64,000 nucleotides of DNA from Basidiobolus meristosporus CBS 931.73 (lineage: Eukaryota; Fungi; Basidiobolomycota): contig MCFE01000084.1 in assembly GCA_002104905.1 (NCBI GenBank), forward strand, positions 62,001 through 126,000. The letters are read 5' to 3'. Within the stretch, counting starts at the first letter, position 1, and each line of letters starts with the position of its first letter. Below, one piece after another: positions 1 to 64,000 of the stretch. The notes beneath the pieces were generated by a model. It saw only the letters and a program-made list of their open reading frames with translations, searched no databases and had not been told where the DNA came from. The position numbers and the translations under genes are program-made.

Positions 1-3000
1 ATCTATTGGATAGAATATCTACAAGGCATCCAAACTTAATAAGGATCACATGGTAAATGAAACTTGCAACTTCTTGTTCACTGGCTATAGGTACAGCTTT
101 AGCCACTGGCCATTTGGTGGCATAGTCAGTTGCTACTAGGATCCAATGTTTGCATTTCCTGGTAGTTTACAGTCTTCCATAAAACTCAATTCCCTGTCTT
201 GCAAATGGTCTTACAGGCCCCAAGGGAAAGAGTTCAGCAATCCTCTTTGGTTGGCCTTGGTTGATATGGCAATTTGGGCATGTTTTCACTAGCTTCTCAA
301 TGTCATGTTTCATTCTGGCCCACCATGCTCTGGCTTTCACAAGGCTATAGGTTCCTTCAATTCCAAGATTTCCATATCCATTGTGTAGCTTATGTATCAA
401 ATTCAGGCAAGCAACATAGGGGCCATAGGCAATAGGGCATCAATCAACTATTTGGTAGAGTGTTTCATCCTGTACTACAAATTAGCTGGCTGCATCCTGG
501 ATCATCTTCTTGATATCTTTATCCACTTCATTAGGAGTGGCTGGTCCTCCAAGTACTTTGGTAATGGGCTAGGCCACTCTGATTCATGCACCAAGTTGTG
601 CAACTTGATCTAATCTTGATAATGCCTCAGCATCCGTATTGTTTTTCCCAGGGCAGTGGACAATCTCCAAATCAAATTGCTGAATGTATTCACTCCATCT
701 TGTCATCCTTTCAGAGAGTACCTTCTGAGCAGATATAAACTTGAAGGAGGCTTGATCAGCCTTTACAGTGCATTTGATTCCTTCAATACAGCATCTCCAT
801 GTCTTCAAACTGTGTATTATAGCAAGCATCCCCTTCTCACACACTGGATACTTTGTTCTGATGAGTTCAGGTTCTTGGATTCAAAGGCTACTGGGTAGTC
901 CTTTCCCTTGTGTTCTTGACTCAACACTCCACCAATTGTACAATCTGAAGCATCTGTGCACAGAGTAAGCTCTTTTCTGAAGCCAGATATTCTTATGCTT
1001 GGCAGCTTAGCAAGTTCATTCTTGAGCATCTGGAAGGCAGTATCACAAGCTATGTCCCACTTGTAGGTATTGTCTTTCTTGAGGATATCAGTTAAAGGGG
1101 CTGCAACACTTACAAAGGACTTGACTAATCTCTAATAATAGGAAACCATTCCAAGAAATGATCCAAGCTCTGATATGCTATGGTGTTTCTTCAGATTCTT
1201 GATAACTTCACCCTTCTTATGGTCTAAAGTTATTCTTCTGCTAGTCACTTTGTGTCCTAGATATTCAACATGTTCCTTAAAGAATTCACACTTGGGCAGC
1301 TTGCCAAAAAGCTTGTTCTCTCCTAGCTTCTTCATGACCTTTTCAATGTGCACCAAGTGATCTTCTTCTGTCTTGCTGTATATCAATAAATCGTCTAGGT
1401 AGATTATCACAAACTCGTCTAAGTACTCCTAAAAGACAGTCTGCATCAGTGTCATGAATGTTGCAGGGGTATTGGTGAGGCCAAAACTCATGACTAAGTA
1501 CTTGTAATGCCCATATCTGGTCCTGAAAGCTGTCTCAGGGATGTCTTCTGGTTTCACCCTAATCTGGTTGTATCCTGACATGAGGTCAATCTTGCTGAAA
1601 ATAGTGGCTCCATTGAGTTGGTCCAAAAGCTCATCAATCCAAGGTATGGGGTACTTATTCTTTAATGTAACTGAGTTGAGAGCTCAGTAGTCAATGCAAA
1701 TCCTAAGTGTTTCATCCTTCTTCTTCACAAAAATTACTGGTGCTCCTCAAGGTGACTTGCTAAGTCTGATATATCCTTGCTCCAGTAGCTGATCTATTTG
1801 ACTCTTCATCTCTTCCAACTCCAATGGACTCATTCTGTAAGATGTCTTACTCACTGAAGGGCTGTCTCCTGTTTTGATGTCATGATCCATGTCTCTGACT
1901 GGTGGTAGTCCTACAAACTCATCTGGAAATACATCTGAATATTCCTTCAAAAGGGTCTGGACCTTCTGGGGTGCTCAAGTAGAGGAATCCTCCTGTAATA
2001 CTGCCAAGAGGAACATCTTGGTACCTTTTCTTTGTGCTCTACAGAAATGTGTCTTACTTAGCTCACTTGTCTCACACAAAATGAAATTGAGCAAGTTAAA
2101 ATCCAGTCTGGCAGGTAATAGCTTGTAGGTCTTGTTGTCCTTCTGGATCTGAGTAGAAGGGGTTCTCCAGCTGACTGATGGATTACAGCAAAATATTCAG
2201 GTTTCCCAAGTACAAGGTCAAACTAGCAGTTCCGAAATATATAGGCCTGTAGATCTTCTTCATAGTCACTGATCTTTATCCTTACTGGCTGAGTAATACG
2301 GTTGATTATGTGAGAGTTTCCATCAGCCATTGAGACTGAAGTTGATTTGGTGGGTTCCAAGTTGATTCTAGCTTTCAAAGCAAATTGCTCTAGCATGTAC
2401 TCATGCAATGCTCCTGAGTCAAGCATGATCTTGGCAGGCACTCCATTGATTACTCCATTCAAGTATAATAGCTTTCCTGAGTTTGAGGTCATCTGGGATA
2501 GGTATTCTTCTGTCAAATGGAAGATTAGTTCTGAATCTTCTTCAAGTTCCTCTCCCATGTTACTATGCTCCAAGGCTTCAATATGTCTAAAGGTACTTAA
2601 TGGCTGGTGTCCATTTCTTCTCTGAGGGCAGTACTTTGCAATATGTCCTTGCTGGTGACAATGAAAGCAAAGCCCTTTCTTCTTACATTCTTATGAGGTA
2701 GAATTCTTCTGTACAGTGTCTATTTCAATTGGCACTGCTTCTGATTGTCTTCTTTCATAGTAATTTTAGCCTCTGTGATTAGTCATTGTGGGCTTCCCAA
2801 CTCCAAGCATAGCTGAGCCATAGTCAATGGCAATCTTGATGGCTTCTTCAGTAGTCTGAGGTCTTCAATAATTCACTTCCATACAAGTTCTTTCTTTCAA
2901 CCCATCAATAAAGTACTTAACTTGGTCCAGAGGGACCATTCTTTCAATTTGTCCAAGTAGATATCTATATTCATAGATGAACTCTTGGACCACTCCTTTC

Positions 3001-3863
3001 TATCTAAGTGTCTTTAACTTTCTTCTTGGTAGTATCTGTTGGTATGGGGGCTCAAAGGCATCCTGAATTTCCAACACAAACTCATCCCAGGTAGAGATTG
3101 TACAGCATTCCATCATGGTGGCTGACCTGATCTTGTTGTGGTACCACTGTAAGGCTTCATCTGCCATGTAAGAGGCTATATAATGTAACTTGCTTTCTGG
3201 AGCAATTCCCTGAGCCTTGAAAGCTTCTTCAATCTGGAAGAGCCAAGTTCCCAGGTCTTCATTGACTCTACCATTGTACCAGTTGACCTTCACTCTAAAG
3301 CTGCTCTTGACAGGGTTTTGCTGGCTTTGGGCCACGGTAGTCAGTCCTTTTTGCTGCAGGCTAAGGATCTGGAGTAAATGTTGCTGCTGAGCTAGGATTT
3401 GTTGCATACCATTCTTCCATTCTTGATTTTTGGGCATCTTGAGGGAGGCTTCTTCTTACTTCAGGAGAGAGGTTTCTGGTTCTTGCTGCTACCAGTGTTA
3501 CAAGTCTTGGGATAAGAGTTATAGAGGAATAGGGAGCCTAGTTAGTATTGTATTCACTAAAACTTGAACTGATTTTTATTGAGGTTCCAGCAACTCCCTG
3601 TATACATTTGGCCCAATATATTGCTGACTAATTGTAACTCATAATGTAGGCTGTGGCTGATGACTCATTTGATACATCAGCATCACCCAATAAGATCCTG
3701 CTTAATATATCCATTCCTGTCTGATAAGGATCTGCTGATTCATTTGCTGACTAATGCTACTGATTTGATAGCTAATACTGTTACACTGATAGGCTAAACA
3801 TATAACTAATTGATTTGACTAATAACTGTTCTGATTTAAACATTCAAGCAGTAGATCATAACA
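1..3863 (-). mobile_element. Degenerate Ty3/Gypsy LTR retrotransposon (Gypsy-1); its 3' end lies outside the window
   Basis: Minus-strand ORF fragments in Gypsy order: gag (3000-3437, ALQWY...TWDEF), CCHC knuckle near 2650, protease (2223-2573, LDSGA), RT ([22 protein letters not shown]), RNase H (584-1029), integrase Zn-finger (167-400, H..C-x2-C). PBS TGGTAGCAGC at 3485-3494 follows the LTR. Many stops and frameshifts. Confidence 0.93.
3496..3863 (-). repeat. 5' LTR of Gypsy-1 (about 368 bp)
   Basis: TG...CA ends (TGTTATGATC...TGTAACA on the minus strand), adjacent to the PBS, and homologous to 6104-6473 in inverted orientation. Confidence 0.85.
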
Positions 3864-4577
3864 GTGTAATACTTGGCCAGTTGATAGGACAATGCTGATC
3901 CAAATAAGACAAATGGGATAAATCCAAATTAAGCATATTGGAATATAGGTAAGTAGTAGTTACTGCTACTCCTTGCCAAAATTATCACAGGATGAAACTT
4001 ACCCTGTATATGATAAAAATATATAACTCTCATATGGATGACAGCTTGACTCAGAGACTGTCCTGATACCAGCATGTGACAAAAGTTACATTGCATTCAC
4101 ATCTCAACATGCCAGCATTGTTTGGTGTCCAACTTGTCAGGAATTAGCCACTTTAGGTGGAAAAGATAGTTAAGACTCCATAAATATTTAGTTATTTACC
4201 CATCAAAAGAACCTTATGTAGCTCAACAAATATTGTGAAGCTGTAAAGTGTCAGGCTCAGTGTCAATCAAGTGTACATAATTCCAATATATGGGAGTGCA
4301 AACATTACAAACAAGAATTGAGGTCTAGATTGAAACATGTTTGCCAATGCCTCTGCCCTAGCACTTCATAGACACTCATTGCGCAATTACTCTTACACCA
4401 AATCCTGCTGATCTTTGATTCTCATCTACCTGAATATGCTACTAATCTAACAGTATCAGCGCATAAATCTTATGGTAATCCCACTGGTATCTGAGCCAAT
4501 AGCATGCTTGTGTGCTTTTCCAGAAATCATAGGTGGTTATGATGTCAAATGTGTGAGATTGGTGGGATATATTCAAT

Positions 4578-5310
4578 AGACTTGTTCTGTTGGATAGTGC
4601 CACATTGAGCCATGAGTGCCAAATGATGCCATAGTGTGCCAGAGAGACCAAATGAGCCTCTACCTGGCCACAGAGTGTGAAACATAGCTCTGCATCTTCA
4701 CGCAAAGCAGCCCCTGGTTTCACCCATTGTGTTGGAGAATATCCATTTTTTGACCTTTTTTGTTGGATCAATGTTGTGCAGGATGTGTTAGAGCACAAGC
4801 AGATTGAAGATATGCATCTGAGACTCAATACCCATGGCACTATGAATCCAGCTCCTGTAGCTTGTATCATGTCACAAAAATGAATGGCACTATCTTGATC
4901 CACTGGTACTATCTGGCACTATATTTAAATATTGGCCCTAAAGTAAGATCTATACAAAGCTCTTATAGTGCCAGATAGTACCAGTGGGCCAAGATAGTGC
5001 CATTCATTTTTGTGACATGATACAAGCTACAGGTAATTGATTCAGAGTGCCATGGGTATTGAGTACCAGATGCATATCTTCAGCTCTCCTGTGCTCTTAC
5101 ACATCCTGAGCTATATTGATCCACAAAAAAAGGTCAAAAAATGGATTTTCTCCTGCCCAATGGGTGAAACACAGGGGCTGCTTTACATGAAGATGCAGAG
5201 CTATGTTTCACACTCTGTGGCCAAGTATAGGCTCACTTGACCTCTCTGGCACACTATGGCATCATTTGGCACTCATGGCTCAATGTGGCACTATCCAATG
5301 GAACAAGTCA
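4578..5310. mobile_element. 733-bp foldback (giant inverted-repeat) element, copy A
   Basis: Arms of about 346 bp (4578-4923 and 4964-5310) around a 40-bp spacer. Ends AGACTTGTTC...GAACAAGTCA. AAT on both flanks (4575-77, 5311-13). Confidence 0.9.
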
Positions 5311-6103
5311 AATATCTTAGAGACATTATTATTATTCAAGCACAAACATTAAGAGTATGATGTTCCCACAAGTAAACCTATAGAAGTAAGCATACAAGAG
5401 CATCAAAGTAGGCAAACCATGCACCATTAGCCAGAATATGGATTTAATCCAAACCCAGTGATAAATGCCTAGTGAAAAATAACTTGGTTGTGCAAGTGGA
5501 CTCAATCCTGATCAGCCATCAGGATCCTGCAATGAGGCCACTTTTTATCCAGTAGGCTTGTTTTAATGACCTCCTGTACAATGTTATAAAAGGATTCTAA
5601 AGTGTTTTGCTCATTCAGCTGCTAACTAGTTAAATATACCTACAATATGTGGATGGTCCTTGGATGGAGTTTGGATTGAACTCTGATGGTCCTATTGAGT
5701 CCTACATTTATCTGATTATACCCAACAAGCCAGCTCATGCAAATATATATTAAGTGGGAAGAACTTGAGGGGTTATTGATAGCTCCTTTGCAGCCATTTG
5801 TCAGCATTATAACAGCCTTACTGCAGTCAATCACTTGTACTGCAGAGTAGTCCTGATCAGTTGGTTAGTGTAGCTTAATACTAGCTAGCTGAAATGCCAG
5901 ATTGATCTGACACTCATCAACACTAACAGGCACTATAATATTTACCTTGCTACCAGTGCTAGAATTAAGCTACAGGTATTTCTACTTAATCTTTCATATA
6001 ATGCACCAAATAGTGCATTTCCTGTTTATTAACTCTTCATAATGATCCTGAAACATTCCTGCTGGTGGATGTTGTCTGGCTTAAATATATTGCTCATTAC
6101 TGG

Positions 6104-6473
6104 TGTTATGATCTACACCGTGAGTGTGTAAGTCAGATCAGTATTTGGTTAAATCAGTTAGTCTTATATTGAGCCTAGTGGTAAATAAGTGCTACCTATT
6201 ATATCAGTAGTATTGATCTGAAGACAAATCAGCAGATCCCCATCAGACAGCAACAGATATTTTAAGTAGGACCTAAGTGGGTAATGATAATGCAAGCAAA
6301 TAAGTCATCAGCCACAACCTACCTTAGGAGATACAATTAATCAGCAATTGATCTGGCAAAAATGTATATAAGGAGCTGCTGGATCCTCAATAAAGATCAG
6401 TTCATGTTTTAGTGAATACAATACTAGCTCAACTCCCTATCCCTCTACAACTCTTATACCAAGGCTTGTAACA
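6104..6473 (+). repeat. Isolated LTR of the Gypsy-1 family
   Basis: TGTTATGATC...TGTAACA. Reverse-complement homolog of 3496-3863. No TSD match found. Confidence 0.8.
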
Positions 6474-6479
6474 TAGCAA

Positions 6480-9453
6480 GTGAGCCAATTGGTGATGAAT
6501 CAGCTTGTTTTGGGCCTAAAATACTCACTTCCAATCAGATGGAGTGTCTGTCAGGGGTGCTTATATGGCAAACAAGCTAGGCAACATTCCAGAAGCTTGG
6601 GAGGCATTGACACTACAAAAATATTGGCAATTGTAAACTCAGACATATGTCTAACCCTGAGACCAATATCCTTTGGAGTCCAGAAATACTTTTGATAATT
6701 ATTGATGAGCAGACAAGATATATATGGGTGTACTTCCTTAAAACAAAGGATGAGGCTTTAGAGACATTTAAGCACTTCAAGAACAATGTAGAAACCCAAT
6801 CTGGGTGTATGTTGATGGTACTTTAGAGTGGTAATGGAGGGTAACACTGCTCGAAATAGTTTACAAAGTACTGCCCATTTGCTGGTATACTCCTACAGTC
6901 CACTGTTCCAAATACTCCCCAGCAAAGTGAAGTAGCAAAATATGCCACTAGAACAACAGTGAAGATGGGAAGATCTTTGCTACATGATACAGGAATGGGG
7001 TACAAGTTTTGGGCCAAATGTGTTACTGTCATGGCACACATTAAGAGTAGATGACCAACAACAGCACTACATGATTCTACACTTTTTTAAGCATGTACAG
7101 GCAAGAAACTAGTCATCTAGCACCTCAGGATCTCTGGTAGCAAAGCTCTTTATCATATTCCTGACTAAGAATGGCAAAGCTGGAACCGCAGAGTAGAAAA
7201 GGGATCTTTGTTGGAAATTGTGAGGATACTCAAGGTAAAGAATAAATGATGGCAAAATTCAGAGCTGATTTTGAGCAGGGATGCTGTATTGGAGGAGAAT
7301 GCAGATTGGGAAGCCCCTAAAATTGTTAGCCAGCTTTCTGATGATCCAATCAATACTGATGAAGAAGATGTGTACCTAATTCAGCCAGACACAAAAGATA
7401 ATTCTATCAGTTCCTGATCAGAGCAGATTATCCCAGTTAGCAGATATACCAGAACAAAAATTGTCCTGGATCATGGTTCCATACATTAAATGATCATGAA
7501 GAAGCTAATCTTGCGTTATGTGCCAAACTTCACAATATGGAACTGGCAATGTAAAGTCCACATGATACTTGGTGGCAACAAGTCATGCAGGAGAAGTGAC
7601 AACCACTGATCAAGGCTAAAATGTGGGAACTAGTAGATTTACCAGATGGGAGAAAGCCAATGGCATGTAGATGGGTCAATAAGATTAAGATGACCTCATA
7701 TGGTAACAATGATACGTAAATGGCTAGATTGGTGGCCAAAGGCTGTTCCCAGATCCAAGGACTAGACATTTAGGAAACATTTGCTCTGTTACCAAGTATA
7801 ACTCCATTAGAAGAGTTCCAGCACTGGCAGCTGTACACAGTGTAGATCTACACCAAATGGATGCCAAGATAGACCTCCCAAATGAGGATCTGCAAGAAAC
7901 TATACATAAAGCAACCAGAAGGTTTTACCAATCCAAAAAGCCCCCATAAGGTGTGCAGACTTGGCAAATTGTTATATGGGCATAAGCAGGCACCTAGAGA
8001 ATGGCACAGCAAGATTGGCACATATCCAGGGTAAATTAGGTTCATTGGTAGCACTGCAGAACACATTATGTATTTGAAACAGCTCAGAAAGGGTGTGATC
8101 ATCCTAATTCTCTATGTTGACAATCCAATAATAGCTACCAGTAACCAGGAGGTACTTAAATATAAAAAATTAGATCTCCTCAGCAAGTTCAAGATGAAAG
8201 ATCTTGAAAATGAGCTATTTTCTAGGTAGCAAAGTAATAACTGACATCCCTACACAGAAAATTGTGCTTAATCAGCCCAAGTATAGTATGAACACTCTTA
8301 GAAGCTTCAAAATGAAAAATTGCAAACCTACAGCTATCCTAATTGACAATAACCTGAAATTGAGCAAATCCTAGCCAGTTTTAGGCAAAAAGGCACAGAT
8401 ATGGATCAAAATGTTCCTTATCAATCAATGACTTGTAGCCTGGTGTATTTGATGTTATCTACATGTCAGGATTTTGCAGTCGCCTTTGGAATAAGCAGTT
8501 GATTCTTGCAAAATTATAGATCAGATCAACTTACAGCTGTTAAGCAGATTTCAGATATTTATAAGGTACTATAAATATGTTACTAGAGTACTCTGGAGCA
8601 GCTAATAGGCTAAATTTGGATGGTTAAAGTGATTCAGATTGGGCCAGAGATCTGTTTGACAGATGATCTACCACTAGATATGTATTTCTATATGCTGGTG
8701 CAGCTATCACTTGAAATTGCAAGTTACAATCAATTGAGTGCCTATATACAACTGAAGCTGAGTATATGGCTGCTTTTCAAGCAACTAAGGAGGCTATATG
8801 GCTACAAAATTACTTGGGCTTTAACTCAGATGAACCAGCATGTATTCACTAGCATAAGCAATGTTGTATATCACTAGCTAGGAATGCTACTAATCATGCC
8901 AGAACTTAGCACATGGATATAAATCACTACTTTGTGAGGGAGGCTGTAAAAAACAACCAAGTAGAGCTAGTTAACTGCCTAACTGACTAAATGGTGGCAG
9001 ATGTAATGACAAAGCCCCAGGTAGTCTGCTTATTTGTGATCTCAAACAGGAATTAGGATTATGAATTTATTTAGGTGAGGGGGAGTCTTGAGATATTGGA
9101 GTATTTGGTATCATTAAGTATCTAAAAGTTTATTTAACAATTCTGTAATAGTCTTGGTCACTGTAGGCCTTACTTACAGCCCTAACTTTGCACTTTCTTT
9201 AGATTTATGATCCAATGATTATCAACTTATAGTCAAGATCAAATTAGCAAATTTACAAGACAAGATGTACCTATCCTGAAACTGTTACAGATTGCTCCTG
9301 AATATTGAGAAGCCCTCCTTAGTTGGTGTTACAGTTGAACTATCTCTTCAAAGGTATATGTACTGAGCTTCTTTATGAATAAACAATAGTTCAACTATTG
9401 TCACTACTTCTTGATAAGTTGCTTATATCCAAATCACTTCCTAAATTGCAACA
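6480..9453 (+). mobile_element. Degenerate Ty1/Copia element (second Copia family), 5'-truncated, with 3' LTR at 9086-9453
   Basis: Remnants of integrase (CQGCLYGKQAR, NSDIC, YIWVYFLK), RT (about 7550-8450) and RNase H (about 8600-9060). PPT AGGTGAGGGGGAG at 9073-9085. LTR ends TTGCAACA at 9453. Confidence 0.85.
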
Positions 9454-9640
9454 GGTTAAGAGCCTCACCTACCTCTATCTATTCTAAAGATGACCTCTAC
9501 CAGCAAGTAGAACTATACAAACCTCTTCCCTCAAAGGAGAGTTCTTAGACCATAGTGCATGATGTATCAGTGGTGCTAACTGGCTTTCAAGTGCAGTATA
9601 CACAGGACTCATCAAAGTATGAAACAGAGGGTAACTAAAT

Positions 9641-9800
9641 AGACTTGTTTAGTTGGATAGTGCCACACAGCACCATAAATGCAAAATAGTGCCACAGTGC
9701 ACCAGAGAGGCAAGGCAGACCTGTTCTTAGCAGCAGAGTGTGAACCATAGTTCTGCATCTTAATGCAAAGCAGCCCCTGTGTTTCACTCAGTGTGCTAGA
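9641..9800. mobile_element. Truncated left arm of the foldback family, copy D (right boundary approximate)
   Basis: AAT followed by AGACTTGTTT.GTTGGATAGTGCC. Homologous to the arms of copies A and B for about 160 bp. Confidence 0.8.
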
Positions 9801-9810
9801 GAAGTTTTAT

Positions 9811-12396
9811 TTATTCACACATCTGCTCCATAAGAAGCCCCAAAAAGGTGAAGCAAGGCCCAGTACTTGCCACACACCAAGCAAGATGGAATAGAGAATG
9901 GACACAGTAGTGACAGAGATCTACATGTTCAGCTTGATGTTTGTAGTATAGCTGCTCAAATTCCATTACAAACTCTTTGCACAACAGCTTTAGATGCATC
10001 AAATTAGTATTGGTGATCCACTTCTGAATAAATATTCCTACAATGTCCACACATGACTCCCAGTGCTTGCAATGTATTCTTGGTGTGAATGACTTCAGAA
10101 CACCACCAGAATAAATACAAATCCAATTAATCCAGTCTTTGCATTTGTATTTTGCCTATGCATATGAATATTGATTGGAGCCCATGAGAAGTACCTAGGG
10201 CAGTAGATACTCTGCAATGTCTTACCAATTTTTTCAAATTTATATGGTGTCTCAAAGGGCTCATTTAGCTTGAAATGCCCCATGTACAACTTGGTCATCA
10301 GTATAGGGATATTGTTGTAAAGCAAATGCATTGCTCCCAGTGGACAGTTTTTGCTCCAACAGATACCCTCTATCTTAAGTGTCTCTGGTTTCCAATTGAT
10401 TCCATATTCAGGCCAGTGGCTTATAGCTTGCCAACTTTGCTACAATTGCATGCTGACTTCTGTATGTTCTCTCTGTGAGAAGATTATGTTCTTAGTGTTG
10501 GTGTTTAGGTAATAATAATGTGGGTGAGTTATGGAGTAAAGCCTCTGGATCTCACACATTCACCAGCAGTGCCCTTTGTTGTGCCCAGAAAAGCTGGCTA
10601 TCTTGCTGATGGCAGGGATATTGCCAATGCAGGTAATAATATGTGCTTTAACATGATGGCCATTTACTGTTATCCTGCTGGAAAGCATACAAGATTTATC
10701 CAGCAATGGATACAGGTAGCTATCCAAGTTGGACAGTGACTTGAACCCAGATACCAGTGAGACTACCATCAGATTTTTGCTCTGATACCATAAGATTAGC
10801 AGCAGATTCAGGTTGATGAGAATCAGTGGCCAGCAGGATTTGCTGGCAGAGTACTTGTTTAATGAGTATCTGTCAAGAGCTAAGGCAAAGGTATGGTCAT
10901 ACATACCTACAAATTAACCCTGGCTTCTTAGCCAATTGTAATGTTTGCCATCAAATATATTAGATATGTTGGTGCTTCATTTATGCTGAGTGTGGAACTT
11001 TATAGCTTCACAATGTCATGATCACATGACAACCATGAACACCCATGCCAAATTTCAGCTTCCTAGCTCAATTTCTAAGAAATTCCTTCTAGAACCTTCT
11101 ACCACCTTCCAGAAAGTTCCTGACCATTCCAAACCATTGTTACACAATGGAACATTCCATGGAAGCTTTCCATTGTATTTTTCATAGTCCAGTACCATAT
11201 ATGGAAGTACTAGGTCACATGACTTAGTCACATGATCAGGTGACCCAATCCATTTCCCCATCCTGTCTCAGTGCCGTGTCATCTATATCATTATCCCCAG
11301 CACCATTGCTGTGCCTCACCCCACAACCCCATTAGTATTAGCTAATATCTCTTGGCATCAGTATAGCCAAAAAGTATATATAGTCCTATCCCCCCTTAAG
11401 TATTCCTCAGTCTGATAAACACCGGTCTTGAATAAACAGCCTTGCCTTGGAAATCCGCCTTGCCTTGTTGATCCACACCTAAGTCCTTTCCTGGTCCTGC
11501 CTTGCCTAGCTCTACTCTCCTGCCTTGTGTCTATTCATAACACACAATATTTGTTGGACTGCATGAGCTTCTTGAGACAGGTTATTACCAAAATATATCT
11601 GGAGTGTGAGCAATACTTTCCCTCAATGGTAGTGGATTTCTGTCAATCAGGACCTGTTGCAATGGTGGCATTTTTGTATATGAATGCAATGCAGCTGTTA
11701 ACACAAGCTGGAATCAGGAGAGTCTCTGGGTCATATACTGCCAGCCATGCAACAGTTGTCCACTTGTACCATGTGCATGGTAAGTTGCTTCCCAGAATGA
11801 TTTTGGCAAGAAGTAGTAGTAAATTATTAAAGCCCCCATTACCAATATTAGTGGAAATGCACTACTTCTTTAGCCACAACACTACATCACTCACCAGTAG
11901 ATGGATCACTAGACTCACTTGGCTCCACAATGTATCACCAGCATTTGTTTCAATGGGTGTTATCTCATTGCATATTGGATTTTGAATGGGCTCATGTATG
12001 GTCCATTAGTGAGCCTTATTCGTGTGAACTCTTACTCTGCATACCATATTCAGAAGGCTGAGGTGAGCCTAAAGGCATCACAAACTTACCTGACTGAGCT
12101 TGTGTGAGGTGGCAAAGATGGCCAAGTACCAATGTAGATATATAAACTGGCTAGCAAGATGATGTTGCTACAATAGTGACTGATGAATGGTCAGGTATGA
12201 CTTGTGTGGCAAAACACTGGCTGTGATCCTTGTAATACTTCCTATGCTGTCTGCATGCTACATGGCTGAGAGGCTTGCTACAACAGCCACATGGTCTTTT
12301 CCTCTTCTCTTGCAGTGTTGAATCAATGTAGCCATTTCTATGGGGCTGACTGTTTGACCTTCTGCAATGTAATGCTATATCTGACTTTTTGGTCAA
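9811..12396 (-). pseudogene. Tnp2/Transposase_21 (CACTA-type) transposase pseudogene, interrupted by a solo LTR
   Basis: Fragments match the family pattern: N-terminal C-x-C-C...HR (12151-12396), CVNSCIAF (about 11690), WPLILINLNL...LDSYLYPL...GNIPAISK..FSGHN (10560-10904), MHLLYNNIP..LYMGHFK (10095-10331), FEQLYY..HSLFHL..TGP..MEQMC (9811-10050). Confidence 0.85.
11014..11542 (+). repeat. Solo LTR (529 bp) inserted in the CACTA transposase
   Basis: TGTCATG...CATAACA flanked by a perfect 5-bp TSD CACAA (11009-13, 11543-47). Confidence 0.9.
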
Positions 12397-12562
12397 TACT
12401 CATGTGAATTAAAGACAGTCTAGTATTTGAGACATTGCAGCAACACAAATGTAAGACCCAATGATTACCAGCCATAGTAAGCAATATAAATCAAGTTGTG
12501 GCACCACATACACATGTATATGCAACACTATCTCCCCTTTGGTATAACTCAGTTCCATATAT

Positions 12563-14491
12563 ATGCTGCCAAAAAGTAAAGCAAAGTTGTCTGGTTCCCA
12601 GCCAAACCACAACACTGATGGCAGCAGAAGAACGGTTGAACAACAGCTTGTTTTGACACCTGGTGCAAGAAGCAGGGCCACAATCAAAAAAGGCAATGTT
12701 GACAGTGTGCTCACTAAAAGAAATAATGCGGACTCCTCAGGCTTTCAGTCAAGTAGGCAACTCAGAACCCCTGCAGAGCAGCAAGCTCACCATCATGCTC
12801 AGGCAAATGAGCATATAGCAAATGCCAAACCTTCATTTGAAGACCAGCAAGTGGGCATCATAACATCACCACCACCTGTATTAGCAAGTATATTGTCAGC
12901 TTGTATTGAAGCATTAACAAAGCAATTAGGTGTGGTGGCTGATAGGATAGATGCAATGGCCCAGAGAAATCAGGAAATAGTCCAGAAACAGGATAAGCAG
13001 ATAATACATGTTGAGTAATCAATATCTCAGATAGAATAAGCAGTATCTTTGTGGCAAAGAAGGAACTCAAGTAGCTCAATGTTATAGCAAAGAATTGCGC
13101 CATTCACTAATGGAACAGCAGAGCAGCAATATACAGTCTTTAAAGTACAGCAACAGTGCCCAAAGATAAAGCCCACAGAAAAGCCTATCATAACATGGGA
13201 GGGAGAAAGTGTAGTATATACACCAGAGGCTAAAATCAAAAGATATTGAAGATCTGTGGAGCTGTTGAGTGCAATAATAAAGAGTGGGCTAATATTCAAG
13301 ATGTTGTTATAAGTCTAGCACACCATCACCTTACCATGGGACCATCAGGAACTCAAGGCCAAGCAGAATGTGCTTGACATGTTCCATGAGCATTATCCTG
13401 GATTCAAGTGGGCAAATGGATTTTGGACCAGCACTGGTATACTACGAAAGTATTGTAAGAACAGCAGAGGCTATCAAAGGTAGAAGAACAAGGGTGCCAT
13501 GGCTAAAAACCTGCAGCTTCCTCAGGAGCCTGTTACAAGCAGGTCTGAAAGCAGGGCTGAAAGCTCCAGACAAGCATCAAAGAGATGTCAGGTAGCTGGG
13601 AGAGTGCCAATAAGGGACAAGCAGGCAGACATGTATGCACCAGCACAACATTTATCAAAGAAAAAGAACAGTACCACTCAAGACACACTCAGCCGAAGTA
13701 GCAGTGAAGGGCCTGGCAGTGATAAAAACCAGTGGCTTCCTCAGGAGCCTGTTGCAACTAAAGCAGAAAGCATAAAACAAGCAGAAAAGAAACATCAGGT
13801 TGCCAGAAGAGTGCTAGTAAGAGTCAAGTAGGCCAAAAAAGAGGGGTCAGAGCAGAATTTATCAAGGAAAAACATGGTTCATTACAAGAAGCATGCAGAC
13901 AAAGTAGCAGTGAGTGATCTGGCAGTGATAAAGGAAAAGATAAAGGGAAAAATGTCTACCAAAGCCTGAGGTTGGGAAGCATGCAAAAAAGATGCAGTTC
14001 TTACCAATTAATGCCACGAGCCTGGAAGAGACTGAATCCTATGATAGCCAATTAGATTTACTAACAAGAAAACAGCTGTTTTCACAAGAGTTGGAAGCAC
14101 AGGCAGTAGTGCTACACTCCAGCAAGGTAGATGAGTATGCGGAGAAGGGGAATTTGTCTACCGCAGCCTTCACATCCTGCATTATTGACAGAGTGGAGAT
14201 CCCACTGACAGACAAGGCTACAACTTCAAAAACTCAAATGACTATCACAATGCCTTCAGTGGAATTTGGAACATAGATAGGCACTTCAAGAGGATATGGC
14301 ACTTCTTCATGAGCAGTGCCCAAGGAAACACACTTGAATATTGCAAGGATTTGTTGCAAAGACTGGCAGATGAGGTACCTGACCTTTCAGTGCCAGCTGA
14401 AGACCAGGACATGTGGGAACCAGTGAATGAACAGTTGCATAAAGCCGTTGAGTTCCTGACAAAGTCATGGAAACAAAACATTACAGCATAA
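12563..14491 (+). pseudogene. Decayed second ORF of the CACTA-type element; product unknown
   Basis: Successive plus-strand ORF pieces (12563-13018, 13499-13831, 13992-14276, 14309-14491) broken by point stops. Coiled-coil-like IEALTKQLGVVADRIDAM. Divergent from the transposase. No domain recognised. Confidence 0.5.
13505..13945 (+). repeat. Two-copy direct repeat of about 220 bp inside CACTA ORF2 (approximate)
   Basis: GCTTCCTCAGGAGCCTGTT at about 13516 and 13736. Downstream AGTAGCAGTGA..G..CTGGCAGTGATAAA recurs at the same spacing. The first copy's LPQEPV motif is repeated. Confidence 0.8.
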
Positions 14492-14872
14492 ATACTTATT
14501 GAGTAGTGGATTTTAATGGAGTTACTTAATGAGTGTGGTGTTGGGTTTAATGTTAGTGTAGGGCATAGGGACTTGTATAGGTCAATACAATTGGCAGCTG
14601 AGGTACAATTGAAGTTTCAATGGAAATAAATCAATTCATATGCATGAATAGTGAGAGAAATGGTTGAATCAGGAAGTAAGGAGTGTGAAAAGAGGTAATA
14701 GACAATCAATGTACACAAACATAGGAACTGATTGAGCTTTTGGGATCAGAAAGTGAGCATATTGCCAGGGACCAATCAAAAGCCACCTACATATTGTTGT
14801 GATGAAAAATTCTGACTGAATTTTTTTGTGAAATCTGGTGTGTAATTTTTTTTTGAAAGTCTCTGCACAGTG

Positions 14873-17070
14873 CCCTGATTGAATCAGTACCTCTTAGTCA
14901 CAGGACTATAAGTCTGTGATGGCCTTTTGACAGGATCATTGCAATGATTTCTTATAAGGCAAGTAGTCATGACAAAAGTTAACAAGGCAACAGTGTAGGT
15001 GTGCAAAATTATCACTACTGATTGCTTCAATTGTGATATAGCTGTGAAAAAAACCTGGAAGAAGATGATACAACTGTGTGGAATTGTTATCATCTGTCAT
15101 GATCCAAGCAATGCACTTTTTTTTGCAATCTTAATTAAACTTTTGCAAACCAGTAATCACTAAATTTTTGATATGGGTAATATAAGGATTTCTCACGTAG
15201 AAGCAGAACTCCTGAAATCAATACCAATCATGCTTATGCATTATCTGTAACATCAAAGCAGCTGCTTGATCTATCTTACACCTACCTAGTTGGTTGCACA
15301 CCAGCTACTTCACCTGGTCTAATCACTAAAATCTGAGATTATCTTGCTCATTGAGCAAAATGGATATTTGACAGCAAGTCAGGTGGCTTGTGTACTTCTC
15401 AGATGGACAATTGGGGTTTCATAGCTTCAGGATACTTTCAGATAAATGAGTTACTGAATTACCATCCAATTGGAATGATTGTAGCAGAAATGAGCAGTAT
15501 AGGTGTAGATTATAGCATGATAAGCATATATTTCTATTTACATCAAGGAAACATATCCAAATGCTGGACTTTACCAACCATAATAATGGAATTCAATTGA
15601 GCATGTAATGCAAACATTACAAGTAGGCACAATTATTCCTGCCAACCTAATTGTGTCAGATTGTGTTATAGTATGCCAGATTGTCCCACATAGGGCAAAC
15701 TTGTCCAGGACCAATCCATTCTTTTGGTAGATACAATATTGTGCCTGATCATTCTTAATGATCACTGTTTGCACTGCATGCCCTGGTATAGTACTATGGA
15801 ACAATTTTACTATGCTAATACCTACCATTTTTGCTGTCATCATTCCTTTGGGGTAGAATGTTGGTAGTTAATTGGTCTAAAAGTAACCTGATTCTGTGAG
15901 CCCCCAGTTGGCTCACTGACCAATACACAAGCTACCTGATTTAGCATCTAATATTCCATATTGCCTATTAAGCAATTAAATTCCTGACTTCAAGGATTGG
16001 ACAAGATGTAATTAGTAGCACACGTCCATTATAGTGGCCAAAATCAGATCTAATGGCTATACTAGTGTTAGAAATAATGGGTAGGTATGCAGAGTACTTG
16101 CTTACCGGGGCTCTGTTTCAAATGTGACATGACCATACTATTACTTACATTGAAAATTCAGAGATCATTAGTGTGCAAAGGTTTAATTGGGAATGCCAAA
16201 GAAATGTGCTGTTTGGATCACAGCCAATGAGAGCAATCCAATGCAATTACATCAGCTTCTGGTTTCTTTCTCACAGGGACTACAGCTCAAGTAGTTAGTA
16301 TGATTCACATTGTGCACCTAAGTAACTTCCTTGTAGACTATCATCTTGGCTAATAGTGTACTTGTGTTCATTATTTTGCCTTCTGGCTGATGAGTGCAGT
16401 GCTGAAGCTTGCCCACACTGAGTTGCTCCTGCCACCTTTACAGAGCAAGCCTGAAGTGCCATGTGCTGAGGTATTTCTTTGCATGCCACAGGCTCTTACA
16501 ATGGAGGTACTTCCAGTGAGTCTTCATTGATCAGTTCTCCAGAAGTAGCTTGGTGATGGCCAAATGTGATGGCACATGCAGGCACTACATTATTTTTTGG
16601 CGTGATCTATGGGTGAGACTGATGTGATGCACAGTGTAAACTACACTTTGCCTGCTCCAGTGAACCTATGTCTAATTAAGCAGTTTGACAAGTTCTGGTG
16701 GTTTGCTCTTAGCTGCATGCATTAGGTCAACACATGTCAAATTGGTGTGTGTTGCCCTGGTCAAATATGTTGGTGCAGTATGGCCTTATATACACTGGGA
16801 CCTGGGTGTTGCTACATTTGGCAAAGAATCCAGCAAGTTATTCTGATGCAATGCTTACTCAGTTGCCCAAGTTCTGTATTCTTCCTCTTGAATTGCACTT
16901 TCTGAGTCTTTGAGGTATTCATCTATTCCCTGTTTGATACCCTGGAGCTGTTGCTATGATGTGTCTTGCTTATATTGCTCTTGGAAGCCACTTTGCTCTA
17001 CTTTTACACCAGACATATGAGGTAAAAGCCCATTTATTTCTCCTTGTTTGCCACAGCTCAGGGTGGTTGA
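14873..17070 (-). repeat. Unidentified CpG-depleted repeat with a degenerate reading frame; second copy at about 21590-22600
   Basis: 15850-16620 aligns with 21740-22480 (for example CACTGACCAATACACAAGCTAC, AAATTCCTGACT, TGATGAGTGCAGTGCTG). Long stop-riddled minus-strand frame. Confidence 0.65.
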
Positions 17071-17071
17071 A

Positions 17072-20000
17072 AATATGGGAATGAGCACATTTGTCAGGGA
17101 GTGTCACTGTGACCCCACTGCATCCACCCCCCTCTTAGCTTTGAGCTTGGGTTAGAGCAAACTAATCTGGATGTGCAAAATTCCTGTGCTTGAATAACTT
17201 AAGTTGGTTTCCTGCAACTGGTGCTCTCAGCTGGGGGTTTTCAAGGTCAGGTATATAATAACTTCCATTCCCAATCACATTGGAAATGAGGTAAGGGCCA
17301 GTCCACTTGTTGTCTGACTTCCAACTCCATTACTTGTCCAATGTGGAATCATAGAGTAATACTGGGTCTCCAAGTGACAGTTGCTTTGGTCTTGTAGAGT
17401 GTGACTTGCCAAAGAGTCCTTTGTTCTTCAGCTCTGAATCCTTTAGTTGTTCAGCAGCTCTGTTAATATTTAAGTCATTGTGATCAAGTTGCTGTATACA
17501 AGTGGCTATGAGGTCTTCAGTGTGCATATTAGATCTCCAATCCAATGAGTTCCAAGTGACTGTATCTAACTTAATGTGCATCTTCTACTTTGAGCACAAC
17601 TCCTGGGTCTTTTGGGATGTCATCTCTCCACTGTCAGCAACAAACTGTTGGATGCAGCCAAATCTGCAGATAATGTCATCAAGTCTCCATATGGTATGGC
17701 TCTTGCTGTTGGGCAAGGCTTGAGGTGCTGCCCATCCACTAAGGTCATCTCTAGCAACAATCAGGTACTTCTTTGATCCAGCTGTTGACATGTGGGCAAG
17801 GTGCATAGCAACCTTTTGCCACAGACAGATTCTGTAAATAGAATATAGTAGCTCTTCATAATGCTTTGAGGATCTCTTCTGTCAGGCTACACATGACTCA
17901 ACAAAGTGTTGGATATCATAGTACATATTTTCCTAGTAGTACCTCTGAGCTGTGGTGCTTTAGGTGGCTTGTCATCCTGTAGGTCCACCTGGTTCTCCTT
18001 GGTGGATACTTGTCATGATGTTCAGTTGCTCTAGTGGAGTGGTGACTACTCTTCTTGGTGTAAGTCCTGCTTCATGTGTTTAAAGAGAGAGTCATCCTTG
18101 GGATGGTAGTGGTGAGTCTTCTTTCCTAGTTTTCTGAGCTCATGAGGTTCCATCCAGTTAGGCTTCTTGATCATCCTTAGATACTGATTGATCAGGCTCT
18201 GGGAGTTCTCTCTTGGTCTTTGATAGCAAACTACTATATTCCTGATACACCAAAGCTGCTCTTCTCACAACTGATGGTGATTCCTGCTTCTTCAGTGGCT
18301 CCTAATATAGCATAATTGTCCAAAATGTGGTCATAGACAAACTTTCTTACTTCAGGCATGACTTCAGTGGTGTCCCAGAACTCTGGTCCTTTGATTTCTA
18401 TGTCATCAACAAAGACAGCCATTTTCTCAGGTATATCCTGGTACAGCACATTCACTATTCATCTCTGGAACTGAGCCATGGAGCTTGTAGCCCCTTGGCT
18501 GAGTCTTGTCATTCTTGGCCATCAAAATGGTGTCTGGAGTGCAAACATATCTCTTGATATCTCATCTAGGGGAATCTGCTCATATCCAGGGTGGAAATTA
18601 TATGCTGAGTAGATGGAGTAGCCACTGAAGCTCTCTGCAAAGTCATCAATAGATGGAGGTATTGCAGCTTATCTGATAGTGACAGTATTTGCAGGTTGCA
18701 TGTCTTGAATGCATTGGAGCATTCCATTATTCTTTCTGGTCACAAACCATCTGTTAGCATAAGGTCCATGGCAAGGCTCTAGGATACCAGCATCAATCTT
18801 TTAAGTAGATCATGCACATGAGCTTAGAGTCCTCTGGGCAGTGGGCAAGGCTTGAATGACCAGGGTGTGTGTGCCACTATATGAATCTTGATAGGTTTTT
18901 CAACCAATGTCTTTAAGAGCCCCATCTCCTTGTCAATATATGGGTAAGCCTTAACATGCCTTCTAAGGTTTTCTTCAAATAATAGGATTTTTACTGGTGT
19001 TAGGCTTCCTTCACCAATGATAAGTTGCTCAAGTCTCTCATGTGTAAGCCATATATCATCTGGTGTTTTATTGGATGGTGTGATGTAATCAGCAAGTCAA
19101 GATCCATCAGTCAAAGGTGTAAGTGATGGTCTAATCTTCTTCTCAACTGTCTAGTATTTTGTTTGAACTATAGCTGTATGCTCTTGTATACCTAATGAAC
19201 AGCTCAAAATGATGGAGTGTATATTGTCAGGCTCCTCATCATCTTCTATAGCAAGATGCATCTTCTGGCAAGCAGTACATGTCCTCTTATTGTTGGATGT
19301 TACACCACAGAAGGTTGAATGCGGTCCAGGGTTTGATCCTTGTATAGTGTACCACACTGACCTATTGAAATAGTTGGTAGTTGTGGCCTTAGTACTGGTT
19401 TCCAATGGCCTACCTATCAGAAGGTCAATGTTTGCCTTCTGGCAGACAAAGAGGGGAAGCCTGACCTTGATTCCTTATACCTCAATAGGGGACTTGTTTA
19501 CTACACCATAGAGTGGACTAGATCCTGAATTTGCATTAGTCATGTTCCATCTAATATCTCTGTCAGCAGGCAGTAGCTCCTTGCCTCTAAGTGTCTTCTT
19601 GAAGTCTAGTGGCATCATGCAAGTCTCTGAACTACTGTCAATATGGCAGTTAAGAGGGTTATCATATAAACTTCCTTTCACCACAGCAGTTGCAACTGAG
19701 TAAAAGATATATCTCTCCCTTGGACTAGTACACCACCACACCAGTAGTATAGGTTTGATTGCTAGTAACTGCACTCCTTGGCTCCTTAGTCAGCTGGTCT
19801 GGCAGATTAGACTTGAGGAGTCTCAAAAAGATGGAAGCCTATTTTGCCTCTAAGAGATCACATTTCATCTCTGCAAAGCATGGAATGCTGGCCTTGTCAT
19901 CCTAGGCTGCACATAGGTCAACTTTCTGTGCCAAGTCCTGAGGAAGTCCTTTTGCAAGGTAAAGTGTCATGGTGAGCTCATTTATAACCTTGGACTCTAG

Positions 20001-21562
20001 GAGTGGCATGTCCACATCATCATACTGTTGAAAGAACTCTTGAAGTGGTTGCTTAGAAGCTCCAGTTCTTCCAAAGTGTCTCAGATCTTCAGTTTCATAG
20101 TATATTTGGAGTCTGTCATACTTGGCTTGTAGGTAGGTCCTCATTAAGGCCCAGTAAGTGAGAATGTCTCCTTGTCTAAGAAGCTTAGTGGTAATATCAT
20201 TGGTGCTGTAGTAATGAAGTCTTCAGCCTTTTCTTGTTCAGAGAGGCTGCACATCTTGCAGTGCTTCTCTCACTTGAATATGAAGCTTTCCACATTCTTA
20301 CATCAAGCTGTGGGGCTCCATGCAAGGGTGGTGAGGGCATAAAATGCATTCCAGGTAGGTAGGTTGGTGTTGTCATCTTGGTAATTTTGGTAGTCTCTTT
20401 TTCAATAAGTGAATAATGGCTCAAATCTTGTGGAAAGTCTTGTTGGGTCCTAGGGAGCTTGTATGAGCCCCCCTTGTTGGGTGTCAAATCTATGGCAGTG
20501 TATAAGTCCAAGGGAGATATATAACCAACACTTCTCAAGTGCTTTGCATGTGGGGTACTCACTGGATGCAATAACCTCTGGCAAAAGCATGCTTGAAATA
20601 CTTAGGTTTTGTCTCTAATCTAATGTGAAGTGGAATAAAGCCATAATCTTGTCAAGGGGAAACTACTGAGCTACAAGCTCCAACTTAGTTGGCATCTTAA
20701 CAAAAGTATGTGCTAGGTTCAGTGTCCTTTAATATTGCAGTTTACTAAAGCTTCCAAAGTCAAAACAACTATAAACTGCACCAGCAGGGACTTGATAAGA
20801 AAGCAGTTGTGGTAAATAGTTACAAAGACAGAAAATTATCCCTGCCTGTACAAGAACAAACTTGGGAAAGAATCAAATATAATAAATGATACCTGATCTG
20901 AGTATTCCACTCAAGTAGTGCCTCCAAGGTCAGTTAGCTGTCAGCATAGATTCCTGGTAGTGACCTGTGGTCTAGGATTGGAACTTCTGCTAGCAGCAGG
21001 TAGCAGTGTTTGCACTAATCAATAGGTCAGTACAATGATAAAAGGGATGATGATTTATTGCTGAGGTATTGCCTCCCTTATATACTTTTCTTGCTGGCAA
21101 AATAATCACTAATCATAGTGTTCTAGAAGGTTCCAGTGATCAAATAGAAATCTTAGTGACATTAGAATGAGCTAGGAATGTTCTAAGTATATGCCAGAAG
21201 GTTCTAAGAAGCACAGTACACCCAACCAATCAAGCATCAGTATTCTGAAGCCTGTGTAATATAGGGATACCATATATTGTATGAAAATAGTAGGGATTGT
21301 GACACAATTTGGTCATGTGTTACAGATACTGGTGAGGGTACCAGCCTAATAAAGAAGTACTTACATCATGTAATCCCACATAATGTGAGGAATGACTTAT
21401 GTAATGAGGTAAGCAGGTGTGATAGTCAGCCAGCTTATGGGATAGCACTGACCAAGTAATGCAAATGGGATAAAACTAATATTTGAGTAGTAGAAAAAGA
21501 GGGAAGTGGAAAATATGAGAATGAGCACATCTGTCAGTTGGTGTTGCTGCAACCCCACTACA
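17072..21562 (-). mobile_element. Degenerate Ty3/Gypsy element (Gypsy-2); RNase H region deleted
   Basis: gag (19902-20571), protease-like IDSSSE (19475-19774), RT (GPYANRWFV, AVFVDD; 18234-18800), integrase (17330-17900), GPY motif (about 17290), PPT at 17123-17136. The first about 50 bp of the LTR are shared between 17072-17122 and 21512-21562. Confidence 0.85.
20703..21324 (-). repeat. LTR of a further family lying at the 5' end of Gypsy-2 (left end approximate)
   Basis: Starts TGTAACACATGACC on the minus strand. Homologous to 28448-28772 plus 33465-33526. Confidence 0.7.
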
Positions 21563-21589
21563 GCACCCTCCTGCAATGTTTGCATCATG

Positions 21590-22600
21590 TATACAACTGA
21601 ATACCACCATTATAGTAGGCAAAATTCAATATTTGGGTATGTCTCTTTAATATAAATTAAAATGAATCCATATTGCACCATAAACTACACTCATACTGAC
21701 CATTTTGGTTGCCATCACACCAATTGGATCGTATATCAGTGATTGTTTAGTCTAACAATATGCTGAAGCTGTGTGTCCCCAATTGACCCACTGACCAATA
21801 CACAAGCTACCCAATTTGCCAGCAAATACACCATTTTGCCCATATATTAGGTAAATTCCTGACTTTAGTGACTGGACTAGATATCAGAGCTATCACACAA
21901 CTAATTGGGATGGTGCAAGACATATCAAATAGCTGCACTGGTGTTACTGATGGTGTATAAGCATGTAGGGTGTTTATCAATGGGGGTTCTGTCTGAAATG
22001 TGAGATAACCTTGGTATTACTTACATCAAAATTTAGAGATCACTGGTGTATAATGGCTAGATTAAGATTGTAAGAACTTGCATTATATGAGACATGACAA
22101 ATGACAGCAATTCAACTCAATTGCATGATCTTCTAGGTTTTTCTCACAAGGATTACTACTGAAGCCTATGGTAGTGATTCACTTTACTCTCCTAAACTAC
22201 TTCCTTGTTAATTATCTTCTTAGCTACTTGCATACTTGTAGTCAGTATTATGCCTCCTAATTGATGAGTGCAGTGCTGGAGCTTGGCTCCATTGAGTTGC
22301 TCCAGATAATGTTATAAAGCTGGCCTGAAGCACCATGTGCATATGTATTCTTTACTAGCCAAAGACTCCTGTGGTAGAGGCACTTCCAGTGGGTCATTGT
22401 CAGTCAGTTCACCAGAAGCAGCTTGCGGATGGTCTGGTGTAACAGTACACATAGGCACAACTTGATGCATTGGCATGGCAAGAGTGGCAAAGTTAGTGCT
22501 GTAAATTAGTCCAACAGTGACCAAGACTAGTCCAGAATTGTTAAGTAAATATTTAGCTGCTGAATGATACCAAATAGTCCAACATTTCAATACTTCCCCC
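21590..22600 (-). repeat. Second copy of the unidentified repeat (approximate)
   Basis: Aligns with 15780-16620. Confidence 0.6.
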
Positions 22601-23199
22601 CAACTAAATTATTCCTTATTCCAAATTTCTTGCTGAGATATGTTGTAAGAGTCTTGGAGATATTGTAAGTGATTTGGGGAACAAGTAAATTATGTGATTA
22701 TCACTTAATGATTTATTGAATGTAAAAGTAGTATTTATTCTCTTACATGGTCTTGGCAGTACAAACCCAATTCATGTGTGCAAGTTTGGGGCTGTTTGGA
22801 CAACTTTGAGAATTCTCATGTTCTGGGTACCTGGTATTTTGGTGAAAATATTTCAAGTAAATCCCAACAAGGAAACTGGTGAGTATTCCCTAGGATTGGA
22901 ATATAATGATCTAAGTTACTAAGCTAGATGAATATTTAGGTGGATTTACAAACTTATTCAACACTCCTACTCAGCTAAATAATCATACTGACTAGTCCTA
23001 ACTTTGATGTAGGATATTCATACTTGTCTCTAACTAATGCTTTGCTAAATGTGTCTGCAAACATTTTATCTGAGGGACATTAAACTAAGCTAACCAATTT
23101 ATTCTCTATAGCTTCATGTATGAAATTATGTCTAATATCTAAATACTTAGCTCTAGAATGAAAAGTTGGTTTTCTACCTAATTGTATACATTCTTGATT

Positions 23200-23932
23200 A
23201 GACTTGTTCCGTTGGATAGTGCCACATTGAGCCATGAGTGCCAAATGATGCCATAGTGTGCCAGAGAGGCCAAGTAAGCCTATACTTGGCCACAGAGTGT
23301 GAAGCATAGATCTGCATCTTCATGCAAAGCATCCTCTGTGTTTCACCTATGATGCAGGAGAAAATCCATTTTTTGACGTTTTTTTGTGGATCAATATTGT
23401 GCAGGATGTGCAAGAGCACTAAAGGATTGAAGATATACATCTGGTACTCAATACCCATGGCACTCTGAATCTAGCTCCTGTGGCTTGTAACATGTCACAA
23501 AAATGTATGTCACTATCTTGGTCCACTGGTACTATCTGGCACTATATTTAAATATTGGCCCTAAAGTAAGATCAATACAATGCACTTATAGTGCCTGATA
23601 GTACCAGTGGACCAAGATAGTGCCGTGCATTTTTGTGACATGTTACAAGCCACAGGAGCTAGATTCAGAGTGTCATGGGTATTGGGTACCATATGCATAT
23701 CTTCAATCCTTTAGTGCTCTTGCACATCCTGTACAACAGTGACCTAAAAAAAAGGTCAAAAAATGGATTTTCTCCAGCACAATGAGTGAGACACAGGGGC
23801 TGCTTTGCATGAAGATGCAGATCTATGTTTCACACTCTGTGGCCAAGTGTAGGCTCACTTTTCCTCCCTGGCACACTATGGCATCATTTGGCACTCATGG
23901 CTCAATGTGGCACTATCCAATGGAACAAGTGT
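23200..23932. mobile_element. 733-bp foldback element, copy B, inserted in Copia RNase H
   Basis: Arms 23200-23546 and 23587-23932, 40-bp spacer, ATT on both flanks (23197-99, 23933-35). The empty site TTG-ATT-ATCTTG is visible (reverse complement) in the intact Copia near 32850. Confidence 0.93.
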
Positions 23933-26900
23933 ATTAACTAGAAGTAAAGTAATAGGTGTTTATAGACATGAACCTAAGTCTGTAAAAAGCTTTCTCAACC
24001 ATATTGCTTCTTTTGTAGCTTCACAGGCTGCCATATACTCTGCCTATGAGGTAGAAAGTGCTACAGTTGGTTGCTTTCTTGAATTCATCATATTGCTCCT
24101 TGACAGTAAAGAAAGGTGCATCCTGTGATGGATTTTCTGTCTTGCAAATTTTCTCCCCAATCAGCATCATAATATCCCACAAGGTTCTGCTCTGGATCCT
24201 TATAAGTGTATCTTAAGCAGATATCAGCAGCACCATTTAGCTCTCTAAAAATCCACCTAACTGCTGCAATATGATCCAATCCATAGTTCTGATTATGCTG
24301 GCTGACAACTCCCAGTGAATATGAGAAATCTGGACATGTTCCATGCATGATATACATCATACTGCTAACAATAAATTATAAGGAAAGTCAGGGCTTTCAG
24401 ATGGCACCAAGCTCTCTTGATTTGGTGAGTTTTGACCAAGTTAAGATTTGTTGCCATTGGGGTAGCTGCTAGTTTACAATCTTCCATTTGATACTTCTTT
24501 GGTATAGCTTGAATATACTTGGATTGGCTTAGGGTGATAGTCTGGGTACTTCTGTCTATGAAGAATTTAATTCCTAAGTAATAACTGAGTTCTCCTAGAT
24601 CAGACATCTTAAACTCCTTAGATAGGCTCAATAATTCCAAATATGGATCTATCTTGCAATTCCAGGCTCTTGGTGATTGTTTGAGACCATATAGAGACTT
24701 TTTAAGCTTGCAGACCAAATGGGGGCTATGTTGCTCCACACACCCATCAAGCTGGTCCATATGCACATCCTCATCAAGTTCCCCATTCAAGTGTGCAACC
24801 ATTATTTCCATTTGATGAATAAAAAACTTATATTTGGCTGCAATAGCCACTATGGATCTGATGGAATTAAACTTGGCTACCAGTGCAAAGGTCTCAGTAT
24901 AGTCAAGTCCTTTTGGTTGAGAGTATCCTTTGGCCACAAGGCTTGCTTTGTATCTCCCTATTGTACCATCAGCCTTGTATTTTGTCTTGAAGACCCATCT
25001 GCATCCAATTGATTTTTGGTTGATTGGTAATTTGACTAAGTCCCAAGTTTGATTTTCCATCAGGGCCTGATATTCCTCAGTCATTGCAGATCTCCAAAAC
25101 TTTGTCTGAGGGCTATTTAGGGCCTCTTTTACAGTCTGGGATTTATCAACATGGACTGAATAGGCATAGGCTAAGTTTGTACCCTCATTGATAAAGTAAT
25201 TTGGGCTATCTCTTGTCCAATTGGATCTCTGGGCATTTGATACTGGAATTATCACTTCTGGGATATTCCTGGGCACTGATTCTGGCTGAACCATGGTTGT
25301 AGAGTCCTCTGGAGTGAAAAAAATTACATTGTTTTGCTCTGATTCAATCCTGACAATTGGTGGATTTGAGATCAGATTTTGTCATCAGCTGATGTCATTT
25401 TTTGGGAAAATTTGGAATTTTCATCAAACAACACATCCCTGGACTTGATTAGCTTCTTTGCCTTGGTATTGTAGAGTCTGTAAGCTTTACTCTCATTGCA
25501 GTAGCCCCAAAATAAGCATTTTACACTTTTTGACTCAAATTTTGACTGATATCCAGGCAGTTTCTTGGCATATGCTGTACATCCAAATATTCTTAGATGT
25601 TCTGCACTTGGTCTGTATCCATACCATGCTTCAAATGGAGTAGAATCACAACATATTCTGTTATAACTCATATTTTTAAGATATACAGCAGTGGCAACTG
25701 ATTCTGCCCAAAAATCATAAGATAATTTTTGATCATGGATCATAGATCTTGCCATATCAATTGTTGATCTGCTAGCACATTCTGCTACTCCATTTTGCTG
25801 TGGGGAGAATGGTAGAGTAGTCTCTTGCTTTATCCCATGAATTTTGCAGCAGTGGATGAAGAGTTTGGAGGTATATTCTCCACCATCAGCAGAGCATATT
25901 TTCTTGATTTTTTCACCAGTTTCTTACTCCACTATGGCTTTAAACTCCATGAACTTAGACAGAGCATCTTCCTTTCTCTCCATGAAATAGACCCACATGT
26001 ATCTTGTATAATTATCAACAATAGTGAATAAATATTTTATCCTGCCCAGGGATAAGTTTTGCATAGGGCCACACAGATCTGAGTGAATTAAATTCAGTTT
26101 TTTCTTAGTTTTGATTAACCCAGTGCTCTTTAACAGTTATCTGGCTTGTTTCCCATATATGCAGGCTGAGCCTTCCATGTATCTAATTTAAGAACATATT
26201 TTTAGTTCTATACTCTAGGACTGATACAAGGCCCTGAAACCTGTCTGTCAGGCTATTCAGGATGGTAACTATCACATCCTCATCAGTAGTTGATATGCCC
26301 ACAGATTCCATCTCATCTGCCAGCAGGGTAATTCTGTTAATTAGATTTTTCATTTCTTCTCCTGGCAGCAACATTGTAGTAAAAAATATTTGTCTCAGAT
26401 ACATCTTCTTGGCAGCTGAACATGACTGGTAGGTATCTTCTAATGCTTTCCAGGCATTCTTTGCCGTTTTTGCTCTTGAGCATTGAATTAGCAATCTGTC
26501 AGGTTATTCAGTAGAGTTGCTATCACATCATCTTCATTAGTTGGTACTTCCACAGATTCCATCTCATCCACCAGCAGGGGAATTCTGTTAATTATATTTT
26601 TCATTTCTTCTCCTGGCTGCATCTTTGTAGTAAGGAATTTTTTTCTCAGATACATTTTCTTAGCAGCTGAACATGCCCAGTAGGTGTCTTCTAATGCCTT
26701 TCAGGTATTCTTTGCTGTTTTTGCTCTTGACATTGAATTAGCAATTTGCCTTTGACAGTTAGGCAAATGCAGTTAAAGGCACTTTGCACTTTCTCCTTGT
26801 ACTTTAAAAATTCCTCTCCCACGCTTTTAGGTGGGCACTGTTCTCCCATGATAATATCCCAAAGGCCTTTTGCTTGTAGGAGCAACTTCATCTTCACCTT

Positions 26901-26961
26901 CCACACATGGTACTTAAATGCATTCAACTTTCAGCAGTGGGGAAAATTCCTGTAATAGCAG

Positions 26962-27637
26962 TGTTGTGCATCAACATTTGAAACTTTGCCAATTTGACTC
27001 CATCAGAAAATTTAGTACCCTAACTGATTTTCCCTAACCCAAACATAACTAATCCCTGTTATGGTTTATTTTATCACTTCTCAGAAGCTATTTTTAGCTG
27101 TCATACCTGATTAATTTGCAAGTAGTCATTACATCCTCAATTGATCTGCTAAGCCTTTCCAAAGGATTAGTCATCCAAGATCTATCCAACCACTTAGTAG
27201 TTGCCACAACATCAGCTGATTAATGATGCAATTTTTCATTTATCTTATGCACTTATCAACACCCCAACAAATTTCAATTAGTCCAGTCTCATGGTGCTTA
27301 CTAATTCAACTTGATCAGAAAAATATAAATAAAGATTGCTGAACCTTTTGGTTTAGTGCGTGTCTTGGCAAAATTAATAATTCAACAATTCTGTTCTAGT
27401 TTCCACCCAAGCCTAGCATATCTAGCATTCCCAAGAACACCAAGCCTAGCCTGTATAGCAAACCAGCTCTGTTGCCTTTATATCCCAACTCAGCTACATA
27501 CAAAACCAATATTAGACCAGAACTTCTCTGCTAATAATTCTGTCACCCTTGGCAATTCTGAGATTCTGCACTTAGTTGTCACTTAGGTTCAGTTAACTCA
27601 TTTTGAGTCTTATTAGACTTTTCTCTTGAATGTAACA
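26962..27637. repeat. Solo LTR (676 bp) inserted near the gag start of the degenerate Copia
   Basis: TGTTGTG...TGTAACA with a perfect 5-bp TSD AGCAG (26957-61, 27638-42). The intact Copia has a single AGCAG at the orthologous site. Confidence 0.88.
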
Positions 27638-28031
27638 AGCAGTATTAAGCACTGCAGAGAGTGATAGCTTGGGGCTTGTAACCTGTTGTAAGAGTCTTGG
27701 AGTTATTGGAAGTGATTGATAGGACAAGCAGATTATGTGGATCTCACTTAATGATTGATCAAATGTAAAAGTAGTATTTATACTTTTACATGGTCTTGGC
27801 ATAACAAACATGCAGAATAGGTCTAGCAAGGTCCCAGGAACATTTCTGCAAAGCTTGGGGCTTTTTGCACTACTATTAGAATTTCATATTCAGGATATGT
27901 GATATTTAAGTGAAAATAATCTTAGTAAATCCCAATAAGGGATTTGGTCAGTATTCTCTAGGATTTGAAGGTAATGAACTAAGTGACAAAGCAAGGTGAA
28001 TATTTAGGTGGAATTACAAACTTTTACAACA

Positions 28032-28447
28032 CTATCTGGCACTATTCTAACCTACTAGCCCTAAAGTAAAACTCATACAAAGTACTTATAGTGCTACATA
28101 GTACCAGTGGACCAGATAGTGCCATGCATTTTTGTGACAAGTTACAAGTCTCTGGATCTAGATTCAGAGTACCATAGGTATTGAGTACCATAGGTATTGA
28201 GTACCAAAAGCATCCCTTCAAGCTTTCTGTACTCTCTCATATCATGCACAATGCTGATTGCAAAAAAAGGTCAAAATATGAATTCTCTCCAGCACAGTGG
28301 GTGAAACAAAGGGGTGGCTTTAAATGAATATGCAGAACTACATTTCACACTCTATGGCCAAATAGAGGCTGACTTGACCTCTCTTGGACACAATGGCATA
28401 ATTTGGCACTCATGGCTCAATGTGGCACCATCCAAAAGAACAAGTCC
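28032..28447. mobile_element. Spacer plus right arm of a foldback element, copy E, cut by a Copia LTR
   Basis: Begins CTATCTGGCACTAT immediately after the LTR end, contains the spacer and right arm, and ends GAACAAGTCC. Includes a small duplication of GAGTACCATAGGTATT. Confidence 0.82.
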
Positions 28448-28772
28448 AGTATACAAGGGAGGCAATCCCTCAGCAATAAATCATTGTCCCTTTTATCATT
28501 ATACCAACTTGTTGATCAGTGTGATCACTGCTAATTGCTACTATGCAAACTTCCAAGCCCAGACCACAGGACATTCCCAGGAAACTGCTCTGACAGCCAG
28601 CTGATCTTGGAGGCACTACTTGCAAGAAAAAATCAGAATAGGTTTTGTTTATTTTATCTAATTCTTTCCCAAGTTTGATCTCATACAGGCAAATATACTT
28701 TTCTGTCTTTGTAACTATTGGCCACAGCTGCACTCTTATCAAGTCCTTGCTGGTGGAGTTTACAGTTGTTTT

Positions 28773-29122
28773 TGTTGTAAAAAATTTGTATTTCCACCTA
28801 AATATTCACCTAACTTAGTCACTTAGATCATTACCTTCAAATCCTAGAAAATACTGACCAAATTCCTTGTCGGGATTTACTTAGAATATTTTCACCAAAA
28901 TACCAGGTACCCAGAACATGAAAATTCTCAAAGTTGTCCAAACAGCCCCAAACTTTGCACACATGTTCTTGGGACCTTCCTTAACCTATTCTACGTGTTT
29001 GTAATGCCAAGACCAGGTAAAAGTATAAATACCACTTTTACATTCAATAAATCATTAAGTGAAAACCACATAATCTACTTGTTCTCCCAATCACTTCCAA
29101 TATCTCCAAGACTCTTACAACA
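28773..29122 (+). repeat. 5' LTR of the intact Copia
   Basis: TATAAAT at about 29024 and AATAAA at about 29046. 349/350 identical to the 3' LTR. Confidence 0.98.
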
Positions 29123-29134
29123 GGTTATGAGCCC
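29123..29134 (+). promoter_or_regulatory. Primer-binding site GGTTATGAGCCC (half-tRNA-iMet type)
   Basis: Complementary to the initiator-tRNA anticodon arm GGGCTCATAACC. This is the priming type of Ty5 and Drosophila copia. Confidence 0.9.
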
Positions 29135-32100
29135 CAAGCTGTCACTCTCTGCAATGTCTACTACTGCTATTACTGGAATTTTTCCCTCTGCTGAAAAGTT
29201 GGATGGATCTAACTACCAAGTGTGGAAGGTGAAGATGAAGATGCTGCTGCAAGAAAGAGGCCTTTGGGATATTGTCATGGGAGAAGAATGCCCTCCTAAA
29301 AACGTGGGAGAGGAAGCCTTAAAGTACCAGAAGAAAGAACAAAGTGCCTTTAACTGCATTTGCCTTAATGTCAAGGACAAATTGCTAATTCAATGCTCAA
29401 GAGCAAAAACGGCAAAAAATGCCTGGAAAGCATTAGAAGACACCTACCAGTCATGTTCAGCTGCCAAGAAAATGTATCTGAGAAGAAAATTCTTTACTAC
29501 AAAGATGCTGCCAGGAGAAGAAATGAAAAATCTAATTAACAGAATTACCCTGCTGGTAGATGAGATGGAATCTGTGGGCGTACCAACTACTGATGAGGAT
29601 GTGATAGTTACCATCCTGAATAGCCTGACAGACAAGTTTCAGGGCCTTGTATCAGCCCTAGAGTCCAGAACTGAAGATTTGACCTTAAATTACGTATATG
29701 GAAGGCTCCTGGATGAAGAATTAAGAAAATCAAGCGCCAATAAGAAGGAAGAAGAAAATGCTTTAATAAGCAATGATAACCAACAAAGGAGGTACCCAAG
29801 ACCCTACAAAGGCAACAGCAACCTATTTTGCAACTACTGCAAAAGGAAAGGACACACATCAGACCGGTGTTTCAAAAAGAGAGATTATCAGCAAAAGAAG
29901 CCTGAATATGGAAATGCTGCAACAACTGAAGATAGACTATTCATATCTGCACTAAATATGACCACAAACAAGGATTCTCAGACGTGGTATATTGACTCTG
30001 GAGCTTCTCAACACTTTACACACCAAAAAGAACTTTTTACCCAATATCAAGAAATTCCAATTAAGACGGTTTTCATGGGTGACAATAGAACACTTGATGC
30101 AGTGGGAGAAGGAACTATCCAAGTAAACCTTAGAAGCAGTGAAGGAAGCCATACACTGACCTTTAAAGAAGTACTCTATGTACCAGAAATAGCCAAGAAC
30201 CTACTCTCTGTAAGCAAGGCCACAGCAGAAGGACTCAGTTTCAGTTTTGACAATTCTGGATGCAGGATCACTGATCAAAATGGTGCTCATATTGCTTCGG
30301 GCATCAGAGATCAGAACCTATACAAGTTGACTTATATTCCATCATATCTGGAAGCCAATATAAGTAACTTAAATGAAGAAACACCAATGCTTTGGCACAG
30401 GAGATTTGGACACATCAATTTTGATTATTTGCGTAAAATGATCAAAGATCAGCTAATTTCTGGAGTGAAAATTGATCCCCCAGCTAATTTGGAGCACTGT
30501 GAAGCCTGCATATATGGGAAACAAGCCAGACAACCGTTCAAGAGCTCTGGGTTAATCAAAACTAAGAAAAAATTAGATCTAATTCACTCAGATCTGTGTG
30601 GACCTATGCAAAATTTATCCTTAGGCGGGATGAAGTATTTAATCACTTTTATTGATGATTATACAAGATACACATGGGTCTATTTCATGGAGAGAAAGGA
30701 AGAAGCTCTGTCTAAGCTCAGGGAGTTTAAAGCCATGGTGGAGAGAGAAACTGGTGAAAAAATCAAGAAAATACGCTCTGACAATGGTGGAGAATATACC
30801 TCAAAACTCTTCATCCACTTCTGCAAAATTCATGGGATAAAGCAAGAGACTACTGTACCATACTCCCCACAGCAAAATGGAGTAGCAGAACGAGCTAACA
30901 GATCAATAATTGATATGGCAAGATCTATGATCCATGATCAAAAATTATCCTATGATTTTTGGGCGGAATCAGTTGCCACTGCTGTATATCTTAAAAATAG
31001 GAGTTATAACAGAATACTTCGTGATTCTACTCCATTTGAAGCATGGTATGGACACAGACCAAGTGCAGAACATCTAAGAATATTTGGGTGTACAGCATAT
31101 GCCAAAAAACTGGCCGGAAATCAGTCAAAATTTGAGCCAAAAAGTGTAAAATGCATATTTTTGGGCTACTGCAATGAGAGTAAGGCATACAGACTCTACA
31201 ATACCAAAGCAAAGAAGCTGATCAAGTCCAGGGATGTGTTGTTTGATGAAAATTCAAAATTTTCACAAAAAATGACATCAGATGATGACGAAAATTTGAT
31301 CTCAAGTCCACCAATTGTCAGGATTGAATCAGAGCAAAACAATGAAAATTTTTTCACTCCAGAGGACTCTACAACCGTGGTTCAGCCAGAATCAGTGCCC
31401 AGGAATATCCCAGAAGTGATCATTCCAGTATCAAATGCCCGGAGATCAAATTGGACAAGAAATAGCCCAAATTACTATATTAATGAGGGTACAAACTTAG
31501 CCTATGCCTATTCAGTCCATATTGATGAACCCCAGACTGTAAAAGAGGCCCTAAATAGCCCTCAGACGAAGTTTTGGAGATCTGCAATGACTGAGGAATA
31601 TCAGGCCCTGATGGAAAATCAAACTTGGGACTTAGTCAAATTACCAATCAACCGAAAATCAATTGGATGCAGATGGATCTTCAAGACAAAGTACAAGGCT
31701 GATGGTACAATTGAAAGATACAAAGCAAGACTTGTAGCCAAAGGATACTCTCAAACAAAAGGACTTGACTATACTGAGACCTTTGCACCGGTAGCCAAGT
31801 TTAATTCCATCAGATTAATATTGGCTATTGCAGCCAAATATAAGTTTTTTATTCATCAAATGGATGTAAAAACTGCATTTTTGAATGGAGAACTTGATGA
31901 GGACGTTTATATGGACCAGCCTGATGGGTTTGTTGACCAAGATAACCCCCATTTGGTCTGCAAGCTTAAAAAGTCACTATATGGTCTCAAACAATCACCA
32001 AGAGCCTGGAATTGCAAGATAGATTCTTATTTGGAATCTTTGAGTTTCAAAAGGAGTAATGCTGACTATAGTATATACTATAAGCCAGATAGAGCAAATC

Positions 32101-33098
32101 CAGTTCTATTAGCTCTATATGTGGATGATCTTATTATAGCCACCAATAACCTAGAAACATTGGAAGAGACTAAATCCAGCCTATCTAAGGAGTTCAAGAT
32201 GTCCGATCTAGGAGAACTCAGTTACTACTTAGGGATTAAGTTCTCCATAGACAGAAGTACCCAGACTATTACCCTAAGCCAATCCAAGTATATTCAAGAC
32301 ATACTAAAGAAGTACAAAATGGAAGACTGTAAACCGGCAGCTACCCCAATGGAGACAAACCTTAACTTGGTCAAAACTCAACCAAATCAAGAGAGCTTGG
32401 TGCCATCTGAAAGCCCTGGCTTTCCTTATCAATCTATGGTCAGCAGTCTGATGTATATCATGCTTGGAACACGTCCAGATATCTCATATTCAGTGGGAGT
32501 TGTCAGCCAACATAATCAGAATTATGGATCTGATCATATTGCAGCAGTTAAGCGGATTTTTAGATACCTAAAAGGAACTGCTGATATCTGCTTAAGATAC
32601 ACTTATAAGGATTCAGAACAGGATCTTGTGGGATACTCTGATGCTGATTGGGGACGAAATTTAGAAGACAGAAGATCCACCACAGGATACACCTTTCTTT
32701 ACTGTAAAGGAGCAATTTCATGGAATTCAAGAAAGCAACCAACCGTAGCACTTTCTACTACAGAGGCAGAATATATGGCAGCCTGTGAGGCTACAAAAGA
32801 AGCAATGTGGTTAAGAAAGCTGTTTACAGATTTAGGCCTATGTCAAAAAACGCCTATTACTTTATTTCAAGATAATCAAGGATGTATACAATTAGGTAGA
32901 AATCCAACTTTTCATGCTAGAACCAAGCATATAGATATTAGACATCATTTCATACGTGAAGCTATAGAGAGTAACTTAGTTAGATTAGTTTACTGTCCTA
33001 CAGATGAAATGATTGCAGACATATTTACCAAACCATTAGCTAGAGACAAGTTTGAATATCTTAGGTCAAACTTAGGACTAGTCAGTATGAACATTTAG
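29127..33098 (+). CDS. Copia Gag-Pol polyprotein (1323 aa from ATG 29127; alternative start at 29154)
   Basis: gag (LDGSNYQVWKVKM), CCHC knuckle CNYCKRKGHTSDRC, protease WYIDSGASQH, pre-integrase LWHRRFGH...CEAC, integrase HSDLCGP/RSDNGGEY/NGVAER, RT YVDD, RNase H GYSDADW...TEAEY...DNQG...ADIFTK. Confidence 0.97.
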   Translation: MSPKLSLSAMSTTAITGIFPSAEKLDGSNYQVWKVKMKMLLQERGLWDIVMGEECPPKNVGEEALKYQKKEQSAFNCICLNVKDKLLIQCSRAKTAKNAWKALEDTYQSCSAAKKMYLRRKFFTTKMLPGEEMKNLINRITLLVDEMESVGVPTTDEDVIVTILNSLTDKFQGLVSALESRTEDLTLNYVYGRLLDEELRKSSANKKEEENALISNDNQQRRYPRPYKGNSNLFCNYCKRKGHTSDRCFKKRDYQQKKPEYGNAATTEDRLFISALNMTTNKDSQTWYIDSGASQHFTHQKELFTQYQEIPIKTVFMGDNRTLDAVGEGTIQVNLRSSEGSHTLTFKEVLYVPEIAKNLLSVSKATAEGLSFSFDNSGCRITDQNGAHIASGIRDQNLYKLTYIPSYLEANISNLNEETPMLWHRRFGHINFDYLRKMIKDQLISGVKIDPPANLEHCEACIYGKQARQPFKSSGLIKTKKKLDLIHSDLCGPMQNLSLGGMKYLITFIDDYTRYTWVYFMERKEEALSKLREFKAMVERETGEKIKKIRSDNGGEYTSKLFIHFCKIHGIKQETTVPYSPQQNGVAERANRSIIDMARSMIHDQKLSYDFWAESVATAVYLKNRSYNRILRDSTPFEAWYGHRPSAEHLRIFGCTAYAKKLAGNQSKFEPKSVKCIFLGYCNESKAYRLYNTKAKKLIKSRDVLFDENSKFSQKMTSDDDENLISSPPIVRIESEQNNENFFTPEDSTTVVQPESVPRNIPEVIIPVSNARRSNWTRNSPNYYINEGTNLAYAYSVHIDEPQTVKEALNSPQTKFWRSAMTEEYQALMENQTWDLVKLPINRKSIGCRWIFKTKYKADGTIERYKARLVAKGYSQTKGLDYTETFAPVAKFNSIRLILAIAAKYKFFIHQMDVKTAFLNGELDEDVYMDQPDGFVDQDNPHLVCKLKKSLYGLKQSPRAWNCKIDSYLESLSFKRSNADYSIYYKPDRANPVLLALYVDDLIIATNNLETLEETKSSLSKEFKMSDLGELSYYLGIKFSIDRSTQTITLSQSKYIQDILKKYKMEDCKPAATPMETNLNLVKTQPNQESLVPSESPGFPYQSMVSSLMYIMLGTRPDISYSVGVVSQHNQNYGSDHIAAVKRIFRYLKGTADICLRYTYKDSEQDLVGYSDADWGRNLEDRRSTTGYTFLYCKGAISWNSRKQPTVALSTTEAEYMAACEATKEAMWLRKLFTDLGLCQKTPITLFQDNQGCIQLGRNPTFHARTKHIDIRHHFIREAIESNLVRLVYCPTDEMIADIFTKPLARDKFEYLRSNLGLVSMNI

Positions 33099-33109
33099 CT
33101 GAGTGGGAG

Positions 33110-33459
33110 TGTTGTAAAAAATTCGTATTTCCACCTAAATATTCACCTAACTTAGTCACTTAGATCATTACCTTCAAATCCTAGAAAATACTGACCAAAT
33201 TCCTTGTCGGGATTTACTTAGAATATTTTCACCAAAATACCAGGTACCCAGAACATGAAAATTCTCAAAGTTGTCCAAACAGCCCCAAACTTTGCACACA
33301 TGTTCTTGGGACCTTCCTTAACCTATTCTACGTGTTTGTAATGCCAAGACCAGGTAAAAGTATAAATACCACTTTTACATTCAATAAATCATTAAGTGAA
33401 AACCACATAATCTACTTGTTCTCCCAATCACTTCCAATATCTCCAAGACTCTTACAACA
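33110..33459 (+). repeat. 3' LTR of the intact Copia
   Basis: Preceded by the PPT and followed by the GTTTT TSD. Confidence 0.98.
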
Positions 33460-33836
33460 GTTTTGACTTTGGAGGCTTTAGTACATTGCCATCTTAAAGG
33501 CCACTGAACCCAGCACATACTTTACACTCTTACTCTTGAAGCTCACCTTTGATTCCTCAAGATATTCACTTGCACTCTGTGTGATACTTTGAGTTTTTGC
33601 CTTAATTGACTAATGTACTGTGTGATATATTAGTGGAGTCAGGTGGCTTTCAAGAGTAATATACTCAAAACTCATCAAGGCAACAGCTCCACTCAAAATC
33701 TCCTTGGTTCTCAAAGTTGAGGCGCATATAGACACATCCAATGTGTACTGTGCAAATTGCATGCAGGAATGTTTGTACACAGCCTAGCATTTGGGCCAGA
33801 TCATGGAGGGGCAAAAAAAAATGGGGCGGGGGCCCC

Positions 33837-34580
33837 TAAACCCCAAACAATCCCTAAGCTTGCACATATTTACTTGGGACCTTCTTTAACCTATTCTACA
33901 TGTTTATTATGCCAAGACTATGTAAAGTATAAATACTACTGTTACATTCAATAAATCATCAAGTGAAAACCACATAATCTACTTGTCCCCCCAGTCAATT
34001 CCAATATCTCCAAGACTCTTACAAAAAAGTCATGTTTTACACCAAGCCATTTGCCTAACTTAGTCACTTAAAGCATTGCCTTTAAATTATAGAGAATTCT
34101 GACCAAGTTCCTTGTTGGGACTTACTCAGAATATTCTCATCACAGCATTGGGAACCCAGAGCATGAAATTTTGATATGTTGTCCAAACAGCCTCAAACTT
34201 TGCACACATATTCTTGGGCACTTCCCATGCACATGCTATGTATTTGTTTTTGCCAAGAGCATGTGAAAGTACATATATTACCTGACATTGAATAAAACAA
34301 TAGGTGAAAACCACATAATCTACATGTTCTCCCAATCACTTCCAATATTTCCATGACTCTTACAACACATGACAGCCTGTAAGGCTACATAAGAGACAAT
34401 GCAGCTAAGAAAACTTTTGCAGAGTCAGGCTTATGTCAAGAACACTCCAACACTATATTTCAAGATAGTCAAGGATGTATACAATTAGGTGGAATTCCAA
34501 CTTTTCATGCTAGAACCAAGCACCTAGATAATACATATATCAAGTGAATATTTAGATTTAGTCACAAACTTTACAACAAT
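33837..34580 (+). repeat. Older LTR copies of the same Copia family (about 33837-34024 partial; 34033-34367) and an RNase H scrap (about 34370-34510)
   Basis: Direct similarity to the intact LTR (…CCAATATCTCCAAGACTCTTACAA) and to the pol 3' end (CAAGATAGTCAAGGATGTATACAATTAGG). Confidence 0.85.
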
Positions 34581-35932
34581 CAAGACTGAAGTTATAAACC
34601 ATGACAGGCAACGTATTGAGGCAAAAACATAATTATTGTATGTGTTCTATGGGTACGTATAAACATAAACACACTTGAGCCAACCCAACCTAAATCTATC
34701 TACCATGATAAAATGGAAACGTCTCAAGAATCAGCAATGCTATTACGCAGAGCTTAGTTGATAGGCTCACCCACAGCACTTGTACCAAAGATTCCAAGGG
34801 TAAAGATGAATTGGGAAATGAATCGCTGCCTTCAAAATCAAAATTCATGTCTTTTAGGAGCCGGAAATCGTGGTTTATGGGCTCAATCTAGACAAGGAAT
34901 AAGGAATCTACTTAACAAGCCATGACTCCGATCCGATGCTGATTATTGTATCTAGTGCAGGGGGGAGCCCTGAATGACCAACCCGATAGTTAAAAGTAGG
35001 AATATCAAAAAATGACCTTCACTTCCCTACTTTTCAACATCTATTTGGCTGCTCTCTCAACGTGGGACAACTGAGCGATCAACATAAGGCCTATCTGTAC
35101 GTATGGCTTCTTTTGAACCAACCTACTGGTCCAAATCGAGCCATCATTTGATGACATCCTTCTACTTTGAGGATTAAAAGTGTCTTGATGAGGAGTGTTC
35201 CCGTTCCAGTGATGATCGTTCATTTCCCCCAACCTTGAGAGAGCCCACCTTTAGAAGTGGATTGTCTTGGGAACTGCGGTACGATTCTCGCTACACCAGC
35301 GAGTTTCAGTATCTTCCCCGAAATGATGATAACAGAGGTCGGAAAGCTGGAACCCAAGGTACTTGTTACCGAGCAGGGGCCGGACGTGCCCGCATAACTT
35401 GATCTTATTTGATCGGGGAAACCATTTCATAACTTATCGAACAACTTCTGGGAGGTGTAGGCTCCAGAAACAAGGGAAATAGGCCGAACCGTTGCTGGTA
35501 CAGGTCGGCGGGGATATGTATCTAGGGGAACACCAAGAGGTGGCAGCGTATTTGGCAGCTGATCCATCTGAGCCATTTATTGATGGGAGTACTTCAATGA
35601 AAAGAGAACAATAAAGGCCCAAGTGCGAATAATTTACAGGGGAAACTCATTTTTTGGTGTTTTGGATTTATGTGGACGTATCTAAGTAATAACCTGGACA
35701 AGAGTACACGCAGCGTGCCACCAGCGGTAGAGAAGAATCTTGGGGAGAAACTGTGAGCGTGCGCGCATATTCTCGGACTGCGTTGGTCCAATGCACCTGG
35801 ATATAAGGAAGAGCGGGTGATTGGATGTTGATCAAGGTATCGGCGGATTCGAGCGTGGGTTCTAGCTCAGCATACAGAGGGTGGAGTGCCCTGGACGCGG
35901 TGAGGCAGGTTAGATTGCATGGCTCCAGTAAA

Positions 35933-37261
35933 TTATGGATATTCTGTTAGCTTACTTGATTGACTGTGAACGCTCCCGTCAAGCCTCTCCTCTTTGATCG
36001 AGAGGCTGCTTCTATCTGGCGGATGGCGGCTAGAAAAGCGGGACATCGATGAGCGCTCAGATTTTGTGCCGTCATGTCGAGAAGTGGTTTCCCCATGAGC
36101 GGGACTAGTCAAAGTTTCACCCTCTTCTCTTCCTAGCCGTATTCCATTGAAGCTAGGAAGTATCTGCCTACAGCCTTCGGAGTCTGACGAGAAGTCGGAC
36201 TCGGTGAGCGATTCGCTTGAATCATCATTCTGACAGTAGCGCTCACGCAACCATCGATTGCGCGGACCAGCTTTGCTACGCTCGTTTACCTTGAAGCCAT
36301 AAATACGAGGTGTGTAGGTGGCCGTGTTGAAGTGAGTATAAATGCTGGGGCAGAAGGTCATGAAGAAGATGTGTGCGAAGGTTGTTCCAAAGAAGGCACC
36401 TGGAAAACTCGGGATGTTAGGACGCATCGAATATACACGCTGTTTAGTTGGAATTACCGTCAAGACTTTGAAATCGTGAGCTTGGCGGTGTGTACAAATC
36501 TAGGCAGTTTGGACAATACAGCTTGACCGGCTCCACGCCCAACGAGTCCGATCTGCCTGCCGGTATCATGGGTGTTTCATTGCAGTAATATCTTGGACAA
36601 TGCCCAAAATCCCCTTGCTCGTATTTGGTGGCCTGGCGATTGTGAATGACATTAATATGTAAATCCTGGGGCCGCCTTTCAATGTCAACGCACCATTTGA
36701 TTCATGCCCTGACGAGTCAAGATGTATCTTTGATGTATCAGACCATAGAGACGCTCGGCGGAGGATTCAATCAGACTGGTGTCGGCACCCGAATACTCAC
36801 GCTCTAGACAACAAAGAATCAATAGGCTGGCGATGCACAGTACAAAGCGACAAACAAACCAGGCTCAATGTCCAAAATCATCTCCAGTGCCTCCTGATAA
36901 AATGGAACGGTAGAGCCTAGGCCGGTAAAGTTGAAGTCGTCTTCAAGAAAAGCATCTGCCACCTCAATCAAGTATTCATTCCCCGAGAGCGAGCAAAACC
37001 AGGTAACCCATGAAACTGAATCGCTAGCGGAGTCGATATCCGAGTGGTGTAGAGCGTCTGTCGCTTATGAGAGAAAAGGGGTTGTCAATAGGGTTCGGAA
37101 AGTCCAGTGGAATGAAGAGTAGGGTAAGCTGCAATCTTCCAGAGCTTTTATTCATTGCCATTGTCCAGCACAGAAAATAGGAGGTTGTATCGTAGCAGTA
37201 CGTAAAGAAGCTCACCTTGTTCGTAAGGTTGGGGGGATCCCTCGTAATTAACGGGATCCAT
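35933..37261 (-). CDS. CKB1: Casein kinase II regulatory (beta) subunit, 5 exons (37261-37216, 37057-36860, 36803-36694, 36632-36458, 36399-35933), about 331 aa
   Basis: Spliced translation gives [84 protein letters not shown] introns. The exon sum of 996 is divisible by 3. The 3' end is less certain. Confidence 0.93.
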
Positions 37262-39831
37262 ATTGGAAGGTTAGCCAATAAATGAAGTAATATGTACGGA
37301 AGCCGACTTGGACGCGCACAAAAGACACTCCTAGGTTACTGCAGCTATGATGGTGGATAATGTAAGACTGGGTCAGAGGAAATGGTGCAGAGGCGAGTCT
37401 TGCGCTCAATGTTTCAATAAGATGAGTATATTAATAGTGTGTTCCAAACATCTTTTTTTTCGTAAATTGATCGAATTCAGCGCAAGGATTTTTACAAGAC
37501 TCTTGGACTAATAATTGATTGAAATTAACGCTTATTGATATCCAGAAATAATCACCATGCACCTCCAGAACGTAGCCTTCCAGTAATCTGATTGCAGATT
37601 GATAAACCCTTAAGCGTGCGATAAGATCCACCACAAAATAGCCTCATTCAATACGTGCCTAGGCGCCAAAGTTGAGCCTCCCCAAGACTCGCATTGACTG
37701 TGGCAAGACGTATTCGCAGCCATCTCGCCTCAACTAGGTCTACCTTGAGCCACGGTCAACGGCACAGATGGGAGGGGATAGCATGCCATCAGGAGTCCAA
37801 CGAATGAAGGGAAGTTCGCGTCTGGAAACGATCTGCCTAATTTAATCGAAGCATAAATCTATTCCACATCAGATCAATGCTCTTCATCCATTGGTTTTGA
37901 AAGGCATGGTCCAGGCTGGTGCTTGTCTGGCGAAGGAGGTCCATTCTTGCAGACACGACCAGTACTGACAGACTTTCCAGGTTTAGGTCGTAGCTACAAG
38001 ATGCGCAAATCAGCTCTCGAGTCTAACACCGGATCGCTGCCCACAAAATTCATTGGATTGGGCTTGCAGAGTTGAAAGGCTGATACTCCGGTATGGATCT
38101 TTCGTGGACAGCATCAGCGTCTTAATGGCATTTGTTGGATGCAACATCTGTCACGGTAGATTTGCCATGATAAATGGTGCTGATGTTTGTTTTGCCAGAT
38201 ATTTGACGAATTAGTATCGGTAGATTCTAGTTCCTCATGATCGCCTGATTGGCTGCTTAATAGCGATCTCTGCTCAAATACCTGGATTGTAGTAAATAAA
38301 GAGGATTCTATATATTTGCTCGTATGCTTCAGCACTGCCTGGCCGATACACATAACTCGCTGATCAGATGTGAATCAACGTTGGGCTACTCAAAATAGAG
38401 TTCCTACATTTGTTTCATGCGAGTGTCCATGCAGTGAAAAATCAGGAACATCAATAATATAGATGGTTCGAATTCAATCAACATCATCTTCCATTGTTTG
38501 TGAACCTTATCTGGAACAAACGCAAACCATACAGTTCTGCCACCGTTGAAAAGATCATGCTAGGTGGAGCCTGGGGTGGGTTGGGTTCTCAAACAATGTT
38601 GCTGCGCATCCAACTACATAGTCCCCAGCCTGGCCATTTGGTAATCATGTATTATATGAATATATTCAACTGCATGCATTGCCAGGTTAATGGAGGCTGA
38701 CAATGGGATTATCTGATGGTACATACTGTCGCATCTCTGTGCCTTCTTATGATTGATTGGATTGGCGTTCGAGTTAATTGTAATGATCCATCGGTGCAAT
38801 GCGGTCAACCCAAGCTATAGCAGTCGATGACGAAGGCTGAGATTTCGACCCACATCAGGGCTTTGAGTTCTTCCGTCAGTTCCGTACGTGGATTTGAAAT
38901 GAGAAGGGCCTTTTGTGCCCATCCACAGAGCCATACAATATAGTGACATTACAGTATGCTGCATCGCAGACTCCTCTTCTTGATGACATTGCTGTAACTG
39001 ATGAGCTAAAGCTTTGTGCAGAAGATCTGTCTATACAGACCGACCTTCTCCAGACACCACTGCTTAACACCAAGCAATATTGGATGAGATCAGCAAATTC
39101 GTACTACTGGTATTCATGTGGGCTGGAAAGCTGATAACGAATCGATGCAAATGACTGTGTTCGTTTTGTTAAACTACATCTAGGTCGCTGCATAATGAAC
39201 TGTTTTGATGAGATATCGAAAGCTCCCTTGCAGCTGACCATTATTACGCTGCGAGTGTCAGCCAACCAACCGCGCCCGGGTAAAATGTTTAAACGAGCAA
39301 ATCCCTATTTTTTGGTAAGAGTACTACAACTTCAAAAATAATCCCCATGTATTATTGTGGGCTTACAATCAAACCTGTCTACCGCTATAATGCAGCTTGG
39401 GCTGGCGAGAGGTGTGCTTCGAGGGTATCCAGTACTCTAGCAACATCAAATCGAGTCTATTCTTTTCTTATTATTAATTAGCTCCATAGAACAATACATT
39501 GCTACAACCCTCGCCAAAGAGATTAAGCGAAATGGTGGTGCTTTTGATGCGCAAAATTCACTCCTGTTTCGGAGAATTTCAAGTATGGCTGGTTTTTTGT
39601 CCAAACGGAGGGCTCTTACTTCACAATACAGCCGCTAGGTGTGGGTAAAATAGGTATTTAAAGCTGGAGCACCGGAGTACATCCACAGAGGTCTTCCTTT
39701 AGCCAGTCTTCAAGTACCTAAGGGCTTCTCTTCTAACCAAGTCTTCCGGACAATCACTTCCCTAACTGGATTTCCATACCTTGCACTTTCAACTTACACG
39801 AGTCGATATCACCAGCATCAACCGCTAAGAA

Positions 39832-41430
39832 ATGTCGGAGAGTCATTCGAATGCTGACATGAAGGGTGCAGATGTTCAGAAATCAATCCTCGAGGCACCT
39901 CGTACCGCCTCGAATCCCATAGTCCGGGGAATCCTTTGGCATTATGGCACCACAACTTCAAACAGAGATGAGGCGCAGATTGAGCGAGAACGTTATCTCG
40001 TTGCGGGTATTCCATTTAATAGATGGTATTTAATGCCGGCTGCAGTTAGCATCCAATTCTGTTGTGGATCTCTATATGCTTGGAGTGTCTTCAATGATCC
40101 CATAGATCATGCGATTCATCCGAACTCTGATGAGAAGATGGCGCCAATCACCTTCTCTATCGCCATCGGAGTTTTCGGGGTATCTGCTGCAACTATGGGT
40201 CCTTGGTTAGAAAGAAACGGCCCTCGAAAGGCTGCTTTGCTATCCTCTCTATTGTTTTACCTGGGAAATCTGACTTCAGCCTTAGCCATATACCTGCAAC
40301 AAATGTGGCTCTTGTATGTTGGATACGGGGTAATAGGAGGATTTGGCCTTGGCCTTGGCTACATATCACCGGTGTCATCCCTTCAAAAATGGTTCCCTGA
40401 CCGTCGAGGACTAGCTGCTGGCTTTGCGGTCTGTGGTTTTGGCGCCGGGTCGATTGCCATCGGAAAAGTGATTCTGCCTTTAATAGCTGCTGTTGGACTT
40501 CCTCTTACATTTGTTGTGTTGGGTAGCTTCTATTTTGTCTTCATGGTGATTGGGGCATGTGTTGTTCGAGCCCCGCCACCAGGATACACTGTAACCACGG
40601 CGCCAGTCACCAACTCCGAAGCTAGCGAGAAAGGTGTAGAAGCTGCTCATCAGACAACCATCAAACTGACTCTAATCGAATCCATCCGTTCGCGGGACTT
40701 CCTCCTTCTATACATCGTCTTCTTTGCAAACACTATGTTCGGCCTAGTCGTAATCTCCCGACTTTCCAATATGATCACCGATCTGTTTGGATATGATAAG
40801 AATACGGCGGCCAGCATTGTATCGATCAATGGTGGCTTCAATTTGTTGGGACGCATCCTTTTCTCTACCATTTCTGATTTTCTGGGGAGAAAAACATGCT
40901 TTCTACTTATGCTGGGGATACAGATCGTGGTCATGGCCACATTCAATGCCATCACCACCGCCAAGACCTACTGGGCCTTCCTGTTCATCATGTTTACATT
41001 GACCACCTGTTACGGTGGTGGATTCGGAGTCATTCCTGCGTTCTTGGCAGATATGTTTGGCTCCACCAATATTGGTGCTTGCCACGGTGTCATTCTTACT
41101 GCATGGTCTATTGCCGGAGTAGGAGGCGGTCTCGTCTTTACTGCTGTTTATAACAGCTTGCTGTCCAACGGCAATTCGAAGAGTGACCCGATAATATATA
41201 CGGTCAATGTGTATTGGATTCTCGTGTTTGTTGTCATTGGCCTAATAGCCGGATTGTTTGTACGCACCACAATGAAGGATCGTCTCCTTCCACCAGTCCC
41301 AGGCCAGATATTCCGTGTGCGAGTCTTTGGAAAGATGGTTCGTCTGGTCAACAACGGGAAATTATACTTTGAAAGATTGTCACCAGAGCAGGAAGAAAGC
41401 GAATGGAACCAATATCTGTCTCAGCAATGA
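39832..41430 (+). CDS. MFS transporter, oxalate:formate antiporter (OFA)-like family, intronless, 532 aa
   Basis: About 12 hydrophobic segments, GSLYAWSVF, GPWLERNGPR, KWFPDRRGLAAG, GRILFSTISDFLGRK, YGGGFGVIPAFLADMFG. Confidence 0.92.
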   Translation: MSESHSNADMKGADVQKSILEAPRTASNPIVRGILWHYGTTTSNRDEAQIERERYLVAGIPFNRWYLMPAAVSIQFCCGSLYAWSVFNDPIDHAIHPNSDEKMAPITFSIAIGVFGVSAATMGPWLERNGPRKAALLSSLLFYLGNLTSALAIYLQQMWLLYVGYGVIGGFGLGLGYISPVSSLQKWFPDRRGLAAGFAVCGFGAGSIAIGKVILPLIAAVGLPLTFVVLGSFYFVFMVIGACVVRAPPPGYTVTTAPVTNSEASEKGVEAAHQTTIKLTLIESIRSRDFLLLYIVFFANTMFGLVVISRLSNMITDLFGYDKNTAASIVSINGGFNLLGRILFSTISDFLGRKTCFLLMLGIQIVVMATFNAITTAKTYWAFLFIMFTLTTCYGGGFGVIPAFLADMFGSTNIGACHGVILTAWSIAGVGGGLVFTAVYNSLLSNGNSKSDPIIYTVNVYWILVFVVIGLIAGLFVRTTMKDRLLPPVPGQIFRVRVFGKMVRLVNNGKLYFERLSPEQEESEWNQYLSQQ

Positions 41431-44062
41431 CGTGCACACGTGGAGATCTGCCCCTACCCCGTGTGACAACCAATTCCATACTATACGATTTAGAACAAAT
41501 CCATCAAGGCCGTAGGATCAGCAGCACTGTCCAATCCCTCCTTTCTTGATGTATTCATAGATAACACGTAAATGCCATTCTCATCTATCAGCCAACTGTA
41601 GTAGATCCTTTTTCCCGAATAATAAATCAACAAAAATGCCATCTCGGCATTAGAAAGGACCCACTCTACTTTATTTGCTGTGGGGATGGGACTAGGCTGT
41701 GTTGCTCACTCGCAAAAACACACTTTCTCACAGGCGCTTGGTGAGCACCGGATATGCTAAGAGTAGCTAATCTTCGAAATGCAGATAGCACCCATTGTAC
41801 ACGTATTTCCACAGGCCCTAGAACATGCCGGTTTTAAGATTTTGATGCGTAGAGCATGGACATTCACGTCATGTGACCCCTGACCCTATCATTGTTCGGA
41901 TCATGGCTATGATTAGGGGAGCCAAGGCATGAGAACAATATCGAGCACCAGCTCATAACTATAGTCGATGCTCTTATTACCTTATCAAAACGACGAGGCA
42001 GGAGCGATTCATGCTAACAACGTTGTCTTGAGCACTAAGCAGGCATAGATCACTCTGATCTGATCTGACTTCTAGGCTGTCCAATTGAAAGCAGTCGATT
42101 CAGCTTACATAGAGCCAACGGGCATCGCATTGTAATCCGGTGTTAACGCCCACTGGCACAATAATCTACTCCATTCAATTCCCCTTGAATTCAAATTCCG
42201 GAATTTAGCCATTCTGAATACCAAACACGCAGGATTAGGTGTCGCTACTATATAAAAGAGAAACACAGCAAGACATAAAGGGGAATCCATTGACTTTCGG
42301 GATTGCCTATATCGGTAAACGACGAAGCAACACACTAGTCATCAGCGATTGCGTAACTCAATGTACTCAAGATGCATTATCCAAGCCGGACTCAAATGGA
42401 GCGTGAATGAAGCTGACCTGAGTTGGATACATGTTGAAATGAATGAAACCGTTTGATTTATGAAGCCTGTCAAGTAAGATGATTCCCTCATGGTGCATAC
42501 TTGGATGTACAGGAGGACATCAAATTGAGTAATTCTCTTGAATACCTCATCAAGCTCAGACACCAAAACCATTGGCTGAAGACGTATGCTAACCATGGCC
42601 GATTTAATTAGTCTATTCTAACGCTGCTGAATCTGTATACTTTTTTCTCAGAGGCACACTCACCAAGATTTGATCACCCGTATCCACATATACATCCGAC
42701 GATCTAGTTCACTTGGTTAGAACAGACATTCACCAAACTCCGTTCCAAAAAGAAGATCGATAAGCGCAATACCCTCGGTCTGTATGTTTGGGCCATTGCC
42801 CAAGTGCGTCGCTCCGCTTCTCAACCCTGGGTGCTTCAAAATGTCATTGCCCACAAAACTAGCATCCATCCTAAAGGTATCCCAGCACTTTGGTCTTGTG
42901 AGACATTAGCGTTGAACCAACCCCCATGTAACTGGCTCTAAGCAAGACATGATTGCCGTGCATCATGGGATTCCACATCACTGTTATTTTTAACACGAGA
43001 ATGCTCATTAAAATAGCTTGATCTGGCTATTGAGAATTTATTTGATACCATAATTGGCATAAGGTCAATCCAAAGCACGATGAGTAATAATTCAGCTATA
43101 TATTTATCGATCGTATTAGCCCACGAGCCCAACCATTGGGCGAATTAAGAATATTGAATCTGAATCCACCGTTCTGACCTCAGGTTACTGACATGTTGGA
43201 GTTTCCTAGAAATTTTTCTGACACAGACATGAATCGAATGGGTCAGCTTATCTTGCATTGACCATACAAGGTACGTCTCCTACTCAACCTATGGATACAA
43301 AAGGCCAATCAGGGGCATCGGACGGTTTCTCAATGTATACTGAGTCAAACAGATAATTTTGGAAATCTGTTAATTCATTAATCTGTTGGTGGTTCATGGC
43401 TTGTATCGTTTACATCCGTGGACTATTCATTCATTAACAATACATTGTCCATTGATTGCGTATAGTGGCTGAACGATATAAATCTATTATCTATTATAAT
43501 AATAGAAGGTTATGCTAGTCCACTCTCCCGGATTTGATGTGTTTCTGCTTGGCAGGCTATCAATGGTTTGGTGTAATAAGGCATTCCCTATTCTTAAAAT
43601 GAGCCTGAACTAATTTGCTTGCCTGATGGCATTCAAGTGTATCGGAGACATTTACACTCGTGTTGAAATGATGTGATGAAGAATCTGGATATAATCCACT
43701 TAACTGCTTGATCTATATTGGTATTGCCAAATTCGTATTGCTGACACATATAGGCGCGAATAAGCCTATTAATGACTATACAAATATCTTACCAGGAAGC
43801 AGTCAGAGCAAATCAAAGCTATGGATGAACTGGATCCAGATTTGTTAATGAACCGCTTTTAACACCTAACTATCCCTCCGTCATGGTTTAGTTTCTGCTC
43901 AACATTTTCCCTTACCTCTTCCTAACGATTACACTTGTTACTTTTCATTTCGTCTCCTACCTTTGCAAACATATTGTTCTTGAGTTATATCTTTACAAGT
44001 CGTATTTACTTCAGAATAACAAAACATCGTTTAGGTCGCTCCTATCTGTACAACCTTTGTAA

Positions 44063-45423
44063 ATGAAGATGGTTGCTGAAACTGCTAAACTCTCCTCAGA
44101 ACCAGCCTCTCATTTGCCTGCCAACGTACCCGGGCCTTCTCCTACAAGCCTATCTGCGTTGTTAAACCCCACTTCTGGCCCTGGTATAGCCAATGGCTCT
44201 TATGATAGATCCCAGGAGGAGGGCAGAGACGATAGAAACGAACATAGCTTCGACAAACGAAACTCACTAGCCAGCACAGATAAACCCTCTGGTGTGTACC
44301 ATTGGTCTTGTTTATTTTTGAAATCGACACCAAGTAACACGTGCTTTTAGGGAATGGGAAGAATCAGCCTGGCCAACAGAAAGCCAAGAGAAAGAGAATC
44401 ACTCCAGAGCAACTGAAAGAGTTGCTTGCAATGTTCGAACAGACTGATACTCCCAGCTTTGAAGTTAGAGAAAATTTATCCAAGAAACTGGTGATGACAA
44501 ATAGAGAAATACAGGTGGGTGTAGACAAATCATATCGTCATTCGTACGTTGATTAATATAGTCGTAGGTTTGGTTCCAGAACAGACGCGCCAAGGTTAAC
44601 CGTGCCAAAGCAGAGAATGCTCATCGATTCCTGCACCACCCGATGGGTCAAGCTGGTGCAAGTCACGGGGGAAATCCAGGAGGGAATTGTACATATCAGT
44701 TTATTCCTGTCAACGCAGCTGGAAAGTTGAGAGACAACACCTATAACCACGCCCATCCTTACCCTCAACCACAGCGCTTACGTTTTCAGAACACCCTTAC
44801 AAACCATAATCGACCCAACTACAAACAAAATGTTCCACCTCCCATTAAAGTTGCACCATATAATGTTCCTATGCAACCAAGTCCTGTTCCTTCGCCAGGA
44901 CATGGCCTTTCCCCTATATCCCCATCGTTTGGCTCCATGCAATCGTTGCTTTCACCACTAAACGCGATTGCCAACGGGTCCGTTTCTTCGCATTGGGCCC
45001 CTTCACCCACTACTGATCGCTTTGGCCTTACTATGACGCCGCCATCATCAGCCAATGTCCACGGACCTCACTTCTCGACAACAATACCACCACTCTCGCC
45101 TACACACCCATATCCGGTAGGTGTTGTACAGCCACATCCCGTTAGTACTTCGATGAATCCCTTGTTCACCCAGAAAGTAAGTAGTGTCGGCAATCACGCA
45201 CTAGCTATGTGCCCTTGCTCACTGTTGCTACCTCTAGATTAAGGCCATATCCCCTGATCCCCATATGGCGAATTTCACTCCGCCGGCTGAGTTCCCGCGC
45301 CAAGCCAACTCCATGGATATACTGGCCAGCGTGGCAGCAGAGGAGTGCGCCAAAGTAGAGGAGGGTAGTAATCACCATACCCCTCCCGAACCATCCAATA
45401 GAAAATGGAGGCCTTGGGATTGA
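44063..45423 (+). CDS. Homeodomain transcription factor, 4 exons (44063-44291, 44351-44514, 44568-45176, 45238-45423), 395 aa
   Basis: Spliced homeodomain KRKRITPEQLKELLAMFEQTDTPSFEVRENLSKKLVMTNREIQ|VWFQNRRAK, P/S-rich middle region, C-terminus MDILASVA...KWRPWD*. All introns GT-AG and frame-preserving. Confidence 0.92.
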
Positions 45424-47422
45424 CCAAGCCGCCTCTATCCTTGTAAGTAGGTAGAAAAGTAGTTATCTCGTGCAACTGCTGACAACTTTGTGAAGCATAC
45501 GACTCCCCCATATTGTTTTTACTTGGCGGTATACTCATCTCGACTCTGGCGTACTTTCAGCTGTCACTTCTCCTGTACTTTTTTCACAAGTTTTGTTTCT
45601 CCCTTTCAATTTGGATTCAGTCACTACTATATACTAACATATCCCCAAATTCACCAGCCATAAACCAGAGAATCCCTATCTTGCCATAAACCGAGGTTTT
45701 TCTTGAGCACGCAAGGTACTGATGAACCTATGCTTAGCTCCCAACCCTTTGCTTGTGTAAATAGAATGAAATAAAGTTTCACTGATGTTGTGGTAACTGT
45801 TGGGTTCAAGCGAGATTAGAGACATCAGTCAGCCAATGCTAGCCGTGCCAGTAGACTCAGAGCCAACGTGGATCTAGATCCCAGTCTACCTGGACAGACA
45901 TCCGCTCCTTCCCAGCAACTCTATTTTCTGAGCTGGGGAGCATACAAACGCCTTGGAACGGCTACGGGCTCAGCACATACACATAGCACTGGATCACCCA
46001 AACGAGAGAATCAATCCTTGTCCTACCGAAACCACGGGAGGATTTTTGGGAATCACATATACTAGGCGTCAAGTATACTGCGCGGACGGTACTTGATCTA
46101 AACATGCAAGGCCAAAAAGTCACCAATCCAAATACGAGGCAAAGCAGCTCCATTGGAGGAGTACCACCTCAAAATGCCTGCGCATGCCCGTTTCATCTAC
46201 GATAGTCACTCATATAGCTCAGATAGGCTGGTGAGGGTGCATCAAGTTTCCTATTCAGCGGAGCAGACGGGCCTGCTGCCACCAGCCCAATGAATTCTCC
46301 GCGATGGGGAGGCCCAGGTCTTCTTTGGCATGATTAGGAGGGCCATTTCGAGGGGAATTTTCCGACCGAATCAATCGAGATGATTTTACGTTCCACTCGA
46401 TTTGGAAAGAAGCAACGTGATGGTCAATGACACATGGTTTTCAAATCTACGCTATTCTGAGTATCGTATAGCGTATAGAGGAGAATACAGTCATGGAAAT
46501 ATGGTCCAAACAGATTGCGCGGAGATGGGATGTAGGATTCTCGACACCATCCCCCATCCCCCATCCCCCATGCTCATGAATGGGAATCACTAAACCCTCC
46601 TTGACACCATGCGAGTCTAATAGAGCGGAATATTCCGCCCATCGGCGTCACGCCCGCCCAATACGTCATCCTATTTGGGATTGGAGTTGGAGTTGGACTT
46701 GGAGATGGAATTGATCGATGGTGGTTGCTGAAAAGCCCAGTCAGAATAGGGTGATACGTTCTCACATCCCCCAAACCAAGTGATGCCCACATGACCCCAC
46801 ATAAGTGCTCTGTCCGACCTATCAGCCAGCTGTCGTGGCCCTGAATGATCTTGGATATAAGCCATGTTTCTGTTTCCTGAATGGCCCACCGCCTTAGTTG
46901 CATTGCCCTCCAACATCACTAAAGTCGACGTTAGCCGATTGGCCAGTGCGATCGTATTCGAGCAAACCTTATGCCTTATGCCATCCACCAACACCCCCGT
47001 AATACTGCGCTGAATCACTCGCACCCGATGGAATCAATCCACTGATTATTAACAGCATCAGGAGATTCCTTGGTTGTTATTAATACTCAATCGGGTCTTC
47101 AGCCACTGATGGTGAGGTAATTCAGGCGGTGTTTTGCGGTAATACTGATGATTTGAGCCGATGTTGTCAACACAGCAGACACGTCAAACACTTGCATCCG
47201 TCCAGCCTCGCACACCCTTCACATACTCCAGCTGGCTCTCCAACTCCTCCCACCAGCCATCTGACCCGACTGTCCTGGAAGCGGCTTCCCGAATATGCGC
47301 CAATGCGCACCCGATGATGAAGAATTCCACCCACAATTTTCCGGATAGTTCAAGCTACTTTATATACACATTCTCATATCAAATAACATGCGGCAGGTTC
47401 GATTCGCATGGGATGCAGGGGA

Positions 47423-48470
47423 TTAGAAGAAGTTGATTGGGAACTTAATGTAACTCTTGCCGTCCAGCTCTGGTTCAGGCATTTTCCCAGCAATCGCGTT
47501 GATCTGCAAGCTTGGTAGCATGAGCTTGGGAAGATCCAATCCGTCATCACGAGACTTGCGGAATTTGATGAACTCCTCCTTGGTGGTGTTCCTGTTGAGA
47601 TGGATGTTCTTCTCCATTTGCTCGGCGATGGTGGTGGAGTACAGGGGCAGCTCATTCTCGCGATACTGGGGTGGGTAATCGTGGCACACGAACATCGTGG
47701 TGTTGGGCGAGAGCGTGAAGAATTTCTTCACCACGGTATCGTACAACTGCTCCGCAGAACCTCCGGGGAAGTCGCATCTGGCTGTGCCAACATCGGGCAT
47801 GAACATGGTGTCTCCAGCGAAAAGACAGTCCTTCACTTTGTAGGAGATGGAGTCGGGGGTGTGGCCAGGTGTGTGAAGTACCTGGATCGTCTGTTCACCG
47901 ATTTTGATTTCCTGCTCGTCGGCCAATAAATGATCGAATTGAGAGCCGTCGTGATCCAAACGCACCGGGTTGAAGAATTTGTTCACTCGCTTTTGGACTA
48001 CTTTGACATGCTCGCCAATTGCCGTTTTGGAATTGGGAAGCTCTTTCTTCAGATACTCTAGGCCTGGTCGGGCAGGAAGGCTTAGTCGAGGCAACACACG
48101 AAAAGTCCAATTAAGCTTGTAACTAACCTGAAAGATGATCCGCATGAACGTGGGTGTCAAGTAACCACTTGGCGTTCAGTCCCTCCGATTTTATGAATTT
48201 TATAATGTCATCGAGCGGCTTAGGGGAAATACGCCCCGAGATGGTGTCATAGTCGACACAGGGATCCAGAATGGCGCACTCTGAGCTTTTCTCGTCAGCA
48301 ATGATGTATGTGAATGTCCACGAGGGCTTATGAAAGAATGGCACGACTAAAGGGGACGATTGGTTCGCTCTCGCAGCAGCTGGGAGTGAGCTTGAAGCCA
48401 TCTGACGTACATATCTTGGGGCGCATTTAAACTGGCGACCGATGTTTCTGCTGGTTAGGGACTTGAACAT
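47423..48470 (-). CDS. Persulfide (sulfur) dioxygenase, metallo-beta-lactamase fold, type-II/SdoA-like, with a predicted mitochondrial presequence; 2 exons (48470-48128, 48063-47423), 327 aa
   Basis: HVHADH, HTPGHTPD, GDTMFMPDVGTARCDFPGG, CHDY, YIKFPIN. Arg/Ser-rich N-terminus without acidic residues (MFKSLTSRNIGRQFKCAPRYVRQM). 64-bp GT-AG intron. Confidence 0.92.
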
Positions 48471-49699
48471 CTTTAAGATAAAGAACAGTGAGCTTGAGAA
48501 TGTGTTTATAACGGGAGAGAGAATCGATCGAGGTATATATAGCGAACTTGGGTGTGGGCTGGGTAAACCTTCCCGTTTCCCAACCATATTAAGAGGTAGA
48601 GATACTGAAATTGGAATCCATCCTTTGAAACCCGTACATAGAAGTTTAAAGCTGTACTACCGCTTCGGGAACCTCCTCTCTCGTGGTGTGGTGTATATTT
48701 TATTGTTTGGTTTTGGAAATCGGGTCGTTCTGCCTGATGTGAGAGATTCAGTGATGCAAGTTTTACCGTGACTAGACAGGATATTCCCCACCTTAATGTT
48801 GTTACACGCAGGATTCCCTCTGGCGCCATTGGTCAGTGGAAAAGTGCGCAATATTATGTCTGTTACGCAAAGTCTCTTAGCCTCTAGACCAAACAATCGT
48901 GAGAAACCATTGGGCAATCCAGCTCTAAATACCATTAGCAAACTTTGTAAATCGGGTTGGCCGCACAAAGTTCGGAATTGCGGGGAAACCTCAAGTGTTT
49001 GGATGTTAGTAGGCAGTATAGTGCAACTGGCACGCTCGTTCCATGAGCCATCCCTCTTCGGACGCATATCGATTGACTCATACCTGAGGAATCCGCGGAT
49101 TTCCTTTTCAACATCCTCCGTGGAATGTGGCTAGATCCTGACTTAAATGGGTAATTGGAGGGAAATTTCATTTCGGGTGTCTGAGTGAACTGAATACATC
49201 CTTTTAGTTTGGTCTGCCGGATTTGCTCGCCACCAGATATCATAACAGTTCCCAGTCACTTCCAAATGGAAATCAAGGCGGAGGCCTATGTGGGGTGAGG
49301 CTGGGATAAGCCCGGATTTTTTGAATGAACAGACCATATGAGCTACATTCATATATGCTGTCATAATTGATGGAAGGCAATTTTATCATAGGGCGAGTAT
49401 TCGTAATGTTCTTCAAGCAGATATGCGAATGTATTGATGTAACATAGGTGGAATCAGTGTATTATTGGTACAGATATCTATGGACAATAATAACCTGCAT
49501 AACTTGACGCATCTCCAATATCTGAAAGACCAAATGTAATCTTAATCATTTTACATGTCAGCTGACCAGTGGCTAATCTTAGTATCCTTACTGATTAAGC
49601 AGGATATCCAAGTGATGGATAATGCTGCTGATATCAACACAATTATAAATATGACCTTTGAGTATCAGGATTCCTATCAATCAGGTGCCACACTATCTG

Positions 49700-51580
49700 C
49701 ACTAATCAAGGACCACAAAGTAACTCAGTTGCTTTCTTGAGTCCAATAAGTTTGCTCTTCTACAATCAAGAAAGGTGTATCCTGTGGTGGATCTGCTTTC
49801 TTCTAAGTTTCTTCCTCAATCTGTATCTGAGTGTCCTAAAAGATCCTGTGGTAAATATTTATAGGCCTACTTTAAGCAGATATCAGCAGCTTGTTTTAAG
49901 TATCTAAAATCTGCTTAACTGTTCCAATATGATAAGATCCATAGTTTTGATTATGCTGACTATCTACTATCAGTCAATAAGAAGTATCTGGTAGTGTTCC
50001 TACCATAATATAAATCAGACTACCTGCTATAGATTGATACATGAAGTCCGGGCTTTCAGGTGGTACCAAACTCTCTTGATGTGGTGGATTTTTGACCAAG
50101 TTAAGTTTGTCTTTGTTGTGATAGCTCCCTGTTTATAGCCTTCCATTTGGTACTTCTTAAGTATAGCTTGGGTATACTTTGACTGGCTTGAGGTGATGAT
50201 ATGGGCACTTCAGTTCATGGAGAAATGTATCCCTAAGCTGTGACTGAGCTCTTCTAGGTTGGACTTAATGAGCTGCATAAGTGGGCTGCATTTAGTCACT
50301 TCCTGTGTTTATTGGTTGTTGGTGGCTATGATAAGACCATCTATATATCAAGCTAATAGACCCATATCTGTTGTAAGAGTTTTGGAGATATTGGAAGCAA
50401 TTAGGTGATCAATTAGATATGTAGTTTTCACTTTTTGATTTATTGAATGCAAAAGCAATATTTATACTTTTACATAGTTTTGCAAAATAAGCACAAAGAA
50501 TATGCTAAGGAAGGTCCCAAGTGATGTAAAGATCCATAGTTACACCTAAATATCCATATAACTTGGCTACTTGGCTTTTACTTCAATATATTCACTAAAG
50601 CATCAGCTACCCAGTACATATGATACCTTTGAGTTGTCCAAACAGCCCCAATCTTGGCACACATGCTCTTGAGACCGTCCTAGACATATTTTATGTATTT
50701 GTCTTGCTAAGACCATCCAAGAGTAAAATCACTACTTTGACATACAATAAATCATCAGGTGAAATCCATATGATCTACTATTTGCCCAATCACTTCCAAG
50801 ATCTCCAAAACTCTTACAATAGGTTACCAGCCCCAAGCTGTCACTGTCTGCATTCTCAACTACTGCTGTTACCAGAATGTTCCCTCTGCTGAAAGGTTAG
50901 ATGGATTTAACTACTAAGTCTGAAAGGTGTAGATGAAGATGCTGCCACAGCAAAGAGATCTTTGGATATTGTTAAGGGTTAGGATTGCCCTTGTAAAAGT
51001 GTAAGAGAAGAAGGGTTCAACTACCAAATAGGAGAAGAAATAAAAATTCCAATTAGCAGTTTTTTCCTGCCTGTTAAACAAAATCACTATGTGGATGAAC
51101 AAACCACTGATTAAGAAGCAATAGTTACCCTCTTGAATAGCCTAACAGACATTTTTCAGGGCCTTGTATCAGCCCTAGAGCTCAGAACTGAAGATTTGAG
51201 CTATATTCCACATATGGAAGGCTCCTGGATCAAAAATTGAGAAAATCAAGCACTAATCAGAAGCAAGAAGAAAATGCTTTTTCAAGCAATGATGACAACT
51301 AAAAAAGGTGCTGAAGACCCTTTATAGGCAACAGCAAACTATCTGGCAGCTACTGCAAAAGGAAAGGATACACATCAGACTGGTGCTTCAAGAAGAGAGA
51401 TACTGATTAGAAAGAGCCTGACTATGGAAATACTGCAACAACTGAGGATAGACTATCTATATCTGCAATGAATATGACCCCAAACAAGTACTCTTAGATA
51501 TGAATTTCAGTATAGTGATATTCCAATTAAAAGGGTTTCATAGGTAGCAATAGAACACTTGAGGAAGTTGGATAGGGAAC
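49700..51580. mobile_element. Copia-family debris: RT fragment (minus, about 49700-50340), partial LTR (minus, 50369-about 50525), LTR+PBS+gag fragment (plus, about 50530-51580)
   Basis: Similar to the intact Copia (ACCAAACTCTCTTGAT; TGTTGTAAGAG; CTCTTACAATA-GGTTACCAGCCCCAAGCTGTCAC; CTACTGCAAAAGGAAAGGA). Confidence 0.85.
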
Positions 51581-51589
51581 CTCCCAAGC

Positions 51590-54500
51590 AGGACACATTG
51601 TTTGTCTACATCTGGGGAATATATTTTGTCATTGTCCAGATACACAAGAGCACATTTCCATTGGAGATTTCCCAATACTTTATCAATCATCCTTTGGAGC
51701 ATAGCAGGGCATTGCACAAGCCATAAGGAAATCTTTTCTGCTTGTATAATCTAAATGGTATTATGAAAGCAGTCTTGGGGTGATCATCTGGGGCTACTTT
51801 TACTTACCAATATCTGGAGATTAAGCTGAGAGAACTAAAATATTTAGCCCCAACAAACCTCTTGAGGAGGCCATCTATTGATGATAATGAATGTATGCCC
51901 ATCCAAGTGATGGCATCCAATTTCTAAAAGCCAATATGAGAATGTCACTTTCTGTCCTTCTTTGGTACTATCACTATGGGGAGGCCTACAGAGAGTGGCT
52001 TTATATGATGATGTCATCCTTTAATAAAGCTTCAATTTTTGCTTAGATATAGTTGTGTTACTTTTATATGGAGGGTAATTGTATCTTCCACAGACAGGTT
52101 TATCCAAATAGCTGAACTAGTGCACTTATCCATATTTTATCTAATCAGCATTATACTGTTGTTTGTTGCTCATGTTGTCAATATTATCCTCATATGATAT
52201 TCCCCCTGTTTATTTATTGGCATTAGCTATCCCAAATATTATTTGGCTATGGGATCAGCAGATGTATTTGCATTAGGCAAGTACCTGCATCAGTACCTGT
52301 GACATATGACCTAAGTCTGTGGTACCATTACAATCATATCAATACCATATAAGGTATCTCTATGTTGCACAGGCTTTAAAATACTGATTGTTGACTATGT
52401 GGATATGCTGTGGCTTTAGGACCTTCTAGGACCTTCTTAGAATATTTTTAGCTCATAGTGATGTCATCAAGAGTTCTACTTATGCCTGGTATCCTCCTGA
52501 ACCCTGTCATTGGTGACCACTTGGCAGTTGGGAAAGGTACTTAAGGGAAGTTAATATCTCATCAATCAGTCATCCCTTCTATCAGCAACACATTCCACAT
52601 ATTGACTAGTAGATGATCACTGCACCTACCTTTGGCAGTTACACCTTGGACTTACCATTAAGGAGCATTTCAGGGTAGTGCACAAGATGTGCAGAGGCCT
52701 TTGGAGTCACTTGAAGCACCTAGGAAGCTAGAGAAGCAGGAGCTTCTATCAGAGTGATATATTGATAGAGACACCAACAGTTTAGACCCAGAGGTTATTG
52801 CACCCATCAGACACCTCACACACCTTGAGTTGTGCAGCTTCTGTTGGGAGTACTGCTCCACTACCACTGTGCAGGTGGTAGACTGGGGCTCACTTCCAAC
52901 TCAGGGAGCTCCTCTTCTTGTCCCTTGCTTGTAGGTGGCCCTTGGTTATTTCTCTTAACTTCTAATATTTTACAATGGGACTTATGTGGGCAGTATCACC
53001 ATGCTTTTCTGCTGTTAATCACTGTTCATTTTAAGCTTTGTACTTCAATTTTGGTGGTACCCATACTCTAGGAATTAAGATTCCTTCTAGATGGTTGGAT
53101 ACCTTTGTTGCAGTTATCATTCTTTCATTTGTCAAATATGCTGCTGGTATCTCTAATGAGATCACAGTCTCACCGGCAGATGCTATTTTCATCACATTTT
53201 GTGCTATGACTGGAGACTGTGATGGTTCTGCCTCTTCAATCCTTACACTGTTATTGCATGTCTTGGTTTCATAGGTGATATGAGTTAGTGGGATACTCTT
53301 GATATCCCACCTGAGTTCAGATGCACTGTAGAGTATGTCCATGTTATGTTGAATAAACCAACTCTGACCAATAAGTAAGTCATTGGTGGCAATGTGTAGT
53401 ATCACAACACCTTGGTATAATCAGGTTACCTAGCTAGTTGGGGCAATTAAGCACCACACCCACACTTGTGTCTAATTGATCATTTACTATCCTTAGGCAT
53501 ATGGTGTTGTTGGGGACAATAGACTTGTTCCATTGTGCCATTGATCATAGTGCCAGAAAGTGCTGTATATTTTGTTATTAATTTGATATTTTAGGGTCAT
53601 ATGCATGTCAATTTTGATCCCAAATTGGCACTGTATGGCACCATCTGGCACTCTGTGGCATGATCCAGCACCATCTGGCATGCTATGGCACTATTGGGCA
53701 CTATGATCAGCTGGAATGATGGAACAAGTCTAATATCCAGCTTTGAATGTTTTACTGATAATTCTGACATTATCAATATGTAGGATCTTGTGTCACTGAG
53801 GATAAGAATATCCTGATTCTCAATATGCACCTTTATTTATGTATTCTTGTTTGGGCTCTGTAGGACCATCTGGTTGACATGAAGGGTTGTGATCTCCATC
53901 AGTCCCTCTAACAGCTCTTTGACTAGGGCCAGGGCAAGTCCCAGCAAATTGGTTATTGAGAGGATCACCTTGGTTTGCTCCAGCACCTTAGTTATAGGGA
54001 GCAGGCCATGGGAGGGAGAACTGGTATTCTTTATTTGCTTTAATACCTCTTCACCTACTTTCACATTCTTTGTTTTAGCAGAACCTCTACTGCAGGTTTG
54101 ATTGTGTCTTCTCTAGAAGCATTGTGTTGACACTTCTTCAGCACTACAACCATTCTAACAAGAGGGCTTAAATTGGTTGAGTCCTATTAGCTTTCTGGTA
54201 AGGGATTCTGACTTTTGATGCCCTCTGCTCCTTTGCATCCAATATGGGGTCTTGTCCATATATTTTTCACATTTTTGGGCCCAGTAGCATACATACAAAT
54301 AACACAGATACTGTTGTTTTGGGTGCTCCATCTGTTGGGTAAGAGCTTGTACCTGAGCCTTAAGCTCTATGACAGCTTCCCAGAGCTATTACCTTCATTG
54401 TGGACTTCCTGTATATTAGTGATCAAGAGTTCTTGGACATTTTGTTGTAGTTCCTCATGCTCTCAGTCCAGAGGGGAGGGAATTTTGACATTTTTAGAGG

Positions 54501-55200
54501 GGAACCCTATTCTTTGATTACTTGTATCACTATGGGGTAGCTTTCATAGCATGATGACCTCTCTTACTTGTTTGACCAGCTCCTGCAATGTTTTACATCC
54601 CTGTTGCACTTTGGATGCCCTACATCTTATTTTGCTGATTAAGCCCATGAAACTTTATGCGCTGTTGTTTGGTAATTTCATCCCTTGGGAGACACCTAAC
54701 TTGTTAGAGAAATTGTTTAGTGTAGGCTTTGTAGCTCTCACTGCTTTTCTTTTGTAAGGATAGTAAAAGGGCTTCATAGTGGTATCCTTTGGCATAGAGA
54801 AAGCACATCTTGTAGGCCTCTTTAATTGCATCTTGCAGCCTATAATGCCATTGCCATGCTGACCCTTCCATATGATTTGCAAGCTCCCTTACTTTCTTAT
54901 TGTTGTCCCCTCCTGCATAAGTTACAACCTTGTCAGACTTATCAAACCACTCAAGGTCTTTCTCCCTCTTCCCCTTGTATATATTTAGTTTGATTGCAGT
55001 AGTCTTTAACTCATTTGTGCTATTTCCACTGAGATGACACCAAGTGTGTGGGCTATTACTGACTGTACTTGGTTGTTGGGAGAACTTATAGGTCAAGTCA
55101 GTACCACTTAGTCCAGAATAGCTTCCAATAGAAGGTTGCAAGAAAACAATGATCTATGCTTACTACTTCAAAATCAGTCTCCTTTTACAACTTTACTCAA
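51590..55200 (-). mobile_element. Degenerate Ty3/Gypsy element (Gypsy-3; boundaries approximate)
   Basis: gag-like (54704-55141, LEWFDK..MEGSAWQWH), protease-like DLLIGQSW (53031-53405), RT remnant KVAPDDHPKTAF..FPYGLCNA..LVYLD (about 51590-51820). Confidence 0.75.
53521..53731. mobile_element. 211-bp MITE sharing termini with the foldback family, copy C
   Basis: AGACTTGTTCCA...TGGAACAAGTCT, AAT on both flanks (53518-20, 53732-34), eight 10-bp units nearly all ending GGCA. Confidence 0.88.
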
Positions 55201-55278
55201 CAGATTTATATATCTCCCTGAAAGGGGCTTAGGTGATAGATAATGTGTTAGAAAATAGGGGTGTGAGCAACTTCTTGA

Positions 55279-55627
55279 TGTTGCTATATTCTGAGGAGTA
55301 TTGAAAGTGATGTGGAGAACTATGGGATTTATGTTTTATTCACTTGTAGATACATTGATCAAAAGTATGGTATTTATACTTTTGATAAAGTAGAGCAAAC
55401 AAATGTGAAGAGTTTGTTAAAGAAGGTCTCAAGAATATGTGTGCAAGTTTTGGGGGGTTTTGGACAACTTTGAGAAAGATCATATTGGGGGTACCTGATA
55501 ATTTCATGAAACTATTCCAAGTAAATCCATACAAGAAATTTGGTCAGGGCAGAATGCTAATCAAAGAATAAGATCTATGTGACTAAGTTAGCGTGAATAT
55601 TCAGGTGACAACTTAACAATTACAACA
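55279..55627 (-). repeat. Old LTR of the intact-Copia family
   Basis: TGTTG...TTACAACA, diverged reverse-complement match to the 350-bp LTR. Confidence 0.8.
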
Positions 55628-55759
55628 CTAACTAGGTAGGAGCAACAACAGGAGGGGGATGTGTAGGGGAATTATAGGGAGGATACAGGGGAATTTGGGA
55701 TAGGACTCTGAGCAAAACTCAAGGGTGAGGAGTGGGTACTACATCTAGTACTCACACAG

Positions 55760-56428
55760 CCATTGTTGCAGCTACTGCAAAAGGAAAGGACACACATCAG
55801 ACTGGTGCATAAAAAAGAGAGATAATCAGCAGAAAAAGTCTGAATATGGAAATGCTGCAACAACTGAAGATAGACTATTCATATCTGTACTAAATATGCC
55901 TATAAACAAGGACTTCCAGATGTGGGATATTAATTCTGGAGCATTTTCACACTTTACACACAAAAAAGAGCTTTGTATCTAATATCAAGAAATTCCAATT
56001 AAGAAGGTTTTCATGGGTGACAATGGAACACTTGATGCAGTTGGAGAGATAGCTATCCAAGTAAACTTCAGAAGTAGTGAAGGATGTTGTAAGAGTCTTG
56101 GAGATGTTGGAACTTATTGGGAGAACAAGTAGCTTTTGTGGTTTTCACTTAATGATTTATTAAATGTAAAAGAAGTATTTATATTTTTACATGTTTTGGC
56201 AAATAAACACACAAAATGTATTGAGGAAGGTCCCAAGAACATGTGTGCAAAGTTTGGGGCTGGTTGAACAACCAAGAATGCTTCACCAAAATACCAGTTA
56301 CCCAGGAAATGAAATATTTTGAAGTAAATCCAACAAAGAATTTGGTCAGAATTCTTCAAGATTTGTAGACCATAACCTAAGCGACAAAGTTGAGTGAATA
56401 TTTAGGTATGACTACAAAACTTACAACC
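55760..56428. mobile_element. Copia gag-knuckle/protease fragment (plus, about 55760-56084) followed by an LTR (minus, 56085-56428)
   Basis: CSYCKRKGHTSDWC knuckle and GGAAATGCTGCAACAACTGAAGATAGACTATTC as in the intact element, then TGTTGTAAGAGTCTTGGAG...TTACAAC. Confidence 0.87.
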
Positions 56429-59005
56429 GTTGGGACATCCTTGGTTCAGTTAATTTCTCACCAATTCCATGATTTATACCAGGAAATCCAGGAATACTTA
56501 TTAGCACAGACATCTATGCCTAGTTTATGTTTGACACTACGGCAATTTTCTGATCACTTATGATATTTTCGAATTATCATTATACTCCGTTTCCTAAGCA
56601 TATAGTTGCAATCCTGCACCTAAACTCAACGATATTATGGACCAAGGATGGTACCGCATGAAAGCAATATTTCACTAGACCTTGTTTTCGTTTCAAGCCT
56701 GGCTGAAATTCTTGCTGCAATGTAAACTGTACTGAATAATTTCTGGCCAAAACAAGCCTGCATTGACGTTGTATTCCACTTGATGGGCAGATTTGCTGCT
56801 ATGGGGATATTATTGAGTAGGTCTAATAGGAACGCTGCATATACCTAGGCCACCAGTTCTGGCCCTAGGCACATTTCCAATTTCTTGCACAACCCCTCCA
56901 AATCGAGGTCAGCTTGAGAGAAGTTTGCGATTGATGAGAGAACTGCAGTATTTATCCGAATGCTTAATACTTGCAATCCAATCTCCCAAACATATCTTAC
57001 GCATCTTGGCTGTTATCAAAGCGAGGAAAGATCCATCGAGGAAGCTAATATCTGCTGCGCAAGCCAATAGGCCCGGTTTCAACAGAGGGCATCCCATCCA
57101 TCGGTCGACTCCCCAGGTGATGAAAGTGATTAGTAGCTAGTTAGTCAATTGCGATTTCTGTTCTATCCGGAAAGCAGTGCGCAACATTGTCCTCGCGATT
57201 CCAGCGAATCTTGGGCCAGGGCGGATATTCCATAATATTGACTGGAGCACAAACACTGGATTTCTGGAAGGGAAGCCAATAGGAAGGCTTCGTCGGCTCC
57301 GATTTCTTGGAACACTCTCGAAACCCCAACCAATTCAAGCTGCCATGATGGCTTGGAGATGGCCCTCAATTTTCACCCGGACGCCAACTGTCTTTGAATT
57401 CTTGGCATGGTGAAAGGCTGTCTCGAATAAATAATGATTGTCGTATGTATATGTAAAGTACCCCAGCGAAGCTGCTCAGGAACTATTTCCAACCATGAAT
57501 AGTCCACCGCTAATGGACAAAGAATGGATCGACGGTAGGCGGCTTCAGTACCCCTTGTTCAGCCGAGTCAATACATCAACCTACTCTTTGATTGGTCTGC
57601 GATTAATCAGCTATGGTGGTTTCATCACACAAGGATGTGTTAAACAGAATGCCGGGTATGTGAGTGTGGGCTGGCTATGGTGTATTGTATTGAAATTGTC
57701 AGCTCCTGACAATTCACGGCCTTCCCCAAGAGTTTCCATAGCTAAATTGATTCTTTGATAATCATGTGCAATCACGAGCGTAAATTGTTGATTAGCCCAC
57801 TATGCCGAAGCAACCGACAATGGTTCCTTAACGAGTGGCTGAACCTCGTCGTTCTCGCTAGACAATACATCATTTTCTGGAGACGCCATGTATATTGACA
57901 TAAGCATCATGGCACAGGAGTGGCAACATATGTGGTATTAATTAGATGGGCCACACAGCGTTATTCCAGCTTGAGAGAACGCGATAAGCATACATAATCA
58001 GGTGTCGATAAGATCCTCCCCCTTCTACTGCCCGCCTACTTAGTGTACCGTATCCGAGCTAATTCACCATGATTTGGTTAAATGAGCCAACAAAACACAG
58101 TTGGTGCTACCAAGGAAATCTTGAGCGCCATCAATCCACTCATCGCCCTTCTATTCTTGGAATCATCCATATTATCTTTCTGCACAATAACCTCGCCATC
58201 CAGTCGTAACTAATACTAATCTGACCCGAAATACGTAAATCGGATCCATTGGCCTGAGGATTCAAGGTATCAAGCAGTTCTTTGATGGACAGGCCATTCA
58301 TGGCTGTACTTTGCTCAGCTCTAAGTCGCCCTTAATAGGTGATGTGATAGTCTAGTGCTCTCGGTCTTTTTCGGGAACGTAGCCGATTGAATGGACGTTT
58401 ATCCTGTGTTACAAATGACTGCTTATGGGGACGATTGGTTGGTGCTTCTTGATTAATGGGTTTGGCTGCCGAAAAACAAAATACCCAGCAAATACATTGA
58501 TCCGAACTGGCTACACCTGCAAGTGGTGCCAAATTCTTGCAGGTCCACGAATCCATGCCCGTCAGGCGCTCCGGATAGACAGTGAAAATAATCTACAAGT
58601 GGGCTTTGGAGGGCGATGTACTGTCAATACGTGTATATGTGTAAGCTCTTCTCTACAACGAAACAACGGAATGGCGGTTCTTTTCGGTCACTGAAAGCAT
58701 GTGAAAAATGGGTATAAATTAACGGGTGTACTACATGTTCAGGCTATGAGTACCTGCCATGGAAATTGAGTATCTGGCCAGGGATGAAATCATAAGTCGT
58801 GGAAAACATGGTCTCTTCCAAATGGACACTTTCATTGGACGGAAATTAGCGAAATGAGCAACTCCGGAGTTTTCGGCGGGCACTATGTAGAGTGATTCGT
58901 CGATCATTTCGGATTAGAGTTTGAAATCATAAAATACGAGCTCACCTACAAACGTACTGACACTTTAACTGTTTAACCCCAACTTCCTTTAATTCCTTTT
59001 TCGAG

Positions 59006-59960
59006 ATGAGCGAGGCCATTGCAGCAGATTCTCCCCATTCCTACTACCTCCAGATAGGAATCATACTACTAGTTTTATTTACCGCTTACCGAGTGTTCAA
59101 TTTCTATGTCAAGGCCGCGATCGCACTGGTATGGGTGTTCGTCCTCTCTCTTTACGGGTGTTTTGCCGCCTTCTTCTGCGCTGCTGTTGGAAGACGTGCT
59201 ATGACTAACTGGCTTGTCGCCAGAGGCTTTGCTTATTGCGCCGCCCCTTGTGTTGGCATCACGTTTGAAGTGGAGGGTGAGGAATATCTTAATAAGGGCC
59301 CTGCAATTGTTATCTGTAATCATCAAGCCTCGATGGATGTGTTGATTATGGGACGTATCTTCCCCAAAGACTGTGTAGTGATGTCCAAGGAATCCTTGAA
59401 ATATGTGCCTTTCCTTGGTAACTTTAGTAAGTGTCTGTTAACTTACCATCAATCATAGCAGCCTGTTTCTTACCTGGTACTTTGACAGTGAGACTAGCAG
59501 CCGCCGTTTTTATTGATCGCAAGAACCACGAGAGCGCCCTTCGCACCACTCAGAACGCAGTCGAGTTTATCAAACAGAACAAGCTCAGCCTTTGGATTTT
59601 CCCCGAAGGTACCCGCAGTCGCTTAGACAAATGTGATCTTTTGCCATTCAAAAAGGGGGCCTTCCATCTTGCTCTGCAGGCCAAGTACCCTATCATCCCA
59701 ATCGTCATCGCCAACTACTCCGATGTCTACAATAGTCGTACCAAGAAATGGCCAGGTGGCTCTGTGAAGATCAAGGGTATGGCCATCCATTTCCATCATA
59801 TGCATATAGTACATGCTCATTCATATTGCGATGTATAGTTTTGCCTCCTGTCTCCACTCAAGAATACACACCCGAGAGCGTTGGTGAGCTCGTAGATCAT
59901 ACCCGTGGTATCATGCTCGAGACTCTGAAGGAGATCTCCAAGGATTCCAAAACCGAGTAA
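59006..59960 (+). CDS. SLC1: 1-acyl-sn-glycerol-3-phosphate acyltransferase (LPAAT), 3 exons (59006-59426, 59489-59776, 59839-59960), 276 aa
   Basis: PlsC motifs NHQASMD, FIDR, FPEGTRS, PFKKGAF, PIIPIV. Two 62-bp GT-AG introns. The exon sum is 831. Confidence 0.94.
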
Positions 59961-60692
59961 ATCTCCCTCCGAGCATTCTCCACCAAAGGCACTTACTGGG
60001 ATTTATCAGTGCCGAGTTAACTTATTTTTTCTTCATCAAACCTGAAATAACTATCTAATTCTACCACAACATGTCAGTATCCAAACCATGCGGGAAACCC
60101 ATGCTTTACTCCTACGCCAGCATTGACCATTTACACACCAGTGACTTGATCGACGGCGGTGGAGATCGGAGGGCTCCCTCGGTTTGGCTCCATTTCCACA
60201 CAACCAAACCCTGGCCGAGGCCATTCCGAATAGATGAATAGATAGTTACCAAAGGGATTTCCGAATTAAAGATTTCTATTCAAGCATAGGCCAATGCTGT
60301 TTGAGTCTGGTGGGTTAGGGAAAATTTTCGTCCTTCACATGTGATTGACGATTCTGGCTGCGATCGGTGTCTAGACTCCGTCCCTTGACGGAGATCACTT
60401 TACTTGGTCGATTCGCATGGCGAATTGATTGAAGTTACCGCTAGGTTCTCGTGGGATATAATACTATTTATTTACAAGCTCGTATAGATGCCAGCGTGAT
60501 GGGTGGGTTGATGTTCACACACAGTAAGAATACGTCTTGGCTGATATTTGAACTCAACTCCCAGGTATCACCGTGGATTTGGGAATATGCAGGATTATGT
60601 GCTGATTAAACGCAAGTCTATCTATCTATCAGTGAGATCAGGTAACGGGAGCAAGTGTGAAATATACAGCAATGTGGTTCTTGAGGGGCTAG

Positions 60693-62579
60693 CTACCAAT
60701 CCGGGATAATCGGAAGATCAACTGTATGTTTGGTCTGCCATATAGATGAGGTTTTCCTTGGTTTCATCTGGTTGAGTCGTCGAGTGAGCAGCGACGGATA
60801 TGCTTTAACCACTGGCTTGGATGATGAATCCTGACAAGGGATCTCACCGTTCTCGATGGGGTCCATTTGGTCGGGATACTCATCGGACTCTGTGCAGGAT
60901 TTTCTTGCCTCCAGCATGCATGTTGATGAGCAGAAACGAACACTCCTTGGGACGCGGGGGTGGCCCAGGTAGTTCTTGATTTCAACACAACCCACCCACT
61001 CACGGACATATGGGTTCAAGCAATGGTGGCATGGTCGTGATCCACCTTCGAGGTAGTGTAGGAGAGTGGCCGGGAGATGTTGTCGAGGAATGGGAACAGC
61101 ATTCTTGAGGACCTGACGAGCAGCCAATTCTCGAAGTGAAGGTAGAAGAAACGATGGCCCAGATGAGGTGCCCAGAAACTGGCTTGGGCCGTTTGTTGTA
61201 GCAGTATTACTGCTGGTGCAGTCCTTCTTAGCGAATTGGTGTGATTCAAGCCGTGACGTTAATGTGTTATCGTCTCTAATGGGTGGATCGGGCCTGCGAG
61301 ATCCAGAGGTGAATGGATTGCCAGTAAGCAAAACTGTTGTTTTTCGCATGAACAGTGCGATATCACCGGGGATAACGCAAAGGCTGTTATCTGTCAAGTC
61401 CAAGGTCTCCAAACTACCTAGATCAGTGATCTCTATAGGCAAATCTAACAGCGAATTGCGAGAAAGGTCAAATGAGCGGAGGAATCGACACCGACCAATA
61501 GAGCGAGGTAGGGTGAGCAATCGATTCTCACTAACGGCAAGCCTCACTAACTTCGATTGGGAATGTCCAATATCTAACGGTAGGCTGACCAGGCGATTCT
61601 GCGTTAGATCCAGGTCTCGAAGATTGATAAGCTTTGAGAGGCATCTTTCAGGGAACGTTTCCAGCAAATTCCCGCCAAATATTGAGCCCAACTGAAGAGT
61701 CTCCAACTGTGTCATTTCTCCTAATGTATCTGGAAGCTCGGCAATCCGATTACCATAGAGTCGAAGAACTCTCAGCTGGGTGAGAGAGCTGGGAAGTTGT
61801 TTGGAGAAACCGGTGGATATGATATTGTTCGATAGATCCAACACCTTTAGATTTGTGAAGTGATGCAGCTCCTCGGGAAATGTGTCGAAGCGATTATGGC
61901 TTAAATTCAGAACCTCAACCTTATCTGCTATGCCAATAATACTACTCGGGATTCGTGAAAGGTGATTATGCGACAAATCCAACTCGACAACATCGAAAGC
62001 ACTCGAGTAACGATTGCAATTACTCACAGTACCAGTTGCTTGAGCCATGGCCTCGACTAACAAGCGTTCATGAATACACGCCTCCATGGAGGCGTTTGAT
62101 AGGCGCCTTCTTCTCAAACATATAGAAGTTTTGGCAGGCCTGCTGCTTTGAAGTGTGCTGGAATTAGCTCGATTAGCAGTGTCTCCGCATACAAAAAGGG
62201 GTGCATTTTGCGTGGATTCGGCACGAACTACTCCCTGGCAAGTATTCACCAGCTGCCTGGAATGTCTATGTTTGAAATCCCAAACTACATTGCAAGATTC
62301 GATATCTGGTAGATCAGCACTTGTATTGCTCCACAAGCATTCCAGAGCGTGTGGTGGATTTTTTTGAGAGAGGGCTCTAGAAACGTTTTTGCTGTGGTAT
62401 TTGGCAGATACTCGAAGATTTTTTGGCCCGACTTGTCTTCTTTCTGAAATACCCAGATTCATTACTGAGTCGCTAAACTCTGGGAAGGTTGCGATGAGAG
62501 GGACTGAAAGGTGTTGTATGGATGAAGCGTAGGCTTCGGTGGTCCAAGACAGTTGCATATGATTATACAAGGTGGTCAA
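60693..62579 (-). CDS. Leucine-rich-repeat protein (about 9 LRRs) with a C-terminal BC-box-like and Cys-rich module, 628 aa; true start uncertain
   Basis: LxLSxNxLxxLP repeats from about residue 196 to 425, then LPSLRELAARQV, LPATLLHYL, CHHC, FCSSTC. Confidence 0.88.
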   Translation of the reverse strand: MTTLYNHMQLSWTTEAYASSIQHLSVPLIATFPEFSDSVMNLGISERRQVGPKNLRVSAKYHSKNVSRALSQKNPPHALECLWSNTSADLPDIESCNVVWDFKHRHSRQLVNTCQGVVRAESTQNAPLFVCGDTANRANSSTLQSSRPAKTSICLRRRRLSNASMEACIHERLLVEAMAQATGTVSNCNRYSSAFDVVELDLSHNHLSRIPSSIIGIADKVEVLNLSHNRFDTFPEELHHFTNLKVLDLSNNIISTGFSKQLPSSLTQLRVLRLYGNRIAELPDTLGEMTQLETLQLGSIFGGNLLETFPERCLSKLINLRDLDLTQNRLVSLPLDIGHSQSKLVRLAVSENRLLTLPRSIGRCRFLRSFDLSRNSLLDLPIEITDLGSLETLDLTDNSLCVIPGDIALFMRKTTVLLTGNPFTSGSRRPDPPIRDDNTLTSRLESHQFAKKDCTSSNTATTNGPSQFLGTSSGPSFLLPSLRELAARQVLKNAVPIPRQHLPATLLHYLEGGSRPCHHCLNPYVREWVGCVEIKNYLGHPRVPRSVRFCSSTCMLEARKSCTESDEYPDQMDPIENGEIPCQDSSSKPVVKAYPSLLTRRLNQMKPRKTSSIWQTKHTVDLPIIPDW

Positions 62580-64000
62580 CGAAAAGATATGCTATCTATA
62601 AGGTCGGGCTAGATGAAGATTAAAATGAGGAGGTCTAAAGTTATGTGATATGGTGCAGCTTGGAGCAGCGTACGAAAGTGGACCAGGGATGAGATTATCT
62701 AGAAGTGTATTATTACAAGTGAGTGCACACATGGCAACCAGAACAACGCCAGTTAAATAGAAATAAAAATCGTACCTCGGAAGCACATCTGTGGTACTCA
62801 TCGGATACATCCGTAGAGGCGATTCTATGGAGATTGGAATACAGAACGACTCATGTATCCCAATATGTGGGTAACTTAGTAACATTAGGTAGTGAATGAT
62901 CAATCATCAATCGCTGGAATTCCTCAATATTGCCAATTCAAACGACCGTCCCAGGCCACCCATTGGCTAGTGTGACTTCTTCACACACATTCCAGGAGAT
63001 GTAGTGTTTTGTCTGTTTCAGCCTGTAGGTTGAGCGATTCTCACATCAAATTGCATCAAGTTAGATCTGATTACTCTGTTGCTCCATACAACCATCACTC
63101 GCCTAATTTGGCAACCTGGAACCATCTGATACGGGCATGGTATTGTCCAGAACTAAAATGCCCTGATTGCTGTGAGGTACAGACCTGGTTTGGTTGCAGT
63201 GATTTGTCAGAATTTTCTGGGGAAGTCTGAATGTGTAATTATGACTAAAAGTTGATTCCATGCTTGCTAAATCCCTTCAATCAGATAACTGTACGTGCAT
63301 CAGATACCCCCAAACCATTACCAGAATCCTCTATTTCCCGCGCCATTGATTATATATAGCGCTGGTTTAATATAAAAGTACTGCCACATGGGAAATCGAA
63401 CATCCTCTGCATGTTGAGCTTTGGCTCTGGCCAATGTAGGGATTCCGATGGGAAATCGAGGCTACCGATGGACTCAACCATCAGCTGATTTTCAGTGTCC
63501 TTGGCCATAGTGGTTTCTCAGGAGAACCTCATTTGCTAAAACCTGGGACCAGTTGAAAACCATCAGGGAGTGAAGGATCTCAAGAAGGTAGTGCTGACTA
63601 CTGTTTGGTGGGTGTTCTCCACACATGTGTCCTGGAGCTTGGCTATTGGATTTGGGATCGCCAAATCTGGTCTAATCCATAATGAAAAGCTCCTATTGTT
63701 GCTTAAACTTTCAATGTGATGGGTAGCTGGTTTCAGAGATCCGAAGCCTTGACATATTCTTTGACTTCGTTGATTGGCCAGTACTTTGAAGATTCCTACT
63801 CAAATTTTACTGGCCATCTTTATTACCATGATTATGGTGATGTGGTTGTTCATAGTAATGAAAGCTGGATAAGAAGCAGTTGCAGAGACACTTCCTAAAT
63901 TAGATGGATTTATCCGACATGAAGCCTAAGCTCTGGACTGTAATACCAAATTTATAAGTGCTGGAAGCTGATTCTTGAGCGGCTGGAAGAGGTTAGAACA

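What the first reader, a model, noticed from the sequence alone, without database searches (positions are those of the whole stretch)
4578..53731. Unclassified DNA-transposon family: 733-bp near-total hairpins and a 211-bp MITE with AGAC...GTCT ends and 3-bp AAT/ATT target duplication
Seen in sequence: five copies (A 4578-5310, D 9641-about 9800, B 23200-23932, E 28032-28447, C 53521-53731). A and B are both 733 bp, about 95% inverted repeat (about 346-bp arms, 40-bp spacer), with no coding capacity. Flanks are AAT/AAT (A, C), ATT/ATT (B) and AAT on the left of D. The empty site of B, preserved in the intact Copia, fits a 3-bp duplication without indels. Established knowledge: 3-bp TSDs typify CACTA (CACTA/G ends) and PIF/Harbinger (TWA targets), and neither has AGAC termini. 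Inference: this may be a non-autonomous family of an uncharacterised or atypical transposase, and any read-through transcript would form a long dsRNA hairpin.
Basis: partly seen in the sequence, partly recalled or inferred. Interest (0 to 1): 0.75.

Follow-up and report, generated by a model that had tools for sequence, protein, structure and literature searches.

The report
Hairpin-shaped Pangu-type miniature transposons
These are five real copies of small, non-coding jumping elements, and their ends and 3-base A-N-T insertion footprint match the Pangu branch of the PIF/Harbinger superfamily described in 2015, so they are a new family of a known kind and not a new type of transposon.

Summary
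There are five copies:
- two 733-bp foldbacks (A, B);
- a 163-bp end fragment (D);
- a loop-plus-right-arm fragment (E);
- a 211-bp MITE (C) that shares only the AGACTTGTTCC end and 10-bp TGGCAC repeats with the others.

Three paralogous empty sites (clean for B and E, weaker for A) show a 3-bp duplication. All five readable insertion sites are A-N-T (AAT, ATT, AAT, AAT, AGT); chance gives about 4e-6.

The claim that the family is "unclassified" does not hold. A 3-bp ANT duplication with 11-40-bp inverted ends starting AG defines the Pangu group (Harbinger2 in Repbase) of the PHIS superfamily (Han et al. 2015, PMC4482050).

The window holds no PHIS transposase, and the tool that fetches genome contigs was closed. 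I therefore could not see the autonomous partner. Unchecked notes from this scan place a two-gene element with the same ends elsewhere in this genome, which they call Basidiobolus meristosporus. This scan has met the same family many times on other DNA of that genome.

I tested the local rival, a Tnp2/CACTA transposase next to D, and it fails. D sits at a breakpoint that cuts that gene inside a conserved block, and A is a clean insertion into a second copy of it.

Verdict: a new member of a known kind, of low interest.

The parts
4578..5310 (.). Foldback copy A, 733 bp. It is flanked by AAT (4575-4577) and AAT (5311-5313) and is inserted in a decayed Tnp2 gene copy.
   Evidence: the paralogous uninterrupted site gives 27 = 27 nt spacing
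23200..23932 (.). Foldback copy B, 733 bp. It is flanked by ATT (23197-23199) and ATT (23933-23935) and is inserted in the internal region of an old Copia.
32874..32876 (-). Empty site of B: a single ATT in the intact Copia (CTTG ATT ATCTTG).
9641..9803 (+). Copy D: the outer 163 bp of one arm, with AAT on its outer flank (9638-9640). Its broken inner edge abuts a truncated Tnp2 pseudogene.
28032..28447 (+). Copy E: the last few bases of the left arm, the loop and the right arm (A positions 331-732). AGT lies on its right flank (28448-28450). Its left edge abuts the CAACA end of an old Copia LTR at 28031.
21084..21086 (-). Paralogous empty site for the right end of E. Homology to E's flank starts exactly at AGT.
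   Evidence: (I5)
53521..53731 (+). Copy C, a 211-bp MITE with perfect AGACTTGTTCC / GGAACAAGTCT ends, flanked by AAT (53518-53520) and AAT (53732-53734). It carries about 8 tandem 10-bp TGGCACTATA units at 53626-53704.
4590..4643 (+). Subterminal block (arm positions 13-66) with three GTGCC motifs 19-20 bp apart. Only 1 of the 84 differences among the four A/B arms falls here. The mirror block in A is 5245-5298.
   Evidence: (P = 1.1e-5)
10531..10533 (-). Approximate position in the second Tnp2 copy that corresponds to A's insertion site. That copy is uninterrupted here.
9817..11012 (-). Context, not part of the family: a decayed Tnp2/CACTA-type transposase gene (Pfam PF02992) that stops abruptly 14 bp from the inner edge of D.

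Best explanation
The five stretches are non-autonomous members of one cut-and-paste DNA transposon family of the Pangu (Harbinger2) group of the PIF/Harbinger-ISL2EU-Spy (PHIS) superfamily.

Shown here:
- Each copy ends in the inverted repeat AGACTTGTTCC.
- Each copy is a discrete insertion; the sites are empty in paralogues.
- Each insertion duplicated 3 bp of the form A-N-T.
- None of the copies codes for a protein.
- The foldback and the 211-bp MITE share only the 11-15-bp end and arrays of a roughly 10-bp TGGCAC(T)AT / GTGCCA unit under the ends.
- That subterminal block is almost free of changes, while the rest of the arms has diverged by about 10%.
- The four arms of A and B are about equally distant from each other, so the source element was a near-perfect 346-bp-armed palindrome.
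- E predates an old Copia and B postdates it, so the family moved at two or more separate times.

Inferred:
- A DDE transposase of the Pangu type, encoded by full-length elements elsewhere in the genome together with its second protein of unknown fold, recognises the end and the GTGCC repeats. It cuts the element out and pastes it into A-N-T sites with a 3-nt stagger.
- The palindromic form arose once, by inverted duplication of one end of an element (for example by template switching during gap repair), and then spread because both ends are identical good substrates.
- Read-through transcripts would form a hairpin of about 346 bp that could feed RNA silencing.
For: Copies and their statistics.

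The 3-bp duplication is supported by three paralogous empty sites:
- B, exact, with no indel;
- E, where flank homology starts exactly at AGT;
- A, where 27 = 27 nt spacing holds once one AAT is removed.

All five readable sites are A-N-T. The ANT trinucleotide frequency in the window is 0.085, so five of five by chance is about 4e-6.

The literature definition of Pangu is a 5'-ANT-3' duplication, inverted ends of 11-40 bp usually starting AG or GG, and elements of about 3.5 kb with two ORFs. It is found in fungi, animals and algae (Table S3 lists ANT, AWT and ATT families). Pangu equals Harbinger2 in Repbase.

Basidiobolus genomes are reported to carry very large expansions of PIF-Harbinger and CMC-EnSpm elements (PMC5751038).

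Shared 10-bp TGGCAC repeats. GTGCC/GGCAC occurs at about 16 per kb in the foldbacks, against 1.25 per kb in the background.

The subterminal block is conserved (1 of 84 differences fall in 54 of 347 columns, P = 1.1e-5).

Star-like relation of the arms: 53 singleton differences against 1 arm-specific site.

Hairpin folding.

Unchecked notes of this scan report a two-gene PHIS element with the same AGACTTGTTCC ends and ANT duplications elsewhere in this genome.
Against: I have seen no transposase with these ends. The window has no PHIS transposase remnant among 201 open reading segments of 50 aa or more that were scanned. The terminus was not found in the metagenome, viral or prokaryote collections. 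Superfamily membership therefore rests on duplication and end criteria, a paper, and unchecked notes.

Only five sites were read, and the middle base N is A, T or G.

A 4-bp A-N-T-A duplication with an asymmetric element cannot be excluded from the empty sites alone, because the base after the right-hand duplication is A in all four readable cases.

Two of the five copies lie in or against Tnp2 gene copies.
Confidence: 0.8

Rival explanations
1. The family is the non-autonomous partner of the Tnp2/CACTA-type (CMC-EnSpm) transposon whose decayed gene lies next to D. On this view D is that element's natural end.
For: CMC elements make 3-bp duplications (established knowledge). D's inner edge lies 14 bp from the end of Tnp2 homology on the minus strand. 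A also lies within a Tnp2 copy.
Against: A is a discrete insertion with its own AAT duplication that interrupts one Tnp2 copy, while the other copy is uninterrupted at that point.

At D, Tnp2 homology runs up to 9817 and then stops. Its best-matching relatives (P0032, P0079, P0087, P0014) continue for about 235-245 more residues. The first 35-45 of those residues are conserved among relatives and are absent on either side of D. The junction is therefore a breakpoint inside the gene.

The ends are not CACTA/CACTG, and CMC duplications are not sequence-specific. No second AGAC end lies beyond the Tnp2 region.
Confidence: 0.04
2. This is the first reader's view: the family is served by an uncharacterised or atypical transposase outside the known superfamilies, or by another rare superfamily that makes 3-bp duplications, such as Zator or Academ.
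For: No transposase could be tied to these ends with the tools at hand. AGAC ends and A-N-T targets are unlike classical CACTA or TWA-type Harbinger elements.
Against: Both features are the published diagnostic of Pangu. Unchecked scan notes describe complete two-gene PHIS elements with the same ends in this genome. Basidiobolus is reported to be rich in PIF-Harbinger transposases.
Confidence: 0.08
3. The duplication is TA (Tc1/mariner, Stowaway-like, with GAC...GTC ends) or 2-bp AT (ISL2EU-like), and not 3 bp.
For: C and B can be read as TA|GACTTG...CAAGTC(G)|TA.
Against: With a TA duplication, B's right flank would need a 3-nt indel to match the empty site in the intact Copia. The 3-bp reading needs none. 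A would read TA on the left and AA on the right. A 2-bp AT reading makes the ends asymmetric by one base. E's flank homology starts at AGT and not at TA.
Confidence: 0.02

Closest known systems
Pangu group (Harbinger2 in Repbase) of the PHIS superfamily, Han et al. 2015 (PMC4482050)
   Same: A 3-bp 5'-ANT-3' target duplication. Short inverted ends starting AG (11 bp shared here; the published range is 11-40 bp). Presence in fungi. Non-autonomous derivatives are expected.
   Different: The published fungal members are from ascomycetes and basidiomycetes. According to the scan's unchecked notes this genome is a zoopagomycete, Basidiobolus. The paper searched by transposase and did not describe MITEs or near-total palindromes. 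The transposase link was not seen here.
Canonical PIF/Harbinger elements and their Tourist-type MITEs
   Same: A 3-bp AT-rich duplication, short inverted ends and small non-coding derivatives. From memory, the end has a similar CTTGTT core.
   Different: Their target is TWA (TAA/TTA). Here all five sites are A-N-T and none is TWA.
Foldback-type elements (Drosophila FB, Arabidopsis FARE, Galileo) and long-inverted-repeat MITEs that give hairpin small RNAs in plants (PMC9641971, PMC10004981)
   Same: Almost the whole element is one inverted repeat. It is predicted to form a long hairpin as single-stranded DNA or RNA.
   Different: From memory, FB, FARE and Galileo make 7-9-bp duplications and belong to other superfamilies, and FB arms are long arrays of tandem subrepeats. 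Here the duplication is 3 bp, and only short arrays of a 10-bp unit lie under the ends. No small-RNA data were available.
Bacterial IS5-family insertion sequences with ANT targets
   Same: Han et al. report the same A-N-T target and place Pangu next to IS5 in their tree.
   Different: These are eukaryotic, non-coding elements. No relation could be tested without the transposase.

Membership tests
Pangu / Harbinger2 (PHIS superfamily) | 3-bp target-site duplication of the form 5'-ANT-3' | tested here: met
   The sites read AAT, ATT, AAT, AAT (D, left side only) and AGT (E, right side only). The 3-bp length is fixed by empty sites for B and E and is consistent for A. Five of five by chance is about 4e-6.
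Pangu / Harbinger2 (PHIS superfamily) | Terminal inverted repeats of 11-40 bp, usually starting AG or GG | tested here: met
   AGACTTGTTCC is present at every intact end. The foldback and the 211-bp MITE share 11-15 bp.
Pangu / Harbinger2 (PHIS superfamily) | An autonomous element of about 3.5 kb with the same ends, encoding a DDE transposase (DDE_Tnp_4 or DDE_Tnp_1_6) and a second ORF | not testable with these tools
Collection scans for the terminus found nothing. It is reported only in unchecked scan notes.
Pangu / Harbinger2 (PHIS superfamily) | The transposase falls in the Pangu clade of the DDE tree | not testable with these tools
   No transposase sequence was available.
Canonical PIF/Harbinger (Tourist MITEs) | TWA (TAA/TTA) target duplication | tested here: not met
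   None of the five sites is TAA or TTA.
CACTA / CMC-EnSpm | CACTA or CACTG termini | tested here: not met
   The ends read AGACTTG.
CACTA / CMC-EnSpm | Ends physically bound a Tnp2 (PF02992) transposase gene | tested here: not met
   A interrupts one Tnp2 copy as a separate insertion. D's junction cuts the other copy inside a conserved block, about 240 codons short of its best-matching relatives.
MITE (structural class) | Under about 800 bp, non-coding, with inverted ends and a target duplication, in several copies | tested here: met
   Sizes are 211 and 733 bp. No ORF is conserved between A and B. There are five copies in 64 kb.
Foldback (FB-like) elements | Nearly the whole element is one inverted repeat | tested here: met
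   Two arms of 346 bp plus about 40 nt of loop make up 733 bp.
Foldback (FB-like) elements | Arms built of long tandem subrepeat arrays, with a 9-bp duplication as in Drosophila FB (recalled from memory) | tested here: not met
   Only short arrays of a 10/19-bp unit occur, 2-4.5 copies long. The duplication is 3 bp.

The most novel reading that the evidence does not exclude
The AGAC-ended, A-N-T-targeting family might not be served by a PHIS transposase at all. It might be served by a different enzyme, for example through cross-mobilisation by the abundant Tnp2-type transposase, whose gene copies it keeps turning up in. That would be a new pairing of ends, target and transposase. A milder version: the near-perfect palindromic master is kept because its hairpin transcript controls the family's own activity.
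Probability: 0.06. Interest if true: 0.6.

Novelty: new member of a known kind. Interest (0 to 1): 0.2.

Why it matters
It gives a clean local record of a Pangu-type non-autonomous family: two subfamilies, three empty sites and a datable order of insertions. It also points to a roughly 55-bp subterminal block with 10-bp-spaced GTGCC repeats as the likely cis-acting site. Nothing is known about DNA binding in the Pangu group, so that lead is useful.

Pangu is little studied. Its MITEs and foldback derivatives were not covered by the founding paper, and an early-diverging fungus would widen its known range. None of this changes how transposons are understood, and the scan has already described this family repeatedly in the same genome.

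Tried and rejected
1. Looking for the autonomous partner in the window. Pfam scans of 89 open segments of 80 aa or more and 112 segments of 50-79 aa in the repeat-rich parts found Copia, Gypsy, Tnp2 and host-gene domains, but no DDE_Tnp_4, Plant_tran or DDE_Tnp_1.

3. Scanning for the 25-nt terminus in metagenome, viral and prokaryote-genome collections. There were no hits. These collections are not expected to hold this fungus, so the blanks say little.

4. Confirming the organism. The exact look-up of the MFS protein shows it is in NCBI, UniRef and EukProt on a 178-kb contig, but the names are withheld. The name Basidiobolus meristosporus rests on scan notes only.

5. TA, 2-bp AT and 4-bp ANTA duplication models. 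TA and AT were rejected on the empty sites. ANTA was not strictly excluded, but it needs an asymmetric element.

6. A cluster of GTGCC motifs at 14280-14390 turned out to be ordinary coding-like sequence and not another copy.

7. No paralogous empty site exists in the window for C or for D's left flank.

8. ESM Atlas look-alikes for the two open segments between D and the Tnp2 domain gave only a weak DUF4218 lead. tblastn with the relatives then settled that both segments are Tnp2 coding sequence.

9. I took E at first for a hairpin-centre break. It is in fact bounded by the end of an old Copia LTR.
Full report
**What is there**

- B, 23200-23930, 89% identical to A.
- E, 28031-28446, matching A positions 331-732 at 78.5%.
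- D, 9641-9803, matching A positions 1-162 at 79%.
- C, 53521-53731, which matches only itself.

The 25-nt terminus occurs six times with up to 3 mismatches, against none expected. The 11-mer AGACTTGTTCC occurs six times with up to 1 mismatch, against 1.33 expected.

A and B are each 733 bp. Each has two 346-bp arms that are 90-91% alike within a copy, around about 40 nt. Both fold into a single hairpin, with z-scores of -65 (RNA) and -69 (DNA).

C is a 211-bp MITE with perfect AGACTTGTTCC...GGAACAAGTCT ends. The right ends of A, B and E carry one changed base each (GTCA, GTGT, GTCC).

**Target duplication**

B lies in the internal region of an old, minus-strand Copia. The young Copia next door keeps the uninterrupted site, CTTG-ATT-ATCTTG (32874-32876, minus strand). 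B's flanks align to it with no indel only if ATT, or ATTA, is duplicated. A TA duplication would need a 3-nt indel.

E's right flank is paralogous to 20762-21093, and the homology starts exactly at AGT.

A lies in a decayed Tnp2 gene copy. A second copy of that gene (10510-10560, minus strand) is uninterrupted. The spacing between conserved anchors is 27 nt in both copies once the element and one AAT are removed. This support is weak, because the two copies are only about 74% alike.

The five readable sites are AAT, ATT, AAT, AAT and AGT. A-N-T trinucleotides make up 8.5% of the window, so five of five by chance is about 4e-6.

**Shared signals of the two subfamilies**

The foldback and the 211-bp MITE share only two things.
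- The first is the 11-15-bp end.
- The second is arrays of a roughly 10-bp unit, TGGCAC(T)AT (GTGCCA on the other strand), under the ends. The foldback arm has three units 19-20 bp apart, plus three in the opposite sense near the loop. C has about eight tandem units.
- The motif occurs at about 16 per kb in the foldbacks, against 1.25 per kb in the rest of the window.

Among the four arms of A and B, 84 differences are spread over 347 columns. Only one falls in columns 13-66, the block that holds the three outer motifs (P = 1.1e-5). I read this as selection for transposability in the source lineages. The block is the likely binding site of the transposase or its partner protein. That is an inference.

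**History**

The four arms are about equally distant from each other (88-91%). There are 53 singleton differences, 6 copy-specific, 2 crosswise and 1 arm-specific. The source element was therefore a near-perfect palindrome. The small copy-specific excess is what the neighbouring note on arm-to-arm copying describes.

E's left edge is the CAACA end of the old Copia's LTR at 28031. The bases flanking that Copia, AGATA and CTATC, do not match each other, so the locus was later rearranged.

B sits inside the same old Copia. The order is therefore E, then the old Copia, then B. The family moved at two or more separate times. None of the foldback-type copies looks recent: they differ by 11-22%.

**Which transposase**

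The window holds no PHIS transposase. 201 open segments were scanned, and only Copia, Gypsy, Tnp2 and host-gene domains came up. The terminus is absent from the metagenome, viral and prokaryote collections.

The assignment therefore rests on diagnostic features. Han et al. 2015 (PMC4482050) define the Pangu group of the PHIS superfamily by four things:
- 5'-ANT-3' duplications;
- inverted ends of 11-40 bp that usually start AG or GG;
- elements of about 3.5 kb with a DDE transposase;
- a second ORF with no known domain.

They find the group in fungi, animals and algae. Kojima 2025 (PMC12730594) equates Pangu with Harbinger2 of Repbase. Both features that can be tested here are met.

Muszewska et al. 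2017 (PMC5751038) report very large PIF-Harbinger and CMC-EnSpm expansions in Basidiobolus.

Notes of this scan, which are AI notes that I did not check, name the genome Basidiobolus meristosporus. They describe complete two-gene PHIS elements with the same AGACTTGTTCC ends and A-N-T duplications, and the same 730-734-bp foldbacks, on many other pieces of it.

**The local rival**

D's broken inner edge lies 14 bp from a Tnp2/CACTA-type gene on the minus strand (PF02992, E = 1e-8). I searched that fragment against the 1.84 billion protein representatives and mapped the relatives back on the window with tblastn.

Homology runs without a break from 11012 down to 9817 and then stops. The best-matching relatives (P0032, P0079, P0087, P0014) continue for about 235-245 more residues. 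The first 35-45 of those residues are conserved among the relatives and are found on neither side of D.

D is therefore joined to the middle of a broken gene and is not the natural end of a Tnp2 element. A is a separate insertion that interrupts the other Tnp2 copy. Tnp2 copies are targets or neighbours of this family, not its partners.

**Verdict**

The family is not unclassified: it fits Pangu/Harbinger2. It is a new family of a known kind, and this scan has already met it repeatedly in this genome.

What I could not do:
- see the autonomous element;
- confirm the organism's name, which was withheld;
- test small RNAs.

Noticed in passing
window 28773-33460: An apparently intact, very young Copia. 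Its two 351-bp LTRs differ at one base. It has a perfect 5-bp duplication, GTTTT, and one open frame of about 1,367 aa carrying gag, protease, integrase and RVT_2 domains.
   Followed up: partly
whole window: CpG is almost gone from every repeat. Observed/expected is 0.02-0.09 in the foldbacks, the old Copia, the Gypsy and the Tnp2 region, and 0.22 even in the young Copia. It is near normal in genes (0.77-0.79), and GpC is normal throughout. The majority sequence of the foldback arms has no CpG at all.
   Followed up: partly
window 3947-5461 and 9817-11982: Two decayed copies of a Tnp2/CACTA-type element in opposite orientation. Each has a second conserved ORF head-to-head with the transposase (11419-11982 plus strand, matching 4238-3947; 42-50% at protein level). 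Two of the five Pangu-type copies lie in or against these copies.
   Followed up: partly
right flanks of A, B, C and E (5314, 23936, 53735, 28451): The base after the right-hand duplication is A in all four readable cases (A-N-T-A). The base before the left-hand one varies (C, G, C, A). This may be an extended target preference or chance (about 0.01).
   Followed up: no
window 22595-28031: The old minus-strand Copia has non-matching flanking pentamers (AGATA on the left, CTATC on the right). This is the usual sign of recombination between two elements or of a later deletion. Its LTRs are only about 81-85% alike.
   Followed up: partly
window 3496-3863 and 6104-6473: A pair of 370-bp inverted repeats (79% by blastn) that start TGTTACAAG like an LTR. 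They bracket the Tnp2 fragment that carries copy A.
   Followed up: no
window 15800-22400: A decayed Gypsy-type element with diverged LTR pieces (15809-16475 and 21684-22349, 71-74%). RVT_1, RNase H and integrase domains were found in the batch Pfam scan, and I place them in this element without having mapped them. Other Gypsy pieces lie at 1-3455.
   Followed up: no
window 35600-49000 and 60693-62579: A gene-rich, CpG-normal stretch. I located an MFS transporter (39832-41430), a metallo-beta-lactamase-fold protein (47423-48160) and an LRR protein (60693-62579). Casein kinase II beta and acyltransferase pieces also came up in the batch Pfam scan; I assume they lie here, but I did not locate them.
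   Followed up: no
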